Program-made: the position numbers and the translations under genes
Shown here: one piece after another, positions 1-64,000 of the stretch
Layout of the letters: every line of letters begins with the position of its first letter
Numbering within the stretch: position 1 is the stretch's first letter
The notes under the pieces: model-generated
Database searches by the model: none
What the model saw: only the letters and a program-made list of their open reading frames with translations
Told to the model about the DNA's origin: nothing
Assembly: GCA_019912885.1 (NCBI GenBank)
Contig: JAIOHV010000203.1
Location: forward strand, 1,885 to 65,884
Reading direction: 5' to 3'
Source of the DNA: a bacterium
GTDB lineage: Bacteria; Lernaellota; Lernaellaia; JACKCT01
DNA: 64,000 nt

Positions 1-1092
1 CGCGAACGCACCGACGGTCGTCGCCACGTCCGCGCCGGGGCCGTACAGGCGATGATGCACGACGCGAAACGGGTCGGTGACGGCGGCGGTCGGGATCTCC
101 TCGACTCGGTCGGGCAGGGGGCCGTATCCCTCGGGCGTGCGCTCGAAGGCCCGCGCGATTTCGAGCAGGTCCGGGTTGATGTGAACGGTGGGGATCGGAT
201 CGTAAACGCTATAACCCATGACGTCGAAGTCGAACCCGCCCGCGCTTGCGCCGGCGCGAACCGCGCCGCCCGCGCGGGAAAAATCGTCGTCCGGGTTTTC
301 GGTGCGTGCGTCGAAATACGACTGCTTCGATAGCTCGTCGGTCAGCTCGTCCTTCCAATCAGGAATCCAGAGATCGAGAAAGCGCTTGAGGTTACGATAC
401 GCCGGTTCGTCCTCGACGGGCGCGAGGATATCGCCAAGCGGGAATCGCTGCCCGAGCACCGCGCCCGCGTCGCCGGCGACCGTCAGGCGCGTCGGACGCA
501 GGAACGGGATGACCAGACCCTCGACCTGAAACGCGCCGGCGTACCACGTCGCGTCGAGCGTCATCACCGGCAGGCGCGCAAGTCCGATCTCCGCGTCGAA
601 GTAGCGGTCGAAGTTGTAGGGGTTGATGAGATCCGTCGGGCTGACGATGTCCGTCTTGCCCCAGGACCAGATCTTCTGCCCCGCGGTGAGATCGACCGGG
701 CCGACGCGCCAGCGCGCGTACGCCTCCCACAATTCGGGCGTGTAGTGCGCGTCGTAGGCGTCCTCGTTGAAGGCGGCGTCGTACGTGACGATCCCGGAGA
801 TGCGTGCGGCCAGATCGCCGAAGGTGAAATCCCCCTGCGCGCGGACAAGTGTCAGCAGGGCGTAGATAAACTCGTCCTCGCCGTCGCGCGCGGTGTCGAC
901 GGCGGCCTTCTGCCACGCCTCGCCGGAAAGCACGCCGGCCGACACGGGGCCGGCGGCGGGTGCGTCGCCGAAAAAGTCATCCGGATCGTCAGGCGCGGCG
1001 GGCGCTTCGCCGAAAAACGCCGCGGAGTCGTCCCCGTCGCCTTGCGCGAACGCGATCGCCCCAAACGCGCAAAACGCGATCAGCGCGGCCAT
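1..1092 (-). CDS. Partial CDS; the C-terminus runs off the window start. Secreted hypothetical protein with signal peptide MAALIAFCAFGAIAFA; possibly an outer-membrane protein that partners the downstream LolA-like gene.
   Basis: Manual translation of the minus strand from ATG at 1092 gives a long, non-repetitive, protein-like sequence (WSWGKTDIVSPTDLINPYNF...) with an N-terminal signal peptide. It is absent from the ORF track because there is no stop inside the window. Confidence 0.5.
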   Translation of the reverse strand, partial: MAALIAFCAFGAIAFAQGDGDDSAAFFGEAPAAPDDPDDFFGDAPAAGPVSAGVLSGEAWQKAAVDTARDGEDEFIYALLTLVRAQGDFTFGDLAARISGIVTYDAAFNEDAYDAHYTPELWEAYARWRVGPVDLTAGQKIWSWGKTDIVSPTDLINPYNFDRYFDAEIGLARLPVMTLDATWYAGAFQVEGLVIPFLRPTRLTVAGDAGAVLGQRFPLGDILAPVEDEPAYRNLKRFLDLWIPDWKDELTDELSKQSYFDARTENPDDDFSRAGGAVRAGASAGGFDFDVMGYSVYDPIPTVHINPDLLEIARAFERTPEGYGPLPDRVEEIPTAAVTDPFRVVHHRLYGPGADVATTVGAFA

Positions 1093-1130
1093 CGCGGCGA
1101 GGGATCGGGGAGCCGTCACCCTTGGCGTCG

Positions 1131-1916
1131 CTAGAGCTGCGACTCGTCTTTCAGGAACCGCTCGGTGAAATAGTCGTCGGCGATCTTCGCGTCGGCCATG
1201 TACTTCGTGATGGCAACCGTCGTGGACGTGCCTTTTTGCACGTTTTTCATTTCGAAACGCCGCGCGATCCACAGGCCGGGCTTGTACTCCTCGAGCCCGG
1301 CGACGGTCATCGTTTTCAGCAGCTTGCCGTCCTTGTCGGAAAACTCGGCCTTGGTGACGACCTTGTTGTCCTGGCGCACCCAATATTTGATCTTGCTGTA
1401 TTCCGAACCGGTGGACGCCTTGGGCGCCGTCTCGACGACGTAATGCGCGGCGCCGTCCACCGTTTCGTCGGGCAGACGCTCGTGCGTGCCCTCCTCGGAA
1501 TCGTGCGGGGAAAGGTCGTAATAGCTGAAGTCCGTGCCCATGAAGCTCGAGGATTTCTGTGACGAGGCGATGCGGCGCACGCGCTTTAGCGCCGGCAGGT
1601 AGAGAAGCTGATCGTCGTCGCGCCCTTTGTTCTCGACCACGAGGAACTTCGTGCCCGCCACGTCCGCCGGCGCTTCGAACGAAATCACCGTGCGGCCGAG
1701 CTTGTCCTCCATCTTGACGCGGCTACGCAGCTTGCGCTCGCGCGTTTGCCCCTTGGCGTTTGTCAGCGTCATGTCGAGTTGCAGGAGCATGTTCTCCTGA
1801 TTGAAGCTCGACACCATGTCATCGACGATCTCGGACGCCTTCCTCTCGTCGGCGTGCGACGGCAAGGCGAAAACGGCGGCGGCGATCAATAGGACGAGGG
1901 CGAGGGCGCGCGGCAT
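1131..1916 (-). CDS. LolA-like outer-membrane lipoprotein-sorting family protein (periplasmic, signal peptide)
   Basis: 261 aa from internal ATG (MPRALALVLLIAAAVFALPSHA signal). Beta-rich sequence with YLPALKRVRRI-type motifs typical of LolA-like/DUF1329-type proteins. Confidence 0.55.
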   Translation of the reverse strand: MPRALALVLLIAAAVFALPSHADERKASEIVDDMVSSFNQENMLLQLDMTLTNAKGQTRERKLRSRVKMEDKLGRTVISFEAPADVAGTKFLVVENKGRDDDQLLYLPALKRVRRIASSQKSSSFMGTDFSYYDLSPHDSEEGTHERLPDETVDGAAHYVVETAPKASTGSEYSKIKYWVRQDNKVVTKAEFSDKDGKLLKTMTVAGLEEYKPGLWIARRFEMKNVQKGTSTTVAITKYMADAKIADDYFTERFLKDESQL

Positions 1917-1976
1917 GTTTGGCTCCTTCGTATGATTCGATAAGTCCACACGCGGCATGCCGCGCGCGTCAAGCGG

Positions 1977-2699
1977 TCAGGCTTCGGGCATCGGATCGCG
2001 CGCCGTCTTCAGAAGATCCCACCAGATGATGGCGATCGCGAGGCCGTAAAACAGGCCCGAAAGCCCGCCCGCGCCCGCGACGACGACCGCGAACGATTCG
2101 TTGAGCTTGGTCAGCCACCAGCCGCCCACGTCCAGGATGACGCCGATAAAACCCATCAGCACAAGACCCGTTTTGGCCCTGTGCGGGATCGAGGTCTGGT
2201 TCCAGAGGATCCAGGACATCGCGAGTGCCAGAAGGCCCATGCCGAAAAAGTGCTGATGCGATATCGTCGCCAGGCGGTCCCACGGCATGCCCTCGTCGGG
2301 CTTGGTGACGATGGCGACCTCGTCGTATTCCGTCAGCGGGCGGAAGCTCGATTTGCCAAGCGGGTTGTGGCAGTTCACGCAGCGGTTGTCGAGAACCTCC
2401 ATGACGGGGCCAAACGTTTTTTCGCGCGCGCCGGCGTCGAGCCATTCGAGAATCGTGTTCAGCTCGTCCTCGGTCTCCAGGTGCTCACGCATATCGCCGA
2501 GGACCATGTACTTGAGGCGCGTCATCGTCGGGTCGCCGTGGAAACGCACCTCGATATCGCGAAGGCTCATGCCCGGTTTTAAGTCGGCCTCATGCGTGGA
2601 GAAAAAGAGATTCGCGAGCGCCGTGAGATAGCCGAGGCCCAACACAAGCGCGAACATCGCTCCCGGAAGTTTCCGGTGCCAGACAGGTAAGTTTTTCAT
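1977..2699 (-). CDS. Membrane protein with a single c-type heme-binding motif (CVNCH)
   Basis: 240 aa with several hydrophobic helices; CxxCH at RCVNCHNPLG. It lies adjacent to cytochrome c-prime. Confidence 0.55.
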   Translation of the reverse strand: MKNLPVWHRKLPGAMFALVLGLGYLTALANLFFSTHEADLKPGMSLRDIEVRFHGDPTMTRLKYMVLGDMREHLETEDELNTILEWLDAGAREKTFGPVMEVLDNRCVNCHNPLGKSSFRPLTEYDEVAIVTKPDEGMPWDRLATISHQHFFGMGLLALAMSWILWNQTSIPHRAKTGLVLMGFIGVILDVGGWWLTKLNESFAVVVAGAGGLSGLFYGLAIAIIWWDLLKTARDPMPEA

Positions 2700-2708
2700 G
2701 GGGGCGGC

Positions 2709-3122
2709 TCAGTCGTGATCTTCCGGCCGGAAGATATCGTGGCACTTGTCGCACGAGTTTCCGAGCGCCCGGTACTTCTTGACGATCTCGCCCATGCCCG
2801 TGGCGCCGGCCAGATCGTTGGCCGCGACGACGGCCTCGTCCGCGAACTTCAGGAATTCGTCCTTGCGGTCCTTGTTTTGCGGCGGATCGAAATTCTTGGC
2901 GTTGGCAAGCTCCTTGGCGATCGTTTCCGCGTTTGTCTTCACGCCCGCCGTGTCGGCGTTCTCGACGGCCTTTTTGATCGCCTTGAAGACGTCCCGCACT
3001 TCTTCCATTTGCTTGTGAAGGGGCGAGTCCTCGTCGGCGACGAGCCGTGGCGCGTCGATGAGCGCGAACGCGACCATCGCCGCCAGCACCGTCAAACCCA
3101 AAACCTTTGCCGATAAACGCAT
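2709..3122 (-). CDS. Cytochrome c-prime (class II c-type cytochrome)
   Basis: 137 aa from ATG at 3122 (MRLSAKVLGLTVLAAMVAFA signal). Helical sequence with a single CxxCH (CDKCH) near the C-terminus, the hallmark of class II cytochromes c. Confidence 0.6.
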   Translation of the reverse strand: MRLSAKVLGLTVLAAMVAFALIDAPRLVADEDSPLHKQMEEVRDVFKAIKKAVENADTAGVKTNAETIAKELANAKNFDPPQNKDRKDEFLKFADEAVVAANDLAGATGMGEIVKKYRALGNSCDKCHDIFRPEDHD

Positions 3123-3269
3123 ATCTGAAAAACCTCCACGAAATTCGTCCCCGCGGGCGCCAAAAGTATAGGCGCACCTTTCGGCAGGAACAACGGATGG
3201 TTTTGCCGGAAATGGTGTGGATGTCGGACGAAGGCTTGTTCCGCTATCATCGCCGGCTAGGGGGACGCG

Positions 3270-4127
3270 GTGTCCGAAAAAGAAACCAAAACCGAAACCG
3301 AAACCGAAATCCTGCGGATCGCGTCGCGCCTGGCGGTCTGCCTTGTCGAGCCCATTCAACCCGGAAATATCGGCTCGGTCGCGCGCGCGATGAAAAACAT
3401 GGGGATGAGCCGGCTCGTGCTCGTGCGTCCGCCCGACCTGGACGCGCCCGAAGCGCGCATGATGTCCGTCGGCGCCATCGACATTCTGCGGAGCGCCACA
3501 ATCGCCGACACCGTTCGCGAGGCCGTCGCGCCGTTCCAAATTGTCGTCTCCACCACCGCGCGCGTGGGGCAAAAACGCCCGGCCGATTTCACGCCGCGCT
3601 CATTCGCCGCGCACGTCGCGCCGCTTCTTTCCGCCGGCGAGGAGGCCGTCGTCGTGTTTGGCCGCGAGGACAAGGGGCTGACGACGCGGGAGATCGACCT
3701 CGCGCCGCGCATCATCAATATCCCCGCCTCGCCGGAGTATCCGTCGCTCAACATCGCGCAGGCGGTGCTCATCGTCGGCTACGAGGTGTATTGTGCCCTG
3801 GCGGGCGAGGCGGCCGAGCGCGTGCCGGAGCGAAAGCTCGTCGACGCCGATCAGATCGAGCGCCTGTTCGAGCAGGTGCGCCCGCTGCTTTTGGAAATCG
3901 GGTTTCTCGATCCTTCGAATCCGGAGTTCATCCTGAGCGCGCTGCGAAAGATCGCCGGGAGGGCCGGGTTGAACTGGCGCGAGGCGAAGATCCTTCGCGG
4001 CATCTGTTCGGATATGGAATGGTATCTCAACCATGTGGCGGAAAAAGGAGAGCGCGATGGTTCGCGTGAAGTGGACGGGGGCCGCGGGCCTTCAGATCAC
4101 GCACGAAGGCCGGACGTGGCTGATTGA
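3270..4127 (+). CDS. SpoU-family RNA 2-prime-O-methyltransferase (TrmJ/TrmH-like)
   Basis: GTG start. VCLVEPIQPGNIGSVARAMKNMG, VVVFGREDKGL and INIPASPEYPSLNIAQAVLIVGYEV motifs of SPOUT methyltransferases. The N-terminus SEKETKTETETE is encoded by an (AAACCG)4 repeat. Confidence 0.8.
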   Translation: MSEKETKTETETEILRIASRLAVCLVEPIQPGNIGSVARAMKNMGMSRLVLVRPPDLDAPEARMMSVGAIDILRSATIADTVREAVAPFQIVVSTTARVGQKRPADFTPRSFAAHVAPLLSAGEEAVVVFGREDKGLTTREIDLAPRIINIPASPEYPSLNIAQAVLIVGYEVYCALAGEAAERVPERKLVDADQIERLFEQVRPLLLEIGFLDPSNPEFILSALRKIAGRAGLNWREAKILRGICSDMEWYLNHVAEKGERDGSREVDGGRGPSDHARRPDVAD

Positions 4128-4884
4128 TCCGTACCACACGCGCTCGGGCAAGGGGAGCGTGTTGTTCGGCAAGCTCGCCAGCGACGAGGCGCGCGTCGCC
4201 GGGATCGCGGCCGGTTTGCCCGGCGAGTTGTCGGGCGTGATCGTCGGGCATACGCATTTCGATCATGCGCTCGACATCCCTTGGTTCGCGCGGCAAACGA
4301 CCGTGCCGATCGTCGGCAGCGCGTCGCTTGAGACGCTGCTTGGCGTATTCGGCATCGCGGGCCGCGTGACGGTTTGCCGAGGCGGGGAGGAACAACCGCT
4401 CCCCGGCGGCGCGACGGTCAAGATGATTCCCTCGCGGCACGGCCTCGTGCTGTTCGGGCGCGTGCCGTATCCAGGCGAGGTGGAGCCCGGCGGCGAGCCG
4501 CCGCTTCCGGCCACGCGCTACCGCGTCGGCGGCATCTTCGCGCCGCTGATAAACGTCGGCGGAAAGTCGATCCTGCACATGGGAAGCGCGAATCTCGTGG
4601 ACGAAGCCCTTGAGGGCGCGCGCGCGGATATCGTATTCATGTGCATCCCCGGCTGGAAACGCACGCCGGACTACCACAAACGCGTCCTGTCGCGCGTGCG
4701 TCCGTCGGTCGTCGTGCCGTTTCACTTCGACGACTTCACGCGGCCCTTCCGGGCCGACGGCTCCGCCCCCGACCTGCCGTTTTTCGGGCAGCCCGCCAAG
4801 GACGAGTTCGCGCGGGCAATCGCCGCGTGCGCGCCGGACGCGCGCATCGTCTTTCCGCGGACCAACGAGACGCTGGAGCTTTGA
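4057..4884 (+). CDS. MBL-fold metallo-hydrolase
   Basis: HTHFDH metal-binding motif. GGAGAG RBS before ATG at 4057. Overlaps the preceding CDS by about 71 nt. Confidence 0.7.
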   Translation: MVRVKWTGAAGLQITHEGRTWLIDPYHTRSGKGSVLFGKLASDEARVAGIAAGLPGELSGVIVGHTHFDHALDIPWFARQTTVPIVGSASLETLLGVFGIAGRVTVCRGGEEQPLPGGATVKMIPSRHGLVLFGRVPYPGEVEPGGEPPLPATRYRVGGIFAPLINVGGKSILHMGSANLVDEALEGARADIVFMCIPGWKRTPDYHKRVLSRVRPSVVVPFHFDDFTRPFRADGSAPDLPFFGQPAKDEFARAIAACAPDARIVFPRTNETLEL

Positions 4885-4886
4885 TC

Positions 4887-6305
4887 GTGCCGGGACGGCG
4901 CGGACGATTCGGACTGACGCTTCGCGCGAAGCTGTTGTTCCTGTTGTTCGCGTTATCCGTGCTGCCCGCGGCCGTGACCTGGGTGACCGCGACGCACCTT
5001 ATGAACGAGATGGCCGACGACGTGCTGCACGGCATCGACACGGCCGTGACGCGCGCTGAAAGCGCGCTGGCGCGCGATCCGGCCGACGCGCGCGGAAAGC
5101 AATTCGCGGATCACGTGCAGGCCATCGCGTCGATGCGTCACCGCGAAATGCTCTGGAATATGGCGGCGACGGGCGTCGGCCTGTTGCTGGGCCTCACCAT
5201 TGTGTTGCTGGTTTTGTCGCGCCGGCTAGCGGGCCGTATGAGTGAGCCCATCGAGCGGCTGGCCAAAGCGATGTCGGACATGGACACGGGCGAGCGGATT
5301 TCCGATGCGATCCACCCGATCCCCGACGACACCGATCTGGCGCGGCTCTCGCGGGATTCGGGCGACGAGCTTGGCGATCTTGCCCGGCGCTTCAACACGA
5401 TGGCGACGACGATCGCGCACCTGCGCGGCAATCTCGAGGAGTTCAAGGCGCGGATGGAGCGCGCGTCGCAAGCGCTCGACGAGCCGGACCTGCCGCCGGA
5501 GGATTCCCAGCGGCTCCAGCAACGGCGGCTGGAAGAGGCGGCCGGGAGCCTGGCGCAGCTCGATCGCGACACCGACGAGCTGTTGTCGATGGTTCGCCAC
5601 GAATTGAAAACGCCGCTGACTTCGATCGTCGCAAGCTCCGAGGCCCTGCTTTCGAACCTGCCGTTCAGCCCGGAAAAGCGGACGGGGTTCATCCACATCA
5701 TCCAAGAGGAGGCGCAGCGGCTGACGCGCCTCATCAACGAAGTGCTCGACCCCGCGCGGCCGTCGCCCGCGGCCGTGGGACGCGAGAGGCCCGTCGATCT
5801 GCGGGCCCGGCTGCGTCACGCGGTGCGCGCGGCGGCGCCGATCGCCGAAGCCAAGGGCGTGACGCTCGACATGGAAATCGATGATGACGAACGGTTGGCG
5901 AGCGTTCCGGCCGACGCGGACCGGCTGGCGCAGGCGGTCACAAACCTGCTCGACAACGCCATCCGGTTCACGCCCGCGGGCGGGCGCGTCGTGCTTGGCG
6001 CGGGCGTCAGGAGAGACGGCGACGAGCGGCGCGAAGTGGCGCACGTCTTTGTAAAAGACACCGGGCCGGGCATTCCGCCGGCCATCGAGGATCGTGTCTT
6101 CGAAAAATACGAGACGCTTGACCCGTCCACAAAAGACACCCCCGGCGGCCGCGGGCTCGGCATGGCGATCGCGCGGGAGATCGTCGAGGGACACGGCGGG
6201 CGCATCTGGTTTGCAACGGCGCCCGGCGGGGGTGCCATCTTCCACTTCACGCTGCCGCTGATGGAGCGCCACGCGGCGTCCGGCGGCGCCGCCGTGAATG
6301 TTTGA
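4887..6305 (+). CDS. Sensor histidine kinase (TM, HAMP, HisKA, HATPase_c); orphan, with no adjacent response regulator
   Basis: GTG at 4887, directly after the upstream stop. H-box VRHELKTPLTSI, N-box LLDNAIRFT, G-boxes DTGPGI and GGRGLGMAI. Confidence 0.8.
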   Translation: MPGRRGRFGLTLRAKLLFLLFALSVLPAAVTWVTATHLMNEMADDVLHGIDTAVTRAESALARDPADARGKQFADHVQAIASMRHREMLWNMAATGVGLLLGLTIVLLVLSRRLAGRMSEPIERLAKAMSDMDTGERISDAIHPIPDDTDLARLSRDSGDELGDLARRFNTMATTIAHLRGNLEEFKARMERASQALDEPDLPPEDSQRLQQRRLEEAAGSLAQLDRDTDELLSMVRHELKTPLTSIVASSEALLSNLPFSPEKRTGFIHIIQEEAQRLTRLINEVLDPARPSPAAVGRERPVDLRARLRHAVRAAAPIAEAKGVTLDMEIDDDERLASVPADADRLAQAVTNLLDNAIRFTPAGGRVVLGAGVRRDGDERREVAHVFVKDTGPGIPPAIEDRVFEKYETLDPSTKDTPGGRGLGMAIAREIVEGHGGRIWFATAPGGGAIFHFTLPLMERHAASGGAAVNV

Positions 6306-6355
6306 CCGGCAATCCGGCCGCGTGATATCCGGTTGAGCCCTTCGCGGGAGCGTCG

Positions 6356-8170
6356 ATGAACATCCTCGGAATCAGCGCGTTCTATCACGATTCGGCGGCG
6401 GCGCTTGTCGTCGACGGCGAGATCGTGGCCGCCGCGCAGGAGGAGCGCTTCACCCGCGTCAAGCACGACGAGGGATGGCCGGAGCACGCCATCGACGCGG
6501 TCCTCGCGCAGGCGGGCATCAAGGCCGGGGATCTCGACCTTGTCGCTTTCTACGACAAGCCGTTCAGGAAATTCGAAAGGCTTTTGAAAAGCTTTCTCAA
6601 CGACGCGCCGCGCGGATATCGGTTATTCCTGCACGCGATGCCGCTTTGGGTTCGCCAGAAACTGCACATCCACGGCATCGCGGAGCGCGAACTCGGGTAC
6701 AAGGGGACGATCGTTTTCCCGGAGCACCACGAATCGCACGCGGCGTCCGCGTTTTATCCGTCACCGTTTGACGAGGCGGCGTTCCTGACGATGGACGCCA
6801 TCGGCGAATGGACGACGACGAGCTTCGGCATCGGCCGCGGCAACGACATCGAGATCCTCGCCCAGATTCGCTTCCCGCACTCGCTGGGCCTTTTGTACTC
6901 CGCCTTCACGGCGTATTGCGGATTTCGCGTCAACTCCGGCGAATACAAGCTGATGGGCCTTGCGCCCTACGGCGAGCCGAAATACGCCGACCGCATCCGC
7001 GACCGTCTCATCGACATCAAGGACGACGGCTCGTTTCGCCTGAACCCGGAGTATTTCACCTACATCGTCGGCACGCGCATGACCGGGAAAAAATTCGACG
7101 CGCTGTTCGACGGGCCGCCGCGAAAGCCCGAGAGCCCGACCGATCCGCGTTACATGGACATCGCCGCGTCCGTCCAGGCGGTGACCGAGGAGGTCGTCTC
7201 CAAGGCCGCGCGGCACGTGCGGCGCGAAACGGGCATGACGCGCCTTTGCATGGCCGGCGGCGTGGCGCTCAACTGCGTCGCGAACGGGAAGCTGCTGCGC
7301 GAAGGGACCTTTGATGCCATCTGGGTGCAACCTGCGTCCGGCGACGCGGGCGGGGCGCTTGGCGCGGCGCTGTGGGCTTGGCACCGATACCACGGCGCGC
7401 CCCGCACGCCGCGCCCCCGGGGCACGCAGGGCGGCTCGTATCTTGGCCCCGCGTACGATGACGACGCCATCGCGGCGTACCTCGACGGCATCGGCGCGCC
7501 TTACCGGCGCCTGTCGCGCGACAAGCTTTTGCGCGAGACGGCCGAGCGCCTGGCGAATGAACAGGTGGTCGGCTGGTTTCAGGGGCGCATGGAGTACGGC
7601 CCGCGCGCGCTCGGGGGGCGGTCGATCCTCGGCGATCCGCGCTCGCCGGCGATGCAGCGCGTCATGAATCTGAAGATCAAGTACCGCGAGTCGTTCCGTC
7701 CCTTTGCGCCCGCGGTCCTGGCCGACCGCGCGGGTCAGTGGTTCGACCTTGCGTGCGAATCGCCCTACATGCTGCTTGTCGCCGATGTGCGCGGCGAGCA
7801 TCGCAAGGCGCTTACCGACGAGGAGAAGAAGCGCACGGGGCTCGATCTTCTCAACACGCCGCGCTCGTCGATTCCCGCCGTGACGCACGTCGATGGCTCC
7901 GCGCGCGTGCAGACGGTCGCCCGTGAGGACAACGAGCTTTTCTACGACCTCATCGCGGCGTTCGCGGACCAGACGGGCGTGCCCGTGCTCGTGAACACCA
8001 GCTTCAACGTGCGCGGCGAGCCGATCGTGGAAAAACCGGAGGACGCCTACCGCTGCTTCATGCGTACCGAGATGGACCTGCTCGTCATGGGCTCGCTGCT
8101 TTTGGAAAAGACCTCCCAGCCGAAGGTCGAGGAAACGCACGACTGGCGGCAGGAATTTCCGCCGGACTGA
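6356..8170 (+). CDS. Carbamoyltransferase, NodU/CmcH family
   Basis: 604 aa. N-terminus MNILGISAFYHDSAAALVVDGEIVAAAQEERFTRVKHD and overall architecture typical of NodU/CmcH O-carbamoyltransferases. Confidence 0.85.
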   Translation: MNILGISAFYHDSAAALVVDGEIVAAAQEERFTRVKHDEGWPEHAIDAVLAQAGIKAGDLDLVAFYDKPFRKFERLLKSFLNDAPRGYRLFLHAMPLWVRQKLHIHGIAERELGYKGTIVFPEHHESHAASAFYPSPFDEAAFLTMDAIGEWTTTSFGIGRGNDIEILAQIRFPHSLGLLYSAFTAYCGFRVNSGEYKLMGLAPYGEPKYADRIRDRLIDIKDDGSFRLNPEYFTYIVGTRMTGKKFDALFDGPPRKPESPTDPRYMDIAASVQAVTEEVVSKAARHVRRETGMTRLCMAGGVALNCVANGKLLREGTFDAIWVQPASGDAGGALGAALWAWHRYHGAPRTPRPRGTQGGSYLGPAYDDDAIAAYLDGIGAPYRRLSRDKLLRETAERLANEQVVGWFQGRMEYGPRALGGRSILGDPRSPAMQRVMNLKIKYRESFRPFAPAVLADRAGQWFDLACESPYMLLVADVRGEHRKALTDEEKKRTGLDLLNTPRSSIPAVTHVDGSARVQTVAREDNELFYDLIAAFADQTGVPVLVNTSFNVRGEPIVEKPEDAYRCFMRTEMDLLVMGSLLLEKTSQPKVEETHDWRQEFPPD

Positions 8171-8174
8171 TGCC

Positions 8175-8573
8175 ATGAAACGCAAGGAGAGGCCCGGTGA
8201 TATCTGGAAGTTCTCGCTGACGCTGGGGTGCATCCTTGCGCTGGTCGGCGGACTGCGCGCGTATCACGGCGCGCCGATTTCCTACCCGCTCATCGGGCTT
8301 GGCGTGGTGGCGGCGATTCTCGGTTTCGCCGCGCCGCCGGTGATGCGGCCGATCTACAAGGGCGGGATGTTTTTCGCGGACAAGATGTCGTTTGTCGTCA
8401 CGCGCATCGTGCTGACGCTCTTTTTCGTCTTCGTCATGACGCCGTACGGGCTGTTTTTTCGGCTTGCCCGCAAGGACCTGCTCGATCGCTATCCTCACCC
8501 GGAGCGCGAAACGTACTGGCAGCCCCGCGAACGCAAGCCGTTCGACAAGAAGCAGGCCCAGCGGATGTTTTAG
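8175..8573 (+). CDS. Small integral membrane protein, translationally coupled to the carbamoyltransferase (possibly SxtJ-like)
   Basis: 132 aa with 3-4 predicted TM helices. ATG lies 4 nt after the upstream stop. Small membrane proteins of this kind often accompany NodU-type carbamoyltransferases. Confidence 0.45.
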   Translation: MKRKERPGDIWKFSLTLGCILALVGGLRAYHGAPISYPLIGLGVVAAILGFAAPPVMRPIYKGGMFFADKMSFVVTRIVLTLFFVFVMTPYGLFFRLARKDLLDRYPHPERETYWQPRERKPFDKKQAQRMF

Positions 8574-8589
8574 GAAGGCGGCAAGACGG

Positions 8590-8715
8590 GAAGCCTGGAA
8601 GGTCATCGCGGGAATAGTCTGGAAGTCTGAAAAGTCATCGCAAATCGCAAACGCCCGTTCGCCGGGGTCCATCATGTCCATCCAGTCCATCATATCCATT
8701 TTGTCCATTCGGGCA
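8590..8715. repeat. Repeat-rich 3-prime intergenic tract: direct repeats CTGGAAG/GTCATCGC followed by GTCCAT(CAT) iterons
   Basis: ggaagcctggaaggtcatcgcgg...ctggaagtctgaaaagtcatcgc, then gtccatcatgtccatccagtccatcatatccattttgtccat (8667-8710). Confidence 0.7.
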
Positions 8716-8776
8716 GGGGCACGAAGTCCGTCGCGATGCCCGTTCAGACTTCCGGTCTATCCGGCCTGAAAAAAAA

Positions 8777-8805
8777 GCGGGGCTCCGAAGAGCCCCGCTT
8801 TTTGG
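8777..8805. terminator. Rho-independent terminator, bidirectional between convergent genes
   Basis: gcggggctc-cgaa-gagccccgc perfect 9-bp GC stem followed by TTTTTGG; an A-tract upstream allows function on both strands. Confidence 0.8.
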
Positions 8806-8825
8806 CGGTCAGGTTTTTTAGTCGA

Positions 8826-9488
8826 CTAGAACTTGAACTCGACGCGGCGATTCTTCGCCCAGGCGGCCTCGTTGTGGGCCGGATCGAGCGGCTGCGACTC
8901 GCCCATGGACTTCACGAACAGGTCGTTCGCGGCGACGCCCATGTTGGTCAGGAAGTTCTGGACCGACTTGGCGCGGCGCATACCGAGCGCCATGTTGTAC
9001 TCATCCGTGCCGCGCTCGTCGCAGTGACCGACAAGCATGATCTTGGTGCCGGCATGGTCGCTCTTGATCTGCGCGGCGTTCTGCTTGGCCTTTTCGACCT
9101 GGTCGGGACGGATGTTGTACTTGTCGTAGTCGAAGTACACGTTCGGCAGCGTGGCCGGCGCTTGCTTCAGCACGGGCTTCGGCGTCGGCGGCGGCGGCGG
9201 CGGCGGCGGAGGCGGGCAATTCTTCGCGATTTCCGCCAGCTTGATCGTCTCGGCGAACGACACCTTCGCGGCATCGTACTCCTCGGCGGCGTACTGGGCT
9301 TCGCCCTTGGCCAGCTCATCCTCGGCGGCCTTGAGCTTGTCGGGGCAGTTCTGTGCGGCGCCGGAAGCCTGAGCATCGGCAACGGCCGCCTTGGCCGCCG
9401 CGAGCTCCGCCTCAGGCTTTTCCTGTCCACAGGCCGACGCGAAGAGCGCGACCGCGAGGACAAGAATGAGCGGGGCAAATTTCTTCAT
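8826..9488 (-). CDS. pal: Peptidoglycan-associated lipoprotein Pal (OmpA-family C-terminal domain)
   Basis: Lipobox LFASAC; poly-Pro linker; OmpA_C motifs NVYFDYDKYNIRPD, LVGHCDERGTDEYNMALGMRRA and NRRVEFKF. Confidence 0.9.
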   Translation of the reverse strand: MKKFAPLILVLAVALFASACGQEKPEAELAAAKAAVADAQASGAAQNCPDKLKAAEDELAKGEAQYAAEEYDAAKVSFAETIKLAEIAKNCPPPPPPPPPPTPKPVLKQAPATLPNVYFDYDKYNIRPDQVEKAKQNAAQIKSDHAGTKIMLVGHCDERGTDEYNMALGMRRAKSVQNFLTNMGVAANDLFVKSMGESQPLDPAHNEAAWAKNRRVEFKF

Positions 9489-9615
9489 ACAAAAAACCTC
9501 CTTCTGGGTTCCCTTTGGAATGCGGCCGTCTCGGGCCGAATGGAGTCGTGGGTCGTTACGGACCGGTTCCCATACACAGAGTCGAATTCACAGAGCCTGA
9601 CTGAGCTTGGCCGCA

Positions 9616-9645
9616 CCATTAGCACAGGGATTTTCGCATTGTCAA
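9616..9645 (-). promoter_or_regulatory. Candidate sigma70-type promoter for pal (TTGACA-N18-TAATGG on the minus strand)
   Basis: Read on the minus strand within the 195-nt cpoB-pal spacer; leaves a ~125-nt leader ending in a GGAGG RBS. Confidence 0.3.
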
Positions 9646-9683
9646 CCAGAAATCGCGTCTTTTTGCGGGCTTTTTACCGCGAA

Positions 9684-10490
9684 TTACTTCTTCAACAACT
9701 GAAGCTTTTTCGCCGCTATCTTGGCTTCCTCGGTGCCCGGATAGTCCGACATGACCTTCTCATAGAAGAGTTTTGCATCAAATTTCTGCCCCATCTTTTC
9801 AAAGGCCATCGCCTGATTCAGCGCCGCTTTCGGGGCTTGTTTGCTCTTGGCCCACCGCGTCACGACCTCGTCGTAGGCGAGGATCGCGTCCGAATATTTG
9901 TTCTGCCTAAAAAGGCTCTCGCCGACGTAGAATTGCGCCTCGGGCGCGTGTTCCGACTGCGGAAACTTTTTTAGAAAATCCTCGAATTTTTTCTGCGCTT
10001 CGCCAAAACGGGACTTTTTGAACGAGAGCACCGCCTCCTCGAACTGGTCTTTTTCGGGTTTGTCCTTGACGATCAGGCCGCCCGGGCTCGCCGGAACCGA
10101 GGCGATCGCCGGTCCCGGCGCGATCCCCGCCTTGCGCTCGAGTTCAGTGAGCCGCTTGTCGATCTTTTCGAATTGCAGGTCCAGATACTTTCGCAGCGTG
10201 TCGTATTCCTTCGCCTGGCGCTCCTTGGCGAACTGGGCTTCGTCGAACGCGCCCTTCATCGCTCCGAACTCCTGCTGCATGTTGTCGAAGTAGACCTGCT
10301 GCTCGGCGATCTGGCCGATGTTGCGGTCGAGCACATCCTTGGTGTCCTGCGCGACGCGCTTGACCTCGGCGAGCTCGCGCTCGATCTCGGACTGGCGCTG
10401 CTTGTCGGCCTGCGTCGTGATGCAGCCCGACGCCAGAACAAGGGCCAGGACGACGGCAAAAAGACGAGAAACGTTCATTCGGGCGGTCAT
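9684..10490 (-). CDS. cpoB: Tol-Pal system protein YbgF/CpoB (coiled-coil plus TPR)
   Basis: Signal peptide MTARMNVSRLFAVVLALVLASGC from ATG with a GGAGG RBS; long coiled-coil; C-terminal TPR (FYVGESLFRQNKYSDAILAYDEVV). Confidence 0.75.
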   Translation of the reverse strand: MTARMNVSRLFAVVLALVLASGCITTQADKQRQSEIERELAEVKRVAQDTKDVLDRNIGQIAEQQVYFDNMQQEFGAMKGAFDEAQFAKERQAKEYDTLRKYLDLQFEKIDKRLTELERKAGIAPGPAIASVPASPGGLIVKDKPEKDQFEEAVLSFKKSRFGEAQKKFEDFLKKFPQSEHAPEAQFYVGESLFRQNKYSDAILAYDEVVTRWAKSKQAPKAALNQAMAFEKMGQKFDAKLFYEKVMSDYPGTEEAKIAAKKLQLLKK

Positions 10491-10491
10491 C

Positions 10492-12000
10492 TCAATCCTC
10501 CGGCAGCGGGCTCCAGTCGGGGCTCGCATCGAACGACGTGCCTTTTGTGATCGGTTTCGTGAACGTGTCGTTGACCGTGCGGATGAACAGCGCGCGGCCG
10601 GTGTCCGTCTCGCACGAAAACACAAGCGCGCGCCCGTCCGGCGAGAACGACGGGTATTCGCAGTTGGGCTTCATGTCCGCGGTGAGCGCGTACGGCTCGC
10701 CGCCGTATTCGTCGATGACGTAGATCGTGTAGTGCCAGTATTCGCGCGCGGCGTACGCGATCTTGTTGCCTTTGGGCGACCAGGCGGGCGACTGGTTGTA
10801 CCCGCCGAAAAAGCTGATGCGCACCGGGTTCGATCCGTCGGCCCCCATGCGATAGACCTGCGGGGAGCCGGGGCGATCCGACACGAACAGCATGTTTTGC
10901 CCGTCGGGGCTGTAAGTCGGATAAAGGTCGATCGACCAGTTTTTCGTCAGGTTTTTCAGGTTGCCGCCGTTGACGTCCATCTCGTACACGTCGGTCGAAA
11001 CGCCGAGCGATATTCCCGCCGCGATGCGCGTGCCCGACGGCGAAAAATCCGGCGTCAGCACGACGCCCTGGTCGATGCCGTAGATTTTTTTCGCCTTTCC
11101 GGATTCTACGTCAACGATGTATAGCGACGGTTGCGTCACATCGCTCGACGCCGCAAACACGATCGACTTGCCGTCCGGGCTCCATCGGGGTGTCATGGCC
11201 AACACGCCGAGGTTCGTCAGGCGACGGCGATTGCGTCCATCCAGATCGACGACGTACACCTCGCGCTGGTTCTTGGTGCCCGAAACGTAGGCGAGGCGCG
11301 AGCCGAAAAAGCCCTTGTTGCCGAACAGCGAAAGCAGAACCTCATTCGCGAACAGGTGGATCATGCGGTAGTAGTCGTCCGCCTTGCCGGAATACTCCTT
11401 GCCCATGACCAGGCTCTCGGTACCGACGTTGTATAGCCGCGCGGTGATCGTCAGGCTTTCGCCCGCGCGCTTGTACGAGCCCTTGATGAGGTATTCGACG
11501 CCGATGATCTTCCAGTCGCTAAACGAGAAACTGCCCGGCTTCACGCCCGCGCTGCGGGGGTCTTCCAGGTAGCGTGCGCGGTCGGCGACCTCGAATTCGC
11601 CGCTCATCTCCATGTCTTCGGTCAGAAGGTCCGCGAGTTTATGCGACAGATCGTCGAAACCCGTTTCCGACTCGGCGAAAAACTCGGGGATCGCCATGGA
11701 AATCTTCTGGATCGTCGTGCCATAGATCTTGGACGGCGTGATGACGCCGCCTTCGACCGGGCCGCCTTCCGTGCCGGATCCGGGCGCCGGCGGCGGGCCG
11801 CCCTCTGGAGGCGGTGTCGTCTGGGCCAAGGCCGGTGCGGCGGATAACGCCATGAAAAGACTAAGGAAAATCGCGATTATGACGTGGACCGTGGCCGGCG
11901 GGGGCGAGGCGGTCCGCAATCTTAAGGGCATCATGTCTCCCGGTTCGATCGTCGCGCGCGCATTTTGAGGTTTTTGCGCGCGTTGTAAACCGGCGCCCAA
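10492..12000 (-). CDS. tolB: Tol-Pal system beta-propeller protein TolB
   Basis: 502 aa; N-terminal TolB domain plus repeated beta-propeller blades (SPDG..I.F.S.R.G..ly). Confidence 0.9.
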   Translation of the reverse strand: MGAGLQRAQKPQNARATIEPGDMMPLRLRTASPPPATVHVIIAIFLSLFMALSAAPALAQTTPPPEGGPPPAPGSGTEGGPVEGGVITPSKIYGTTIQKISMAIPEFFAESETGFDDLSHKLADLLTEDMEMSGEFEVADRARYLEDPRSAGVKPGSFSFSDWKIIGVEYLIKGSYKRAGESLTITARLYNVGTESLVMGKEYSGKADDYYRMIHLFANEVLLSLFGNKGFFGSRLAYVSGTKNQREVYVVDLDGRNRRRLTNLGVLAMTPRWSPDGKSIVFAASSDVTQPSLYIVDVESGKAKKIYGIDQGVVLTPDFSPSGTRIAAGISLGVSTDVYEMDVNGGNLKNLTKNWSIDLYPTYSPDGQNMLFVSDRPGSPQVYRMGADGSNPVRISFFGGYNQSPAWSPKGNKIAYAAREYWHYTIYVIDEYGGEPYALTADMKPNCEYPSFSPDGRALVFSCETDTGRALFIRTVNDTFTKPITKGTSFDASPDWSPLPED

Positions 12001-12018
12001 TCGCCTGGCGGGCGCGCG

Positions 12019-12783
12019 TCAGTTTGCTTCTTTCGGCTTGAACGTGAACGAGATGCCGCCGGCCAGTTTTCCGTGCAGCTCCGACGGCGGGCGGGAGAAT
12101 GGCACGGCGTTTGACACCGCCTGGCGAATGCTCGCGTCGAGCGAAGGGTCGCCGGACGACTTGATCGCGACGCCGATGAGGTTGCCGGCCGCGTCGATCT
12201 TCACCGTGGCGGGGATGCTTTTGTCGCGAAGCTCCGCCGGCATTCCGGGCGGCAGTTTCCAGCGCGAGCGGATTTTTTCGCGAACGCCCGCGAGATAGAG
12301 CTTTTCGATCGACGGGCGCGTGCCGGCTTCGCCTTCGCCGCCGCCGCCGGCCTGAGCCTTGCGCCGCAAATCCTCGATGCGTTTTCGGGCGAGTTCCTCC
12401 TGGACGCGGGTTTTGGCGGATCGCTGCTTGACGGTCGATTTCACCTTGGGTTTGGGCGCGACGTTTTCCGGCATGTCCTCGGTTTTCGTCGCGGTCTGTT
12501 TGACCTCGCGCTCGAACGGGTTGAGCGCGGTCTTGCGCACTTCCGGCACCGGATCCGCGCCGACCGATCGCCCCTTGGGCAGGTCCGCAAGATCGAACAC
12601 GAGCGGTTGATCGGGCGGGGGAGGCGGCGCGTTTCCGACCGTAACCGCGACGAAGATCGCATACGCCACGAAAAACCCGACGTGAGTGAGGATCGACGCG
12701 AACCACATCGCGCCGAAAAGGCGGCCGAACGGATCGGGGCGCGGCGGGTTGTAGCGCGGGACGGCGGCCAGGCGGTAGGTCAT
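12019..12783 (-). CDS. tolA: TolA (TonB/TolA-type energy transducer: TM anchor, Pro/Lys-rich linker, TonB_C-like C-terminus)
   Basis: N-terminal TM FASILTHVGFFVAYAIFVAV; PPPPPD; charged helical linker; C-terminal IDAAGNLIGVAIKSSGDPSLD. Confidence 0.65.
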   Translation of the reverse strand: MTYRLAAVPRYNPPRPDPFGRLFGAMWFASILTHVGFFVAYAIFVAVTVGNAPPPPPDQPLVFDLADLPKGRSVGADPVPEVRKTALNPFEREVKQTATKTEDMPENVAPKPKVKSTVKQRSAKTRVQEELARKRIEDLRRKAQAGGGGEGEAGTRPSIEKLYLAGVREKIRSRWKLPPGMPAELRDKSIPATVKIDAAGNLIGVAIKSSGDPSLDASIRQAVSNAVPFSRPPSELHGKLAGGISFTFKPKEAN

Positions 12784-12802
12784 CGCGCGCGTCGCGCGGC
12801 CC

Positions 12803-13231
12803 TTACGGGCCCGCGTTCCCCTTGGGCAGGGTTTTCAGGCCGAGCTGCTCGACGCCCGCGGCTTTGGCCTCGGCGATCGCCGCCACCACGACGCCGTAAT
12901 CGACGGCCGTGTCGGCCTCGACGAAGATGCGTTTTTCGGCCTTGCCCTCGTACAGCTTGCGGAGTTCCTCGCGCAGCGCTTCCCTGGCGATAGGCGTCTT
13001 GCCGATGAATATCCGCCCCTCGGCGTCAATCGACAGGCGCACGTCTTCCTCCGCGGACTCGATCTTCTTGCCTTCCGCCGCGGGGAGATTGACGCCGATG
13101 CCTTCCTGCATGAGTGGCGCGGTAACCATGAAGATCACGAGCAGCACCAGCATGACGTCGACCATCGGCGTCACGTTGATGTCACTCATCATGTCGCGGC
13201 GCCGGCCGCTGGATCCGACGCTCATGCCCAT
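12803..13231 (-). CDS. tolR: TolR/ExbD biopolymer transport protein
   Basis: MMSDINVTPMVDVMLVLLVIFMV signature; an alternative start is ATG at 13192. Confidence 0.85.
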   Translation of the reverse strand: MGMSVGSSGRRRDMMSDINVTPMVDVMLVLLVIFMVTAPLMQEGIGVNLPAAEGKKIESAEEDVRLSIDAEGRIFIGKTPIAREALREELRKLYEGKAEKRIFVEADTAVDYGVVVAAIAEAKAAGVEQLGLKTLPKGNAGP

Positions 13232-13238
13232 CGGACAC

Positions 13239-13350
13239 CAGAAAACAGAAAAGAGGAAAGAGAAAAGAGAGTCACGACGTGCGACCTTTCAGGAAAATTT
13301 TCCCGATTGCGATTCATTCCGCATTCCGCATTCCCAATTCCCCATTCATT
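13239..13350. other. Unusually long (170 nt) tolQ-tolR spacer containing a polypurine tract and (CATTCC/GGAATG)-type repeats
   Basis: cagaaaacagaaaagaggaaagagaaaagagag (13239-13271) and gattcattccgcattccgcattcccaattccccattcatt (13311-13350). Confidence 0.6.
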
Positions 13351-13400
13351 AACCAATGGACGCCGAACGAATCGACTCGGTTCCGCGCCTTCACACCAGC

Positions 13401-14165
13401 CTAAAGGATATGCCGGTCGATGATATTCAGGAAGTCCGCCGTGAAGGCGTCCATTTCGCCTTCCAGGACGCGGATCTTGTTGTTGAAATGGTTGAAAAAA
13501 ATGACGGCGGGGATCGCCGCGAAAAGGCCGATGGCGGTCGCGACGAGCGCCTCGGAGATGCCGGGCGCGACGACGGTCAGGCTCGCGGAGCCTTTTTGCC
13601 CGATGTCGTGGAAACTGATCATGATGCCCCAGACCGTGCCGAAAAGGCCGATGAACGGCGACGTATTGCCGCACGTGGCCAGAAACGGAATCGCGCGCTC
13701 CAGGCGCGTGATTTCGGCGACCGTGGTGCGGCGCAGCGCGCGGGCGATGTTCTCGCGCGCGGCCTCTTTTTTCGTGACGCCGCCTTTTGGCGATGTGCCC
13801 GCGGTCATGGTGATTTCGGTTTGCTGCCCGGTGTCGCGGAAACGCTCGAGCTCGCGGTAGCCCGCGCGGTACAGCTCGCCAAGCGGCGTCAGCGTCAGGT
13901 CGCGCGAAGCCCGGTAGATCTCGTCAAGCTGGCGGGACTCCCAGAAGAGCTTGAGGAAGACCTCCGACTCGCGGGCGGCTTTCCGCAGGGTCAGCCCCTT
14001 CAGGAAGATGATCGCCCAGCTCGTGACGGAAAAAACCAGGAGCAGCAGCATGACGAATGTCACCACCGGGCCCGCGTTCTTGATCACCTCGACGATGTTG
14101 AACGCGGACGGGCCGGTGGAATCCAACGGCTGCGTGACGGCCAAAAGGGCCAGGGAAAGTTTCAT
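13401..14165 (-). CDS. tolQ: TolQ/ExbB proton-channel protein (MotA/TolQ/ExbB family)
   Basis: 3 TM; conserved C-terminal half PFIGLFGTVWGIMISFHDIG...SLTVVAPGISEALVATAIGLFAAIPAVIFFN. Confidence 0.85.
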   Translation of the reverse strand: MKLSLALLAVTQPLDSTGPSAFNIVEVIKNAGPVVTFVMLLLLVFSVTSWAIIFLKGLTLRKAARESEVFLKLFWESRQLDEIYRASRDLTLTPLGELYRAGYRELERFRDTGQQTEITMTAGTSPKGGVTKKEAARENIARALRRTTVAEITRLERAIPFLATCGNTSPFIGLFGTVWGIMISFHDIGQKGSASLTVVAPGISEALVATAIGLFAAIPAVIFFNHFNNKIRVLEGEMDAFTADFLNIIDRHIL

Positions 14166-14505
14166 GCGCGCCTATCCGGAAAACGGCGAAAATTCGCGCG
14201 GCAACGTAAGCGACCCGCCCGCCGATGTCAACGAAAAATCGCGTCCGGCGCGCGGGCAAACAGCCCGGACGGACCCGCCAAAAAGGCCAACTTTCGCGCG
14301 CCGCGCCGGCGGAATTTACAGGCGGGCATCCACGTGTAAGATATTGGCGCGGAAACGCCGATACGTATGAACCTGCCGCCGGCCGCAAGAAAAATTGACA
14401 GCGGCATTCGCCACGGGGCCAACGGAGCCCGGCGAAATTGAATTTACCAGGTTGAACCACGAAAACGACTCCTCCCTTTCCCGGGAACGGAGCGTGGAGA
14501 GCGTC

Positions 14506-15768
14506 ATGAATGCAAGGCTCATGCTCGCGTTGTTTTGCACCGCCGCCGTGTTCGCGCTTGTCGTCGGGTTCGCGTGCGTTCCGGGCGACGATGATGACGA
14601 CGACGATGACGACGACGACGATGACGACGACGAACTTCCCACCGAAAGCATCAAGACCATCGAGGCGATCGCCGTCGGCGACGACGCGGGCCGATACAAG
14701 AACGGCCGATGGAGCCCGGACGGCGACGTGCCCGCCGAGGCCCTGCCGCTTTCGACAATCGATTTTCGCGGCCCGGATTTCGGGTTCGCGGCCGGCGTCG
14801 GGCGCATCCTGCAATACGAAGACGGCGAATGGACCGGCGCCGCGGCGCCGATCGAGCCGGACCTCGATGTCCGCCGCATCCTGATCCACCCGGACGGCCG
14901 CGTGTTCGCGTTCGGTAACCGCGGCGTCGATTCCGGCGGCGTGCTGGTCACGCGCGGGCTCGACGGAATCTGGACGCGCGACGACCTGTCGAGTCTGACC
15001 TCCGACGGCGTTTTCATTCGCGACGCGATGCTCTCGGACGAGGGCGTCATCCTGCTCGTCACCGTGAACCTCTCCGCTTACCTGTACATGGCCGGCGGGG
15101 TCGCACCCGCGTCGGTGCAGGTCTATGCGTTCGATCCGACGAATTTCCTCACATACAACGCCATCGGCCGGTTGTTCGACGGGCGCATCCTGCTTGGCGG
15201 CTGGCGCAGCGACGGCATCAACCGCTTCGGATTCGTGATGGTGGAGGACGGGCTGGGCGGCTACATGCCGTTCGAACTCCCCGCGAGCGACTGCCCGGTG
15301 CAGGAAGTGCATCGCTTCGAATCCATCGCGCTCGCCACGTTCATGGTCGGCAAGTGCGTCCGGTCGGTGCTGTACGCATACGAGCAACCGGCGTGGACGG
15401 AGATACCGCTGCCTGGCAGCAAAGGCGCGGATTGGCGCATCAACGACCTCGGCTTCATCTCGCGGCGCGAAGGATTCGCGGTGGGTTATGACGACACGTC
15501 CGACGACCTGCTTACGCTGATTCGCGAGCCGAACGGCTGGGTGCTGATGGAGCCGTACGAGGGTGACACCCCGGGCCGGCGCCTGAATGCCGTCGCCGTC
15601 TGGCCGGCGGGCGCGTCGCTCGACGATGACGACACCGCGGACGACGATTCGCTCGATGACGACACTTCCGATGACGACACGGCCGATGACGATACCGCGG
15701 ATGACGACACCGCGGATGACGACACGCTCGATGATGACACGGGAGACGACGATACGGTGGGTTCGTGA
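14506..15768 (+). CDS. Secreted/lipoprotein hypothetical protein with N-terminal poly-Asp (D16) and C-terminal (DDDTA)n repeats
   Basis: ATG at 14506 after a GGAGAG RBS; signal/lipobox MNARLMLALFCTAAVFALVVGFAC; D-run; C-terminal 15-nt x ~8 repeats encoding DDDTADDDS.... Confidence 0.55.
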   Translation: MNARLMLALFCTAAVFALVVGFACVPGDDDDDDDDDDDDDDDELPTESIKTIEAIAVGDDAGRYKNGRWSPDGDVPAEALPLSTIDFRGPDFGFAAGVGRILQYEDGEWTGAAAPIEPDLDVRRILIHPDGRVFAFGNRGVDSGGVLVTRGLDGIWTRDDLSSLTSDGVFIRDAMLSDEGVILLVTVNLSAYLYMAGGVAPASVQVYAFDPTNFLTYNAIGRLFDGRILLGGWRSDGINRFGFVMVEDGLGGYMPFELPASDCPVQEVHRFESIALATFMVGKCVRSVLYAYEQPAWTEIPLPGSKGADWRINDLGFISRREGFAVGYDDTSDDLLTLIREPNGWVLMEPYEGDTPGRRLNAVAVWPAGASLDDDDTADDDSLDDDTSDDDTADDDTADDDTADDDTLDDDTGDDDTVGS

Positions 15769-15920
15769 CGAATTACGAGTGACTAGTGACGCAGGCCATC
15801 CCGCGTCGCCCGGTGTTGACGGAGTCGCGCGCGTGGGCAAGCGGCCGCCCCTATCGTATTGGCGAGCGGACCTCTCGGAAGAACCACCCGCAGCCGAGTT
15901 GGAGTTCGGCGCTCCCGCCG

Positions 15921-17081
15921 CTAACCGCGCTCCGCGATATACCCGCCCAGCCGACGCAACCCCTCCATCAACCGATCCAGGTGATTCGCATAGCTTAAGC
16001 GGATGTACCCCTCGCCGCCGGGACCGAAATCCGTGCCGGGCGTCACGGCGACGTGCGCGCGTTCGAGGATGTCGAACGCGAGCGCGAGCGAGTTGAATCC
16101 CGTCGCGCGGCACAGCTCGCGCACGTCCACGAAGACATAAAACGCGCCGGTCGGCTCCACCTTCGGCGCAAGCCCAAGCTTCGCGAGCCCCGCCAGCACC
16201 GCGCGCCGGCGCTCGTCGTAGAAGACGCGCATGCGCTCGACGTCGACGGCGGCGTGCGTCAGGGCGGCATTCGCCGCCGTCTGCGCGAAGCTTGGCGCGC
16301 TGATGAAAAAATTCTGCTGGAGATTGCGCATCGGGCGCACGAGATCATGTGGAACGATCGCGTAACCGAGCCGCCAGCCAGTCATCGCGAACAGCTTCGA
16401 GAATCCGTTGATGACGATGCCGTCTTGCGTGAACTCGCCAAGCGACGCCGCGCGGTGCTTATAGGTCAGCCCGTGGTAGATCTCGTCGGACACGACTGGG
16501 ACGGGCAGCTCGGCGAGCGCGGCGATCGCCTCGCGCGGCATGACCGCGCCCGTGGGGTTCGCGGGGGAGTTGATCAGCAGCGCGCGCGTGCGTTTGGTGA
16601 TCGCGCCGCGTACCGCGTCCGGGTCGAGCGCGAAGCCGTCTTCCTCGCGGATCGGCACGCGCACCGGCACCGCGCCCGCGGCGGCGATGATGTTCGGATA
16701 GCAGGCGTAGTAGGGGTCCGGGATGATGACCTCGTCGCCCGGATCGCCGATCGCAAGGAACGTCAAAAGCAGCGCCGCCGACGTGCCCACCGTCACCAGA
16801 ACGCACTCCGGATCGACCGCCACGCCGTATTGATTTCGATGCCACGCGGCGATCGCCTCGCGCAGTTCGGGCTTACCGAGGCTATGCGTGTAGTGCGTGT
16901 CGCTTGTGTCGATCGCGGCGGCGCCGGCCTTACGCGCGGCGGCGGGCGAATCGAAATCCGGCTCGCCGACCTCCATGTGCACGATGTCGACACCCGCGTT
17001 TTCGAGCTCCTGCGCGCGCTCGAGTACCTCCATCACGTAGAACGGCGGCGTGGCGACGGCGAGTTTCGAGACGTGATGCAT
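15921..17081 (-). CDS. PLP-dependent aminotransferase class I/II (aspartate/aromatic aminotransferase-like)
   Basis: ATG at 17081 (MHHVSKLAVATPPFYVMEV); SPANPTG and NGFSKLFAMTGWRLGY (Lys-PLP) motifs. Confidence 0.8.
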   Translation of the reverse strand: MHHVSKLAVATPPFYVMEVLERAQELENAGVDIVHMEVGEPDFDSPAAARKAGAAAIDTSDTHYTHSLGKPELREAIAAWHRNQYGVAVDPECVLVTVGTSAALLLTFLAIGDPGDEVIIPDPYYACYPNIIAAAGAVPVRVPIREEDGFALDPDAVRGAITKRTRALLINSPANPTGAVMPREAIAALAELPVPVVSDEIYHGLTYKHRAASLGEFTQDGIVINGFSKLFAMTGWRLGYAIVPHDLVRPMRNLQQNFFISAPSFAQTAANAALTHAAVDVERMRVFYDERRRAVLAGLAKLGLAPKVEPTGAFYVFVDVRELCRATGFNSLALAFDILERAHVAVTPGTDFGPGGEGYIRLSYANHLDRLMEGLRRLGGYIAERG

Positions 17082-17113
17082 GCGTCCGTTGTAACGCGAA
17101 AAAAATGCATTCA

Positions 17114-17183
17114 CCACAGAGAACACGAAGGACACAGAGGCCCACGCAAATTTTTTTCTCCGTGTTCTCCGTGTTCTCTGTGG
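17114..17183. promoter_or_regulatory. 14-bp perfect inverted repeat (ccacagagaacacg ... cgtgttctctgtgg) in a divergent promoter region; candidate operator
   Basis: Arms at 17114-17127 and 17170-17183 with a 42-nt spacer; the second arm carries a tandem cgtgttctc duplication. Confidence 0.45.
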
Positions 17184-17214
17184 TTCAAGTCCGCTTTCGT
17201 GGTAGCAAGGGCGC

Positions 17215-18132
17215 GTGCGTATCGTGATCGCCATCTTCACGTGGATTTTCACGCGGCCGTCGTGGGAGCGCTCCGAGATCTGGGGCGAGCGGATCGGCCG
17301 GCTTATGTGGCGGGTCGGCATCCGCAAGCGCGTCGTCATGGACAATCTTCACCTGGTATTCGCCTCCGATACGACGCCCGAGGGCCATCGAAAAGACGAC
17401 GCCGAGCTCGCCGCGATCTGCCGCGCGGTGTACGAAAACCTCGGCCGTCTCATCGTGCTCTATTTCCGCACCGACCTCATGGACGCGGCGTTTTTTCGCG
17501 ACCGCTTCGAGGCGGAGGGGATGGAACATCTGCGCGACGGAATCGCCAGGGGGCGCGGCGTTCTCGGCATCGGCATGCACTTTGGCATCCTCGATATCGC
17601 GATGGGCAAGGCCGCGCACGAGCTCGACGCGCCGATTACGCTCGTCGGCAAAAACATCAAGAATCCCGTCGTCAACAACTGGTTTATCGAATCGCGCCGG
17701 CGCATGCGTTTCGATACGGTCGGCCCCAAGGACACACGCCAGGAAATTCTGACGCGGCTTGGCCGCAACGAGCTTGTGACGATGGTGCTCGATCAGAGCA
17801 TGCGCGAGCGCTACGCGATTTACGTCAACGTCATGGGACGCCTGACCGCGACAAACAAGTCCGCCGCCGGGCTTGCGCGCGATTCCGGAGCGACGGTCGT
17901 TCCGGGCTGGGCGTATCGCGTCGGCCCCGCGCGCTACCGCCTGGTCGCCCAGCCGCCCATCCCGTACATCACGCATGACGACCCCGACGAGGAGCGGCGG
18001 CTCAACACGCAGGCGTACGTCGAACGCCTGGACGCGGCGATCCTCGAGAATCCGGAGCACTGGTTCTGGCTGCACCGAAGGTGGAAGCGGGTAAAGGAGA
18101 TCGAGGATCGAAAATCGAAGATTGAAGATTGA
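17215..18132 (+). CDS. Lipid A biosynthesis acyltransferase, LpxL/HtrB (lauroyl/myristoyl) family
   Basis: GTG start; 305 aa; matches the general LpxL-family layout (N-terminal anchor, ~300 aa). The extreme C-terminus KEIEDRKSKIED is encoded by a heptamer repeat element. Confidence 0.65.
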   Translation: MRIVIAIFTWIFTRPSWERSEIWGERIGRLMWRVGIRKRVVMDNLHLVFASDTTPEGHRKDDAELAAICRAVYENLGRLIVLYFRTDLMDAAFFRDRFEAEGMEHLRDGIARGRGVLGIGMHFGILDIAMGKAAHELDAPITLVGKNIKNPVVNNWFIESRRRMRFDTVGPKDTRQEILTRLGRNELVTMVLDQSMRERYAIYVNVMGRLTATNKSAAGLARDSGATVVPGWAYRVGPARYRLVAQPPIPYITHDDPDEERRLNTQAYVERLDAAILENPEHWFWLHRRWKRVKEIEDRKSKIED

Positions 18133-18176
18133 ACGGAACGCGAGCGTGAATTCTTCAATCCTCGATCTTCAATCTA
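18097..18176. repeat. GAGGATY-heptamer palindromic (REP-like) element, copy A, between the convergent acyltransferase and lptG
   Basis: gagatcgaggatcgaaaatcgaagattgaagattgaa / loop / ttcttcaatcctcgatcttcaatcta; the arms are reverse complements; it overlaps the stop of the acyltransferase. Confidence 0.7.
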
Positions 18177-18185
18177 CAATATTGC

Positions 18186-19271
18186 CTACTGCCTGACTTT
18201 CACCAGTCCCACCAATCCCCCAAGTCCGAATATCACGTGGCTGCCCCAGGCGGCGGCGACAGGCGGCAGGGCGCCGGATTTGCCGAGCGCAAGGCCAAGG
18301 CCGAGCACGATCCAGTAAACGACGCCGATGACGACGGCGATGCCGACTCCAAGCGCGATGCCGCCGGAACGGCCGATCCGCACGGCGAACGGCACGCTGA
18401 GCATCGCCATGATGACGGGCACGAGCGGAAACGCGAGCTTGCCCTGCATGTCCACGCGATAGGACGTGGTGTCGTAACCCTTTTCCTCCAACTCGCCGAC
18501 AAGCGCGGCCAGTTCGCGGTAGCTCATCGTCTCGGGGTCTTTCTGATAGATCTTCATCTCCTCGGGCGTTTCGTCGAGATCGATCGCAAGCGTCTCGAAC
18601 GGGGTGGACGACGCGATGCGGCCTTCCGCGAATCGCCACGCAACACCGGACACCAGCTCCCAGTGATCGCCCGCGTAGCGCGCCGTTTCGGCGATCGCGC
18701 GCTCGGCCAGGTGAAAATTTTCGTCGAAGCGATACAGGCGCACGTCGCTGATCTTGCCCTGTTCCGGGACAAACAGGCCGAACGAATAGATGGTCTCCCC
18801 GCTTTTGTAATAGACGTTCTGCTTGCGGTATTTGACGCGCCAGACCTGTTTTTTGATTTGCACCTTGTAGATGTATTCGCGCGTCTCGTTCGCGCGCGGC
18901 ACGACGTATTCGTTGATCAGGAACGCGCCGCCGGAAATCAACGCGGACAGTGCGAGAATCGGCGCGCAGGCGCGCAGGATCGGCACGCCGCCGGCCTTGA
19001 TCGCGGTGATCTCGCTGCCGCGCGCAAGGCCGATGAGCGAAAGCAGCGCGCCGAGCAGGCACGCCACGGGCACGATCTGAAAAAGAATCAGCGGCATCTT
19101 GTAGAGGAAATAGAGAGCCACCGCCGTAAGGGGGGGATCGCTCTTGAAAATCTGGCTCGACCGCTCGATGAAATCGACGACGATGTAGATGACGACAAAA
19201 CCCGAAAGGCAAAGCGCGAACATGCGCGCGAATTGCGCGCCGATGTAGCGATCGAGCACGCGAAGGCGCAT
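18186..19271 (-). CDS. lptG: LPS export ABC transporter permease LptG (YjgP/YjgQ family)
   Basis: ATG (MRLRVLDRYIGAQFARMF) overlaps the lptF stop (TGATG); 6 TM plus a periplasmic beta-jellyroll. Confidence 0.8.
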   Translation of the reverse strand: MRLRVLDRYIGAQFARMFALCLSGFVVIYIVVDFIERSSQIFKSDPPLTAVALYFLYKMPLILFQIVPVACLLGALLSLIGLARGSEITAIKAGGVPILRACAPILALSALISGGAFLINEYVVPRANETREYIYKVQIKKQVWRVKYRKQNVYYKSGETIYSFGLFVPEQGKISDVRLYRFDENFHLAERAIAETARYAGDHWELVSGVAWRFAEGRIASSTPFETLAIDLDETPEEMKIYQKDPETMSYRELAALVGELEEKGYDTTSYRVDMQGKLAFPLVPVIMAMLSVPFAVRIGRSGGIALGVGIAVVIGVVYWIVLGLGLALGKSGALPPVAAAWGSHVIFGLGGLVGLVKVRQ

Positions 19272-20476
19272 CAGCGCTCCGGCCGCGTGCCGGCCCGGCG
19301 GCGAAACAGACCGCGCACCCGCGCGGCGGCGCGCACGATGGCGGCCAGGAACCACACCTCGCGATCCTCGCTTTTTCGCCAGAGCAGATAAAAACCGATC
19401 GCGGCAAACAGCGCGTTCGGCGCCCACATCGCGACAAACGGATGCACCACGGCTTTCCATCCGAGATTCTCGCCGACGCGGAACATGAGGTAGTAGAGGC
19501 AAAGCGCGACGATGGCGAACGTGAACCCCTGCCCGCGGCCCGAGCGGGGCGGCACGACGCCAAGCGGCATGCCGATAAGCCCGAACACGACGCACGCGAA
19601 CGGAAACGCGAACCGGCGGTGATACTCCACCCAGGCGCGGCGCATTTCGCGCTCGTCCTCGCCTTCTTGACGAAGCCGGGCGACGTGCTCTTTCAGGTCG
19701 CCGACCGACATTTCGAGATACGACCGCTCGGGCGCGTCGGCGGAAAACGATCGCGACACGTCGATCGCGACATCGTACTTCGAGAAGGTCGCCTGCTCGT
19801 AGGCGCGTGGATCCTTCATCGTGCGATGGACCGCGCCGTCCGTCAGGCGGATGACGAGCGTCGCCTCCTTGTCCTCGGCCGCGGCGACGCGCCCCTTGCG
19901 CGCAACGATGATGTTCGGCGCTTCCGGGATGCGTTCGTCGAAGATGAAGATGCCGTCGAGTTCGTTCTTCTTTTTGTCCACCTCCTCGACGTAGATGACG
20001 AAATCCTCGAACCGATCCTGAAACACGCCCGCGGCAATGCCGAGCGTCGCGTGCTTGCGGCCGGTTTCGATCAGCATCTCGCGGAATCGTTCCTTCCCCC
20101 AGGATTCGGCCTTCAGCGTCATGACGGCCGTCGCCGCGCCGACCGCGAGCGACAGCGCGAGAATGGGCGGATAGATGCGCGTCAGGCTCACGCCCGCGGC
20201 CTTGAGGGCCACGAGTTCGGAGTCGGACGACATTCGCCCGACCGCCAGGATCACGGCGAGGAGGTACGCCATCGGCAACGTAAAGACGAAAAACGGAGGC
20301 AGGATGTAAACAAGGACAAGGAACACGTCGGTCACGGCGATGCCGTATTGCACGACCATCTCCGTGATCTTCAGGATCTGGAACATGAGAAGGACGAAGG
20401 TGAAAATCACGACGCCGAGGATAAACGGAACGAGCACCTCGCGCCCGACGTAACGATGCACGATCCTAAGCGACAT
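19271..20476 (-). CDS. lptF: LPS export ABC transporter permease LptF (YjgP/YjgQ family)
   Basis: MSLRIVHRYVGREVLVPFILGVVIF; paired with lptG. Confidence 0.8.
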   Translation of the reverse strand: MSLRIVHRYVGREVLVPFILGVVIFTFVLLMFQILKITEMVVQYGIAVTDVFLVLVYILPPFFVFTLPMAYLLAVILAVGRMSSDSELVALKAAGVSLTRIYPPILALSLAVGAATAVMTLKAESWGKERFREMLIETGRKHATLGIAAGVFQDRFEDFVIYVEEVDKKKNELDGIFIFDERIPEAPNIIVARKGRVAAAEDKEATLVIRLTDGAVHRTMKDPRAYEQATFSKYDVAIDVSRSFSADAPERSYLEMSVGDLKEHVARLRQEGEDEREMRRAWVEYHRRFAFPFACVVFGLIGMPLGVVPPRSGRGQGFTFAIVALCLYYLMFRVGENLGWKAVVHPFVAMWAPNALFAAIGFYLLWRKSEDREVWFLAAIVRAAARVRGLFRRRAGTRPER

Positions 20477-20593
20477 GGCGCGCGAGTCTAGGCGCTTTTC
20501 CCGTACGCGGAAAGAAAGCGCGGGCCGCGCGCCGGATCAATTGCCCGCGGCGCGAGGCGCGGCGATAATGGCGCGCCACTTCCCCGGGATTTC

Positions 20594-21604
20594 ATGAGCC
20601 GTCCGTCGTTTTTTCACCGCATTTGGCGCAACCGCCGAAACCTGTTGATTCTCGCCGGGTGCGTCGTTTTTCTGGAGATCGTGTTGCGTTTCGTCTTTCC
20701 CGTTCAGGACGAGACGTATTTCTATCGCCGTCCCGGCGACGACAATTACGTCGAGGACCGCGAACTGTTCTGGGTGCCCGGAGATCGTTATGCGTCGCAA
20801 TGGAGCGTTGTCGACGCGACGCCCGCCGCGAATCTGATCTACACGTTCGGCGGGTCGATCGCCACGGAATGCTGCGGGGCCACCACGAATTTCAGCCGGA
20901 TCGTCGACGAAAAGCTGCCGGACTTTCGCGTGGCGAATATGGCCACCGCGGGATTTACGTCGTTTCAGTCGCGCCGCCTGCTTGAACGCGCGTTCAAACG
21001 CAAGCCGGCGCGCGTCACGTTGTTTTGCCACGCGTTCAACGACATGGGGCCCGCCTACCATACCGACAAGGAAATGTGGATTCGCAATCAGCGGTTCTCG
21101 ACAAAGGCCCAGTGGTTTCTCATGCGTTTGAAAACCCTGGCGTTGCTGCGTCGCGGGATTCGCGCCGCGCGCGGGTTTGATCCCTACGCCGGCGATCCGC
21201 GGCCGGCGCGCGTGACGCCCGCGGAATATTGGGAAAACCTCGCCGGCGCCGCCAAACACGCCACACGGTTCGGCGGACGGGTCGTCTTTGTCACGCAGGG
21301 GTACGCGGACGCCTATTCCAATCGCGCCGCCGAGCCTTATTTCAAGGAAATGCGGCGGATCGCCGAGGCGATGGATCGCGTGGAATTCATGGACGTGCGC
21401 CCGGTGATCGAGGCGCGGATCGTGGAGAAATTCGGCGCGGTGCCCGAGCTTTACGATTTCAATCGGCTGGCCGTGCACACCGACTATTGCCACCTCACCG
21501 ACGAAGGCCACGCTCTCGTTGCCGACTTGATCGTCTCGTTCTTGCGCGCCAAGGGCTACGCGCGGCCGGCGACGCCGACGAATTCCTCGCCCGGAGCTTC
21601 GTGA
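20594..21604 (+). CDS. Membrane-anchored SGNH/GDSL-type hydrolase (paralog 1)
   Basis: N-terminal TM; block I TFGGSIATECCGA; C-terminal D-x-x-H (CHLTDEGHALV). Confidence 0.55.
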   Translation: MSRPSFFHRIWRNRRNLLILAGCVVFLEIVLRFVFPVQDETYFYRRPGDDNYVEDRELFWVPGDRYASQWSVVDATPAANLIYTFGGSIATECCGATTNFSRIVDEKLPDFRVANMATAGFTSFQSRRLLERAFKRKPARVTLFCHAFNDMGPAYHTDKEMWIRNQRFSTKAQWFLMRLKTLALLRRGIRAARGFDPYAGDPRPARVTPAEYWENLAGAAKHATRFGGRVVFVTQGYADAYSNRAAEPYFKEMRRIAEAMDRVEFMDVRPVIEARIVEKFGAVPELYDFNRLAVHTDYCHLTDEGHALVADLIVSFLRAKGYARPATPTNSSPGAS

Positions 21605-22623
21605 TCGGCGCCTCGCTCGAAACGCCCACGGCCCGCCGGCGACGCGGATGGCTCATCCTCGCCGGAGTCGTGTTCATGCTGGAGTTTGCGTTGCGCGTGA
21701 TTTTTCAGGGAGCCGATGACACCTATTTCTATCGAGAGCGCGGCGACTCGGGATACCGGGAGGATCGTGAATTGTTTTGGGTGCCTCGAGACCGGTACGC
21801 GTCCCAATGGCGCGTCGCCGATCAAACACCGGCGGATTCCCTGATTTACACGTTCGGAGGATCGATCGTCACCGACTGCTGCGGGGCCACGACGAACTTC
21901 AGCCGCATGGTCGACGAACGGCTCCCCGGGTGGTCGGTGGTCAACTTCGGTACCGTCGGTTTCACGTCATTCCAGTCCGCTCATTTGCTGGACCGCGCGT
22001 TTACCCGCAAACCCGCGCGCCTCGTGTTTTTCTGCCACGGATTCAACGACATCGGGCGCGGATTCGCCGCCGACCGGCGGATGTATGCTCGCAATCAGCG
22101 GCATGCGACGTGGTTTCAGTGGCTGCTGATGCGTTCGAAGATCCTCGCGACCTTTCGGCGTGGCCTGCGTGCCGCGAGCGGATTCGATCCGCACGCGGAC
22201 AATTCGTCGCGACCGTCACGCGTATCCCTCGAAGACTTTTTGGAAAATCTGACCCACGCGGCCACGCGGGTCGCCCAGTCCGGCGGGCAAATCGTGTTCA
22301 TCACGCAAGCATTTCCCGACGCCCATCGGAATCGAGAGGTGGCCCCGTATTTCGCGGCCATGAAAACCGTCGCCGCGAGCGTCGATGGAGCGATGGTGCT
22401 TGATGTTCGCCCGTCCATCACCGCAAGGATCGAGGAGGCCTTCGGCGACGTACCGGAGTCTCTCACCCCGGGCCGACTGCACATGCACACCGACCTTTGC
22501 CACCTCACCGACGAAGGCCACGCTCTCGTTGCCGACTTGATCGTTTCATTCCTGCGCGCCAAGGGCCTCGCGCGGCCCGCGGCATCAGCGCCGCGAACAG
22601 GGACGCCCGAACCGCGACCCTAA
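21601..22623 (+). CDS. Membrane-anchored SGNH/GDSL-type hydrolase (paralog 2, tandem duplicate)
   Basis: GTG overlaps the paralog 1 stop; same motifs (TFGGSIVTDCCGA; CHLTDEGHALV); a near-identical ~65-nt 3-prime block is shared with paralog 1. Confidence 0.55.
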   Translation: MIGASLETPTARRRRGWLILAGVVFMLEFALRVIFQGADDTYFYRERGDSGYREDRELFWVPRDRYASQWRVADQTPADSLIYTFGGSIVTDCCGATTNFSRMVDERLPGWSVVNFGTVGFTSFQSAHLLDRAFTRKPARLVFFCHGFNDIGRGFAADRRMYARNQRHATWFQWLLMRSKILATFRRGLRAASGFDPHADNSSRPSRVSLEDFLENLTHAATRVAQSGGQIVFITQAFPDAHRNREVAPYFAAMKTVAASVDGAMVLDVRPSITARIEEAFGDVPESLTPGRLHMHTDLCHLTDEGHALVADLIVSFLRAKGLARPAASAPRTGTPEPRP

Positions 22624-22659
22624 GGAACGGGGTAGCCCCGCGCCGACACGATCCGCGTC

Positions 22660-23484
22660 TCATTCGCCAAGATCCACCGCATCGAGTTCCCGCGCGATGT
22701 CGATATCGCCCGTGTAGACCTTCCGCGCTCTGGCCAGAAACTCGTCTGGGTCCGCGGCGGGCGCCAGGTGCGTCAGGCGCACGCGTTTCGCATTCGCGGC
22801 AGCGGCCGCCTCGCCCGCCTGCTCGGGCGTCAGGTGCATGGGATACGCGCCGGTCGTACCGGCTTCGCAAATGAACAGATCCGCGTCGCGCGCCAGCTCG
22901 ATGAGCGCGTCGCACGGCCCGGTGTCGGCGGAAAAGGCGATCACGGCGCCGCCCGACTCGATGCGGTAGCCGAAAGTCGGATCGCGATGCGAAACCGCGT
23001 GCGGCGTGACGCGGCATCCCGCGATATCCACCGCCAAATTCGGCGCAAGTTCCCGGATGTCGAGCGCCGGAATCTCATCGAGAAGATCGGGATCGCCGAA
23101 CTTCGGGAGCAGCGCGACAAGCCCGGCGATTCCCGGCGGCCCCGCGATCGTCATCGGCGCCGTTCTCATTTTCGTGACGCGCAGAGCGAAGAAAAACGGC
23201 AGCAGACCGGCGACGTGGTCGGGGTGCGTGTGCGTGACGAGGATCGCGTCCACGCGCTCGATCGGCACGTTCGCCCCGACAAGCCGCCGAACCGCGCCTT
23301 CGCCGCAATCGACCAGCAACGCGCCGCCCGCGGACTCGACGAGCGTCGCCGGCCCCGCCTTGTCCGCCTCGGGAAACCAGGAGCCGACGCCAAGGAACGT
23401 GACGCGCAATCGGAGCGAATCGCCCTGGCTTTCGCTTCGTCGTTCGTCGTGCAAATTCTCCCGCATATCGACACCCGATTGCAT
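22660..23484 (-). CDS. MBL-fold metallo-hydrolase (RNase Z/beta-lactamase-like)
   Basis: This is the C-terminal 274 aa of an 899-aa GC-artefact ORF; LVDCGEG, HTHPDH and downstream His/Asp motifs; start at ATG 23484 (MQSGVD). Confidence 0.7.
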   Translation of the reverse strand: MQSGVDMRENLHDERRSESQGDSLRLRVTFLGVGSWFPEADKAGPATLVESAGGALLVDCGEGAVRRLVGANVPIERVDAILVTHTHPDHVAGLLPFFFALRVTKMRTAPMTIAGPPGIAGLVALLPKFGDPDLLDEIPALDIRELAPNLAVDIAGCRVTPHAVSHRDPTFGYRIESGGAVIAFSADTGPCDALIELARDADLFICEAGTTGAYPMHLTPEQAGEAAAAANAKRVRLTHLAPAADPDEFLARARKVYTGDIDIARELDAVDLGE

Positions 23485-23814
23485 AAAGCCGTCATTCGCC
23501 GGTCCCGCCGCCGTGTACGCAATAATACATCCAGAATCTTCGCCGTCATGACTCCAAAAGCGGAGAATTGCAGCCCCATAGCGATCGGAGACGCGAAAAC
23601 GGCCGCGTTCACCTTTTTTGGGGGCATTCCTGTCGGCGCGAATCGCGACAAGAAGCGCGGCGGGACGGCAAACGCGGATCGATTGCACCCGAAGCGCCGA
23701 AAAGCGCCGATTCGCGGGGTTTTTTTCGTTGACACCCGCATTTGCGTGATTAGGTTTACGGCAGCCTGAACGGGCTGGGGATGAAATGACGATTGCAGGA
23801 TAGGAGAATCCCAC

Positions 23815-25719
23815 ATGGGAAAAATCATTGGAATTGATCTTGGCACGACGAACTCCGTCGTCGCCGTCATGGAAGGCAACGAGCCGCGCGTCATCACGAA
23901 CGCGGAGGGAGGGCGCGTCACGCCGTCCGTCGTGGCGTTCACGAAAGACGGGGAGCGGCTTGTGGGGCAGCTCGCCAAGCGCCAGGCCGTCAGCAACCCG
24001 GAGCGCACGGTTTATTCGATCAAGCGCTTCATGGGCCGCCGGTACGACGAAGTGAACGAGGAGGCCCGCATGGTCTCCTACAAGGTCATCCGCACGGAAA
24101 ACGGCGATGCCCGCGTGCAGGTCGGCGACAAGCAGTATTCGCCGCCCGAAATCTCCGCGATGATCCTGCAAAAGCTCAAGAGCGCGGCGGAGGACTATCT
24201 CGGCCAGACGGTGAACGAGGCGGTCATCACCGTGCCGGCGTATTTCAACGACGCGCAGCGACAGGCGACCAAGGACGCCGGCAAGATCGCCGGGCTCGAC
24301 GTCAAGCGCATCATCAACGAGCCCACGGCGGCGGCGCTCGCCTACGGCATGGACAAGAAGAAAGACCAGACCATCGCCGTGTACGACTTCGGCGGCGGCA
24401 CGTTCGACGTGTCGATCCTGGAGGTCGGCGAGAATGTCGTGGAGGTCAAGTCGACCAACGGCGACACGCACCTTGGCGGCGATAACCTCGACCATCGCGT
24501 CGTGGACTGGATCATTCAGGAGTTCAAGAAAGACCAGGGCATCGACCTGTCCAGGGACGCGATGGCGCACCAACGCCTGCGCGAGGCGGCGGAAAAAGCG
24601 AAGATCGAGCTTTCCTCCACCATGGAGACGCAGATCAACCTGCCGTTCGTCACCGCCGACGCGACGGGGCCCAAACATCTGGACCTCAAGCTGACGCGCA
24701 GCAAATTCGAGCAGCTTGTCGGCGACCTGCTCGAAAAGACGCTCGAGCCGTGCCGCAAGGCGCTGCGCGACGCGAAGATGTCGCCGTCGGACATCCACGA
24801 GGTGATCCTCGTCGGCGGCTCGACGCGCATCCCCAAGGTTCAGGAGTACGTCAAGGAACTGTTCGCGCGCGAGCCGCACAAGGGCGTGAACCCGGACGAG
24901 GTCGTCGCGGTGGGCGCGGCGGTGCAGGGCGGCGTGCTCGCGGGAGACGTGAAGGACGTGCTTCTGCTTGACGTGACGCCGCTTTCGCTCGGCATCGAAA
25001 CGCTCGGCGGGGTCATGACGCGGCTCATCGAACGCAACACGACGATCCCGACGCGCAAGAGCGAGATCTTCTCGACCGCGGCCGACAGCCAGACGAGCGT
25101 GGAGATTCACGTATTGCAGGGCGAGCGCGAAATGGCGCGGGACAACCGAACGCTCGGCAAATTCCACCTGGTCGGCATTCCGCCGGCGCCGCGCGGCGTT
25201 CCGCAGGTTGAGGTGACGTTCGACATCGACGCCAACGGGATCGTTTCCGTGTCGGCCAGGGACAAGGCGACCGGCAAGGAGCAAAAGATCACCATCACGG
25301 CGAGCTCGGGACTGTCCGACGACGACGTGAAGAATATGGTGAAAGACGCCGAGGAACACGCCGACGAGGACAAGAAGCGGCGCGAGGAAATCGAGTTGCG
25401 CAACAAGGCCGATTCGCAGGCCTACGCGATCGAGAAGATGCTGAAGGAAAACGAGTCCGCGATCGACGCGCCCGAACGCGAATCAATCACGGCGGCCATC
25501 GCCGACGTGCGCGGCGCGCTCGAGGGCGATGATGTCGAGGCGATCCGCGCCAAACTCGGCGCGCTCGAGGCCGCGAGCCACAGGCTTGCGGAGGCCATGT
25601 ACAAGAAGGCAAGTCAGGAGCAGCAGCCGGGCGCGGAGCCGGGCGCGGGCGGCGGCGCCAAGGCCGGCGCGGGTCACGGCGACGACGTCATCGACGCGGA
25701 GATCGTTGACGAGAATTGA
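23815..25719 (+). CDS. dnaK: Molecular chaperone DnaK (Hsp70)
   Basis: [40 protein letters not shown]; AGGAGA RBS. Confidence 0.95.
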
Positions 25720-25777
25720 CGCATTGCCGATAACGGGCGAGCGGCGGCCGAACATCGGTCAACGCAAGGAGGACGCC

Positions 25778-26191
25778 ATGACGCGGGAATCGCAGGATCT
25801 GGTCGGGCTCACCAAGGAGCTTCAGCAAAAGATCCGCGCCCGTGTGACCGCCGCGGCGGGTATCGCCGCCGGCGCCGGAGGCGCGGACGAACCCGCGTGC
25901 GATGTCGTCGAGACGCCCGACGCGTATATCCTTGCCATCGAGTTTCCGGGCATCGATCCCGATAGCGTCGAGATCGACGTGAAGGATCGGACCGTGCGCG
26001 TCACGGCGACATCCAGGCCGGATGGGGTGAATCGCGAAACGCGGCAGGCGATCCGCGTCGATCGTGGCGCCGACAAGTGGGTACGTTCGGTGGAATTGCC
26101 GCAACAAGTCGAAGCCGGGACGGGTAAGCGTTCGTACGACAACGGCGTTTTACGCGTCACGTTGTCCAAGTCGGCGTCCGGCGGGCGCTGA
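25778..26191 (+). CDS. Small heat-shock protein, Hsp20/alpha-crystallin family
   Basis: AAGGAGG RBS; alpha-crystallin domain (AYILAIEFPGIDPDSVEIDVKDRTVRVTA...YDNGVLRVTLSK). Confidence 0.8.
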   Translation: MTRESQDLVGLTKELQQKIRARVTAAAGIAAGAGGADEPACDVVETPDAYILAIEFPGIDPDSVEIDVKDRTVRVTATSRPDGVNRETRQAIRVDRGADKWVRSVELPQQVEAGTGKRSYDNGVLRVTLSKSASGGR

Positions 26192-26229
26192 GCGAAAATT
26201 TCGCGCCCGGCCGCGAGCCGGAACGGGTC

Positions 26230-26260
26230 CGCGCCGGGGGTCGGCGCGGGCCATTTTGCT
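26230..26260 (+). terminator. GC-rich hairpin plus U-tract between hsp20 and the J-protein gene (attenuator or terminator)
   Basis: cgcgccg-ggggt-cggcgcg followed by ggccattttgcttg. Confidence 0.35.
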
Positions 26261-26287
26261 TGTGGGCCCATTGAGTTTGTGAACGAA

Positions 26288-27220
26288 ATGGAAACCGGAA
26301 AACGCGATTATTACGAAGTTCTCGGCGTGCCGCGCGGCGCGTCGGACAAGGACATCAAGACCGCGTATCGCAAGCTCGCGCGCGCGTGCCATCCGGATTT
26401 TCATCCAAACGACCAAAACGCGGAGCGCAAGTTCAAGGAGTTGAACGAGGCGTACGCGGTGCTGTCGAACGACGAGGCGCGGAAAAAATACGACCAATGG
26501 GGACACGCCGGCGGGCCGTCGGCAAACGGGCAGGGGTTCGATTTCTCGAATTTCGATTTCTCGCACGGCGCGGGATCGTTTTCGGGCTTCGGCCAGACCT
26601 ATCAGTCCTCGGGTTTCGACGACATCATCAACGAGCTCTTCGGCGGCATGCGTGGACGCGGCGCAAAACGAACGGGTTTTGGGGCGGGGCGTCAGGCGCG
26701 CGGGCGCGATATCGAGTCGGAACTGGCGATCGAATTCAGCGATGCCATCCACGGCGCGAAAAAAACCGTGAATCTCGAATGGCCCGACGGCGCGCGGACG
26801 ATCAGCTTCAACGTTCCGGCGGGCGTCACGGACGGAACGCGCATCCGTGTGCCCGGCAAGGGGCTGGCCGGCACGGGCGGCGCGGGCGATCTGTATGTCC
26901 GCCTGCGGGTAAAGCCGGACCCGCGATTTTCGCGCGACGGCGACCACCTCCGCACGAGCGTGGGGATCAGCATCGCCGAGGCGGTGTGCGGCGCGAAGAT
27001 ACCGGTGCCGACGCCCGAGGGGCCGACAACCATTTCCATCCCGCCCGGAACGCAGGGCGGGCAGGTGTTTCGCGTCGCCGGCAAGGGCGTGCGACGCAAA
27101 TCCGGGCCCGCGGGCGACCTTTTGGTGACGATCAAGATCGTCGTCCCCAGGGACGTCGGCGAGGCGGGCCGCGAGTTGATTCGACGGTTTGACGGAGAGC
27201 ATCCCGTTCGCGCGCGATAG
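26288..27220 (+). CDS. J-domain cochaperone (DnaJ class II/CbpA-like; no zinc-finger CxxCxGxG repeats)
   Basis: J-domain DYYEVLGVPRGASDKDIKTAYRKLARACHPDF (HPD); G/F-rich region; C-terminal substrate-binding domains; no Cys repeats. Confidence 0.8.
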   Translation: METGKRDYYEVLGVPRGASDKDIKTAYRKLARACHPDFHPNDQNAERKFKELNEAYAVLSNDEARKKYDQWGHAGGPSANGQGFDFSNFDFSHGAGSFSGFGQTYQSSGFDDIINELFGGMRGRGAKRTGFGAGRQARGRDIESELAIEFSDAIHGAKKTVNLEWPDGARTISFNVPAGVTDGTRIRVPGKGLAGTGGAGDLYVRLRVKPDPRFSRDGDHLRTSVGISIAEAVCGAKIPVPTPEGPTTISIPPGTQGGQVFRVAGKGVRRKSGPAGDLLVTIKIVVPRDVGEAGRELIRRFDGEHPVRAR

Positions 27221-27246
27221 CGCGGCGGCCAGGAGGAAAGCGTTTC

Positions 27247-27837
27247 ATGAGTGTGTACGACGAAAGCGGGAATACCCGCGATGAGCATCCGGTTGACGTC
27301 GGTCCGTCCGACGCGCCGTCGGAGGAAGAACAGGTGGCCGCGATCGAGAAGGAAGGCCTCGAGGGCGAATCGACCGATGACGCCGCCGCATTGAAGTCGA
27401 GGGAGCAGGAGTTGCTTGACCATCTTCAGCGCCTGATGGCGGAATTCGACAACTACAAAAAGAAAAACGCGCGCGAATATGAACGTGGCGTCGCTCGCGG
27501 TGTCGAAAAGGTCGTTTTGGCCTTGTTGCCGGCCTGGGATAGCCTGCGTCTTGCGTCGGAGGCCGCCCGCACGGCGACAGATGCCGAAGCGATCGGGAAG
27601 GGTGTCGAGGCGGTGACGCGACAAATGCAGACGGCGTTGGAGTCGATCGGCGTCGCGGAGATCTGTCCCGAACGCGGCGACAGGCTCGATCCGGCGCTGC
27701 ACGACGTGATGCTCGCCCAGCCGACCGACGATTTCGAACCGGATGCCGTCATCGAGACGTTTCAATCCGGTTTTCGCCTTGCGGATCAGGTGATCCGTCC
27801 GGCGAAGGTCAAGGTCGCGCGCGCAACCGACGCCTGA
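27247..27837 (+). CDS. grpE: Nucleotide exchange factor GrpE
   Basis: LLDHLQRLMAEFDNYKKKNARE; C-terminal GFRLADQVIRPAKVKV. Confidence 0.9.
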   Translation: MSVYDESGNTRDEHPVDVGPSDAPSEEEQVAAIEKEGLEGESTDDAAALKSREQELLDHLQRLMAEFDNYKKKNAREYERGVARGVEKVVLALLPAWDSLRLASEAARTATDAEAIGKGVEAVTRQMQTALESIGVAEICPERGDRLDPALHDVMLAQPTDDFEPDAVIETFQSGFRLADQVIRPAKVKVARATDA

Positions 27838-27856
27838 AACCCCAGGAGGCCATCCG

Positions 27857-28360
27857 ATGTCCGACCCGAAGGAAAAAGACGAATTGAAGGTCACGGACAA
27901 GCGCCGATTCACGCAACAAGGTGAACCGGTGGCGTCCCCGGCACGCGAGGAAAAACCGAAACCGGCCGCGCCGACCGAGCCGCCCAAAGGCAAGGACATG
28001 CCGGCGGGGACCGGCACGCGTCCGGAACCCTATGAGGGCGCGGGCGAGGCCGAGGCGCGTCACGCTTACGCGCAACATTCGCCGGGCCATGCCCAGGCGA
28101 GCGGGCAGCCGATCAACTTCGACACGCTCGTCTTTTCGCTCGCGAGCCAGGCGATGATCTTCCTGGGCGACGTTGCGGACGACGAGGGCAAGCGCCACAC
28201 GGACCCCGCGCTCGCGCGCCAGATGATCGACCTGCTTGGCATCCTCCGCGAAAAAACGCGCGGCAACCTGTCGCCGGACGAGGATCGGTTTCTCGGGGAC
28301 ACGCTGCGCGACCTTCGCCTTCATTTCGTCGCCGTGACCGGCGCGAAGGGGCAAACGTGA
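27857..28360 (+). CDS. DUF1844-family protein embedded in the heat-shock operon
   Basis: 167 aa; Lys/Pro-rich N-terminus, then INFDTLVFSLASQAMIFLGDVADDEG, characteristic of DUF1844. Confidence 0.55.
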   Translation: MSDPKEKDELKVTDKRRFTQQGEPVASPAREEKPKPAAPTEPPKGKDMPAGTGTRPEPYEGAGEAEARHAYAQHSPGHAQASGQPINFDTLVFSLASQAMIFLGDVADDEGKRHTDPALARQMIDLLGILREKTRGNLSPDEDRFLGDTLRDLRLHFVAVTGAKGQT

Positions 28361-28404
28361 CCCCGCAAAACGAAAAAGCCATGACAAATGCCGAGGAGAA
28401 AAGA

Positions 28405-39883: not shown

Positions 39884-41538
39884 TCGAAACGGTCGTCGTC
39901 CTCGCGGGGATCGCGCGACTTGATCCGGTATTGCCGCTCCAGGTGCGGCAGCAGATCGTTCACGATCATTCTACGAAATTCGCCCGGAAATTCCGACGCC
40001 GTGGGATCGAAAAAGAACGAATAACCCTCGCGGCCGGCCGGTGATGCGTCGCCGGAAACGAGCACCATGACGACCTGCTGCGCGTATCCGCGCGCGGCGA
40101 GCGCGCCCTGCGCCTCGACGAGCTGGTCCATGTCGTTTGGCGTTTTGCCGCGATCGAGGAAAACAAGAAGCAGCGGATACGTCTTCCAGCGGCTGCGTTC
40201 GTCGTAGTAACCCGCGGGCAGGAAAACGCCATACTCGACGACGACATCTTCGCCGAACGTCGAGGCGGCAAACGCCCTCGTCTGATAATACGGGCGCGAG
40301 TCCTTGGGGTCGTCGCCGAACAGTCCGTTCGCGACGCGCGAGGAGGCAAACGACAGCACGTGATTGTAGCGCGCGACGCGCACGGCCTCGCTGCCGGTGT
40401 GCTTTTGCTCGATGTCATCCGGCGCCGCCTCGGATTCGAACAAAAGCGACGCGTGCTTGGACGCAAACCAGATCGGCTCGGTAGGCGAAGGGAAGCCGCC
40501 GATGAAGCCGTCGTAAAGCCCGGCCTCGAACCGCAGGCAATAGGCCGGGTCCGGTTCGTCGACCGTCAGATAATGCGCATTGATCGCCGAGGCGAGCGAC
40601 GCGGCGTGCGTCGCGAACGGCCAGTAATCGTCCGTAGCGGCGTCCGCGTAGAGCCCGCCGCGATAGCGCGAGGTGGCGTCGATCTCGCCGCTGCGCGCGC
40701 GCGCCGCGGGGCTGCGGGCAAACCAGTTCGCCACGTTGGGGGTATAGGAATAGGCGCCGTCGCCTTCGCCCGCGTCGCCGGTGCCCGCGACGCCGTCCGG
40801 GCCGAGGTCGTCAAACGCCTCGCCCGCGTCGTGCACGCCGTTGCCGTTGCCGTCGGTGAACGCTTCGCGCATCGGGCAGAAGATCGGCTCGCCCGGATCG
40901 CGGCGGCTGTTGCCGTTGACGTCGACGGCGAGAAGGAAATCGACCAGGAACTCGTCGTCCTCGCCCTCGAAAAACGTCGTCAGCGGCACGGAGCCGTCGG
41001 GCGAATCGGGCGTCGGAACGCCGGTGACGATTTGCTGCGTTCCGCCGGTGACGCCCGGCGGGTAAAACGCGCTCGCGGGATTGAAATAGCAGGGGTTGCC
41101 GAGCGCGATGAAAATGTCGCGAAGGAAGGCGAAGTATTCCACGCGCGAGGGCAGGTCGTCCCAGTCATCTGGCGCGTCGAGCCGGGCCTTGATCGACCCG
41201 AGCAGCAATTCGAGATCAACCGGCCCGCCGAGCGACGCGGCGGTGGCGAACAGCTCCGGGTTGTCGAGCGCGATATCCATCGCGCCAAGGCCGCCAAGGC
41301 CGATGCCGAGCGCCATGTGCCACGGACCCTTGTAGTCCTCGTCGATGATCTCGTTCGGGCACGGCGGCTCGTAAACGCCTTCATACGACGCGTCCTGCGT
41401 GCAGGCGAACGCAAAAAGTCCGACCGCGACAATCGCCGTCAATGCATGAAAAAATTTGGGCAAAGTTGATCCCCGGGCAAGTGGGCGCGACAGTGTATGC
41501 GCGGGCGATGGGAGGGTCAACGAAGGCGCCCCGGACAA
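39880..41538 (-). CDS. Lipoprotein, putative esterase (alpha/beta-hydrolase-like) with thrombospondin-type-3-like Ca-binding Asp repeats
   Basis: Lipobox LFAFAC; DVNGNSRRDPGE and DGNGNGVHDAGE repeats; C-terminal esterase-like region. Confidence 0.45.
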   Translation of the reverse strand: MSGAPSLTLPSPAHTLSRPLARGSTLPKFFHALTAIVAVGLFAFACTQDASYEGVYEPPCPNEIIDEDYKGPWHMALGIGLGGLGAMDIALDNPELFATAASLGGPVDLELLLGSIKARLDAPDDWDDLPSRVEYFAFLRDIFIALGNPCYFNPASAFYPPGVTGGTQQIVTGVPTPDSPDGSVPLTTFFEGEDDEFLVDFLLAVDVNGNSRRDPGEPIFCPMREAFTDGNGNGVHDAGEAFDDLGPDGVAGTGDAGEGDGAYSYTPNVANWFARSPAARARSGEIDATSRYRGGLYADAATDDYWPFATHAASLASAINAHYLTVDEPDPAYCLRFEAGLYDGFIGGFPSPTEPIWFASKHASLLFESEAAPDDIEQKHTGSEAVRVARYNHVLSFASSRVANGLFGDDPKDSRPYYQTRAFAASTFGEDVVVEYGVFLPAGYYDERSRWKTYPLLLVFLDRGKTPNDMDQLVEAQGALAARGYAQQVVMVLVSGDASPAGREGYSFFFDPTASEFPGEFRRMIVNDLLPHLERQYRIKSRDPREDDDRFE

Positions 41539-41599
41539 GGGCGTGGGCGATGGCGGCGTTTGCGCCGTGCGGCGCGCGCTCCTATCATCACCACTTCAA

Positions 41600-43687
41600 A
41601 TGCGCAGACGTTTTCTTGTCCCCTTCGCGATCTTGCTGTTTACGGCCGGCGTGTTTCTCGCGGCGGCCGGCGCATCCGCGGTGTACACGATCGTCGAACA
41701 CGATTACCTCGGGCGCGAGTTGCCGAATGTCGCGCGCGGTGTCGTGCGCGCGCGGCTTTCCGCCTTTGTGATGCGCGGGATTCTCGCCGGGATCGCGATC
41801 GTCGCGTTCATGTCGATCGCGCGGCGCATCGCGAAGGATACCGTCCGGCGGCGCCGCGCCTTCGCCGCCTTTCCGTTCGCGCTGTCGTTTGTGCTCGCGG
41901 GCGTCGTGTTCGCGGTGACTCTCGTGATGCGCCACAACCTCGCCGGGCCACTGGCCTCGGAGCTGTCCGCGTTTGTCGTGCTTTCGCGCGTCATCCTGCC
42001 GATGCTGCTCGACCCGGTGACGCTGCCGCCGATGATCGTCGCCGCGGGGGCGCTCGTGGCGGCGACCGCGGCCTTCGCGCTTGCGACGCTGCTTGTCGCC
42101 TTGCCGATCGGGAGCCGGCTTGCCGGAAAGATTTCGAAATTCCGCAGGCGGAAGGAGATCCTTCGCTTCGCTCAGGATGACAAAGCGGCACGGGATGACA
42201 AAGCGGTGCGGGATGACAAAGCGGTGCGGGATGACAAAGCGGTACGGGATGACAAAGCGGTGCGGGATGACAACGCGGTACGGGATGACAAAGCGGTACG
42301 GGATGACCGTCGAAAGAAACGCCCATCGCGGGCGCCGTTCGCGCTTTTGATCGCGGGTGCGATTCTCGTCGGTGGCGCGATCCTGGCTTACGGCGCGGCG
42401 CGGCCCGTGACGCCCAACGACGGCGCGCCGGACATCATCCTTATCAGCATCGACACGCTGCGCCGCGATCACATGAGCCTGTACGGATACAAGCGCGAGA
42501 CGACGCCGAACCTCGATCGCCTGGCGCGCGATTCCGTGGTGGTGGACGAGCACATTTCGCACGCGCCCTGGACGCTTCCCGCGCACATGAGCATGTTCAC
42601 GGGCCTGCTCCCGTTCGAGCATGGCGTCGTTTCGATCGACCGGTCGCTCGACCCGAAAACGCCGGTGCTTGCCGAATCGCTGAAGGAGCGCGGATACGCG
42701 ACGGCCGCGTTCGCGACGAACTACCTGCTCAGCCCGCGCTACGGCTACGGATCGGGATTCGATTTCTACGTGCTGCGCGCGGACTTTCCCGCCGAGGACG
42801 CGGTGGATCGCGCCATCGAGTGGCTTGCGGCGACGCCGACGCCGGCGTTCGTCTTTCTGCATCTCTACGACACGCATTACCCCTACGCGCCGCGCGAGGG
42901 CTATCGCGGGCGCTTCGGCAGCAAGGGCGACGGCCTGGACGCGATCATGTCCGAGCCGTTTTTCACCTTCGCCAGGCAAGCGCGCGATTTTTCTCGCGGA
43001 GACGAGCGCAAGGTGCGCGCGCGCTACGACGAAGAAATCCTGGACGTTGACGATCACGTCGGGCGTCTTTTCTCGAAGATGAAGGGGTGGGGGCGATACA
43101 AAAACGCCTGGATCATCGTGACCTCCGACCACGGCGAGGAATTCAACGACCACGGCATGTGGGGGCATTCGATTTCGCTCTACGAGGAAATGGTGCGCGT
43201 GCCGCTGATCGTGAAGCCGCCCGAGGGCGGGTGCGCGGGCATCGTGATGACCGGCGCGCAGATCGCCCAGCGCGCCATTTACGACATCGTGCGCGCGGCG
43301 TCGTTCCTACCGCTCGGTGCACATCCGGATGTGCGCTGCGATACGGGCGCGCCGCGCATTCTGACGCAGTTCGCCGAGGAAAACGTGCTCGCGGAAAGCG
43401 AGGTCTTCGGCCCTCATCGATTCGGAGTACGCACGACGACAAAGAAACTCGTGGAGCCGATCGTATTTGATCTCGACGACTTCCGCGTGGAGCGCGGCCA
43501 CGAACTTTTCGATCTTAATCGCGATCCGAAGGAAAAGACGAACGTGTACGAACCGGGCGCGGCGCCCGCGCTCTCAGCGATCATCGACAAGGCCAATCAG
43601 GCGCTGAAAACGCGCACCGAAACCGGCGAGCGCGATCTATCGCCCGAGGAGCTGGAGCGACTGCGTTCGTTGGGGTATTTGCAATAG
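41600..43687 (+). CDS. Membrane-anchored sulfatase-like hydrolase/transferase (alkaline-phosphatase superfamily) with an in-frame DDKAVR x7 repeat linker
   Basis: N-terminal multi-TM domain; ILISIDTLRRDHMSLYGY and SHAPWTLPAHMSMFTG active-site region; IIVTSDHGEEFNDHGMWGH. Confidence 0.65.
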   Translation: MRRRFLVPFAILLFTAGVFLAAAGASAVYTIVEHDYLGRELPNVARGVVRARLSAFVMRGILAGIAIVAFMSIARRIAKDTVRRRRAFAAFPFALSFVLAGVVFAVTLVMRHNLAGPLASELSAFVVLSRVILPMLLDPVTLPPMIVAAGALVAATAAFALATLLVALPIGSRLAGKISKFRRRKEILRFAQDDKAARDDKAVRDDKAVRDDKAVRDDKAVRDDNAVRDDKAVRDDRRKKRPSRAPFALLIAGAILVGGAILAYGAARPVTPNDGAPDIILISIDTLRRDHMSLYGYKRETTPNLDRLARDSVVVDEHISHAPWTLPAHMSMFTGLLPFEHGVVSIDRSLDPKTPVLAESLKERGYATAAFATNYLLSPRYGYGSGFDFYVLRADFPAEDAVDRAIEWLAATPTPAFVFLHLYDTHYPYAPREGYRGRFGSKGDGLDAIMSEPFFTFARQARDFSRGDERKVRARYDEEILDVDDHVGRLFSKMKGWGRYKNAWIIVTSDHGEEFNDHGMWGHSISLYEEMVRVPLIVKPPEGGCAGIVMTGAQIAQRAIYDIVRAASFLPLGAHPDVRCDTGAPRILTQFAEENVLAESEVFGPHRFGVRTTTKKLVEPIVFDLDDFRVERGHELFDLNRDPKEKTNVYEPGAAPALSAIIDKANQALKTRTETGERDLSPEELERLRSLGYLQ
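42176..42310 (+). repeat. 18-bp tandem repeat x ~7.5 (GATGACAAAGCGGTRCGG) inside the sulfatase-like CDS; VNTR-like
   Basis: Near-perfect copies with G/A and C/T wobble at two positions; encodes (DDKAVR)n. Confidence 0.9.
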
Positions 43688-43752
43688 TGAGGAAAGAGAA
43701 AAGAGGAAAGAGGAAAGAGGAAAGAGGAAAGAGGAAGCAGGAAATAGGAAAG
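43688..43752. repeat. (GAGGAAA)n polypurine heptamer microsatellite between convergent genes
   Basis: gaggaaagagaaaagaggaaagaggaaagaggaaagaggaaagaggaagcaggaaataggaaag, directly after the sulfatase stop. Confidence 0.9.
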
Positions 43753-43778
43753 AACTACGGACCCCGCTTCCAGCCTCC

Positions 43779-44897
43779 TCAAGTTCCGAACGTCTTGTCG
43801 CAGATATCCACGATGCGTTCGGCGGAGTGGCCGTCGCCGTAAGGGTTCTTCGCCATCGCCATCGCGCGCCAGGCGTCGTCGTCATCCATCAGCGTCGTCA
43901 CCGCTTCGACGATGTCGGCTTCGTTCGTGCCGACAAGGCGAACGGTGCCGGCCTCGATTCCCTCGGGGCGCTCGGTCTTTTCGCGCATGACGAGCACGGG
44001 TTTGCCGAGCGACGGCGCCTCCTCCTGCACGCCGCCGGAATCCGTGAGGATGATGTGCGCGCGTTTCATCAGGTGGACAAACGGCGCGTAGTCGAGCGGC
44101 TCGATTAACCGGACGTTCGCGTGGCCGCCGAGGATCGCGTTCACCGGTTCGCGCACGTTCGGATTCAGGTGCACCGGGTACACGAACGCGGCGTCGGGAT
44201 AGCGGTCGGCAAGACTCGCGATGGCGCGGCCCATCGCCTGAAATGGCGCACCGAAGCTTTCGCGCCGGTGCGCGGTGATGAGCACGGTGCGCTCCGGCAG
44301 ATCGGCGAGCATCGGATCGTCAAACGAAAACGGGCGCGCGGCGACATCCAGCAGCGCGTCGATGACGGTATTTCCGGTGATGTGGATGGTTTCGGCCGGG
44401 ATGCCCTCGGAAAGCAGCGCGGCGGCCGATCGCGGTGTCGGCGCGAAGTGCAGCGACGCAAGCCGCGAGGTGAGCTGGCGATTGATCTCCTCGGGGAAGG
44501 GCGAATAGCGATCGTGCGTGCGCAGCCCGGCCTCGACGTGGCCGACGGGGATCCGCCGATGAAACGCGGCGAGCGCGCCGACGAAAGTGGTCGTCGTGTC
44601 GCCCTGGACGAGGACGAGGTCGGGCCTGGCCGCGTCAAAGGTGCTTCCCAACCCCTCGATGGCGCGGGCGACGATGCCATCGAGCGTCTGGTTCGCGCGC
44701 ATGATGTCGAGATCGGCGTCCGGCACGATGCCAAAAAGCGCCAGCACCTGGTCCAGCATTTCACGGTGCTGGGCCGTCACGGCGACGAAAACGTCAAACC
44801 GCTCCGGCCGGCGGCGCATCTGGGCGATGACGGGGGCCAGCTTGATGGCCTCCGGTCGAGTGCCGAAGACGACAGCGGCCCGGATTTTTTCCGGCAA
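43779..44897 (-). CDS. wecB: UDP-N-acetylglucosamine 2-epimerase (non-hydrolysing)
   Basis: VFGTRPEAIKLAPV, HVEAGLRT, TDSGGVQEEAPSLGKPVLVMRE; probable TTG start after GGAGG (the ORF track extends to 44966). Confidence 0.85.
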   Translation of the reverse strand: MPEKIRAAVVFGTRPEAIKLAPVIAQMRRRPERFDVFVAVTAQHREMLDQVLALFGIVPDADLDIMRANQTLDGIVARAIEGLGSTFDAARPDLVLVQGDTTTTFVGALAAFHRRIPVGHVEAGLRTHDRYSPFPEEINRQLTSRLASLHFAPTPRSAAALLSEGIPAETIHITGNTVIDALLDVAARPFSFDDPMLADLPERTVLITAHRRESFGAPFQAMGRAIASLADRYPDAAFVYPVHLNPNVREPVNAILGGHANVRLIEPLDYAPFVHLMKRAHIILTDSGGVQEEAPSLGKPVLVMREKTERPEGIEAGTVRLVGTNEADIVEAVTTLMDDDDAWRAMAMAKNPYGDGHSAERIVDICDKTFGT

Positions 44898-45017
44898 GGA
44901 GCCTCCCGGGTTGTTCGTCGATCGTAATCGCCCCAACGCCGGCCGGTCAACGAAATCCGGGGCCATTAAGTTATCTCACGATACGGGACGGAATTTTTCG
45001 TCATCGCGCGCGGGGGC

Positions 45018-45046
45018 TTGCAAAATCGTTGTGTTTTCCTTAGATA
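45018..45046 (+). promoter_or_regulatory. Candidate sigma70-type promoter upstream of the dksA-like gene (TTGCAA-N17-TAGATA)
   Basis: Spacing and hexamers match -35/-10 consensus; about 30 nt upstream of the ATG. Confidence 0.35.
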
Positions 45047-45074
45047 TCCCGTTCCCTGCCACCATAGATGGGAG

Positions 45075-45512
45075 ATGGAATCGAAAATGGGTGGACCGAG
45101 AAAAAAACCGGCGGATGAGCTTACCCCTGAAGAACTCGAGCGCTATTACTCGATTCTGATGGAAAAGCGCAACGAAATCGTATCAAAAGCCAAGCAGACG
45201 CTCGGTGACGGCGCCCTTTCGGGCGGAACGGCCGGCGACGAGGCGGATCAGGCCATGCACGCAAGCGAAGCGGCGTTGGCGTGGCGCCTTCTGGATAAAG
45301 ACCGCAAATTGCTCAAGGAAATCGAACACGCGCTCGCTAAGTTCGAGGACGGCGAATTCGGGTACTGCGAAGGCACCGGCAAGCTGATCGACCGCCGCCG
45401 CCTCGAGATTCGCCCGTGGACGCGCTATTCGGTCGACTACAAGGCGGAACTCGAAAAAGAAAAGCGCTCGCGGCGCGGCATCACCGGCACAAAAATCGAT
45501 ACGCTATTCTAA
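45075..45512 (+). CDS. DksA/TraR-family RNA polymerase-binding regulator with a degenerate zinc finger
   Basis: Coiled-coil N-terminus with acidic tip (GGTAGDEADQA); C-terminal ALAKFEDGEFGYCEGTGKLIDRRRLEIRPWTRYS matches the DksA C4 region but retains only one Cys. Confidence 0.6.
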   Translation: MESKMGGPRKKPADELTPEELERYYSILMEKRNEIVSKAKQTLGDGALSGGTAGDEADQAMHASEAALAWRLLDKDRKLLKEIEHALAKFEDGEFGYCEGTGKLIDRRRLEIRPWTRYSVDYKAELEKEKRSRRGITGTKIDTLF

Positions 45513-45541
45513 GTGTAGGAAAACACTTCGGAATATCGAAA

Positions 45542-45573
45542 GGCTCCGCCGAAAACGCGGGGCCTTTTTGTTT
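45542..45573 (+). terminator. Rho-independent terminator after the dksA-like gene
   Basis: ggctccgcc-gaaaa-cgcggggcc (G-U wobble) followed by TTTTTGTTT. Confidence 0.65.
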
Positions 45574-45753
45574 GGAGGATTGAGGATCGAGGATCGAGGA
45601 TTGAGTGTCCTCCAATCGCGTTCGAGTGCGTCGCCATCCGGTTCCGGCGGCAGACTTACCCGGCTTCCACTCGCGGTTCGCGACTTGCGGTTTGCTGAAC
45701 GTGAAGCGGCTTTGCGATTCCACTCGATCCTCAATCCTCAATCCTCTATCCTC
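45574..45753. mobile_element. MITE-like element (~180 bp) with ~33-bp imperfect terminal inverted repeats made of GAGGATY heptamers (copy B)
   Basis: ggaggattgaggatcgaggatcgaggattgagtg (45574-45607) versus cactcgatcctcaatcctcaatcctctatcctc (45721-45753); 113-nt unique core. Confidence 0.55.
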
Positions 45754-45756
45754 GCC

Positions 45757-46554
45757 TCAGATCAAATCCGCGAAGTCTCTGGAAAATCGGTGGAAAAACA
45801 CCCAGCCGATGATCGCGACCAACAAGGAGAGCGCGGAGAAGTAACTGAAGCCGTAGAGGTCCGGCACGACGTCGCCAAGCAACGCGGCCCGATAGAGGTT
45901 GACGAGCCACGTCAGGGGATTGAGATAGAAAAACGCCTTGATCGACTCCGGAACGAGCACGACCGGGAAAATGATCGGCGTGCCGAAAAACCAGAGCGTG
46001 AGGATCGCGGCGGTCAGCTCGCGGGCGTCCTTGTAGAACACCGTCACGGCGCTGACGATCATCGCGATGCCGAGGGTGAAAAGAAGCTGAAGCGGCCAGA
46101 TCGCGAACAAAAGCCCGAACATGACGATGGAAGGCGACTGACCGAGCGCGGCCAGGATGACGATAAAAACGATGAGCGCGACGATCTCGTGAAGGAACGC
46201 CCCCAGAACGCAACGCAGGGGCAGCATGATCTTCGGGAAGTTGACCTGTTTCACGAAATCCTTGTTTTCCATGATGACCATGGACGATCGCTGCACGGCG
46301 TCGGACAGGCCGATCCACGGCAGCATGCCGGCGAAAAGGAAGATGCCGTAGTTTTTCGGTCCGGCGTTGCCGCCGACGTTGACGTCGAGGATGTAGCCGA
46401 ACACGAGCACATAAAGCAGGATGAGCAGAAGCGGATTGATGACCGACCAGAAAAGGCCAAGGAAACTGGCGCCGTAGCGGTTGCGCAGATCCGCCCGCAC
46501 GAAACCCCAGAGGAGGTACTTCTGCCGGTAGAGCGATCGAAATTGTTCGAGCAA
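45757..46554 (-). CDS. ABC-2 type exporter permease (Wzm/KpsM-like, polysaccharide or teichoic-type export); no cognate ATPase adjacent
   Basis: 6 TM; ABC2_membrane signature; the position downstream where an ATPase would sit is occupied by the MITE-like element. Confidence 0.8.
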   Translation of the reverse strand: MLEQFRSLYRQKYLLWGFVRADLRNRYGASFLGLFWSVINPLLLILLYVLVFGYILDVNVGGNAGPKNYGIFLFAGMLPWIGLSDAVQRSSMVIMENKDFVKQVNFPKIMLPLRCVLGAFLHEIVALIVFIVILAALGQSPSIVMFGLLFAIWPLQLLFTLGIAMIVSAVTVFYKDARELTAAILTLWFFGTPIIFPVVLVPESIKAFFYLNPLTWLVNLYRAALLGDVVPDLYGFSYFSALSLLVAIIGWVFFHRFSRDFADLI

Positions 46555-46685
46555 ACGGCCGTCCTCGCCACGCGGGCCGCGAATGAGAGGCCCACCGTGC
46601 GTCTTGTTTACCCGAATCCGCCGCGCGCGCGAAGAGGCCGCGCGACGATCGGGCGATTTGACGTCGTTAATCGAAAGACGCGGCG

Positions 46686-48380
46686 GTGGGACGAGCTTTG
46701 AATCGGCGCCGGCCCCGGCTCGACGACGCGATCGCCGTTGCCGTCATCACCGCCGTCATGCTCGCCGCGAAAATCGCCGCCGGGCGATTTGCCGCCGTGC
46801 CGCTCGACGACTCCTGGAACTTCGTTCTTCCGCTGAAGCACTTTCTCGAAAGCGGCGTCCCCCGATTTGATTCGTTCAACTCCGCGGCGGCCGTTTTGCA
46901 TTTAGCCGCCGCGTGGCCACTCGCGAAGCTGTTTGGCGCATCGTTCCCGCTGACGGCCGCGTTAAACTTCCTGATCACCGCCGCGGCCGTTTACGCGGTC
47001 TATCTTCTTGCGCGCGTCGCGGGGGGGACCGCGCGGTTCGCGGCGATTGTCGCGCTTTGCGCCTTCGCCGCGCCGCCGGTTTTCGTCGTTGCGTTCACTT
47101 TCCAGAGCGATCCCGTATTTCTTCTCGTGGAGACGCTCGCGCTCGCGGCATTCGTCGATTACGCGCGAAGGCGGCGAACGGCGTCGCTCGCGGCGGCGTC
47201 GGTTTTCGCGGCGCTTTCGATCTGGGCGAAGATCCACGGGCTTTTTCTCGCGCCGGCGTTTATCGCCGTGCTCCTTGCCGTTGCCCAACTGCGAAAACGC
47301 ACACCGGCGTGGGCGTTCGCCGCGCTCGCCGCGCCGACGCTTGCGTCTTACGTCGCCTTTCGTCTGGCGAAGCCGTTTGTTCACCCGATCTCGACAACGC
47401 TCGACCAGAAGTCGGCCGAATTCGCTGAACGCCTGTTTTCGCCGTCCGTCTGGCTTGCGGACGGACCCTGGCGCGCCATTGTCGCAATCGCGTCGGCCGC
47501 GTTCTATTTCCTTCCTGCGATCGTCGCGATCCGGCGCGCGCGCGAGGAAGCGGCGGGAAAACGCGCGGCGCCCGCGCTCGTCGTCGCATCGCTCGCCGGC
47601 GCCGTGTTGGGGGGGATCATCGCGATCGTCCGCGCGCGAGGCGGATCCTGGGCGCTTGCGCCGAGCATGTTGACCAAGGCGCCGACGCTCGCGCCGATGT
47701 CGGCGTGGGGTTGGGTGTACGCGGGTGTTGCCGCGGGCGCGCCGATGCTTTTGTATTGGCTGTTAAAGACGCGTTCCGACGCTCCCGCCGCCGCACTTCC
47801 CGATGGCGGGAGGGGCGAGGGCCTTCGCATCGATCCGCTTGTCGCGATCGCGCTGATAGTGATTCTGTCCCAGGTTGCCCTCATGGTACCGATACGCTGG
47901 TTCATGGATCGCTATTTCATTGTGCTCGTTCCGCCGATGGCGCTTGGGGCCGTCGCCGCCGCCCGCGATCGGCGGATCGCGCTTGCTTTCGCGATCCCGA
48001 TTCTGCTCCTGATCCTGGCGCTGGATGTCGTGCGCGTCCGGCAGTATCGCGACGGCGCCGAATTGCGCTGGGCGATGGCCGACGCGATCGCGAAATCCGG
48101 CGTGCCGGTCGAGAACATCGACGGCGGGTACGAGTGGTTCGGGTGGCACAACTTCGAGGCCTGCGAAGCGCGCGGGCGGCGCGGGACACGCGCGCCGGGT
48201 GCATCGGCCTGGGTGGCGGAACTTTGCCCGGACCTCGCGCCGAATCACCACGTCACCTTTGAGCCGCCGCCCACCGGATGTGATATCATCGAGACGCGCT
48301 CCTATGGTGCGGGGCCGCTTCTCGGCGAGCGTCCGGCGTTTGCCTATCGTTGCGCGCCGCGGGAAACGAACGCCGGCTGA
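46686..48380 (+). CDS. GT-C fold membrane glycosyltransferase (ArnT/PMT-like)
   Basis: 564 aa, ~12 TM; acidic first periplasmic loop PLDDSWNFVLPLKHF; architecture matches ArnT/PMT_2 family enzymes. Confidence 0.5.
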   Translation: MGRALNRRRPRLDDAIAVAVITAVMLAAKIAAGRFAAVPLDDSWNFVLPLKHFLESGVPRFDSFNSAAAVLHLAAAWPLAKLFGASFPLTAALNFLITAAAVYAVYLLARVAGGTARFAAIVALCAFAAPPVFVVAFTFQSDPVFLLVETLALAAFVDYARRRRTASLAAASVFAALSIWAKIHGLFLAPAFIAVLLAVAQLRKRTPAWAFAALAAPTLASYVAFRLAKPFVHPISTTLDQKSAEFAERLFSPSVWLADGPWRAIVAIASAAFYFLPAIVAIRRAREEAAGKRAAPALVVASLAGAVLGGIIAIVRARGGSWALAPSMLTKAPTLAPMSAWGWVYAGVAAGAPMLLYWLLKTRSDAPAAALPDGGRGEGLRIDPLVAIALIVILSQVALMVPIRWFMDRYFIVLVPPMALGAVAAARDRRIALAFAIPILLLILALDVVRVRQYRDGAELRWAMADAIAKSGVPVENIDGGYEWFGWHNFEACEARGRRGTRAPGASAWVAELCPDLAPNHHVTFEPPPTGCDIIETRSYGAGPLLGERPAFAYRCAPRETNAG

Positions 48381-48435
48381 CAAACGCAAAACGCGTCTTG
48401 TTGGGAACATGGTTTTGTGCTAGTAACGCGCGCCT

Positions 48436-48468
48436 CGCGGGGACGAGTCCCCGCGTTTCGTCGTTTTT
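48436..48468 (+). terminator. Rho-independent terminator after the GT-C gene
   Basis: cgcggggac-ga-gtccccgcg followed by tttcgtcgttttt. Confidence 0.6.
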
Positions 48469-48482
48469 ACAAGGGAAAAAAG

Positions 48483-50564
48483 ATGGGTCTGCAAAACGTG
48501 AGAAATATCGGCATCGTCGCCCACATCGACGCCGGCAAGACGACCGTCACCGAGCGCGTTCTGTTCTTCACGGGCATGAAGCGCACGCTCGGCGAGGTTC
48601 ACGAAGGCACCGCGACGATGGACTTCATGAAACAGGAGCAGGAGCGCGGCATCACGATCGCGTCCGCGGCGATCTCGTGCAAGTGGAACGATGCGTCGAT
48701 CAACATCATCGACACGCCCGGGCACGTCGATTTCACGATCGAGGTCGAGCGCTCGATGCGCGTGCTGGACGGCATCACCTCGGTGTTCTGCGGCGTCGGC
48801 GGCGTCGAACCGCAGAGCGAGACGGTCTGGGGCCAGGCGGATCGCTACCGCGTGCCGCGCATCGCGTTCGTCAACAAGCTCGACCGGCCGGGCGCCGATT
48901 ACTTCGACGTCATCGCGCAGCTCAACGACCGGCTGGACGCGAACGCGATCGCGTTTCAGGTGCCGATCGGCAAGGAAGACGGGTTCATCGGCCTTATCGA
49001 TCTCGTGGAGATGAAGGCCATCACCTTCCCGGAAAAGCAGCGCGTCATCGGTGACATCCCCGACGAATACAAGGGCGAGGTGGAAACGCACCGGCAGGCT
49101 CTTCTCGAAAAGCTCTCGGAGTTCAACGACGAGATCGCCGAGCTGTATCTTGACGAGAAACCGGTTCCGACCGACCTCATCAAGCGCGTGACGCGCCACT
49201 GCGTGCAGCGGCTACTGCTGACGCCGGTTTTCGCGGGCGCGGCCTACAAAAACGTCGGCGTGCAGCTTCTGCTCGACGCGATCGTCGACTACCTGCCGTC
49301 GCCGCTCGATGCCGGCGCGATCACCGGATACGACATCGACGATCACGAGAAGACGCACATGCGTCATCCGACCGAAAACGATCCGTTCTCGGCGCTGGCC
49401 TTCAAGATCATCCACGATCCGTACGTCGGGCAGCAGACGTTCGTGCGCACGTATTCGGGCGTGCTGAAGGCGGGACAGCAGGTTTACAACGCGACCAACG
49501 GCAAGAAGGAGCGCGTCGGCCGCATCCTGCGCATCCGCGCGAAGGAACGCGAGGAGGTCGAGCAGGTCGGCCCGGGCGACATCGTCGCGCTGATCGGCAT
49601 GAAGGATACGCACACCGGCCACACGCTTTGCGATCCGGGGACGCCGATCCTTCTCGAGTCGCTGACGGTCCCGGAGACGGTCATCAGCGTGAAGGTATCG
49701 ACCGAGACGCAAAAGGACCTCGATAAACTGCACCAGTCGCTGCGCAAGATGGCGCTCGAGGATCCGTCGTTCCAGGTTCGCGTCGTCGAGCGCACGGCGG
49801 AGACCGTCATCGCCGGCATGGGCGAGTTGCACCTGGAGATCATCGTCGATCGCCTGAAGACGGATTTCGGGGTCGAGGCGAACGTCGGCGCGCCGTCGGT
49901 GGAGTATCGCGAAACCGTGACCGCCGAGTCGCAGCACGCCTACAAGCACGTCAAGCAGTCCGGCGGCAAGGGTCAGTTCGCGCATACGGTCATGCGCGTC
50001 GAGCCGAATCCCGGCGGCGGGTTCGAGTTCGTCGATCACATTACCGGCGGCTCGATTCCGCAGGAGTTCATCCCCGCGGTTCGTCATGGCATCGCGGACA
50101 CCATCAAAGCCGGCATTCTCGCGGATTATCCGGTCGTCGATGTGCGCGTCGTGCTGATCGACGGCAGCTTCCACGCGGTCGACAGCTCGGAAATGGCTTT
50201 CCGCACGTGCGCGTCGATCTGCTTCAAGGAGGCGTTCCGCCGCGCGAATCCCAAGCTGATGGAGCCGGTCATGGCGCTCGAGATCGCCACGCCCGACGAA
50301 CACATCGGCGACATCGTAGGCGATCTCAACCGCCGGCGCGGGCGCGTTCTGAACATGCGCCGCTATCGCGCGGGTTCGCAGAAGCTTTCGGCCGAGGCGC
50401 CGCTGATGGAGCTTTTCGGATACGCGACGACGCTTCGCTCGCTTTCCTCGGGCCGCGCGAACTACGCGATGGAAGTCGCGCGTTACGACGCCATGCCGGC
50501 CAAGTTGCAGGAGACGGTCCTGGAAGAGGCGCGCAAACGGATCGCCGCCGCGCACGGGCAGTAG
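48483..50564 (+). CDS. fusA: Elongation factor G paralog (EF-G2-like), solitary and outside any str operon
   Basis: [19 protein letters not shown]-motifs; 695 aa; not flanked by rpsL/rpsG/tuf. Confidence 0.85.
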
Positions 50565-50597
50565 GAGAGGATCGAGGATCGAGGATCGAGGATCGAA
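50565..50597. repeat. GAGGATC x4 heptamer tandem repeat (copy C of the GAGGATY family) immediately after the fusA stop
   Basis: gagaggatcgaggatcgaggatcgaggatcgaa. Confidence 0.85.
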
Positions 50598-50676
50598 CTT
50601 GACCGCGATCCCCGGCAATTCAAATCCCGTTTCTGAACAACGAACCGCGACCTTCAGGGAGCGGGTCGAAAAATAA

Positions 50677-50704
50677 CCGCCCGAGTTTGACCGGGCGGTT
50701 TTCT
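50677..50704. terminator. Bidirectional rho-independent terminator between fusA and ilvE
   Basis: ccgcccg-agtttga-ccgggcgg followed by TTTTCT; A-rich upstream. Confidence 0.7.
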
Positions 50705-50753
50705 CGTCATTGGTTTTCGGGCACGGGCGCGGGCGCGGTCACCGACGCTTCGC

Positions 50754-50780
50754 GATTCCATTCCGCACTCCGCATTCATT
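50754..50780. repeat. CATTCCGCAYTCCGCATTC motif (second copy; see 13311-13350)
   Basis: gattccattccgcactccgcattcatt abutting the ilvE stop. Confidence 0.7.
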
Positions 50781-51712
50781 CAGACAAACGTATGCCAGCC
50801 GTGCGTGTCGTCGATCTCGGCGCGGACGTATTGCAGATAGCGCTCCTGCACCTTCGCGGTGATTGGCCCGCGCCGTCCATCGCCGATCGGAATCTTGTCG
50901 ACGGAGACCACCGGCGTCACCTCGGCGGCCGTGCCGGTAAAGAAGATCTCGTCGGCGAGATAGAGCATTTCGCGCGGGATCTGCGCTTCAACGACCTCGT
51001 AACCGATTTCGCGCAAGATCGTCATGGCGCAGTCGCGCGTGATGCCGGGCAAAATCCCCGAGGCCAGGGACGGCGTGAAGGCCTTGCCGTTTCGAATCAG
51101 GAAGACGTTTTCGCCCGAGCCTTCGCTGACGATGCCGTCGGTGCCAAGCGCGATCCCCTCGGAAAAGCCGTAGAGGGAGGCTTCCATCTTGATGAGCTGG
51201 CCGCTGGCGTAGTTGGCGCCGCATTTCGCCGCGGCGGGCAGGGTGTTCGGGGCCACGCGGTTCCAACTGCTGACCATCACGTTCACGCCTTTTTCGAGCG
51301 CGTCCGCGCCGAGGTACGCGCCCCATTCCCACGCGCAGATGAAGGCCTCGACGCTGTTGGTCAGGGCGTTGACGCCGAACGTGCCGGTCCCGCGAAAGAC
51401 GATCGGCCGGATGTAACAGGCGGGAAATCCGTTCGCCCGCACGGTGTCGAGAATCGCGCGCCGAAACTCGTCTTGCGAAAATGGAATCGCCATGCGGTAG
51501 AGTTTCGCGGAGTCGAAAAGGCGCCGCACGTGTTCATCGAGCCGAAACACCGACGGCCCTTTCGAGGTGCCGTAGCAGCGGATCCCCTCAAAGACGCTTG
51601 AGCCGTAGTGCAGGGCGTGCGTCATCACGTGAACGGTCGCGTCTTTCCAGGCGATGATTTCGCCGTTTTTCCACACCTTGGTGTTGCCCGATATGTCCTG
51701 GAACGCGGTCAT
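50780..51712 (-). CDS. ilvE: Branched-chain-amino-acid aminotransferase
   Basis: GGGGAGA RBS, MTAFQDISGNTKVWKNGEII; fold-type IV PLP motifs (EGIRCY, TGTAAEVTPV). Confidence 0.85.
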   Translation of the reverse strand: MTAFQDISGNTKVWKNGEIIAWKDATVHVMTHALHYGSSVFEGIRCYGTSKGPSVFRLDEHVRRLFDSAKLYRMAIPFSQDEFRRAILDTVRANGFPACYIRPIVFRGTGTFGVNALTNSVEAFICAWEWGAYLGADALEKGVNVMVSSWNRVAPNTLPAAAKCGANYASGQLIKMEASLYGFSEGIALGTDGIVSEGSGENVFLIRNGKAFTPSLASGILPGITRDCAMTILREIGYEVVEAQIPREMLYLADEIFFTGTAAEVTPVVSVDKIPIGDGRRGPITAKVQERYLQYVRAEIDDTHGWHTFV

Positions 51713-51852
51713 GTTGGTCTCCCCATGGGAATGTCGCGACGAGTCGCCGAAAAAATTATGGGATCGACGGCCACAAATCAAGGAAACGCGCCATTCGGAC
51801 CCTCGAATTGTTCGTCGCGCGCGCGACGGACGGTTGACGCACGGCGCCGGCG

Positions 51853-52821
51853 TTGCGCGTTGAACGCAATTCCCTATCCTTTATCCGCCGATCCACGTTT
51901 ACCCCGGACAAGCCCGTGTTCACCGATCGAATCATCCCCATCGTTCCCGGCATCGATTTGCTTGTCGGCGGCAACAACGGCCGGTTGCCGTTTTCGCACA
52001 GCTTCCTGGTGCGCGGCGATTTTGTCGCGGTGATCGACACCGGTTGCGGCGAGGATTTATTGAAATACGTCCGCGCGCGATTCGCGCCGGACCTCGTCAT
52101 CAACACGCATTCGCATCTGGATCATTGCAGCCGCAACGGGATCTTCACGGGCACGCGCCTGTCGGTGCCCCATCCGCATCACCAGACGGTGGGCGATCTG
52201 AAGGCGCTCGCCGAGCGCTTCATCGGCGACACCGGCCTGCGCGAGGAGTGGGTGCATACGATCGTCGATTTCACGGGGTTTTCGCCGCTGCCGCCGACCG
52301 AGACTTACAACGACGGGGACGTGTTCGACTTCGGCGCCGTGCGTCTTCGAGCCGTGCACCTGCCGGGGCATCTGGACGACCACTTCGGATTCGTCGAGGA
52401 GACGTCGGGCGTGGTGATCTGCACGGATGTCGATCTCACCGCGTTCGGTCCGTGGTACGGGAATCCGGAGTCGAACATCGAGCAGTTCGAGGCGTCGATC
52501 GAACGCGTGCGCCGGCTTTCGCCGAGCATCCTCGCTCCGTCGCACCGTTTTCCGCTGCGCGAGGGGATCGACCAGGCGCTCGCCGCGTACGAGAAGCGCC
52601 TGCGCGACAACGAGGAAAAAGTCTTTCGCGCGCTGATCGAACCGAAGACGCTCGACGAATTGTGCGAACGCAAGCCGTTTTACCGCATCCATCCGTCGCG
52701 CAAGAGCCTGCTGCGTTATTTCGAGGGCGTGATGATCGGCAAGCACCTGGAGCGTCTCGTCGCGGCGGGGCGCGCCGTCGAGCGCGACGGGCGTTTCGTG
52801 CAAGCGGTCAGGGAATCGTAG
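51853..52821 (+). CDS. MBL-fold metallo-hydrolase
   Basis: DTGCGED and THSHLDH motifs, plus downstream HLPGH. Confidence 0.65.
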   Translation: MRVERNSLSFIRRSTFTPDKPVFTDRIIPIVPGIDLLVGGNNGRLPFSHSFLVRGDFVAVIDTGCGEDLLKYVRARFAPDLVINTHSHLDHCSRNGIFTGTRLSVPHPHHQTVGDLKALAERFIGDTGLREEWVHTIVDFTGFSPLPPTETYNDGDVFDFGAVRLRAVHLPGHLDDHFGFVEETSGVVICTDVDLTAFGPWYGNPESNIEQFEASIERVRRLSPSILAPSHRFPLREGIDQALAAYEKRLRDNEEKVFRALIEPKTLDELCERKPFYRIHPSRKSLLRYFEGVMIGKHLERLVAAGRAVERDGRFVQAVRES

Positions 52822-53677
52822 CGAGCACGCGGTCCATGAGGATGGCGGCCTGCCGGTAGAGCGCGGAGTAGGTGTTGAAGTCGTCGATGCGAAAGTTTTC
52901 GTATTCGGCGTACACGTCCTCGCCCCGGATATGCAAGACGCCGTGCCAGTCGTTGTCGAACAGGTGGCGCGAGTCCATGTGACCGCCGCCGATCCAGACG
53001 ACCTCGCCGGTCTTGATGTCGATGATTTTGGCCTCGACGCTGACGTCCCAAAGACCGTAGCTGACCCAGATGCCCTCGGCTTCCTGCGGGCGCGGAAGGT
53101 TGCGGAACTCGAATTCGTCGGCGTCAAAAAGAAAATCGACCTCGCGCGGCCATGCGCCGACGTGGCTGATGACAAGGATGGCGTCGGCGTTTGTCTTCTT
53201 GCCGAGAAGGAGCGCCGACTGCGTCGGATTGCCGGGCCGCGCCGGCAGATTCTTGCCGAAACGTTTGCTTTTCACGTTGTCCAGGCGCGCCACGATGTCC
53301 TGCGAGATCACGCTGAATCCGCGCTCGAGCAAGATCCGCTCGGCCTGATGAACGATGAAGTCGTAATCCTCCGATCGCGTGAGCGTCATCGAGGGATGCG
53401 GCGCGGCGCTATCGAGCGGGCCATCCCCGCGCGGCGGCTGCGTGGGATCGCCGCCGGAGGCGGTCACCTGCGTCAACGGGCTCGAATCGGGAATGACGAC
53501 GAGAATCGACCGGTACTTGGAGCGCTTGAAGTCCGGCGAGACGGAGCTTTTGATCTCGGGCGCGGGCAGCGCGGGGATGGTGATTTCGGCCTTGCCGAAG
53601 GCGCAACCGGAGACAGCCGCGACGAACGCAAGCACGAAAATGCGCATGAACGCGCGGCGATTCCGGTGTGTTGTCAT
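52808..53677 (-). CDS. Hypothetical lipoprotein
   Basis: Signal/lipobox MTTHRNRRAFMRIFVLAFVAAVSGC; no recognisable domain; 14-nt convergent overlap with the preceding gene. Confidence 0.45.
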   Translation of the reverse strand: MTTHRNRRAFMRIFVLAFVAAVSGCAFGKAEITIPALPAPEIKSSVSPDFKRSKYRSILVVIPDSSPLTQVTASGGDPTQPPRGDGPLDSAAPHPSMTLTRSEDYDFIVHQAERILLERGFSVISQDIVARLDNVKSKRFGKNLPARPGNPTQSALLLGKKTNADAILVISHVGAWPREVDFLFDADEFEFRNLPRPQEAEGIWVSYGLWDVSVEAKIIDIKTGEVVWIGGGHMDSRHLFDNDWHGVLHIRGEDVYAEYENFRIDDFNTYSALYRQAAILMDRVLATIP

Positions 53678-53713
53678 GGGCACGCGAAATTTGTTTTATC
53701 GCGCCGCTCGCGC

Positions 53714-54580
53714 TTAAGCAATGGAGAGGGGGAGATGTCGTTTCAGCGTTCGAGATCTTCGGCGTTGGGAGTTCGTGAAGGCTTCGAACCCCAGTCCTTG
53801 TAGGTCTTGGTCACGTTGCCATTTTTGTCGAGGATGCCGGCTTTCTTGAGGATTTCGATGTCTTCCTCGACCGTCCCACGACGTATCGCCGCCAGCATTT
53901 GCTCGTGCGACCAAACGTCCTTTGGCGCCTGTTGGCTCGGGGCTGGCACTCCGTTTTTTTTTATCTTTGCCATACCGACCATCTCTCCGAACGGGCCACA
54001 CAGCGAGAATATTCGCCGGAGCACGCACCGATAATTGTATATGCGCGTTTTGAAATACGCCACTGCGAGGCCAGACGCGAGGCAGCTTGCCGCCTGACTT
54101 TAAGGGGACAAAGACCGCGCGCGTGCTTTCGATCGCCAGTCCCTCGTCCTCAAGTTTTTGAAACAGGTAATTGAAGACCGCGCAATCGCGAAATTTGTGT
54201 TTATTGGCATTTTGAAGCAAACGCTTTCCGGAGGCGTTCAAAACGGACGCCAGCTTGTCGTGCGTTGCTTTGAGGATGACCGCGTTTCCGGGGTCCAATA
54301 GGTCAAGGCATCGCCCCAATCGAATCAGCGATCCCACGACAGCGGCCTCGGTTTTGCCGAATCGATCCTCGGCCCACGCCCACGCCTGTTGCGGCGCGTA
54401 TTCCCAGAAATAGATGCCATGACCGAGCCAGTCGTCGTCATTTTCGCTCGGGCCGAACGGCGCGCCGTCAACGAGCTTTTCCGCGACGCGCTTCCTTGTT
54501 CCGTGAAACGCAACGACCGTTCGATCGTAGTCGAACACCATTTGCCGTGTGGGGATGTTTTCGCTCGTTCTTTTCTTCAT
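53714..54580 (-). CDS. DUF3990-like protein (FHGT ... GIYFWE motifs; possible ART-like fold) in a lower-GC cassette; the 3-prime end is uncertain because the frame overlaps the small ORF
   Basis: ATG 54580 (MKKRTSENIPTRQMVFDYDRTVVAFHGT...LGHGIYFWEYAPQQAW). The first ~190 aa look like a genuine globular protein; the Arg-rich tail beyond about 54000 is probably not translated or is frameshifted. Confidence 0.4.
   Translation of the reverse strand: MKKRTSENIPTRQMVFDYDRTVVAFHGTRKRVAEKLVDGAPFGPSENDDDWLGHGIYFWEYAPQQAWAWAEDRFGKTEAAVVGSLIRLGRCLDLLDPGNAVILKATHDKLASVLNASGKRLLQNANKHKFRDCAVFNYLFQKLEDEGLAIESTRAVFVPLKSGGKLPRVWPRSGVFQNAHIQLSVRAPANILAVWPVRRDGRYGKDKKKRSASPEPTGAKGRLVARANAGGDTSWDGRGRHRNPQESRHPRQKWQRDQDLQGLGFEAFTNSQRRRSRTLKRHLPLSIA
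53743..53973 (-). CDS. Small hypothetical protein (76 aa) in a lower-GC cassette; candidate partner/antitoxin-like
   Basis: GGAGAG RBS 9 nt upstream of ATG (MAKIKKNGVPAPSQQ...); AT-richer codon usage than surroundings. Confidence 0.4.
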   Translation of the reverse strand: MAKIKKNGVPAPSQQAPKDVWSHEQMLAAIRRGTVEEDIEILKKAGILDKNGNVTKTYKDWGSKPSRTPNAEDLER

Positions 54581-54593
54581 CTCGTAATTCCCT

Positions 54594-55769
54594 TTACGAC
54601 CGATCCGCGCGCTTCCAACTCGACGGCGGGCGCAGCGCGCTTTTCGCCGCGAGCGCGATCTTCCAGGCGATGAACACCGGGACCAGAAGAACGCCTCGAA
54701 CAAGAGCCGCGGACGGACCGGCGCGGAAAAATGCAACGGCGCCGCAAAAGGCAAGAAACGCGATTCCCGAAAGCGCCGCGGCAAAGGGGGGGATGGCGGT
54801 TATCGCGGCGGCGAGCGTCCCGAGCATCGCGAGCATCCCCGCGAGTGTCGCGTAGCCGGGCAGTATCACATCGAAGGCGAGTTCCAGACGCGCGGGGGAG
54901 CGGTCGCGGATGGCAGTAAACAGAAGAGGCAGTGCAAGCTGGCGTACGAGGCTCGACTCGCCGCCGCTCCAGCGGCGACGCTGCGAGCCGGCCGTGGCGA
55001 ACGTGCGCGCCTTCTCCGAAAGAATGCGTGCGTCGGATACGTACGCGGCGAAGATGTCGCGCGCGGCCAGGCGCAGCGTCTGCTCGAAGTCCTCGGTCAC
55101 GGAAAAGCTGATCCATCCGGGATCGCGAAGGACGGAGCCCGACAGGCACCAGCCGTTCATCAGCGGCGCGGGAAGGCCAAAACGCGCGCGGCCGGCGTAG
55201 GTGCCCGCGTTTTTCATCGTGTTCGTGAGAAGCGACAGCGTCGCCAATGGCGAATCCGGCGCCGACTGCGCGCCGTTGTACCCCTGCACGGCCGGTGCAC
55301 CGGCGGAAAGGCGCGCGTCGATGGCGCGCAGATACGCCGCGTCGGCCACCGAGTCGGCGTCGAAGCACACCAGCGCCTCGTCGTCGTCCCACGCGCGGTT
55401 CGCGACATACCACGCCAGCGCCTGCCCCTTGCCCGGGTGCGTGGGATCGATCCGCTCGGCGACCTCGGCGCCGACCTCGCGCGCGATCGCCGCGGTGCGG
55501 TCGGTGCAGTTGTCGGCGAGAACCACGACGCGAAACCGATCCGCCGGATAGTCCTGCGCCTTCGCGGACGCGATCGTGCGCGCAACGCCCGCCTCCTCGT
55601 CGTGCGCGGGAATGAGAATCGTGAAGCGCGTGCGCGGCGGATCGCCCTTTGCGGCGTTTTCGCGCGGCAACAACGAGGCGAGCGTGTAAAAAAAATGCCG
55701 GAACGCGGCGGCGGCAAGAGCGCACGCGACGACGGCGAGCAAGCCGCGGGCGATTTCCGCCGCGCTCAT
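54594..55769 (-). CDS. Membrane glycosyltransferase family 2 (processive, synthase-like)
   Basis: ATG 55769 overlaps the upstream stop (ATGA); ILIPAHDEE, DADS, TEDFEQT, QRRRW-type motifs and C-terminal TM helices. Confidence 0.75.
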   Translation of the reverse strand: MSAAEIARGLLAVVACALAAAAFRHFFYTLASLLPRENAAKGDPPRTRFTILIPAHDEEAGVARTIASAKAQDYPADRFRVVVLADNCTDRTAAIAREVGAEVAERIDPTHPGKGQALAWYVANRAWDDDEALVCFDADSVADAAYLRAIDARLSAGAPAVQGYNGAQSAPDSPLATLSLLTNTMKNAGTYAGRARFGLPAPLMNGWCLSGSVLRDPGWISFSVTEDFEQTLRLAARDIFAAYVSDARILSEKARTFATAGSQRRRWSGGESSLVRQLALPLLFTAIRDRSPARLELAFDVILPGYATLAGMLAMLGTLAAAITAIPPFAAALSGIAFLAFCGAVAFFRAGPSAALVRGVLLVPVFIAWKIALAAKSALRPPSSWKRADRS

Positions 55770-56860
55770 CCGGACGCCTCGATGTACACGTCGTGCACCG
55801 CGCGCGCCATCGCGGCGGCGGTGTAGTGCTCCTCGAACCTCGTCTTGAGCGCGCTGACGACGGGCTCGCGCCGCGCCGCGTCGAGCATCGCGAAAACGCG
55901 TTCGGTGAGCGCGGCTGTTTCCGGCGCGGCCAGGCACGACTCCGCGCCGTCAAGGATCGCGGGGATTCCTCCCACGCGCGAGCACACCGGCGCGACGCGA
56001 TCGCGCATCGCCGCGAGCAGCGCTTGCGGCACGCCTTCGGAATCCGACGGCATGAGCAGGATGTCGAAGGCGCCGAGCACCGCGTCGATGTCCTTGCGAA
56101 ATCCGAGGAACGTAACCGCGCGGTCGATGTTCATCTCCCGCGCGCGCTCGCGGCATGCGGCGAGCAGCGGGCCTTCGCCGGCCATCGCGAAACGCACGTC
56201 GCCGCGCTCGGCGAGGATGTTCGCGGCGATCTCGAGAAAACGCATCGGCGCCTTCACGGGATCGAAACGGCCGACGTATCCGATCACGTTCGTCACCCCC
56301 GGCGCGGTCAACTGCGCGCGAATGGTCTCGATATCGGCGGCGGACGCGACGCCTGGCGATAGACCGTTGGGGACGACGCGAAGGCGCGCGTCGACGCCGG
56401 CCATCGCCAGTTGCGCACGCAGCGGTTCGGATACGGCGATGACGCGGTCGGCGCTCCTGAGCGCGGAAAGGTCCGCTGCGAGATAGGCGCGCATGCGCAT
56501 GCCCTTCCAGCCGGGATACGGTTCGCGGTGGCCGTGCACCGTGGCGACGCGCGCAAAACGCGCGCGTTCGGCGGCGCGCCAGGCGTAGATGTCGGCGAGG
56601 TAGCCGTGCGTGTGAAGGATGGCGCCCGTGGCAAGCGCCAACTCGGCGATTTCGCGAATCGGCCGGCGGTCGAACTTGTGACGGCGGCGAACCGATTCGT
56701 GCGGGATGCCGAGCGCTTCCAGGCGCGCGGAAAGCTCGCCGTCGGCGAACGTGACGACGCGCACATCGACGCCGCGGTCACGGAGGGCGGGCGCGAGCGC
56801 GAGGATATGCGCCTCGATCCCGGCAAAGATCGCGCCTTCGGCGAGCTGGATGACGCGCAT
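55766..56860 (-). CDS. Glycosyltransferase family 4 (GT-B, glycosyl transferase group 1)
   Basis: ATG 56860 (MRVIQLAEGAIFAGIE); C-terminal EGVPQALLAAM (E-x7-E-like) motif. Confidence 0.75.
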   Translation of the reverse strand: MRVIQLAEGAIFAGIEAHILALAPALRDRGVDVRVVTFADGELSARLEALGIPHESVRRRHKFDRRPIREIAELALATGAILHTHGYLADIYAWRAAERARFARVATVHGHREPYPGWKGMRMRAYLAADLSALRSADRVIAVSEPLRAQLAMAGVDARLRVVPNGLSPGVASAADIETIRAQLTAPGVTNVIGYVGRFDPVKAPMRFLEIAANILAERGDVRFAMAGEGPLLAACRERAREMNIDRAVTFLGFRKDIDAVLGAFDILLMPSDSEGVPQALLAAMRDRVAPVCSRVGGIPAILDGAESCLAAPETAALTERVFAMLDAARREPVVSALKTRFEEHYTAAAMARAVHDVYIEASG

Positions 56861-56879
56861 GCCCGGCGCCGCGCGGGCG

Positions 56880-57668
56880 TCAGTCCTTTCGGATGAGCCG
56901 CTGGAACCCGCCCGCGAGGATCTCGGGGAAGTTCGGCAGGCCGATGTTGTTCGATTGCACAAGAACCTCGACGTCGAAGCTCGACATGCGGTCCATCGAG
57001 GAGGACAAATCGACAAGGCGTTTGGCGAGCCCCAGCGCGTGCGCGGGACGTTCGACAAGCCGCGCGGCGAAAGTCGATACGGCGTCGGCCAGACCGCCCT
57101 CGGGCGCGACGGCGGTGACCATCCCCCAGGCAAGCGCGGTGTCGGGGTCGATTGCGTCGCCAAGCATGACCGCCTCTTTCGCGCGCGCGGCGCCGACCAG
57201 GCGCGTCAGGCGCGTCGTGCCGCCGCAGTCGGGCACGAGACCCAGGTAGATTTCCGGCAGAGACATCCGCGTGCCGGCCTCGACGATTCGGAAATCGCAC
57301 GCCAGCGCGAGTTCGAGGCCAAGGCCGATCGCGTATCGGTGCAGTGCGGCGATGACGGGTTTTTCGACCGTTTCGATGCGGTTCATCGTCGCCTGAATCG
57401 TCCTCGCCATCTCGCGCAGGGCGGGTCCGCGCATGGCCTCGTCGGAGGCGCCAAGGCCCGCGAGCCACGCCGCGTCGATGCCCGCGGAAAAACCGGCGCC
57501 CGCGCCGTCGATGACGATGACGCGCACGTCCGGATCGAGCGCCCAGGCGTCCACGGCGCTCGCGACGCCCGCGATCACCTCGGCGTTGATCGCGTTGCGC
57601 TTGTCGGGGCGGTTCAGCGTGATGCGCCCGACCGGTCCCTCGATCGTTCGCGTGACGGCTTCGCTCAT
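56880..57668 (-). CDS. Enoyl-CoA hydratase/isomerase (crotonase) family protein
   Basis: ITLNRPDKRNAI, GAGAGFSAGIDAA, ALACDFRIV motifs. Confidence 0.8.
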   Translation of the reverse strand: MSEAVTRTIEGPVGRITLNRPDKRNAINAEVIAGVASAVDAWALDPDVRVIVIDGAGAGFSAGIDAAWLAGLGASDEAMRGPALREMARTIQATMNRIETVEKPVIAALHRYAIGLGLELALACDFRIVEAGTRMSLPEIYLGLVPDCGGTTRLTRLVGAARAKEAVMLGDAIDPDTALAWGMVTAVAPEGGLADAVSTFAARLVERPAHALGLAKRLVDLSSSMDRMSSFDVEVLVQSNNIGLPNFPEILAGGFQRLIRKD

Positions 57669-57707
57669 GACGGCTCCGGGATGGCGATGGAAAATCGGAT
57701 CGCCATG

Positions 57708-64000: not shown

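Follow-up and report, generated by a model that had tools for sequence, protein, structure and literature searches.

Arrays of the heptamer GGGAATC in Xanthomonas, mostly of four units, form 70-75 convergent inverted pairs, lie on average 28 nt from the 5' neighbouring ORF and, where they lie 0-50 bp from a stop codon, are G-rich on the coding strand (Rehm et al. 2015, PMC4692102). The same anatomy was found in Anabaena/Nostoc; the Xanthomonas and Nostoc heptamers are ~90% intergenic, show no link to mobile elements and differ in length between close relatives, and 90% of the repeats of two Xanthomonas species lie between the same genes (PMC4692102). An array size of ~4 units was read as the minimum for a G-quadruplex (G4) (PMC4692102). 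The short tandemly repeated repetitive (STRR) sequences of the cyanobacteria Calothrix and Anabaena are also heptamers, and Mrazek et al. (2007) reported a general excess of heptameric long simple sequence repeats (SSRs), both as summarised in PMC4679880 and PMC4692102. Genomes with TAACTGA direct repeats carry them at many loci, 2-6 in tandem (MacGregor 2015, PMC4679880).

Here we analysed a 64,000-nt stretch of bacterial DNA (hereafter, the window) in which a first-pass annotation had seen tandem GAGGATY-type heptamers at three loci and had read them as a REP-like family specific to this genome. The GAGGATY arrays are instead a real example of the already described bacterial class of 7-base simple repeats, and not a REP or transposase element.

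Heptamer arrays in the window

All three loci, here called A, B and C, were recovered (Table 1). Allowing at most two mismatches, GAGGATYGAGGATY matched 19 times, whereas 100 shuffles gave 2.1 on average and 8 at most, and five perfect heptamer arrays of at least 2.5 copies were present, all of them intergenic, compared with 0.11 expected from first-order Markov simulations. GAGGATY arrays have a density of five per 64-kb window, and their units vary in phase (GAGGATC, GAGGATT, GAAGATT and GAAAATC; TRF period 7, 4.3-5.1 copies). Based on Pfam matches, all three loci are convergent gene junctions where the arrays adjoin stop codons or a terminator, which bears out their initial placement at gene 3' ends.

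Table 1 Heptamer arrays and neighbouring terminators in the window
Feature	Positions	Strand	Description
Locus A, left arm	18096-18133	+	Degenerate heptamer array: GGAGATC GAGGATC GAAAATC GAAGATT GAAGATT; period 7, 5.1 copies
Locus A, right arm	18145-18176	-	Minus-strand units GTAGATT GAAGATC GAGGATT GAAGAAT
dksA canonical intrinsic terminator	45540-45572	+	GGCTCCGCC..GCGGGGCC + TTTTTGTTT; read directly from sequence
Locus B, left arm	45575-45605	+	(GAGGATY) x4.4
Locus B, spacer	45606-45722		117 nt, unique sequence
Locus B, right arm	45723-45753	-	(GAGGATY) x4.4 on minus strand
Locus C	50567-50596	+	(GAGGATC) x4.3, perfect units
Canonical terminator hairpin, probably bidirectional	50675-50700		Between fusA and aminotransferase gene; separate from array C
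GAGGAAA x9.3 array	43689-43753	+	2 nt past sulfatase-family gene stop codon
(GGAATGS) x4.7 array	13315-13347	-	53 nt past tolQ/exbB-type stop codon (13401-13403); gene match MotA_ExbB
Degenerate array	50745-50779	-	ATGAATG CGGAGTG CGGAATG GAATCGC on minus strand; read directly
AGAAAAG x4.4 array	13240-13270	-	Purine-rich on plus strand

Locus A lies between the genes of an LpxL-type acyltransferase and an LptF-G permease. The lpxL-type ORF runs into the left arm (stop codon TGA, 18130-18132), and the right arm starts 9 nt past the stop codon of the LptF/G-family gene (18186-18188). Its inverted partner had been described as perfect and 17 nt away; the match is in fact imperfect, with 80% complementarity over 30 nt and 9 nt between the arms. 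As minus-strand RNA, in which G-U pairs yield a 23-bp stem, the hairpin folds at -35.9 kcal/mol (z -6.5), and as plus-strand RNA at -29.6 kcal/mol (z -3.1).

Locus B separates the DksA and ABC-2 permease genes. Its left arm begins 2 nt past the T-tract of the dksA terminator, which is upstream of the array and distinct from it, and its right arm begins 3 nt past the permease stop codon (45757-45759). The inverted partner reported for this locus is real: the two arms, of 4.4 units each, are 96% complementary over 24 nt, and the whole element folds at -85.5 kcal/mol on the plus strand (z -4.8) and -92.4 kcal/mol on the minus strand (z -7.6). Locus C, between the EF-G and class IV aminotransferase genes, was correctly described as partnerless and placed right after fusA, beginning 2 nt past the TAG stop codon. 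Folding well beyond shuffles was seen for A and B (z -3 to -7.6) and not for C, which has no second arm (z -0.5).

The window contains further heptamer arrays with different units, missed by the first-pass annotation. The GAGGAAA array occupies the convergent junction of the sulfatase-family gene with a UDP-GlcNAc 2-epimerase gene and has no partner arm and no significant fold (z -1.4). Directly 3' of the aminotransferase IV stop codon (50780-50782) lies a degenerate array of the same unit type as the one following the tolQ/exbB-type gene. Read as part of the tolQ-tolR transcript, the AGAAAAG array is pyrimidine-rich; it stops 9 nt short of the tolR/exbD start and forms the U-rich tail of a hairpin upstream of it. 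Among the eight post-gene arrays of the window, all are G-rich in the sense direction and seven start at most 10 nt from a stop codon or terminator, the eighth lying 53 nt past a stop codon.

Position, polarity and turnover across genomes

A scan of a genome collection found (GAGGATY)3 at >120 loci across many phyla, which overturns the earlier view of a family confined to this genome. In viral contigs, (GAGGATY)3 accounted for 16 stretches and two permuted units for 51 and 11; because such composition-matched heptamers are equally frequent there, the GAGGATY unit itself is not special. Array copy number in other genomes ranges from 3 to 11, several fetched loci from metagenome-assembled genomes (MAGs) contain two GAGGATY pairs within 8 kb, and units of GGGGATT are mixed in phase with GAGGATT in some fetched loci (for example, L030, L066 and L082). 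Counted >500 nt from the ascertained GAGGATY arrays, arrays in GAGGATY-bearing genomes numbered 32 with period 5, 20 with period 6, 73 with period 7, ten with period 8 and five with period 9. Period 7 is thus in general excess in these genomes, with diverse units. Arrays that adjoin the fusA stop codon in other lineages consist of very different units, including (GACGTAR)9 in L149 and (GTGAAATG)6 in L147.

Two rules hold independently of the unit. At a gene 3' end, the mRNA-sense strand of an array is the G-rich, C-poor one: for post-stop arrays of any unit, G exceeded C in the sense strand in 54 cases compared to 13 (p=4e-7), and for units without a stop triplet on either strand in 26 compared to six; ahead of start codons, arrays showed no detectable polarity (11 v 13). 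A long ORF ended within -23 to +15 nt of the array on the sense side for ~47 arrays in the fetched loci compared to ~8 on the antisense side, gene orientation being assigned by a crude long-ORF heuristic. The second rule is that facing arrays of one unit put the G-rich arm first on both strands. Of 117 GAGGATY arrays, 50 were paired and 67 lone; the G-rich arm came first in 50 v 0 inverted GAGGATY pairs and in 29 v 1 pairs of other units, phage contigs included. Both polarity and pairing extend to units without GGA or GAGG (GTTGCTG, GTGATGC and GACGTAR).

The nearest relative, with an EF-G 76% identical, conserved downstream synteny and the same G+C, contained no heptamer array in 22 kb, and a plain terminator alone follows its fusA; the arrays therefore turn over fast. 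Similarly, L140 and L147 have flanking genes 91-96% identical and arrays in L147 only, where (TCGTAAT)4 resembles a local ATCGTATG at a start codon. Judging from the 64 kb of this genome that were seen, the arrays appear to be one of its fast-evolving, lineage-specific properties.

Origin and function of the arrays

A REP consists of one imperfect palindrome, 20-40 nt long, whose head tetranucleotide is conserved, and it is moved by a Y1 transposase; the RAYT is such a Y1, IS200/IS605-like transposase, and its gene is usually flanked by REPs. The arms described here are tandem heptamers, a single arm has no self-complementarity, and locus C does not fold. No Y1/RAYT or other transposase domain was found among the ~54 genes of the window, and no Rfam family was matched. 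As for the description of B as MITE-like, the sequences bordering B (..TTTGTTTG, element, GCCTCAGA..) and those bordering A show no direct repeat or target-site duplication, and no conserved core was recovered: neither the window nor 2.66 Mb of fetched loci contained a second copy of the A spacer, the B spacer or the sequence that follows C. What remains of the proposed REP-like behaviour is that the arrays are dispersed, partly palindromic, located at gene 3' ends and, in two of three copies, able to form strong hairpins; REP/BIME membership is not borne out, and neither is RAYT mobilisation, given the lack of a transposase in the window, the unique spacers and the missing duplication. The second arm is followed by CAATCTACAA at A and GCCTCAGATC at B, and in other genomes five or more T fall within the 10 nt past the second arm in 6 of 50 pairs. 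The hairpins at A and B lack a trailing U-tract, which leaves the canonical terminator role suggested for them unsupported.

On balance, we think it probable that these are heptanucleotide SSR arrays that originated in situ by slippage, not transposon-derived REPs, and that the paired hairpins most likely serve as a 3'-end barrier, stabiliser or insulator. Arrays would arise and change length in place, through slipped-strand mispairing of a 7-nt unit within the untranslated DNA from the stop codon onwards. A transcript entering a pair such as A or B from either side is predicted in silico to fold into a long hairpin without a U-tract, which would most likely act as a 3'-end barrier, a stabiliser or a read-through insulator between the convergent genes. 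The effect would be REP-like and the origin not, and lone arrays such as C and the nine-copy GAGGAAA may be nascent or decayed forms without a structural role. In favour of slippage are the several unrelated units that occupy similar sites within 64 kb, the in-phase point variants and the absence of arrays from the nearest relative and from L140 compared with L147. Slippage alone does not explain one unit recurring at many loci of one genome, the preference for 7 nt or the strict G-first polarity. As to the hairpins, a function as 3'-end barrier is plausible but unproven. Counting against it are the dispensability of the arrays in the nearest relative, the low share of pairs with a U-tract and the ordinary terminators that coexist with B and C. 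There is also no sign of RNA-level selection on pairs: among 20 with one assignable transcription direction, the sense strand folded more stably in ten and the antisense strand in ten.

Possible, although we doubt it, is that the arrays are pure mutational by-products without function that expand where nothing selects against them, with a transcription-linked mutational bias setting their polarity; R-loop-prone G-rich RNA past ribosome release, with the second arm copied by intrastrand template switching, would be a candidate route. This would suit the absence of arrays from the nearest relative and from L140 compared with L147, their coexistence with normal terminators, the missing U-tracts, the symmetry of RNA folding between strands and the unfolded lone arrays, as well as a polarity that is unit-independent and undetectable before start codons. 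It sits poorly with the matched arm lengths of the window pairs (4.4 and 4.4 units in B) and with the 90% of repeats that two Xanthomonas species keep between the same genes (PMC4692102), and the recurrence of one unit within a genome is not obviously accounted for by a purely neutral process. An origin as REP/BIME-type elements, or as MITEs with heptamer-array terminal inverted repeats, dispersed in either case by a RAYT or other transposase from elsewhere in the genome, as favoured in the first-pass annotation, is unlikely. Three GAGGATY loci in 64 kb and several per 8 kb in some MAGs, the REP-like position at 3' ends and the many arrays at contig ends, which suggest many copies per genome, speak for it, as does the strict G-first polarity, which fixed terminal inverted repeats would produce. 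Yet that same polarity is found for dozens of unrelated units, phage contigs included, permuted units are as frequent as GAGGATY, and in the window itself unrelated units form arrays at comparable sites. Lone arrays are common (67/117), unit sequence and copy number vary within arrays, the Xanthomonas repeats are not associated with mobile elements (PMC4692102), and the window provided neither a transposase, nor a shared spacer, nor a target-site duplication.

It is very unlikely that the arrays are multivalent binding platforms or non-B structures, whether GGA every 7 nt titrating a CsrA-type protein, ribosomes held at Shine-Dalgarno-like GAGG cores, one cold-shock protein bound to each heptamer, or G-quadruplexes as proposed for GGGAATC. 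Each unit of GAGGATY and of GAGGAAA does offer one GGA and one GAGG in the mRNA sense, the ~4 units per array have been read as a G4 minimum (PMC4692102), and cold-shock-protein binding to heptamers has been raised (PMC4679880). However, the rules hold for units free of GGA and GAGG, and in pairs the motifs would be buried in the stem. GAGGATY has no run of three G but the same four-unit, paired, post-stop anatomy, so G4 cannot be the common cause. We give hardly any credence to Rho-related polarity elements, in which G-rich, C-poor post-stop RNA would keep Rho off the sense transcript and the C-rich complement would load it on antisense or read-through RNA. The strongly C-poor sense strand after stop codons (54 v 13) and the C-rich arm that always comes second in pairs would fit, but that arm would be sequestered in the stem. 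Cyanobacteria are not known to have Rho. The same anatomy nonetheless occurs in the cyanobacteria Anabaena/Nostoc (PMC4692102).

Comparison with described repeats

Like intrinsic terminators, the pairs form stable hairpins just 3' of genes, and A and B fill or nearly fill convergent gaps; unlike them, they have no U-tract, their stems are lower in G+C than the genome, and ordinary terminators coexist at B and C. With the REP/BIME elements of Enterobacteria and Pseudomonas they share a location outside genes, frequently at 3' ends or at convergent junctions such as A, B and C, and hairpins without a U-tract, the proposed roles of REPs being those of mRNA 3' stabilisers or insulators. They differ in that the arms are tandem repeats, copy number is variable, many arrays are unpaired and no RAYT was found in the window. 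The TAACTGA repeats of marine Beggiatoaceae, some Cyanobacteria and Bacteroidetes (MacGregor 2015, PMC4679880) are likewise one intergenic heptamer at many loci, with a scattered phylogenetic distribution and no evident means of spread, but theirs lie mostly just upstream of start codons, contain stop codons in all frames and showed just one inverted set.

STRRs and long SSRs, as summarised in PMC4679880 and PMC4692102, are intergenic tandem heptamers with several units per genome, lineage-specific abundance and a proposed origin by polymerase slippage, as here; their units differ, and those summaries place no stress on pairing or stop-codon polarity. Xanthomonas (GGGAATC)n and Nostoc/Anabaena (GGGGA[C/T]T)n have ~4 tandem 7-nt units, variable copy number and in-phase variants, are intergenic, adjoin the 5' gene at its stop codon and are G-rich on the coding strand, and frequently occur as convergent G-first pairs able to form stem-loops, all as in this window. 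Against the hundred or more arrays per genome that mark this class, the density here is five GAGGATY arrays in 64 kb of a 70-kb contig. The host here differs in being a high-G+C bacterium. Units there have runs of at least three G, whereas GAGGATY contains only GG, which makes the three-tetrad G-quadruplex stressed by Rehm et al. impossible; judged from its sequence, the GG-only unit is a departure from the published G4 subtype and not from the SSR class.

GAGGATY and other heptamer arrays in the window

The three sites at which the first-pass annotation described arrays of the heptamer GAGGATY (loci A, B and C) are present as reported, and the motif is far commoner than chance predicts, with 19 motif matches in the window versus 2.1 in shuffled sequence and five perfect heptamer arrays versus 0.11 in Markov simulations. 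At locus A, the acyltransferase ORF runs into the repeat and terminates at an internal TGA. The left arm consists of degenerate heptamers (GGAGATC, GAGGATC, GAAAATC, GAAGATT and GAAGATT), and the right arm, previously taken to be a perfect partner 17 nt away, is an imperfect inverse with 80% complementarity over 30 nt and 9 nt between the arms. Two of the loci form strong hairpins in predicted RNA folds (z, energy relative to shuffled sequence): on the two strands, energies were -29.6 and -35.9 kcal/mol for locus A (z of -3.1 and -6.5) and -85.5 and -92.4 kcal/mol for locus B (z of -4.8 and -7.6). A and B fold far better than shuffles; the fold of C is not above chance (z of -0.5).

Repeat arrays of the window and the terminators that lie apart from them
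Feature	Position	Strand	Context
Locus A	18096-18176		Takes up the whole 53 nt between the genes for an LpxL-type acyltransferase (+) and an LptF/G permease (-)
Locus B, two arrays of 4.4 GAGGATY units each, 117-nt spacer	45575-45605 and 45723-45753		Flanked by dksA (+) and the gene for an ABC-2 permease (-)
Locus C, 4.3 perfect GAGGATC units			Begins 2 nt past the fusA stop codon
Intrinsic terminator, separate from the arrays	45540-45572		Locus B
Intrinsic terminator, separate from the array	50675-50700		Locus C
(GAGGAAA)9.3	43689-43753		2 nt past the stop of a sulfatase-family gene
(GGAATGS)4.7	13315-13347	-	Follows a tolQ-type gene
Degenerate copy of the GGAATGS unit	50745-50779	-	Abuts an aminotransferase stop, opposite fusA
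Purine/pyrimidine array	13240-13270		Immediately before a tolR-type start

Heptamer arrays of other units, missed in the first-pass annotation, occupy the same kind of site. Each of the eight post-gene arrays in the window has its G-rich strand in the sense of the gene it follows. Seven begin no more than 10 nt from that gene's stop codon or, in the case of B's left arm, from its terminator. The fusA end itself (50562-50573) reads TAGGAGAGGATC. Among the loci fetched from other genomes, the first unit of an array, with one mismatch, is often the stop codon itself (TAGGATY followed by GAGGATY, as in L008, L021, L057, L071, L077, L101 and L114), a pattern suggesting that stop-codon context can seed an array.

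Several further features lie in the window. In the tolQ-tolR gap, a small minus-strand hairpin (13270-13286) has a CTCTTTT array as its U-rich tail; it is marked as terminator-like by a terminator scan and could be an intra-operon attenuator. A family with a 9-nt unit, GTCCATCAT, occurs 4.7 times at 8667-8708, in the loop between inverted-repeat arms (8614-8641 and 8733-8760) at a convergent junction, and 3.9 times at 61742-61776, where it separates two minus-strand genes for sugar modification. The latter array reads ATGATGGAC on the minus strand and resembles the heptamer arrays in being G-rich in sense past the upstream stop. Arms with a 9-nt period (TTCTCCGTG three times; 27 nt each, 89% complementary, 18 nt apart) form an inverted pair at 17113-17184, between the divergent aminotransferase (15921-17135, minus strand) and lpxL-type (17215, plus strand) genes. 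Coding repeats comprise an 18-nt tandem unit, GGATGACAAAGCGGTACG, present 7.4 times with 93% match at 42175-42307 as a six-residue repeat of the sulfatase-family gene, and aspartate-rich repeats at 14586-14633 and 15624-15756. A low-G+C island at 37266-38906 (~44% versus 63.6% for the window) coincides with a gene for an FG-GAP repeat protein (37340-38971, minus strand) and may have been horizontally acquired.

Distribution, position and polarity

Contrary to what had been proposed, GAGGATY arrays are far from specific to the source genome: (GAGGATY)3 was found at at least 120 loci in one-per-species genomes, with 3-11 copies among the matches listed, which include Acidobacteriota, Planctomycetota, Gallionellaceae, Burkholderiales, Bacteroidota, Verrucomicrobiota, Ignavibacteriota, Gemmatimonadota, Actinomycetota, cyanobacteria and some isolates. 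Two of the isolates are Paraburkholderia haematera LMG 31837, with 8 units (L086), and Pseudomonas sp. BGI-2, with 3 (L003). This breadth does not make GAGGATY a special cross-phylum family. Compared in a viral collection with two composition-matched permuted heptamers, GAGGATY gave 16 stretches and the permuted units 51 and 11, so it is not more frequent than arbitrary heptamers, and we read its distribution as general heptamer-SSR (simple-sequence repeat) background. What GAGGATY-bearing genomes have in common is a general excess of period 7 involving many units. Counts of perfect arrays for periods 5 to 9 were 32, 20, 73, 10 and 5 in 0.84 Mb of GAGGATY-bearing loci (at least 2.5 copies, with the ascertained arrays and the 500 nt around them excluded) and 31, 39, 28, 4 and 1 in the less biased comparison set, 1.09 Mb surrounding EF-G homologues, where heptamer arrays were clustered in a few loci. 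Two of these EF-G loci carry quite different units abutting the fusA stop, TAG+(GACGTAR)9 in L149 and TAG+(GTGAAATG)6 in L147; the position recurs, the array sequence does not. Many GAGGATY arrays also lie within 100 nt of the ends of metagenome-assembled contigs (L020, L022, L024, L031, L039, L063, L073, L079, L088 and L116); such arrays probably interrupt short-read assembly, implying that the organisms concerned have many copies per genome.

Placement relative to genes follows the same rule outside the window. Long ORFs end between -23 and +15 nt from the start of GAGGATY arrays on the sense side in ~47 cases, compared to ~8 on the antisense side. When all units were counted, with ascertained ones excluded, arrays located 0-30 nt past the end of an ORF on one side only had more G than C on the sense strand in 54 cases and less in 13 (p=4e-7). 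Stop codons in all three frames, as a reason for the polarity, had a weak bias (23 versus 13), nor can stop codons within the unit account for the rule, since units that lack stop triplets on both strands still divide 26 versus 6. A rule independent of gene orientation is disfavored: arrays just upstream of start codons had no polarity (11 versus 13, with noisy start prediction).

A second rule concerns pairs, that is, two inverted arrays of one unit. An inverted partner within 250 nt lies downstream for 50 of 117 GAGGATY arrays and upstream for none. In pairs of other units, the 5' arm was G-rich in 29, C-rich in one and tied in two, and across all units in bacteria and phage contigs G-first pairs, those with the G-rich arm 5', outnumber the reverse by 79 to 1. 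Each arm might be the post-stop array of one of two convergent genes, but pairs were about equally common at tandem-like and convergent junctions (15 versus 16 by a crude ORF heuristic), so a pair is not merely two independent post-stop arrays. Selection on RNA through G-U asymmetry is likewise disfavored, with the sense RNA forming the more stable fold in ten pairs and the antisense RNA in ten.

Alternative readings, turnover and origin

The window elements are heptamer SSR arrays with strict rules of position and polarity. The first-pass annotation had instead likened them to REP/BIME-type elements that may be targets of RAYT transposases, with a MITE-like unit at locus B and a possible role as terminators. 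Pfam scans of the ~54 predicted genes in the 64-kb window revealed no transposase of any kind and gene content normal for a chromosome (Tol-Pal, dnaK-dnaJ-grpE, clpB, LPS and glycosyltransferase genes). Neither of the two spacers (A and B) nor the sequence 3' of C has a second copy in the window or in 2.66 Mb of fetched sequence, A and B lack flanking target duplications, and each arm is a tandem repeat and not a palindrome; within the 64 kb, the defining features of REP and MITE elements are therefore lacking. A known RNA family is disfavored by Rfam, which gave no match in the window at gathering thresholds. Canonical termination is disfavored as well: a U-tract follows the 3' arm in only 6 of 50 pairs. 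These sequences are better annotated as heptamer SSR arrays or hairpins than as REP, MITE or terminators.

Orthologous junctions could be compared only at some distance: the EF-G of the nearest relative (L278) is only 76% identical to that of the window, and most others, labelled Myxococcota or Deltaproteobacteria, are at ~70%. L278 matches the window in G+C content and retains the gene order that follows fusA. No heptamer array occurs in its 22 kb, and its fusA 3' end (12080-12125) is a plain hairpin with a T-tract only; the arrays are thus not conserved in the nearest relative. In L278, an additional gene, which encodes 361 residues and matches nothing in Pfam, separates fusA from the class IV aminotransferase gene. 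In a closer comparison, L140 and L147 share flanking genes at 91-96% identity, and arrays occur in L147 only. Together, these differences indicate that arrays are gained and lost quickly. Judged by its sequence, the (TCGTAAT)4 array of L147 looks like a local duplication of ATCGTATG at the start of the next gene, and arrays, at least sometimes, arise in place.

We infer that the arrays originate by in-situ slippage, and that paired arrays may act as hairpin barriers, stabilizers or insulators at convergent transcript ends, with no U-tract, a role that would be REP-like in effect. A serious rival is that the arrays are a purely neutral by-product. Any mechanism has to accommodate unit-independent polarity, hairpins without a U-tract, fast turnover between close relatives, and the absence of C-first pairs for GAGGATY with a single C-rich-first pair for other units. 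The two unit-independent rules, G-richness in sense and G-first pairing, point to a directional process, although we consider it unlikely that an unrecognized one, as opposed to ordinary replication slippage and drift, builds 7-nt arrays where translation and transcription uncouple. Speculatively, such a process would account for the polarity. It might consist of R-loop-driven repeat expansion on a displaced G-rich strand followed by hairpin-templated (template-switch) copying of the second arm, or of G-rich repeats being added to each 3' end at a DNA break, which would yield head-to-head polarity as in eukaryotic telomere fusions.

Relation to published heptamer repeats

Heptameric intergenic repeats have been on record for decades in cyanobacteria, Xanthomonas and surveys of many genomes. 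Rehm et al. 2015 (PMC4692102) described (GGGAATC)n in Xanthomonas, with ~186 arrays per genome and four units in most, and (GGGGAYT)n in Anabaena/Nostoc. In two Xanthomonas species, 89-93% of arrays were intergenic, at a mean of 28 nt from the 5' neighboring ORF, and 70-75 two-array cases were 'always' in convergent orientation; paired repeats were few in Anabaena (PMC4692102). The coding strand was the G-rich strand at 0-50 bp from the stop, arrays were unlinked to mobile elements and differed in length between close species, and their function 'still remains to be elucidated' (PMC4692102). Passages there and in MacGregor 2015 (PMC4679880) cite Mrazek et al. 2007 for an excess of long heptameric SSRs and for polymerase slippage, and a 2022 Nostoc preprint describes the role of heptamer repeats as not yet worked out.

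The present arrays fit this class in every feature except the run of at least three Gs that underlies the G-quadruplex proposal of Rehm et al., GAGGATY being a GG-only unit. Its arrays are incapable of three-tetrad G-quadruplexes and yet share the same anatomy, which argues that G-quadruplexes are not the cause of heptamer-array anatomy and weakens the leading structural hypothesis for the class.

Follow-up and report, generated by a model that had tools for sequence, protein, structure and literature searches.

Interparalog (ectopic) gene conversion occurs in bacteria, with the tufA/tufB genes of Salmonella and the rRNA operons as examples, and a literature search for surveys of bacterial ectopic gene conversion turned up mainly eukaryotic studies. 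The locus described here, a pair of adjoining paralogous genes in a 64-kb stretch of bacterial DNA (hereafter the window), resembles these examples in that a short near-identical tract lies within otherwise diverged paralogs and shows lower synonymous divergence inside the tract than outside. Unlike tufA/tufB and the rRNA operons, however, the tract spans only ~100 bp, the paralogs are otherwise only 65% identical, and what is seen is one patch, not the continuing concerted evolution of entire genes.

The encoded proteins resemble the SGNH/GDSL superfamily, represented in our comparison by E. coli TesA (1ivn; thioesterase I / lysophospholipase L1), the acetyl-xylan esterase Axe2 (3w7v) and LAE5 (5jd3), in carrying four blocks with Ser, Gly, Asn and Asp-x-x-His. 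They depart from it in Block I, which reads G-G-S in this family instead of the G-D-S of SGNH/GDSL hydrolases, and, compared with TesA, Axe2 and LAE5, they add three features: a membrane helix at the N terminus, an E-D-x-E-L-F-W hairpin that is specific to the family and whose Trp60 is invariant, and a ~50-residue helical insertion after Block III (residues ~158-193). Two further groups of enzymes invite comparison. The lipid A deacylases PagL and LpxR are outer-membrane beta-barrels, and remodelling of lipid A/LPS is so far known mainly through deacylases of the outer membrane and transferases of the inner membrane. The pair is like PagL, LpxR and OafA/OafB in the proposed theme only, i.e. 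ester chemistry on LPS: unlike PagL/LpxR, it is modelled as one helix plus an alpha/beta domain and Pfam scans list SGNH-type families only, and unlike the AT3-SGNH O-antigen acetyltransferases OafA/OafB, which carry a multi-pass AT3 acyltransferase domain ahead of the SGNH domain, both proteins (lengths in Table 1) have a single helix and no AT3 match.

Taken as a whole, we regard as probable an account in which an old duplication gave rise to two SGNH enzymes, a short conversion later overwrote a patch of one with that of the other, and the enzymes have a role, tentatively assigned, in envelope ester chemistry.

Results

The tandem gene pair

Table 1. Coordinates of the genes and segments discussed, numbered from the first letter of the window.
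Feature	Positions	Strand	Size	Accession	Basis or detail
LpxL/LpxP/HtrB-family lipid A late acyltransferase homolog	17215-18132	+			Pfam Lip_A_acyltrans, E = 7.4e-38
lptG	18186-19280	-			Pfam LptF_LptG, E = 4.4e-82; NCBIfam TIGR04408, 299.4 bits (cutoff 240)
lptF	19271-20476	-			Pfam LptF_LptG, E = 1.7e-93; NCBIfam TIGR04407, 274.9 bits (cutoff 230)
Divergent intergenic region, lptF start to SGNH paralog 1 start	20477-20593		117 bp
SGNH paralog 1	20594-21604	+	336 aa	MBZ0273937.1	Open reading frame and translation
Patch copy in paralog 1	21474-21571	+			Perfect 48-nt core at 21487-21534
SGNH paralog 2	21601-22623	+	340 aa	MBZ0273938.1 (locus tag K8I61_18005)	Exact protein on record with GTG start
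Patch copy in paralog 2	22484-22581	+			Perfect 48-nt core at 22497-22544

The first-pass annotation had described the locus as tandem paralogs, and the two adjoining plus-strand reading frames (Table 1) indeed encode proteins of about 58-59% amino-acid identity, with 65% identity at the nucleotide level and 51% at third codon positions. The GTG start codon of paralog 2 shares bases with the TGA stop codon of paralog 1 (as GTGA), and 5-8 nt ahead of this start stands a GGAG; this arrangement makes co-transcription and translational coupling of the two genes probable. Outside the patch described below, the two genes differ by a dS of 1.32 and a dN of 0.38 (dN/dS ~0.29), and purifying selection is, judging from the sequences, acting on both SGNH copies.

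In a neighbour-joining tree of 29 family members the window pair grouped together as sisters in 100 of 100 bootstraps; the tandem pair is evidently the product of an old, lineage-specific duplication. A threshold of E<1e-30 gathers 31 representatives of this small family, all of them so far from uncultured bacteria. The host assembly is itself a metagenome-assembled genome with 64% G+C, and each of the two proteins is known from a single contig only.

The encoded enzymes

Several lines of evidence agree with the earlier designation of both products as SGNH hydrolases. First, Pfam PF13472 (Lipase_GDSL_2) matched paralog 2 with 48.8 bits, over the gathering score of 32.9, and paralog 1 with 26.7 bits (E = 9.5e-6), under that score, while all 29 family members matched at E ≤ 0.01. 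Second, the catalytic set is complete in both proteins, comprising Ser88, Gly120, Asn149, Asp298 and His301. Across the 29 members, Block I reads F-G-G-S-I (G86 and S88 invariant, G87 nearly so), G120 of Block II is nearly invariant, Block III carries a G/A-F-N-D motif with an invariant N149 and a nearly invariant D150, and the Asp-x-x-His of Block V, which is DYCH in paralog 1 and DLCH in paralog 2, has a nearly invariant D298 and an invariant H301. Third, the AlphaFold model of paralog 2 (pLDDT 90.8, pTM 0.87) displays the three-layer alpha/beta/alpha SGNH fold, and the best 50 PDB matches of this model in Foldseek were almost all SGNH/GDSL-type esterases (probability 1.00), with target-normalised TM-scores of 0.62-0.78 against the TesA, Axe2 and LAE5 esterases. 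Among the Foldseek matches, sequence identity to any solved structure was only 10-19%, and a profile search of the PDB returned only generic GDSL esterases, with matches down to E = 1e-9.

Searches with other family models gave little beyond this. No NCBIfam model matched either SGNH protein. DUF459 (PF04311), an uncharacterised SGNH-like family, gave weak matches in 8 of the 29 members (best E = 7.4e-7), neither window protein matching it at E ≤ 0.1, and PF19040, the SGNH domain that is fused to AT3, gave weak matches in 4 of the 29 (best E = 3.8e-4). The pair thus appears to be a new member of a known SGNH enzyme type, for which the scans returned a generic esterase match and no more specific function.

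The proteins had also been called membrane-anchored, in keeping with the one N-terminal hydrophobic helix present in each of them. In paralog 1 the helix covers about residues 17-35, the best 19-residue Kyte-Doolittle window (2.58) beginning at residue 17; in the AlphaFold model it spans residues 10-34. Hydropathy peaks at 2.2-2.6 in the pair, and the helix is preceded by RNRRN or RRRR. Because basic residues precede it, we infer from the positive-inside rule that the helix tethers the proteins to the inner membrane and that their catalytic domain faces the periplasm. The two proteins might be serine enzymes that act, at the outer face of the inner membrane, on an acylated lipid or glycan of the envelope, either as acyl- or acetyl-esterases or as acyltransferases, a prediction that we put forward only tentatively.

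A homogenised patch near the 3' ends

The two genes had further been reported to share a near-identical segment, which is real, but the range 22499-22565 given for its second copy was one base off. The register between the copies is +1010, such that 21490-21556 corresponds to 22500-22566 (64 of 67 bases identical), and the true patch is larger (Table 1). Properly aligned, the patch copies agree at 88 of 96 bases, as against 65% for the genes overall. Diverged sequence bounds the patch sharply on both sides: upstream, 60-nt windows are ~52-62% identical, and 3' of the patch the C-terminal tails of the paralogs are not alignable.

In paralog 1 the patch encodes H-T-D-Y-C-H-LTDEGHALVADLIVSFLRAKG-Y-ARPA. 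It was said to encode the catalytic D-x-x-H region; the catalytic motif is D298-x-x-H301 (DYCH in paralog 1, DLCH in paralog 2) and not the DEGH within LTDEGH, and the perfect 48-nt run begins only at the Cys-His of this motif. The bulk of the patch encodes the helix that follows D-x-x-H, which varies across the family.

To quantify this similarity, we compared the patch with shuffled alignments and with the remainder of the genes. Identical runs of at least 48 nt did not occur in 20,000 codon-column shuffles (largest run 41; p<5e-5), and the best 96-nt window contained 88 identical bases versus a shuffle maximum of 87. At sites encoding the same residue, the paralogs use the same codon at 26 of 30 sites within the patch, whereas beyond it they do so at 85 of 160 (Fisher p = 5e-4). 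When amino-acid identity and type were kept fixed in a stricter shuffle, the longest same-codon run (19 codons) had p = 0.002; with its second value of p = 0.019, this strictest, synonymous-only test is significant but not overwhelming.

Origin of the patch

We regard gene conversion from one tandem copy to the other as the best explanation of the patch, and the recent conversion suggested by the first-pass annotation is supported by the permutation tests together with the comparisons that follow. A reading that dispenses with conversion ascribes the patch to purifying selection at the protein level near the catalytic Asp/His, combined with codon bias in a genome of this G+C content. It gains some credit from the position of the patch, which begins at the catalytic D-x-x-H, with the family strongly conserving D298, C300, H301 and G306, and from the fact that the baseline of same-codon usage at identical residues is already 53%. 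Yet past H301 pairwise identity in the family is mostly 0.1-0.3, and at alignment columns of this variable kind the paralogs agree in 16 of 17 cases within the patch versus 80 of 168 outside (p = 1.7e-4). Likewise, dS is 0.18 in the patch compared to 0.88 in the Block I region, whose protein sequence is equally conserved, and several of the codons common to both patch copies are rare, namely GCT (1% of Ala codons), GTT (9%) and TTG (9%). Finally, no homogenised 3' block is present in two further paralog pairs of the family, one in tandem in L022 and one in L021. Selection and codon bias without conversion are thus an improbable source of the patch. A family-wide pressure for identity in the patch helix, considered as a separate candidate, was rejected because the L022 and L021 pairs are without such a block.

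Selective constraint at the nucleotide level had been offered as the alternative to conversion, and it found no support. Such constraint would reflect a DNA or RNA element residing in both genes, for instance a regulatory RNA structure, the target of a small RNA or a protein-binding site, and the conservation of synonymous sites between the copies is what it would predict. On the other hand, neither copy folds in excess of dinucleotide shuffles on either strand (z = +0.3 to +1.4), and a search of positions 20000-23200 at a permissive threshold returned no Rfam match except one at chance level (E = 0.76) lying elsewhere; on these two grounds an RNA element in the patch was rejected. Orthologs diverge widely across this stretch and vary even in amino acids, which argues against a nucleotide element common across genomes. 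Moreover, the core is confined to its two copies within the 64-kb window, where neither a search allowing up to 3 mismatches nor blastn or tblastn revealed a further copy or donor, and the two copies differ in their position relative to downstream genes. Together with the other paralog pairs that are free of a block, these findings make a shared nucleotide element very unlikely.

A third possibility is an error of metagenome assembly, in which two related sequences, belonging to strains or to separate loci, were joined or polished through a k-mer that they share. The origin of the window and its single-contig proteins leave room for such an artefact. A mis-join at the core would, however, yield one hybrid gene, not two complete genes with a precise GTGA overlap and, for each copy, unique flanks on either side, and the 8 scattered differences and graded borders of the patch are unlike the result of consensus polishing. 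In addition, the independent metagenome L022 contains a second tandem pair, which overlaps by 4 nt. We consider an assembly artefact highly improbable.

Conversion between the copies would then have proceeded as follows. The copies would first have diverged to saturation at synonymous sites, whereupon a short non-reciprocal recombination, most likely set off when the tandem copies paired out of register in replication or repair, would have replaced ~100 bp of one copy, close to its 3' end, by the corresponding stretch of the other. The converted stretch would span the catalytic Asp/His motif and the C-terminal helix, and a few substitutions would have accumulated since, leaving the perfect 48-nt core. 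The identity of the flanks, ~65%, is low for RecA-dependent exchange, an observation that speaks against conversion.

Protein, genome and metagenome searches yielded no second genome with both paralogs, the closest relatives being single-copy. A word-indexed protein search recovered only the two window proteins and two relatives at ~40% identity, a profile re-search for close relatives of the pair made few additions, genome and metagenome scans gave only single-copy relatives at up to 42% identity, and each of the ten protein clusters looked up holds one or two sequences. As both paralogs are found in one genome only, the classical proof of conversion, concerted evolution seen in several species, is not demonstrable here. 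The patch is a clean and well-bounded case of a very short conversion tract between synonymously saturated bacterial paralogs, and it calls for caution when duplications are dated or trees are built from these genes. Conversion at this locus would be a real but ordinary evolutionary event, the phenomenon being well known.

Genomic context and a possible link to LPS

The pair had been placed immediately downstream of lptF-lptG, which is not the case: lptF and lptG, which belong to the LPS exporter, lie on the opposite strand, head-to-head with the pair across the divergent intergenic region (Table 1), and lptG overlaps the end of lptF by 10 nt. Proximity to an LpxL-family acyltransferase, by contrast, was confirmed, in that a homolog is encoded convergently with lptG; all NCBIfam equivalog models scored this homolog under their cutoffs.

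The head-to-head lptG-lptF|SGNH unit recurs in five other genomes (L003, L004, L006/L010, L007 and L019), of which L004 also has an LpxL-family acyltransferase neighbour. None of these five loci includes the Tol-Pal genes, the aminotransferase, the MBL-fold gene or the dnaK cluster of the window. Homologs unlinked to lpt genes in relatives had been named as a finding that would refute the first-pass annotation; in one lineage this refutation fails, as the five genomes keep the linkage, which was absent from the ten other family members examined.

This recurring unit makes LPS or lipid A the foremost candidate as substrate of the pair, although we would call such an assignment possible and still doubtful. 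A role of the pair in LPS metabolism is plausible but unproven, its basis being gene context only, and literature searches for SGNH proteins with lptF/lptG or with lipid A deacylase activity found nothing relevant. The competing reading, which denies a link to LPS, takes the proteins for general periplasmic lipases, lysophospholipases or O-acetylesterases of glycans or peptidoglycan, and the adjacency to lptFG for inherited synteny that has no functional meaning. This reading is favoured by the ten members with no lptFG nearby, several of which adjoin genes for glycosyltransferases (GT2, GT4, PMT_2), MltA, OmpA-domain or PEGA-domain proteins, and by the nearest structures, which include the lysophospholipase TesA and acetyl-xylan esterases. 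It fits less well with the retention of the head-to-head lptF|SGNH arrangement in six genomes that differ in their other neighbours and share only 55-68% identity among their LptF proteins, or with the distribution of the lpt-linked members over two separate clades of the family tree. We give the absence of any LPS link a chance slightly short of even.

A more specific proposal is that LPS as the substrate would define a new LPS-modifying class, in which an anchored, periplasm-facing acyl-esterase or acyltransferase would edit the acylation or O-acetylation of lipid A or core before extraction by LptB2FG, would be co-regulated with lptFG via the shared divergent promoter region, and would have separate substrate or positional specificities in the two paralogs. 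Taken with all its parts, this proposal is rather unlikely. The putative class would be defined by the N-terminal anchor, the E-D-x-E-L-F-W hairpin and the SGNH domain with the helical insertion. If LPS at the inner membrane does prove to be its substrate, the family would represent a new enzyme type for lipid A/LPS remodelling, and of the two subjects of this work the enzyme family has more potential than the patch, as a rare, membrane-anchored SGNH group that keeps its position beside lptF-lptG in six genomes.

Terminator and promoter scans gave weak consensus matches only, to which we attach no weight; in the divergent intergenic region they comprise one sigma-70-like match on the plus strand (20541-20569; consensus match only). 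An alignment of five of these intergenic regions revealed a short conserved motif by the lptF start, present in five genomes.

Two tandem SGNH esterase-like genes from a lineage-specific duplication

The stop codon TGA of gene 1 and the start codon GTG of gene 2 overlap as GTGA, and GGAG lies 5-8 nt upstream of this GTG. Global alignment of the two genes gives 58% identity for amino acids, 65% for nucleotides and 51% for third positions, and both group as sisters in 100/100 NJ bootstraps; the duplication is therefore specific to the window's lineage. Both proteins are on record in exact form, from a single contig (70 kb) of a metagenome-assembled 'bacterium' at NCBI. Outside the near-identical block described below, dN/dS is ~0.29, a substitution pattern that shows both SGNH copies to be maintained.

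All the sequence and fold tests applied place both proteins in the SGNH/GDSL superfamily, in agreement with the first-pass annotation. The Pfam model Lipase_GDSL_2 scores 48.8 bits in gene 2 (above the gathering score) and 26.7 bits in gene 1 (below it) and matches 29/29 family members; no NCBIfam model matched either protein. The full SGNH set is present, with G-G-S replacing G-D-S: W60, G86, S88, N149, N165, D268 and H301 are invariant in the family and G87, G120, D150, D298 and G306 nearly so. The catalytic D-x-x-H is D298-x-x-H301 (DYCH in gene 1, DLCH in gene 2), and the DEGH previously taken for it is the usual x-x-G-H after the catalytic His. An AlphaFold model of the gene 2 protein (pLDDT 90.8, pTM 0.87) shows a long helix at the N-terminus (residues 10-34), a small hairpin with the family motif E-D-x-E-L-F-W, and an SGNH core with a helical insertion at ~residues 158-193. 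All that Foldseek returned from the PDB were generic SGNH/GDSL esterases with 10-19% identity (LAE5, 3rjt, TesA, Axe2 and rhamnogalacturonan acetylesterase), and a profile search of PDB sequences agreed. The N-terminal hydrophobic segment (Kyte-Doolittle 2.2-2.6) is preceded by RNRRN or RRRR, so that by the positive-inside rule the catalytic domain would face the periplasm. The family is uncharacterised and small: a search of 1.84 billion cluster representatives gave 31 at E<1e-30. Of ten clusters looked up, nine are singletons and one has two sequences, the named sources being MAGs or metagenome assemblies.

Features of the window (positions in nt)
Feature	Position	Strand	Remarks
OmpA-domain Pal-like protein	8826-9488	-	Tol-Pal cluster (8826-14165)
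TolB	10492-12000	-	Tol-Pal cluster
TolA/TonB_2 C-terminal domain protein	12019-12783	-	Tol-Pal cluster
TolR-like ExbD	12803-13231	-	Tol-Pal cluster
TolQ-like MotA_ExbB	13401-14165	-	Tol-Pal cluster
457-aa ORF	14395-15768	+	15-nt tandem repeat at 15624-15756
LpxL-family acyltransferase	17215-18132	+	Pfam E = 7e-38; below all NCBIfam equivalog cutoffs
lptG	18186-19280	-	TIGR04408, above cutoff
lptF	19271-20476	-	TIGR04407, above cutoff
Motif upstream of lptF	20477-20515		given in + strand view
Gene 1	20594-21604	+	ORF, 336 aa, MBZ0273937.1
Gene 2	21601-22623	+	ORF, 340 aa, GTG start, MBZ0273938.1, locus tag K8I61_18005
Block, gene 1 copy	21474-21571		perfect 48-nt run at 21487-21534
Block, gene 2 copy	22484-22581		perfect 48-nt run at 22497-22544
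Metallo-beta-lactamase-fold gene	22660-23436	-	Lactamase_B_2
dnaK	23815-25719	+	heat-shock/protein-quality-control cluster (23815-29859)
Small ORF	about 25780-26191	+	may be an Hsp20-like gene (candidate)
dnaJ-like	26279-27220	+	translation read by eye only
grpE	27247-27837	+
DUF1844	27857-28360	+
DegP/HtrA protease	28357-29859	+	two PDZ domains

Gene conversion as the probable source of the shared block

The first-pass annotation had reported a ~65-nt near-identical segment in the two genes. In the correct register (+1010 from gene 1 to gene 2) the similarity is real, with 64/67 bases identical between 21490-21556 and 22500-22566 (the second range had been placed one base off, at 22499-22565), and the size was underestimated: the full block is identical at 88/96 positions. 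Immediately upstream, identity drops to about 52-62% in 60-nt windows, and the Pro/Ala-rich tails downstream cannot be aligned between the genes. Among 20,000 codon-column shuffles none yielded a run of at least 48 nt (longest 41), and the best 96-nt window reached at most 87 identities versus the 88 observed. Identical residues use the same codon at 26/30 positions in the block versus 85/160 outside (p = 5e-4); when the shuffle was made stricter by conditioning on amino-acid identity and type, the longest same-codon run of 19 has p = 0.002 and the best window of 30 has p = 0.019.

Nucleotide-level constraint, which the first-pass annotation had offered as the alternative, finds no support. 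Within the block only D298, C300, H301 and G306 are strongly conserved in the 29-member family alignment, and the helix after the catalytic motif (ALVADLIVSFLRAKG) is variable. Both block copies fold no better than shuffles on either strand (z = +0.3 to +1.4), and Rfam yielded nothing for the block. The 48-nt core occurs in the 64-kb window only as its two copies, and no comparable homogenised block was found in two other pairs of the family, the tandem pair L022 (positions 3-1849; 4-nt stop/start overlap, 40% identity) and the pair L021 (5001-6095 and 9625-10599; 3.5 kb apart, 31% identity, with a PMT_2 (GT-C) glycosyltransferase gene in between). Together with the missing fold and Rfam match, this argues that no family-wide pressure for identity acts at this position. 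Judging from these pairs, duplication seems to recur in the family.

Gene conversion, the other proposal of the first-pass annotation, is quite probably the best explanation of the block, to judge from the substitution pattern. Nei-Gojobori dS is 0.18 in the block versus 1.32 outside, and is still 0.88 in the strongly protein-conserved Block I region. At family-variable columns (pairwise identity <0.25) the paralogs are identical in 16/17 cases in the block versus 80/168 outside (p = 1.7e-4), and both block copies share codons that are rare in the genome, namely GCT (1% of Ala), GTT (9% of Val) and TTG (9% of Leu). In the simplest reading, the copies would first have diverged to synonymous saturation, one short non-reciprocal exchange between them would then have produced the block, and a few substitutions would have accumulated in it since. 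Classical proof of conversion would be a tract in which the paralogs of several species group by genome; protein and profile searches and genome and metagenome scans found no second genome with both paralogs. The mechanism is ordinary, not new: conversion between bacterial paralogs is well known from tufA/tufB and rRNA operons, and our literature search on bacterial ectopic conversion returned mainly eukaryotic studies.

Linkage to lptFG in part of the family

Because lptF and lptG are minus-strand genes, lptF and the SGNH pair stand head-to-head, 117 bp apart; the pair was first described as downstream of lptF-lptG, which does not hold. The LpxL-family gene noted nearby is indeed present, convergent with lptG. 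Single-copy members are likewise head-to-head with lptF at L003 (the same place as L001), L004, which also carries an LpxL homolog, L006/L010, L007 and L019. In the linked genomes LptF is 55-68% identical to that of the window and the SGNH proteins only 26-42%. The other window genes tested (aminotransferase, metallo-beta-lactamase-fold gene, dnaK cluster, Tol-Pal genes) are absent from the linked loci, which narrows the conserved unit to lptG-lptF|SGNH.

In the family tree the lptF-linked members form not one group but two separate clades. No lpt genes were found near ten others (L002, L005, L009, L012, L013, L015, L017, L018, L020 and L021), and L022, a contig of only 2.7 kb, is uninformative on this point. 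Several unlinked members adjoin envelope-glycan genes (MltA, GT2 and GT4 in L002; PMT_2 and GT2 in L020; PMT_2 and a second family member in L021; an OmpA-domain gene in L005; a PEGA-domain gene in L018), and others have unrelated neighbours. The first-pass annotation had named homologs unlinked to lpt genes as what would refute it; in this lineage the homologs are linked, so that it is not refuted here, but the lptFG association is not family-wide. The proposed LPS/lipid A role, an argument from gene context, needs to be stated more weakly, and the recurrent SGNH-lptFG pairing is a reasonable lead. A lipid A deacylase of the PagL or LpxR type was rejected, the proteins having neither homology to those families nor a beta-barrel, as was an AT3-SGNH O-acetyltransferase, there being no AT3 domain. 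In the literature searched we found no paper linking SGNH enzymes to lptFG or describing an inner-membrane SGNH lipid A deacylase.

Within the ~40 nt that immediately precede the lptF start we observed a motif, G-C-R-A-G-T-N-T-A ... T-T-T-(T/C)-C ... A-A-G, that recurs in L003 (7879-7920), L004 (7785-7825), L006 (7820-7860) and L007 (7875-7915). It is kept in five genomes with LptF only 55-64% identical and the remaining intergenic region unalignable. On the lptF strand the motif contains TAGACT, some 9-14 nt ahead of the ATG, and it may serve lptF as a conserved -10 box, leader or translation signal. The closest lptFG-linked relative, L001 (JAOSJX010000012.1, a MAG labelled Deltaproteobacteria), has two PAF-acetylhydrolase-like (PF03403) lipase genes at 11521-14120, <1 kb downstream of its SGNH homolog, which are a second set of lipid-ester hydrolases in this neighbourhood.

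Other genes of the window

The region is rich in envelope genes, with the Tol-Pal cluster, the LpxL homolog, lptFG and DegP. The metallo-beta-lactamase-fold gene, convergent with gene 2, matches the N-terminal part of the anti-Pycsar Apyc1 family at 43.4 bits, below the cutoff of 50, which probably reflects generic MBL-fold/RNase Z-like similarity. The 457-aa ORF matches nothing in Pfam. Its product has a hydrophobic stretch at the N-terminus, 15 consecutive Asp residues and, at the C-terminus, a (D-D-D-T-x)n repeat encoded by the 15-nt tandem repeat.

Follow-up and report, generated by a model that had tools for sequence, protein, structure and literature searches.

A DUF1844 protein encoded among chaperone genes carries an N-terminal motif common to GrpE tails: a possible accessory protein of the DnaK system

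Results and Discussion

The window (the whole 64,000-nucleotide stretch of DNA analysed) contains, between grpE and htrA, a gene for a 167-aa protein of the DUF1844 family, whose disordered N-terminus carries a conserved motif that is also present in the N-terminal tails of a minority of GrpE proteins. The gene, the architecture of its product, the conservation of the operon and the motif common with GrpE were observed directly. We tentatively favour the view that this protein is a cytosolic accessory factor of the DnaK (Hsp70) system, similar in role to DafA or CbpM; that DnaK is its target, and that it modulates DnaK, is suggested by sequence and by analogy. A function in proteostasis or stress, as put forward in the original prediction, thus gains support from the conserved chaperone neighbourhood and from the GrpE-type motif.

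The DUF1844 gene and its product

The following features of the gene and of the encoded protein were distinguished:

27844..27849, + strand: Shine-Dalgarno sequence AGGAGG, 7 nt upstream of the ATG (direct sequence reading)
27857..28360, + strand: DUF1844 gene, 167 aa plus stop codon (ORF, Pfam PF08899, GC3, homologues)
27884..27925, + strand: N-terminal short linear motif LKVTDKRRFTQQGE, aa 10-23 (conservation in the family, common to GrpE N-tails)
27932..28111, + strand: disordered Pro/Ala/Glu/Lys-rich linker, aa 26-85 (AF2 pLDDT 45-50, composition)
28112..28351, + strand: C-terminal DUF1844 domain, aa 86-165, three-helix bundle (AF2, invariant columns)

The ORF is a genuine gene and not a chance reading frame of GC-rich DNA (G+C content of the sequence 64%), since its GC3 (0.80) is higher than that of the overlapping antisense ORF (0.69), it is preceded by a strong Shine-Dalgarno sequence, and the profile of its family has matches in 8,155 cluster representatives. 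Matches to this profile span positions 1-5 to about 157, and 38 homologues were retrieved. In the NCBI annotation (MBZ0273944.1) the protein has 120 aa and starts at Met48, which removes the motif. This call is too short: the 167-aa start is correct, because AGGAGG precedes its ATG, residues 10-25 are conserved in the homologues, and a second gene caller also yields 167 aa. Rfam and tRNA scans of the 64-kb window gave no matches.

The protein matches PF08899 (DUF1844) at aa 86-158 (model positions 2-75/76, E=2.5e-24, 85.7 bits; gathering score of the model, 27 bits), and the core INFDTLVFSLASQAMIFLG, which had been quoted as conserved, corresponds to aa 86-104. The N-terminus had been described as Lys/Pro-rich. 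Both residues are indeed abundant in the first 85 aa, but so are Ala and Glu (P13, A12, E10, K8), and Pro/Ala/Glu/Lys-rich is the better description. The statement that DUF1844 has no described role also stands: a single passing mention was found in the searched literature, and no NCBIfam model for the family was found.

The window protein has the architecture typical of the family, i.e. a length of approximately 140-190 aa, an N-terminal motif, a linker that varies in length and sequence among the homologues, and a helical domain with an EKTxGNL loop. The AF2 model contains three helices (aa 88-103, 117-133 and 140-165; pLDDT >90), with the invariant inter-helix loop EKTxGNLSxEE present as EKTRGNLSPDE (aa 132-142). 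The motif of the window protein is modelled with pLDDT 57-64, and in AF2 models of two family members the tail is disordered (pLDDT 52-64) and the helical domain confident (>90). As modelled, the protein would thus be built as tethered docking motifs usually are. Foldseek searches with two models revealed no significant match of the DUF1844 domain to a solved structure, and no known Hsp70-, J- or GrpE-binding domain resembling it was found. A transmembrane reading of the protein was rejected on hydropathy, the highest 19-residue Kyte-Doolittle mean (1.33) being located at aa 86-104, within helix 1 of the folded domain.

The chaperone operon

The genes of the window are arranged in the order dnaK-hsp20-dnaJ(class B)-grpE-DUF1844-htrA-(DUF3800, opposite strand)-clpB:

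23729..23756, + strand: putative promoter, TTGACA-16-TAGGTT, upstream of dnaK (conserved with locus L081: CGTTGACAnCCCnnTTTnCnTGATTAnnTTT)
23815..25719, + strand: dnaK (PF00012, 6.2e-268)
25778..26191, + strand: hsp20, small heat-shock protein (PF00011, 8.1e-14)
26226..26252, + strand: GC-rich hairpin of 12 pairs with a T-run, terminator-like, 3' of hsp20
26279..27220, + strand: dnaJ of class B, CbpA-like (Pfam DnaJ and DnaJ_C only, without zinc-finger domain)
27247..27837, + strand: grpE, 196 aa (PF01025, 1.8e-37), N-terminus MSVYDESGNTRDEH
28357..29859, + strand: htrA/degP-type serine protease (Trypsin_2, PDZ_2, PDZ_6)
30983..33565, + strand: clpB disaggregase (Clp_N, AAA, AAA_lid_9, AAA_2, ClpB_D2-small)

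The start of hsp20 was set at MTRESQ from the 137-aa orthologues in L081 and L205. The two neighbours named in the original prediction were confirmed, as was the tight spacing: the grpE stop codon ends at 27837, which leaves 19 nt before the ATG at 27857, and the GTG of htrA (28357) overlaps the TGA stop of the DUF1844 gene (28358-28360) within a 4-nt GTGA. An alternative htrA start, the ATG at 28381, would leave a 20-nt gap. The N-terminal sequence of the htrA product, LRRKFLYPLALAMILMATSVCVA, constitutes a hydrophobic signal or anchor. Since HtrA is periplasmic and the DUF1844 protein cytosolic, the adjacency of their genes is interpreted as co-regulation and not as physical contact.

The hairpin located downstream of hsp20 is predicted to act as a terminator or attenuator dividing dnaK-hsp20 from dnaJ-grpE-DUF1844-htrA. 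Hairpins occupy the equivalent position in L081 and L082, and no terminator-like hairpin was found between dnaJ, grpE, DUF1844 and htrA in the window. A consensus promoter scan, which was uninformative, did not call the promoter-like site upstream of dnaK. No CIRCE or HAIR heat-shock operators were detected in the window or near DUF1844 in the compared loci.

Conservation of the gene neighbourhood

The adjacency that had been proposed for checking across genomes is conserved. The order dnaK-hsp20-dnaJ(B)-grpE-DUF1844-htrA is identical on three other contigs (L081, L082 and L205), whose DUF1844 proteins are 40-45% identical to that of the window; clpB directly follows htrA on the first two, and the L205 sequence stops after htrA. 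Other arrangements include hsp20-dnaJ(B)-DUF1844 (L045, L107 and L195), dnaJ(B)-DUF1844 (L134), DUF1844-htrA (L149 and L201, as well as Desulfobacterota and Myxococcota genomes) and, at further loci, FKBP-x-DUF1844-HtrA.

A scan of 80 species-level genome loci, run with a profile built from a 7-sequence subset of DUF1844, identified a chaperone or protease gene within 3 kb of DUF1844 at 29 of them (HtrA 14, ClpB 14, Hsp20 2, DnaJ 2, GrpE 1), in all cases on the same strand. At 64% of the loci there was no chaperone neighbour, and grpE directly adjoins DUF1844 in one clade only (1/80 loci). In Acidobacteriota the gene lies in the order DUF1844-MBL hydrolase-RibF(-CysS), and in Nitrospira and Vicinamibacteria it is adjoined by a divergent MazG gene. 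Among the loci with chaperone or protease neighbours the partner gene changes, and the theme stays.

The N-terminal motif

The motif region of the window protein reads DELKVTDKRRFTQQGEPV. The motif was found in 139 of 149 DUF1844 family representatives, with the consensus EEExGFKV[TV]D[RK]R[RLI]F[TDS]x[ED]G[ED]x[RK]E (short form GFKVxD[RK]RxFxxxGExR). Residues 10-25 are retained among the homologues, D14 and R16 being conserved in at least 90% of them; in Myxococcaceae, the D[KR]R core has disappeared from the DUF1844 proteins encoded near clpB. The motif lies outside the PF08899 model. Judging by these alignments, it is a hallmark of the DUF1844 family, reported here for the first time.

The same peptide occurs on GrpE tails. 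The 8-mer KVTDKRRF is identical in the window protein and in two GrpE proteins of Actinomycetota (P0107 and P0152; GrpE form IKVTDKRRFA), Nitrospinota-type GrpEs carry the tail motif VSVVDRRHWVR, and the N-tail of Mycobacterium tuberculosis (Mtb) GrpE carries a further version. The latter was found as a lead in a comparison of the DUF1844 profile with PDB sequences, in which its match was not significant (E=9) and no other match was significant either. We propose a GrpE N-tail motif class, defined here and not a curated family, with the pattern [VILF]x[VI]xD[KR]R situated in a disordered segment and no more than approximately 60 residues from the N-terminus; the window DUF1844 protein conforms to it.

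An HMM of the motif, trained on DUF1844 proteins alone, gave scores of at least 12 bits only for DUF1844 among 4,412 six-frame ORFs. Applied to GrpE proteins, it scored 15.1 bits for Mtb, 14.6 for P0107 and 12.5 for P0152, against a maximum of 7.3 bits for 2,400 shuffled GrpEs. In an unbiased sample of 120 GrpEs, the motif was present within the first 60 aa in 16 and elsewhere in none. A separate scan of metagenome DNA for KVTDKRR followed by a hydrophobic residue returned 120 matches, comprising 69 GrpE tails, approximately 8 truncated GrpE tails, 9-11 DUF1844 tails and a remainder of scattered chance matches. PF24414 (DUF7547), considered as a tail model on a motif-bearing GrpE, aligns to the coiled coil and not to the motif.

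The resemblance is confined to the tail: hhalign gave a probability of 0.5% for DUF1844 versus GrpE, and the GrpE model (PF01025) did not match DUF1844 even at E up to 10. The N-tail of the window GrpE itself lacks the KVTDKRR motif. Nevertheless, the DUF1844 protein does not simply replace a missing GrpE tail, since the GrpEs encoded beside DUF1844 have hydrophobic N-terminal clusters of their own (SVYDE in the window, KKIIPI in relatives), which weakens the idea of a tail substitute.

The N-tails of GrpE have been reported, from work on whole tails, to drive substrate release from DnaK (PMC10803776, PMC12633562), and that of E. coli binds the canonical DnaK substrate site (PMC12633562). In the Mtb experiment 42 residues were removed (deltaN42), not the VTDKRR segment alone, and substrate release fails. 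In E. coli the tail motif consists of a hydrophobic IIM with acidic flanks, whereas that of DUF1844 is basic with an invariant Asp; the latter may therefore bind a different site or partner.

Proposed function and alternative explanations

The proposed DnaK accessory protein would be co-transcribed with dnaJ, grpE and htrA and would act through three parts: (i) the disordered motif LKVTDKRRFTQQGE, (ii) a flexible linker of approximately 60 residues and (iii) the conserved three-helix bundle. GrpE N-tails occupy the substrate-binding domain of DnaK transiently and promote substrate release, and the DUF1844 tail might, by extension from GrpE, act as a weak pseudo-substrate that docks on the same site. 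The helical domain could form an additional contact (with DnaK, class-B DnaJ or GrpE) or serve in dimerisation or thermosensing. As a result, substrate binding and release would be tuned, or DnaK and DnaJ would be kept in a resting complex, in the manner of DafA and CbpM. On a broader and more doubtful reading, which we put forward only as a possibility, DUF1844 proteins would be widespread unrecognised Hsp70 co-factors that carry a GrpE release tail on their own three-helix scaffold and act in trans on DnaK, either as a DafA-like pseudo-substrate factor for release or assembly or even as a second, BAG-like exchange factor. Evolution would then have equipped two unrelated scaffolds with the KVTDKRRF-type peptide as a portable motif for docking on DnaK.

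Several other explanations were considered. The protein could be a stress-co-regulated housekeeping factor (in translation, tRNA quality control or nucleotide housekeeping) that makes no contact with DnaK, its motif binding a ribosome- or RNA-type partner also met by some GrpE tails. The basic (K/R-rich) character of the motif is consistent with this, as are the commonest neighbours outside delta-type lineages, namely MazG (31 loci, divergent), an MBL-fold hydrolase with RibF (27 loci), CysS and ispE-prs-ctc-pth. In Deinococcus-Thermus, according to a published survey, the family is linked to D-Tyr-tRNA deacylase. DafA is reported to cycle between DnaK and ribosomes. We nevertheless consider this explanation rather unlikely, for it does not account for a motif that, outside DUF1844, is essentially restricted to GrpE tails, nor for the five chaperone/protease families that recur beside the gene on the same strand; the C-terminal domain is, in addition, net acidic and devoid of a nucleic-acid-binding signature. 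It is even less probable that neighbourhood and motif are both uninformative, the adjacency being incidental, the resemblance convergent or due to chance, and the protein unrelated to proteostasis. Most family members are not located beside chaperone genes and the PDB match to Mtb GrpE is non-significant, but the operon remains identical at 40-45% protein identity, the chaperone and protease neighbours without exception share the strand of DUF1844, GrpE tails contain an identical 8-mer and make up 69 of the 120 unbiased motif matches, and the shuffled controls stay below the 12.5-15.1 bits of the GrpE tails. This explanation is already disfavoured, and we regard it as very improbable.

Two further alternatives keep the protein within the Hsp70 machinery. 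It might chiefly modulate the upstream class-B DnaJ through its helical bundle, as a counterpart of CbpM or DafA in which the tail is secondary. Class-B dnaJ lies directly upstream at the four loci with the dnaJ(B)-DUF1844 order and one gene away in the window, L081, L082 and L205, which matches the orders cbpA-cbpM and dnaJ-dafA; against this, dnaJ is absent from the surroundings of many DUF1844 genes, Pfam searches up to E=10 show no similarity to CbpM, and a GrpE-type tail would be left unexplained. Such a role is unlikely as the principal one, and it overlaps with the DnaK accessory function without excluding it. A nucleotide-exchange factor, whose BAG-like bundle would open the nucleotide-binding domain of DnaK while the tail clears the substrate site, appears improbable. 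The combination of release tail and helical bundle parallels GrpE, eukaryotic exchange factors with substrate-mimicking release domains have a parallel architecture, and BAG domains are three-helix bundles, with AtBAG1 (4hwc_A) among the Foldseek matches. The AtBAG1 match, however, is non-significant (rank 48, E=3.6), as dozens of unrelated helical bundles match equally well, and falls outside the top 50 for the second DUF1844 model; there is no BAG match in Pfam, a canonical grpE is present next door in the operon, and hhalign shows no relation to GrpE. An exchange role is purely speculative. Finally, the RRxF sequence could be taken for a twin-arginine export signal of a periplasmic HtrA partner, given the superficial likeness of TDKRRF to the Tat consensus S/T-R-R-x-F-L-K and the periplasmic product of the next gene. 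This reading is effectively refuted: what comes after the motif is an acidic, Pro-rich disordered segment and not a hydrophobic h-region, the hydropathy peak sits in the folded domain, and cytosolic GrpE has the same motif.

The DnaK machine is usually described as requiring DnaJ and GrpE, with a few lineage-specific modulators (DafA, CbpM). DUF1844, which at 50% identity falls into more than 8,000 clusters from Acidobacteriota, Desulfobacterota, Myxococcota, Nitrospirota and other groups, is encoded in heat-shock operons of several phyla and carries a 15-17-residue motif common to GrpE tails. Binding of this peptide to DnaK could provide a function for a long-standing DUF. It would also indicate which residues matter in the tail of Mtb GrpE, which is needed for substrate release in an organism in which DnaK is essential. 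Current annotation shortens the DUF1844 protein and drops the motif, so that homology surveys relying on it would miss this sequence.

Comparison with known systems

With respect to PF08899 as defined, the window protein is a true member, but the model covers only the C-terminal 76 residues, and neither the conserved motif at the N-terminus nor the architecture of two parts is included in the family description.

DafA, encoded in the dnaK operon of Thermus, associates with both DnaK and DnaJ until substrate expels it; a DUF1844 gene separate from this one has been reported at another place in the Thermus genome. In D. vulgaris a 'DafA' protein (DVU1875), which may be of the CbpM or of the DUF1844 type, co-purifies with DnaK (PMC3125180). 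CbpM of E. coli modulates CbpA and is encoded after this zinc-finger-less protein. Both are small proteins encoded directly after a zinc-finger-less DnaJ in a dnaK/dnaJ operon, and the orders hsp20-dnaJ(B)-DUF1844 and dnaJ(B)-grpE-DUF1844-...-clpB mirror this arrangement. DUF1844 occupies the same position as CbpM and DafA in L045, L107, L134 and L195, and grpE intervenes in the window, L081, L082 and L205. DUF1844 differs in being larger and in having a long disordered N-terminal half, and it does not belong to the CbpM family, since Pfam searches up to E=10 gave PF08899 only.

With BAG proteins and other Hsp70 exchange factors DUF1844 has in common a three-helix bundle, its C-terminal domain, and a flexible segment that could occupy the Hsp70 substrate site. 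The closest parallel in the tail is with GrpE (Mtb aa 1-42; E. coli aa 1-33), whose peptide motif is common to DUF1844. In both proteins the motif, 9-25 residues from the N-terminus, is part of a disordered segment; an acidic or Pro/Ala-rich linker comes next, and then a helical domain. Unlike GrpE, DUF1844 has neither the coiled coil nor the beta-domain for the nucleotide-binding domain of DnaK, and the motif, which occurs in a minority of GrpEs, is carried by nearly all DUF1844 proteins.

The DUF1844 gene and its cluster

The gene encoding the DUF1844 protein, an ORF of 167 codons at 27857-28360 (+), is located within the following cluster:

23815-25719, dnaK
25778-26191, hsp20
26226-26252 (+), strong hairpin followed by a T-run, between hsp20 and dnaJ
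26279-27220, dnaJ of class B, without the zinc-finger domain
27247-27837, grpE (PF01025, 1.8e-37)
27857-28360 (+), DUF1844 gene (PF08899)
28357-29859, htrA, encoding a DegP/HtrA-type protease (Trypsin_2 and two PDZ domains)
29867-30880 (-, opposite strand), DUF3800 gene, between htrA and clpB
30983-33565, clpB

The original prediction placed the gene between grpE and htrA, and both identities are upheld by Pfam matches. The 19-nt spacer following grpE was also correctly described, as was the overlap with htrA, whose GTG start shares bases with the DUF1844 stop codon (GTGA); an alternative ATG start of htrA is situated 24 nt beyond this GTG. The protein's N-terminal half, described as Lys/Pro-rich, is instead rich in Pro, Ala, Glu and Lys, the remainder of the description being accurate. 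PF08899 covers aa 86-158 (85.7 bits, gathering score 27, E=2.5e-24), and no NCBIfam model for the protein was found. The G+C content at the three codon positions (0.71/0.48/0.80) resembles that of the neighboring genes and is better than that of overlapping antisense ORFs. Within this Pfam family, which is known but uncharacterised, the gene is an ordinary representative.

The NCBI form of the protein (MBZ0273944.1) comprises 120 aa and starts at Met48, while a second gene caller predicts 167 aa. The start of the 167-aa form is settled by the conservation of residues 10-25 among homologs, whose alignments begin at residue 1, and by a Shine-Dalgarno site, AGGAGG, in the grpE-DUF1844 spacer, 7 nt upstream of the ATG. 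The public annotation thus drops the most informative stretch of the protein: aa 1-47 (27857-27997), including a conserved N-terminal motif.

The G+C content at third codon positions of the DUF3800 gene (0.68) is below that of its neighbors (0.80-0.88), which suggests a later insertion; in the related contigs L081 and L082 clpB immediately follows htrA, whereas in the window this gene separates them. A divergent gene encoding an MBL-fold (HxHxDH) hydrolase (~22660-23560, -) is present upstream of dnaK.

Since the window scan revealed no terminator-like site on the + strand between dnaJ, grpE, the DUF1844 gene and htrA, these genes are likely to be co-transcribed. Hairpins at the position matching that between hsp20 and dnaJ occur in L081 (~4200-4260) and L082 (~1690-1740), where terminators are also found 3' of htrA. 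The hsp20-dnaJ hairpin may be an attenuator, setting the ratio of dnaK-hsp20 to dnaJ-grpE-DUF1844-htrA expression. The sequence CGTTGACAnCCCnnTTTnCnTGATTAnnTTT upstream of dnaK is common to the window and L081. Neither CIRCE nor HAIR operators were found in the window or near DUF1844 in the compared loci. In L100, a near-perfect HAIR (HspR) operator, CTTGAGCCGTATCGGCTCAAG (3744-3764), is placed ~2 kb upstream of a motif-bearing grpE (5707), as expected for Actinomycetota.

Genomic neighborhood of DUF1844 genes

The adjacency is kept in other genomes: the order dnaK-hsp20-dnaJ-grpE-DUF1844-htrA is found in L081, L082 and L205, which carry the closest relatives on long contigs (P0002, P0007 and P0004, respectively; 40-45% identity). 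A genome scan, limited to one genome per species, yielded at least 396 DUF1844 loci. Among the best 80, which were analysed, 29 contain HtrA (14), ClpB (14), Hsp20 (2), DnaJ (2) or GrpE (1) genes within 3 kb, in every case on the strand of DUF1844. The arrangements include DUF1844-htrA-ispE-prs-ctc-pth (Desulfobacterota-type MAGs), htrA-DUF1844 (Anaeromyxobacter), DUF1844 followed by a membrane protein gene and clpB (Myxococcaceae), and hsp20-DUF1844 or hsp20-dnaJ(B)-DUF1844 in other lineages. Loci retrieved independently, by a motif scan, contain hsp20-dnaJ-DUF1844 (L107, L195), dnaJ-DUF1844 (L134), DUF1844-htrA (L149) and DUF1844-htrA-clpB (L201), and one further contig carries FKBP-x-DUF1844-HtrA.

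Direct adjacency to grpE is confined to the clade of the window, and the association with chaperones and proteases is not universal. In Acidobacteriota the order is DUF1844-MBL hydrolase-RibF(-CysS), the MBL-fold hydrolase gene following DUF1844. A divergent MazG gene lies by DUF1844 in Vicinamibacteria, Terriglobia and Nitrospira; one lineage has neither arrangement. In Deinococcus-Thermus, a published survey tied DUF1844 to D-Tyr-tRNA deacylase.

Several of these loci contain additional genes. In Desulfobacterota-type MAGs (L071:4034-5802, also L031, L018 and L035), genes for myo-inositol-1-phosphate synthase and a CDP-alcohol phosphatidyltransferase are located between a DnaJ/ClpB-like block and DUF1844-htrA, and inositol lipids or an inositol-phosphate solute may be made within this heat-shock cluster. 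A short ClpB-like AAA+ gene directly follows dnaJ in L031 (1688-3952), L071 (1729-3986) and L018 (5-3013); its product (754 aa in L031) shares 35-45% identity with ClpB of the window, and the L071 reading frame is apparently split in two. In L011 (6240-6887) and 14 other Myxococcaceae loci, a predicted membrane protein of ~215 aa without a Pfam match is encoded ~15 nt after DUF1844.

Protein architecture and the N-terminal motif

AlphaFold2 modelling of the protein encoded in the window, and of a relative of 139 aa, gave in each case a disordered N-terminal half (pLDDT ~45-64) and a C-terminal three-helix bundle (pLDDT >90; in the former, helices 88-103, 117-133 and 140-165). The invariant polar residues are concentrated in the EKTxGNLSxEE loop joining helices 2 and 3, part of which looks like a helix-capping box. 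A Foldseek search of the PDB returned only generic helical bundles, none of them significant, and a PDB sequence profile search gave no significant match. The protein is predicted to be cytosolic, because it contains neither a signal peptide nor a transmembrane segment. HtrA has a hydrophobic anchor or signal at its N-terminus, so the adjacency of the two genes reflects co-regulation, not physical partnership.

The family profile (E up to 1e-3) matched 8,155 cluster representatives (50% identity), nearly all of them 140-190 aa long and aligned over their full length. An N-terminal motif, EEExG-F-K-V-[TV]-D-[RK]-R-[RLI]-F-[TDS]-x-[ED]-G-[ED]-x-[RK]-E, beginning ~10 residues from the N-terminus, is present in 139 of the 149 top representatives. 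No Pfam model matches it, the PF08899 model being restricted to the C-terminal 76 residues.

The same motif occurs on GrpE tails. The first hint, a profile match short of significance (E=9), fell in the disordered N-terminal tail of GrpE from M. tuberculosis (8gb3_E) and was then put to three independent tests. In an unbiased sample of 120 proteins gathered with a GrpE profile, [VILM]xD[KR]R was found in 16, every time within the N-terminal 60 residues, and in no protein elsewhere, e.g. IKVTDKRRFA (P0107 and P0152; Actinomycetota) and KVKVTDKRRV. Scanning of metagenome contig DNA for KVTDKRR plus a hydrophobic codon gave 120 stretches: 69 in GrpE N-tails, ~8 more in GrpE tails ended by contig edges, 9-11 in DUF1844 N-tails, and ~30 scattered, mostly in implausible ORFs. 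After the core many GrpEs read IDPETGE[VL]R, and DUF1844 reads FTPEGEAK. Finally, a 22-position motif HMM trained on DUF1844 proteins only was run against 4,412 six-frame ORFs, and all 40 that reached 12 bits encode DUF1844; M. tuberculosis GrpE scored 15.1 bits, P0107 14.6 and P0152 12.5, and the best of 2,400 shuffled GrpEs 7.3. Outside the motif the two families are unrelated (hhalign probability 0.5%).

Another example of the tail motif is a variant, VSVVDRRHWVR, seen in GrpE of the Nitrospinota type and also in that of L035. A clade with such tails is as follows:

P0042, P0043, P0050, P0052, P0053, P0056, P0060, P0062, P0068 and L035:3444-4097, GrpE with [VI]x[VI]xDRRHWVR[KR]; one member is labelled Nitrospinota

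In L035 the variant-tail GrpE gene is ~1.7 kb from a DUF1844 gene with FTVTDRRFSKEG, on the same strand of one gene cluster, so two motif carriers can coexist.

In the searched literature the peptide is mentioned only in two antigen-oriented papers on M. tuberculosis/M. bovis. The N-terminal 42-44 residues of M. tuberculosis GrpE are disordered, and this tail is reported to be required for DnaK to let go of its substrate (PMC10803776). The E. coli GrpE tail occupies the canonical substrate site via its IIM cluster, according to NMR and mutagenesis (PMC12633562). Both studies speak for the tail as a whole, not for the VTDKRR segment by itself. Three elements are new: a motif found across the family, its identity with a motif of GrpE tails, and heat-shock gene surroundings that recur in several lineages. 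Jointly they make a DUF from a chaperone operon open to a specific, inexpensive test.

Possible role of DUF1844

It is likely that DUF1844 is linked to proteostasis or stress, as originally predicted. That the motif lets it act directly on the DnaK system is an even call at best, and any one specific mode of action is less probable still. DUF1844 would be a cytosolic accessory protein of this system, whose tethered, disordered docking peptide of the GrpE type engages DnaK as a weak pseudo-substrate, most simply in the substrate site; the three-helix domain could provide a second function, e.g. contact, dimerisation or temperature sensing. Against this model, 64% of the best 80 of the at least 396 loci have no chaperone neighbor, Myxococcaceae members have lost the D[KR]R core (replaced by ETFVMRGE), the motif is basic whereas the E. 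coli GrpE cluster is acid-flanked, and the GrpEs encoded beside DUF1844 have N-terminal hydrophobic clusters of their own.

The MazG, RibF, CysS, Pth and Dtd gene contexts suggest instead a stress-co-regulated housekeeping or translation-linked role. Other alternatives are a modulator directed mainly at DnaJ, an incidental adjacency, and an exchange factor of the BAG type, for which the fold evidence does not rise above noise. An exported (Tat) partner of HtrA was ruled out by hydropathy and by the same motif on cytosolic GrpE.

On the docking-peptide model DUF1844 would be functionally similar to DafA of Thermus, a product of the dnaK operon that associates with DnaK and DnaJ and that substrate displaces, and to CbpM of E. 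coli, encoded after the zinc-finger-less CbpA. The repeated placement of DUF1844 directly behind class-B dnaJ agrees with this view.

Follow-up and report, generated by a model that had tools for sequence, protein, structure and literature searches.

Host gene and membrane topology

The stretch of bacterial DNA analyzed here, 64 kb in length and referred to below as the window, contains a gene for a membrane protein with an in-frame tandem repeat (Table 1). The mechanically predicted ORF starts at a TTG codon (position 41456, 743 aa); the ATG at position 41600 (MRRRF...) agrees with the starts of the orthologues. The host gene adjoins the envelope-sugar gene wecB.

Table 1. Features of the repeat-bearing gene and of the insertion within it (positions in the window)
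Feature	Position	Strand	Description	Evidence
Membrane protein gene	41600..43687	+	695 aa; 5 TM helices and a predicted extracytoplasmic sulfatase-fold domain	ORF, orthologue alignment, Pfam, AF2
TM4	42029..42106	+	about aa 192-217 of the 743-aa ORF	hydropathy maximum 2.33; AF2 helix, model residues 144-167/169-210
In-frame insertion	42158..42307	+	150 nt, hairpin plus tandem tail; encodes ILRFAQ-(DDKAVR)x7-DD	homologue alignment; AF2
Hairpin element	42158..42181	-	single copy; minus strand GTCATCCTGAGCGAAGCGAAGGAT	exact 24-mer match; nhmmer with family profile, E=1.4e-11
Tandem array	42175-42307	+	7 units of 18 nt (GGATGAC+AAAGCGGTRCG) and a terminal GGATGAC	TRF
TM5	42335..42397	+	about aa 294-314; RRKKRPSR just before	hydropathy maximum 2.30; AF2 helix 245-266, pLDDT >80
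Sulfatase-fold catalytic domain	42428..43228	+	PF00884, aa 325-591	Pfam, E=7.5e-39
W-T-L-P-A-H motif	42569..42586	+	Thr at the formylglycine Cys position of sulfatases/PMH, His at their Arg	alignment

The repeat-bearing loop lies between TM4, the last helix before it, and TM5. The loop is rich in Lys and Arg on either side of the insertion, with a strong TM helix after it, and the positive-inside rule together with the helices of the AF2 model (pLDDT 87, pTM 0.84) predicts that it is cytoplasmic. Without the insertion, the loop would consist of about 26 residues; the insertion adds 50 residues, charged and predicted with low confidence, and the repeat region (model residues 204-239) is the sole long stretch of low pLDDT in the model. 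No Pfam family scored above the cut-off in the TM region. The preliminary description of this locus placed the repeat after the entire TM domain, in a linker that leads to the catalytic domain and whose length would be tuned by the copy number. Neither proposition is compatible with the predicted topology, in which the repeat occupies a cytoplasmic loop and TM5 intervenes before the catalytic domain. On this model, the loop extension does not position the catalytic domain, whose reach the repeat cannot set because TM5 separates the two.

The nearest solved proteins, by both sequence and fold, are phosphonate monoester hydrolases (PMH) and S1 sulfatases (E about 1e-20), which are also the top Foldseek matches; MCR-2 reaches no better than E=1.3e-4. 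In place of the formylglycine motif C/S-x-P-x-R, the protein has T-L-P-A-H: in the phmmer alignment to 4upl, T-L-P-A-H stands opposite C-G-S-S-R, and the alignment columns of W324, T325, and P327 are invariant in 30 homologues. The original label of a sulfatase-like enzyme thus applies to the fold but not to the active-site motif. The alignment and the structural prediction suggest a Thr nucleophile in an outside-facing domain, and, given the Thr-for-Cys swap, it is unlikely that the 'arylsulfatase A-like' subfamily as a whole consists of formylglycine sulfatases. As aligned and modeled, the protein appears similar to LtaS, EptA/MCR, and OpgB in having five N-terminal TM helices, an extracytoplasmic PF00884 domain, and Thr at the nucleophile position, but differs from LtaS, EptA, and OpgB in that its catalytic domain is nearer to PMH and S1 sulfatases.

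The array and the insertion

TRF analysis of the window detected the array with a period of 18, 7.4 copies, 93% matches, and a score of 231, the highest anywhere in the window. With at most one mismatch allowed, the 18-nt unit is found 7 times, compared to 0.14 expected by chance, and none of 100 shuffles reached 7 matches. The array is in frame within the ORF at 41456-43687 and encodes, in order, DDKAAR, four copies of DDKAVR, DDNAVR, DDKAVR, and a final DD. The units differ in three ways, namely, a synonymous GTG/GTA alternation and the V>A and K>N replacements, the latter caused by AAA>AAC in copy 6. Among the family copies examined (see below), the window array is the longest hairpin tail.

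These results bear out the preliminary description in its central observation, an in-frame repeat of seven full 18-bp units, as well as in the GCA, GTG, and GTA variants that it listed and in the suggestion of recent expansion, given that near-identical units fit slippage. The unit count given there did not include the trailing GGATGAC, the overlap with the hairpin was not mentioned, and the differences between units were taken to be synonymous or conservative only, although the K>N replacement in copy 6 is not conservative. The widespread hairpin, of which the repeat is probably the 3' tail, was missed.

In alignments of 12 and of 30 homologues, the insertion columns are filled by the window protein alone. 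The repeat is absent from the 11 closest homologues and from 29 overall (at most 51% identity), in line with the preliminary description, which had proposed an alignment with orthologues as a check. TM4, TM5, and the catalytic residues that flank the insertion are conserved across the homologues, and the window protein keeps all the invariant catalytic residues. By alignment, the 150-nt insertion is specific to the window lineage. Exact scans yielded no matches to a two-unit repeat pattern in public genome and metagenome contigs, or to the 28-nt upstream flank of the repeat in metagenome contigs, and no close relative was detected in the public genomes and metagenomes scanned by exact pattern.

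A widespread hairpin element

The first 24 nt of the insertion form a hairpin, ATCCTTCGCTTCGCTCAGGATGAC, whose final 7 nt serve as the first GGATGAC of the array. Read on the minus strand, the hairpin has a 5-bp stem (ATCCT/AGGAT) around the apex GAGCGAAGCGA, which holds a GCGAAGC mini-hairpin, and belongs to a family with the consensus T-GTC-ATYYY-GAGCGAAGCGA-RRRAT-CT. The exact 24-mer is present in at least 120 genome loci and in 32 viral contigs (more than 150 loci, over ten bacterial phyla). The carriers include Acidobacteriota, Chloroflexota, Bacteroidota, Bacillota, Verrucomicrobiota, Gemmatimonadota, Nitrospirota, Patescibacteria, several proteobacterial classes, and others; one of the viral contigs encodes a terminase, a portal protein, and a protease, as expected of a phage.

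In 61 independent copies, the five stem positions form Watson-Crick pairs in 69-84% of the cases, with several pair types represented, compared to 15% at the neighboring positions; the stem is kept by compensatory changes, and the flanking GTC/CT, which do not pair, are conserved as well. Nearest-neighbor DNA folding, with an energy model that omits sheared G·A pairs and the mini-hairpin, did not single out the hairpin (z = -0.7 and -1.5) and gave no significant result for the array, and the argument for hairpin stability derives from the published data on GCGAAGC (PMC13037366) and from covariation. An Rfam scan, run on the locus with E values up to 1 and on nine complete palindromic loci, returned only spurious matches to miRNA-type hairpins, and a full-text literature search with hairpin sequence strings retrieved no relevant paper.

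In many loci of the family, two copies form an inverted doublet around a short spacer; the window copy stands alone. No second copy was detected in the 64-kb window, including in an nhmmer search with the family profile, so that the element is not visibly proliferating in the source genome. A marginal nhmmer pair at 3926-3998 sits in apparently ordinary coding sequence. In one locus (L058), a gene located between two hairpin copies was considered as a candidate transposase and rejected, given that it encodes a histidine kinase and is followed by a gene for a LuxR-type response regulator.

The hairpin also occurs inside other genes. In the UvrA of a different genome (L119), it is in frame within a 66-aa insertion, relative to the solved UvrA, that contains CHPERSEGS; a PdxK/ThiD-like kinase (L046), which contains the peptide GILRFAQDDR, also holds the hairpin.

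One-sided tails and the origin of the array

Tandem tails accompany the hairpin elsewhere, and at one end only. A second exact GGATGAC is located within 45 nt downstream in 21 of the 158 hairpin copies (13%, compared to 0.24% expected by chance) and upstream in none of the 158; with one mismatch allowed, the downstream fraction rises to 21%. The spacing between the hairpin and the second GGATGAC is mostly 17-22 nt. In a count of arrays, tandem repeats were found at the GGATGAC end of 14 of the 131 hairpin matches (1.6% expected at random) and at the other end of none. Both two-copy tails (L031, L077, L097) and expanded ones (L012, L067, L095) are represented. Usually, the tails have periods in the range of 17-22 nt, not divisible by three, and are located between genes.

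We consider it likely that the repeat in the window gene is the slippage-expanded tail of a selfish hairpin, similar to REP or RPE (see below), that inserted in frame at a permissive loop. A short hairpin element would have landed in frame in the sequence encoding the TM4-TM5 loop, after which its 3' arm (…GGATGAC) would have been duplicated along with about 11 nt next to it, and the resulting direct repeats would have grown to 7 units by replication slippage. A very stable hairpin may favor slippage if the nascent strand is stalled or misaligned. The 18-nt period, lacking an in-frame stop codon, would have left the ORF intact, and the 50-residue loop extension is most likely neutral or merely tolerated. 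Because no sister genome without the insertion or with another copy number was found, we can only infer the order and recency of these events.

Generic slippage does not explain the extra terminal GGATGAC of the array: the first duplication would have needed either a pre-existing second copy of the 3' arm or microhomology of 7 nt. Target-site duplication was rejected as the source of the spacer, given that AGGCGGAAGGAG, the flank in the window, agrees with AAGCGGTACGGG in just 8 of 12 positions and that nothing resembling the spacer is found upstream in L012 and L095 (flanks were inspected by eye in the window, L012, and L095 only).

A broader proposal, which we regard as doubtful, is that the hairpin is an undescribed small DNA element mobile across phyla, or else a substrate of a widespread ssDNA-processing enzyme, that leaves one-sided 'stutter' arrays of its 3' arm with a 17-22-nt period and can enter coding regions in frame. 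In that case, the window array would be the largest known footprint of such an element, rather than a generic VNTR.

The one-sidedness and the narrow spacing of the tails are also what would be expected if a process specific to the element made or kept the tail. Each unit would then carry the recognized flank GGATGACA (TGTCATCC on the other strand), repeated every 17-22 nt, that is, about two helical turns, so that the units would be iteron-like candidate sites for an enzyme that moves or processes the hairpin. The conservation of the unpaired GTC/CT flanks points in the same direction, as do four tails (L019, L035, L115, L152) that keep (GCT)CAGGATGAC despite diverged spacers, which hints at more than neutral slippage. 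In the window array, all 8 copies of GGATGAC are identical, and all 4 variable sites fall in the 11-nt spacer, but the difference (0 variants among 56 motif bases vs about 5 among 77 spacer bases) is not significant, and across the tails, the comparison of motif and spacer is biased by the way the tails were collected. Moreover, the spacers within most tails are nearly identical, the outcome to be expected from simple recent duplication, and the sole gene found between two hairpin copies encodes an ordinary histidine kinase. On balance, such a process appears improbable as the source of the tail, and slippage remains our preferred engine of expansion.

It is considerably harder to maintain that the array is an adaptive VNTR or contingency locus, in which slippage would alter the copy number between cells and loop or linker length would tune the enzyme; the classic architecture of such loci had been recognized here in the preliminary description. 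As in contingency loci and coding VNTRs, near-identical units are arranged head to tail inside an ORF and provide a substrate for slippage, and the gene, located next to wecB, encodes a predicted envelope-facing enzyme. However, unlike in contingency loci, the unit length is divisible by three, which rules out frame switching and with it an on/off switch; the repeat is predicted to lie on the cytoplasmic side of TM5, where it is not surface exposed and would leave the reach of the catalytic domain unaffected; and one synonymous and two replacement differences give no sign of selection on the peptide. Furthermore, intergenic regions of unrelated genomes hold similar arrays beside this hairpin, and therefore, an array of this kind needs no protein-level function to exist.

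Distortion by assembly is similarly improbable: the array, 133 nt of near-identical units, approaches the short-read length, so that the true number of units may differ, and the window looks metagenome-derived, with a high GC content (63.6%) and no close relative in public data, but distinct internal unit variants in a definite order and the exact frame of the 150-nt insertion are unexpected from a collapse or expansion artifact, and similar tails are found in many independent assemblies, including long-read-style contigs.

For the host gene, the origin from a slippage-expanded hairpin tail would mean that neither a tunable linker in the periplasm nor phase variation of the enzyme need be invoked, but only a selfish insertion tolerated in a cytoplasmic loop. 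On a wider scale, a hairpin shared without change by more than ten phyla appears to seed tandem repeats at one end and to enter housekeeping genes, such as uvrA, in frame. If truly undescribed, this hairpin would give rise to spurious ORFs and unusual peptide inserts when metagenomes are annotated, and would be a natural system for hairpin-driven tandem duplication and a marker for an unknown mobilizing activity.

Relation to known repeat systems

REP and REPIN are repetitive extragenic palindromes mobilized by RAYT transposases (PMC3116915, PMC3337134). The present family likewise consists of hairpins of about 25-30 nt in which the stem and the unpaired bases beside it are conserved; its members occur singly or, in many loci, as inverted doublets, mostly in intergenic regions, in several copies per genome. 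Unlike the lineage-specific REP families, the same 24-mer recurs unchanged in more than ten phyla and is also present in phage; further differences from REP are the one-sided tandem tails, the sometimes intragenic location, and, in the window, a lone singlet.

Rickettsia palindromic elements (RPE) are selfish palindromes found in frame in protein-coding genes (PMC10969869). The similarity, drawn by description, consists in a palindrome that is located in frame in unrelated genes (the window gene and those for UvrA and the PdxK-like kinase) at tolerated sites, where it adds a peptide and leaves the ORF unbroken. In contrast to RPE, which are about 100-150 bp long and restricted to Rickettsia, the element described here is 24 nt long, and the putative slippage tail accounts for most of the insert.

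Several other likenesses were considered and rejected. A hammerhead core was dismissed for want of CUGANGA, and CRISPR for want of spacers. Sponge repeats of the CsrB/RsmZ type (CAGGAUG) do not fit, since the window units have GGGAUG and belong to coding sequence; nor do type III antitoxin repeats, which differ in unit size and context.

The GCGAAGC DNA mini-hairpin has been studied as a heptamer structural motif, not as a genomic repeat family (PMC13037366). The apex of the hairpin on the minus strand is exactly GCGAAGC, and the positions that flank it could form tandem G·A pairs.

The array lies within an insertion that opens with a hairpin

The in-frame 18-bp repeat encoding (DDKAVR)7 is the top-scoring of the 73 arrays found in the window by Tandem Repeats Finder (TRF; period 18, 7.4 copies, 93% matches, score 231). 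Its unit, GGATGACAAAGCGGTRCG, has seven matches at ≤1 mismatch, all within the array and none elsewhere in the 64 kb, with 0.14 expected by chance and seven attained in 0 of 100 shuffles. The translation reads DDKAAR, four times DDKAVR, DDNAVR, DDKAVR and then DD, the array trailing off in an additional GGATGAC. The units differ by synonymous GTG/GTA variation and by two kinds of replacement, V>A in unit 1 (GTx>GCA) and K>N in unit 6 (AAA>AAC), the latter missing from the preliminary description; no trace of selection acting on the peptide is seen in these differences. TRF, shuffles and translation agree with that description that the repeat is real, in frame and near-identical, and the expansion indeed looks recent.

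Alignment with homologues, which the preliminary description had proposed as a check, identifies the repeat as part of an insertion: in both alignments, the repeat columns are filled solely by the window protein. Homologous loops have about 20-25 residues versus 76 in the window loop, which shrinks to 26 once ILRFAQ-(DDKAVR)x7-DD (150 nt) is removed. The insertion opens with 24 nt, ATCCTTCGCTTCGCTCAGGATGAC, that share the array's first GGATGAC and are hereafter called the hairpin.

Coordinates of the features discussed (L119 and L150, other loci carrying the hairpin)
Feature	Sequence	Position	Strand
ORF bearing the array, in frame	window	41456-43687	+
ATG near homologue starts	window	41600	
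Insertion	window	42158-42307	
Hairpin	window	42158-42181	
18-bp array (TRF)	window	42175-42307	
W-T-L-P-A-H	window	42569-42586	
Flanking long ORF	window	39880-41538	-
Flanking long ORF	window	45568-46701	+
Flanking long ORF	window	46686-48380	+
Flanking long ORF	window	50687-51601	+
GAC/GAT-rich array, 15 nt x7.8	window	15624-15756	
GAC/GAT-rich array, 15 nt x3.2	window	14586-14633	
GAC/GAT-rich array, 18/33 nt	window	36859-36972	
Heptamer array	window	43689-43753	
Heptamer array	window	50567-50596	
Heptamer arrays, listed together	window	45575-45605; 45723-45753	
Heptamer arrays, listed together	window	18098-18133; about 18150-18180	
Heptamer arrays, listed together	window	13240-13270; 13315-13347	
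UvrA gene with hairpin	L119	2-2833	-
Hairpin copies in intergenic gaps	L150	4048-4071; 5447-5470; 7586-7609	same strand

A hairpin family spread across bacterial phyla and phages

Because ILRFAQDD and VILSEAKDL are what we take to be frequent translations in spurious ORFs, the 24-nt sequence was tested against other genomes. At least 120 loci of a one-genome-per-species collection contain an exact match to the pattern ATCCYTCGCTTCGCTCRGGATGAC; the hosts, among the matches listed, include Acidobacteriota, Chloroflexota, Gemmatimonadota, Nitrospirales, Myxococcales, Bdellovibrionales, Bacteroidota (including the isolate Mucilaginibacter sp. SG564), Lachnospiraceae and other Bacillota, Verrucomicrobiota, Planctomycetota, Omnitrophica, Patescibacteria, and Alpha-, Beta- and Gammaproteobacteria. 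The hairpin is also carried by 32 viral contigs, one of which (L150, with genes for terminase large subunit, portal and prohead protease) has three copies, two of them with GGATGAC tails. Residence in phage genomes could help explain the cross-phylum spread.

At many loci, the element takes the form of an inverted doublet, GTCATCCTGAGCGAAGCGAAGGATCTG…CAGATCCTTCGCTTCGCTCAGGATGAC. In 61 further copies, not chosen by the search pattern, the five positions adjoining the GAGCGAAGCGA apex are 69-84% Watson-Crick paired with varied pair types (T-A, C-G, G-C), and the two positions beyond are conserved yet unpaired (C·C, T·T; 15% paired). This is a genuine stem bordered by conserved single-stranded bases. 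Within the apex lies GCGAAGC, a published 'extraordinarily stable' DNA mini-hairpin (PMC13037366). The window hairpin, the single copy in the 64 kb, matches the family profile with E=1.4e-11. We group the hairpin with REP/MITE/RPE-like elements; no matching family was found in Rfam and no paper containing the sequence in a literature search. It is apparently uncatalogued, although it may have been described under another name.

One-sided tails and insertions in other genes

Tandem copies of the 3' arm on the GGATGAC side, here called tails, are a property of the hairpin family. Among the 120 genome loci listed plus the window, with TRF periods of 12-40 counted, 14 of the 131 hairpin matches have an array at the GGATGAC end and none at the opposite end; a position picked at random falls on an array of this kind in 1.6% of cases. 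With duplicates removed and an independent viral set added (n=158), an exact second GGATGAC is present within 45 nt downstream in 21 cases (13%; 0.24% expected by chance) and upstream in none; allowing one mismatch, the counts are 33 (21%) and 4. The spacing clusters at 17-22 nt, each unit consisting of a 3'-arm piece, CTTCGCTCAGGATGACA down to GGATGACA, and 7-12 nt of adjacent sequence. Tails range from two copies (L031, L077, L097) through 4-5 GGATGAC copies (L012, L067, L095) to eight in the window, the longest seen. The other clear tails mostly have periods of 17, 19, 20 or 22 nt, and some periods are multiples of three (24 nt in L115); that of the window tail, inside a gene, is 18.

Hairpin matches are mostly flanked by short open stretches (median 27 codons on the shorter side), and a few sit within real genes. 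One of these is a UvrA gene (L119) with a 66-residue in-frame insertion: the protein matches solved UvrA (9gxk) to residue 562 and resumes at 629, where the reference has just 6 residues between the segments (aligned to its 597 and 604). This insertion contains CHPERSEGS, the hairpin in another reading frame; a second, inverted remnant (…PTSLRS…) is possibly present as well. A PdxK/ThiD-like kinase (L046) is interrupted by …GILRFAQDDR…, and a weaker candidate (L049) has the hairpin peptide VIPSEARDL in a 436-aa open stretch with sub-threshold Pfam matches only. Among documented elements, the one that comes closest is the Rickettsia palindromic element, known for in-frame insertion into genes unrelated to one another (PMC10969869).

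Origin of the array

The best-supported scenario is that a REP-like hairpin inserted in frame into a permissive cytoplasmic loop, that duplication of its 3' arm with neighbouring bases would have created direct repeats, and that these would then have expanded by replication slippage, the 18-nt period without in-frame stops leaving the ORF intact. Given the trailing GGATGAC, the first duplication would have needed a second 3'-arm copy or 7-nt microhomology. That terminal copy lacks an explanation under slippage, and at some loci spacers have diverged yet the motif persists; these two points speak for a less likely alternative, in which an element-specific activity would generate or maintain the tails, perhaps as iteron-like binding sites. 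The added peptide is most likely neutral, and neither the linker tuning nor the contingency-locus architecture previously suggested found support. The data show the insertion, its membership of the hairpin family, the one-sided association with tails and the predicted topology, the order of events, slippage and neutrality being inferred. Coding repeats that keep the frame within a loop are commonplace; what makes this one of interest is its origin, an identical, apparently uncatalogued hairpin that crosses phyla, seeds one-sided tails and colonises coding sequence.

The host protein

The sulfatase domain (PF00884, E=7.5e-39) spans aa 325-591 of the 743-aa ORF. In a set of 5.8 billion proteins, its best homologues reach only 41-51% identity (~645 aa; some from 'Deltaproteobacteria bacterium' MAGs) and align over the full length, including the hydrophobic N-terminal part. 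No close relative of the source genome was found among these proteins, and no sequence close to the locus in the genome and metagenome collections scanned.

Hydropathy indicates four N-terminal TM segments, a loop, a strong TM5 (aa 294-314) and then the catalytic domain. The AlphaFold2 model (30 sequences) is confident (pLDDT 87, pTM 0.84) and its helices agree; the sole long low-confidence stretch, model residues 204-239, lies within and just past the repeat and is directly followed by the TM5 helix (245-266). Lysines and arginines abound on either side of the repeat in its loop (KISKFRRRKE… and …RRKKRPSR) and likewise in the TM2-TM3 loop (RRIAKDTVRRRR); by the positive-inside rule, the repeat is therefore predicted to be cytoplasmic and the catalytic domain external. 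The repeat had been placed between the whole TM domain and the catalytic domain, with copy number expected to tune linker length; since TM5 intervenes in the predicted topology, it does not tether the catalytic domain.

Phosphonate monoester hydrolases and S1 sulfatases are nearest among solved proteins in both sequence and fold. The formylglycine motif is absent, however: I-C-G-S-S-R of 4upl has W-T-L-P-A-H as its aligned counterpart. Across 30 homologues there is no variation at W, T and P, Thr replacing across the subfamily the Cys or Ser of formylglycine sulfatases, and His, almost invariant (≥90% of sequences), replacing their Arg. The earlier label 'sulfatase-like' therefore holds for the fold but is in doubt as regards the chemistry. 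Thr is the nucleophile in phosphoryl-transfer members of the alkaline phosphatase superfamily (NPP, LtaS, EptA), and by analogy a Thr-based phosphoryl transfer may apply here; the subfamily likely comprises membrane-bound phosphoryl-transfer or other non-sulfatase enzymes. Its five-TM N-terminal region is conserved and matches no Pfam family. Much of the subfamily is annotated as 'arylsulfatase A-like enzyme'.

Neighbouring genes (wecB, clpB, fusA) are chromosomal. None of the four flanking long ORFs matches a Pfam family at E up to 1e-5. The 552-aa one among them, which diverges from the sulfatase-like gene, resembles a signal anchor at its N-terminus.

Other repeats in the window

The DDKAVR array is not the sole repeat of its kind in the window, as three GAC/GAT-rich arrays also have periods that are multiples of three; in other proteins, these probably code for acidic stretches of low complexity. 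Purine-rich heptamer arrays in intergenic DNA, such as (GAGGAAA)x9.3 and (GAGGATC)x4.3, are a second repeat class of the source genome, distinct from the DDKAVR array. Two start 2-3 nt past a stop codon (sulfatase-like gene, EF-G), and several occur in inverted pairs with 30-115 nt between the partners, which could fold into long stems.
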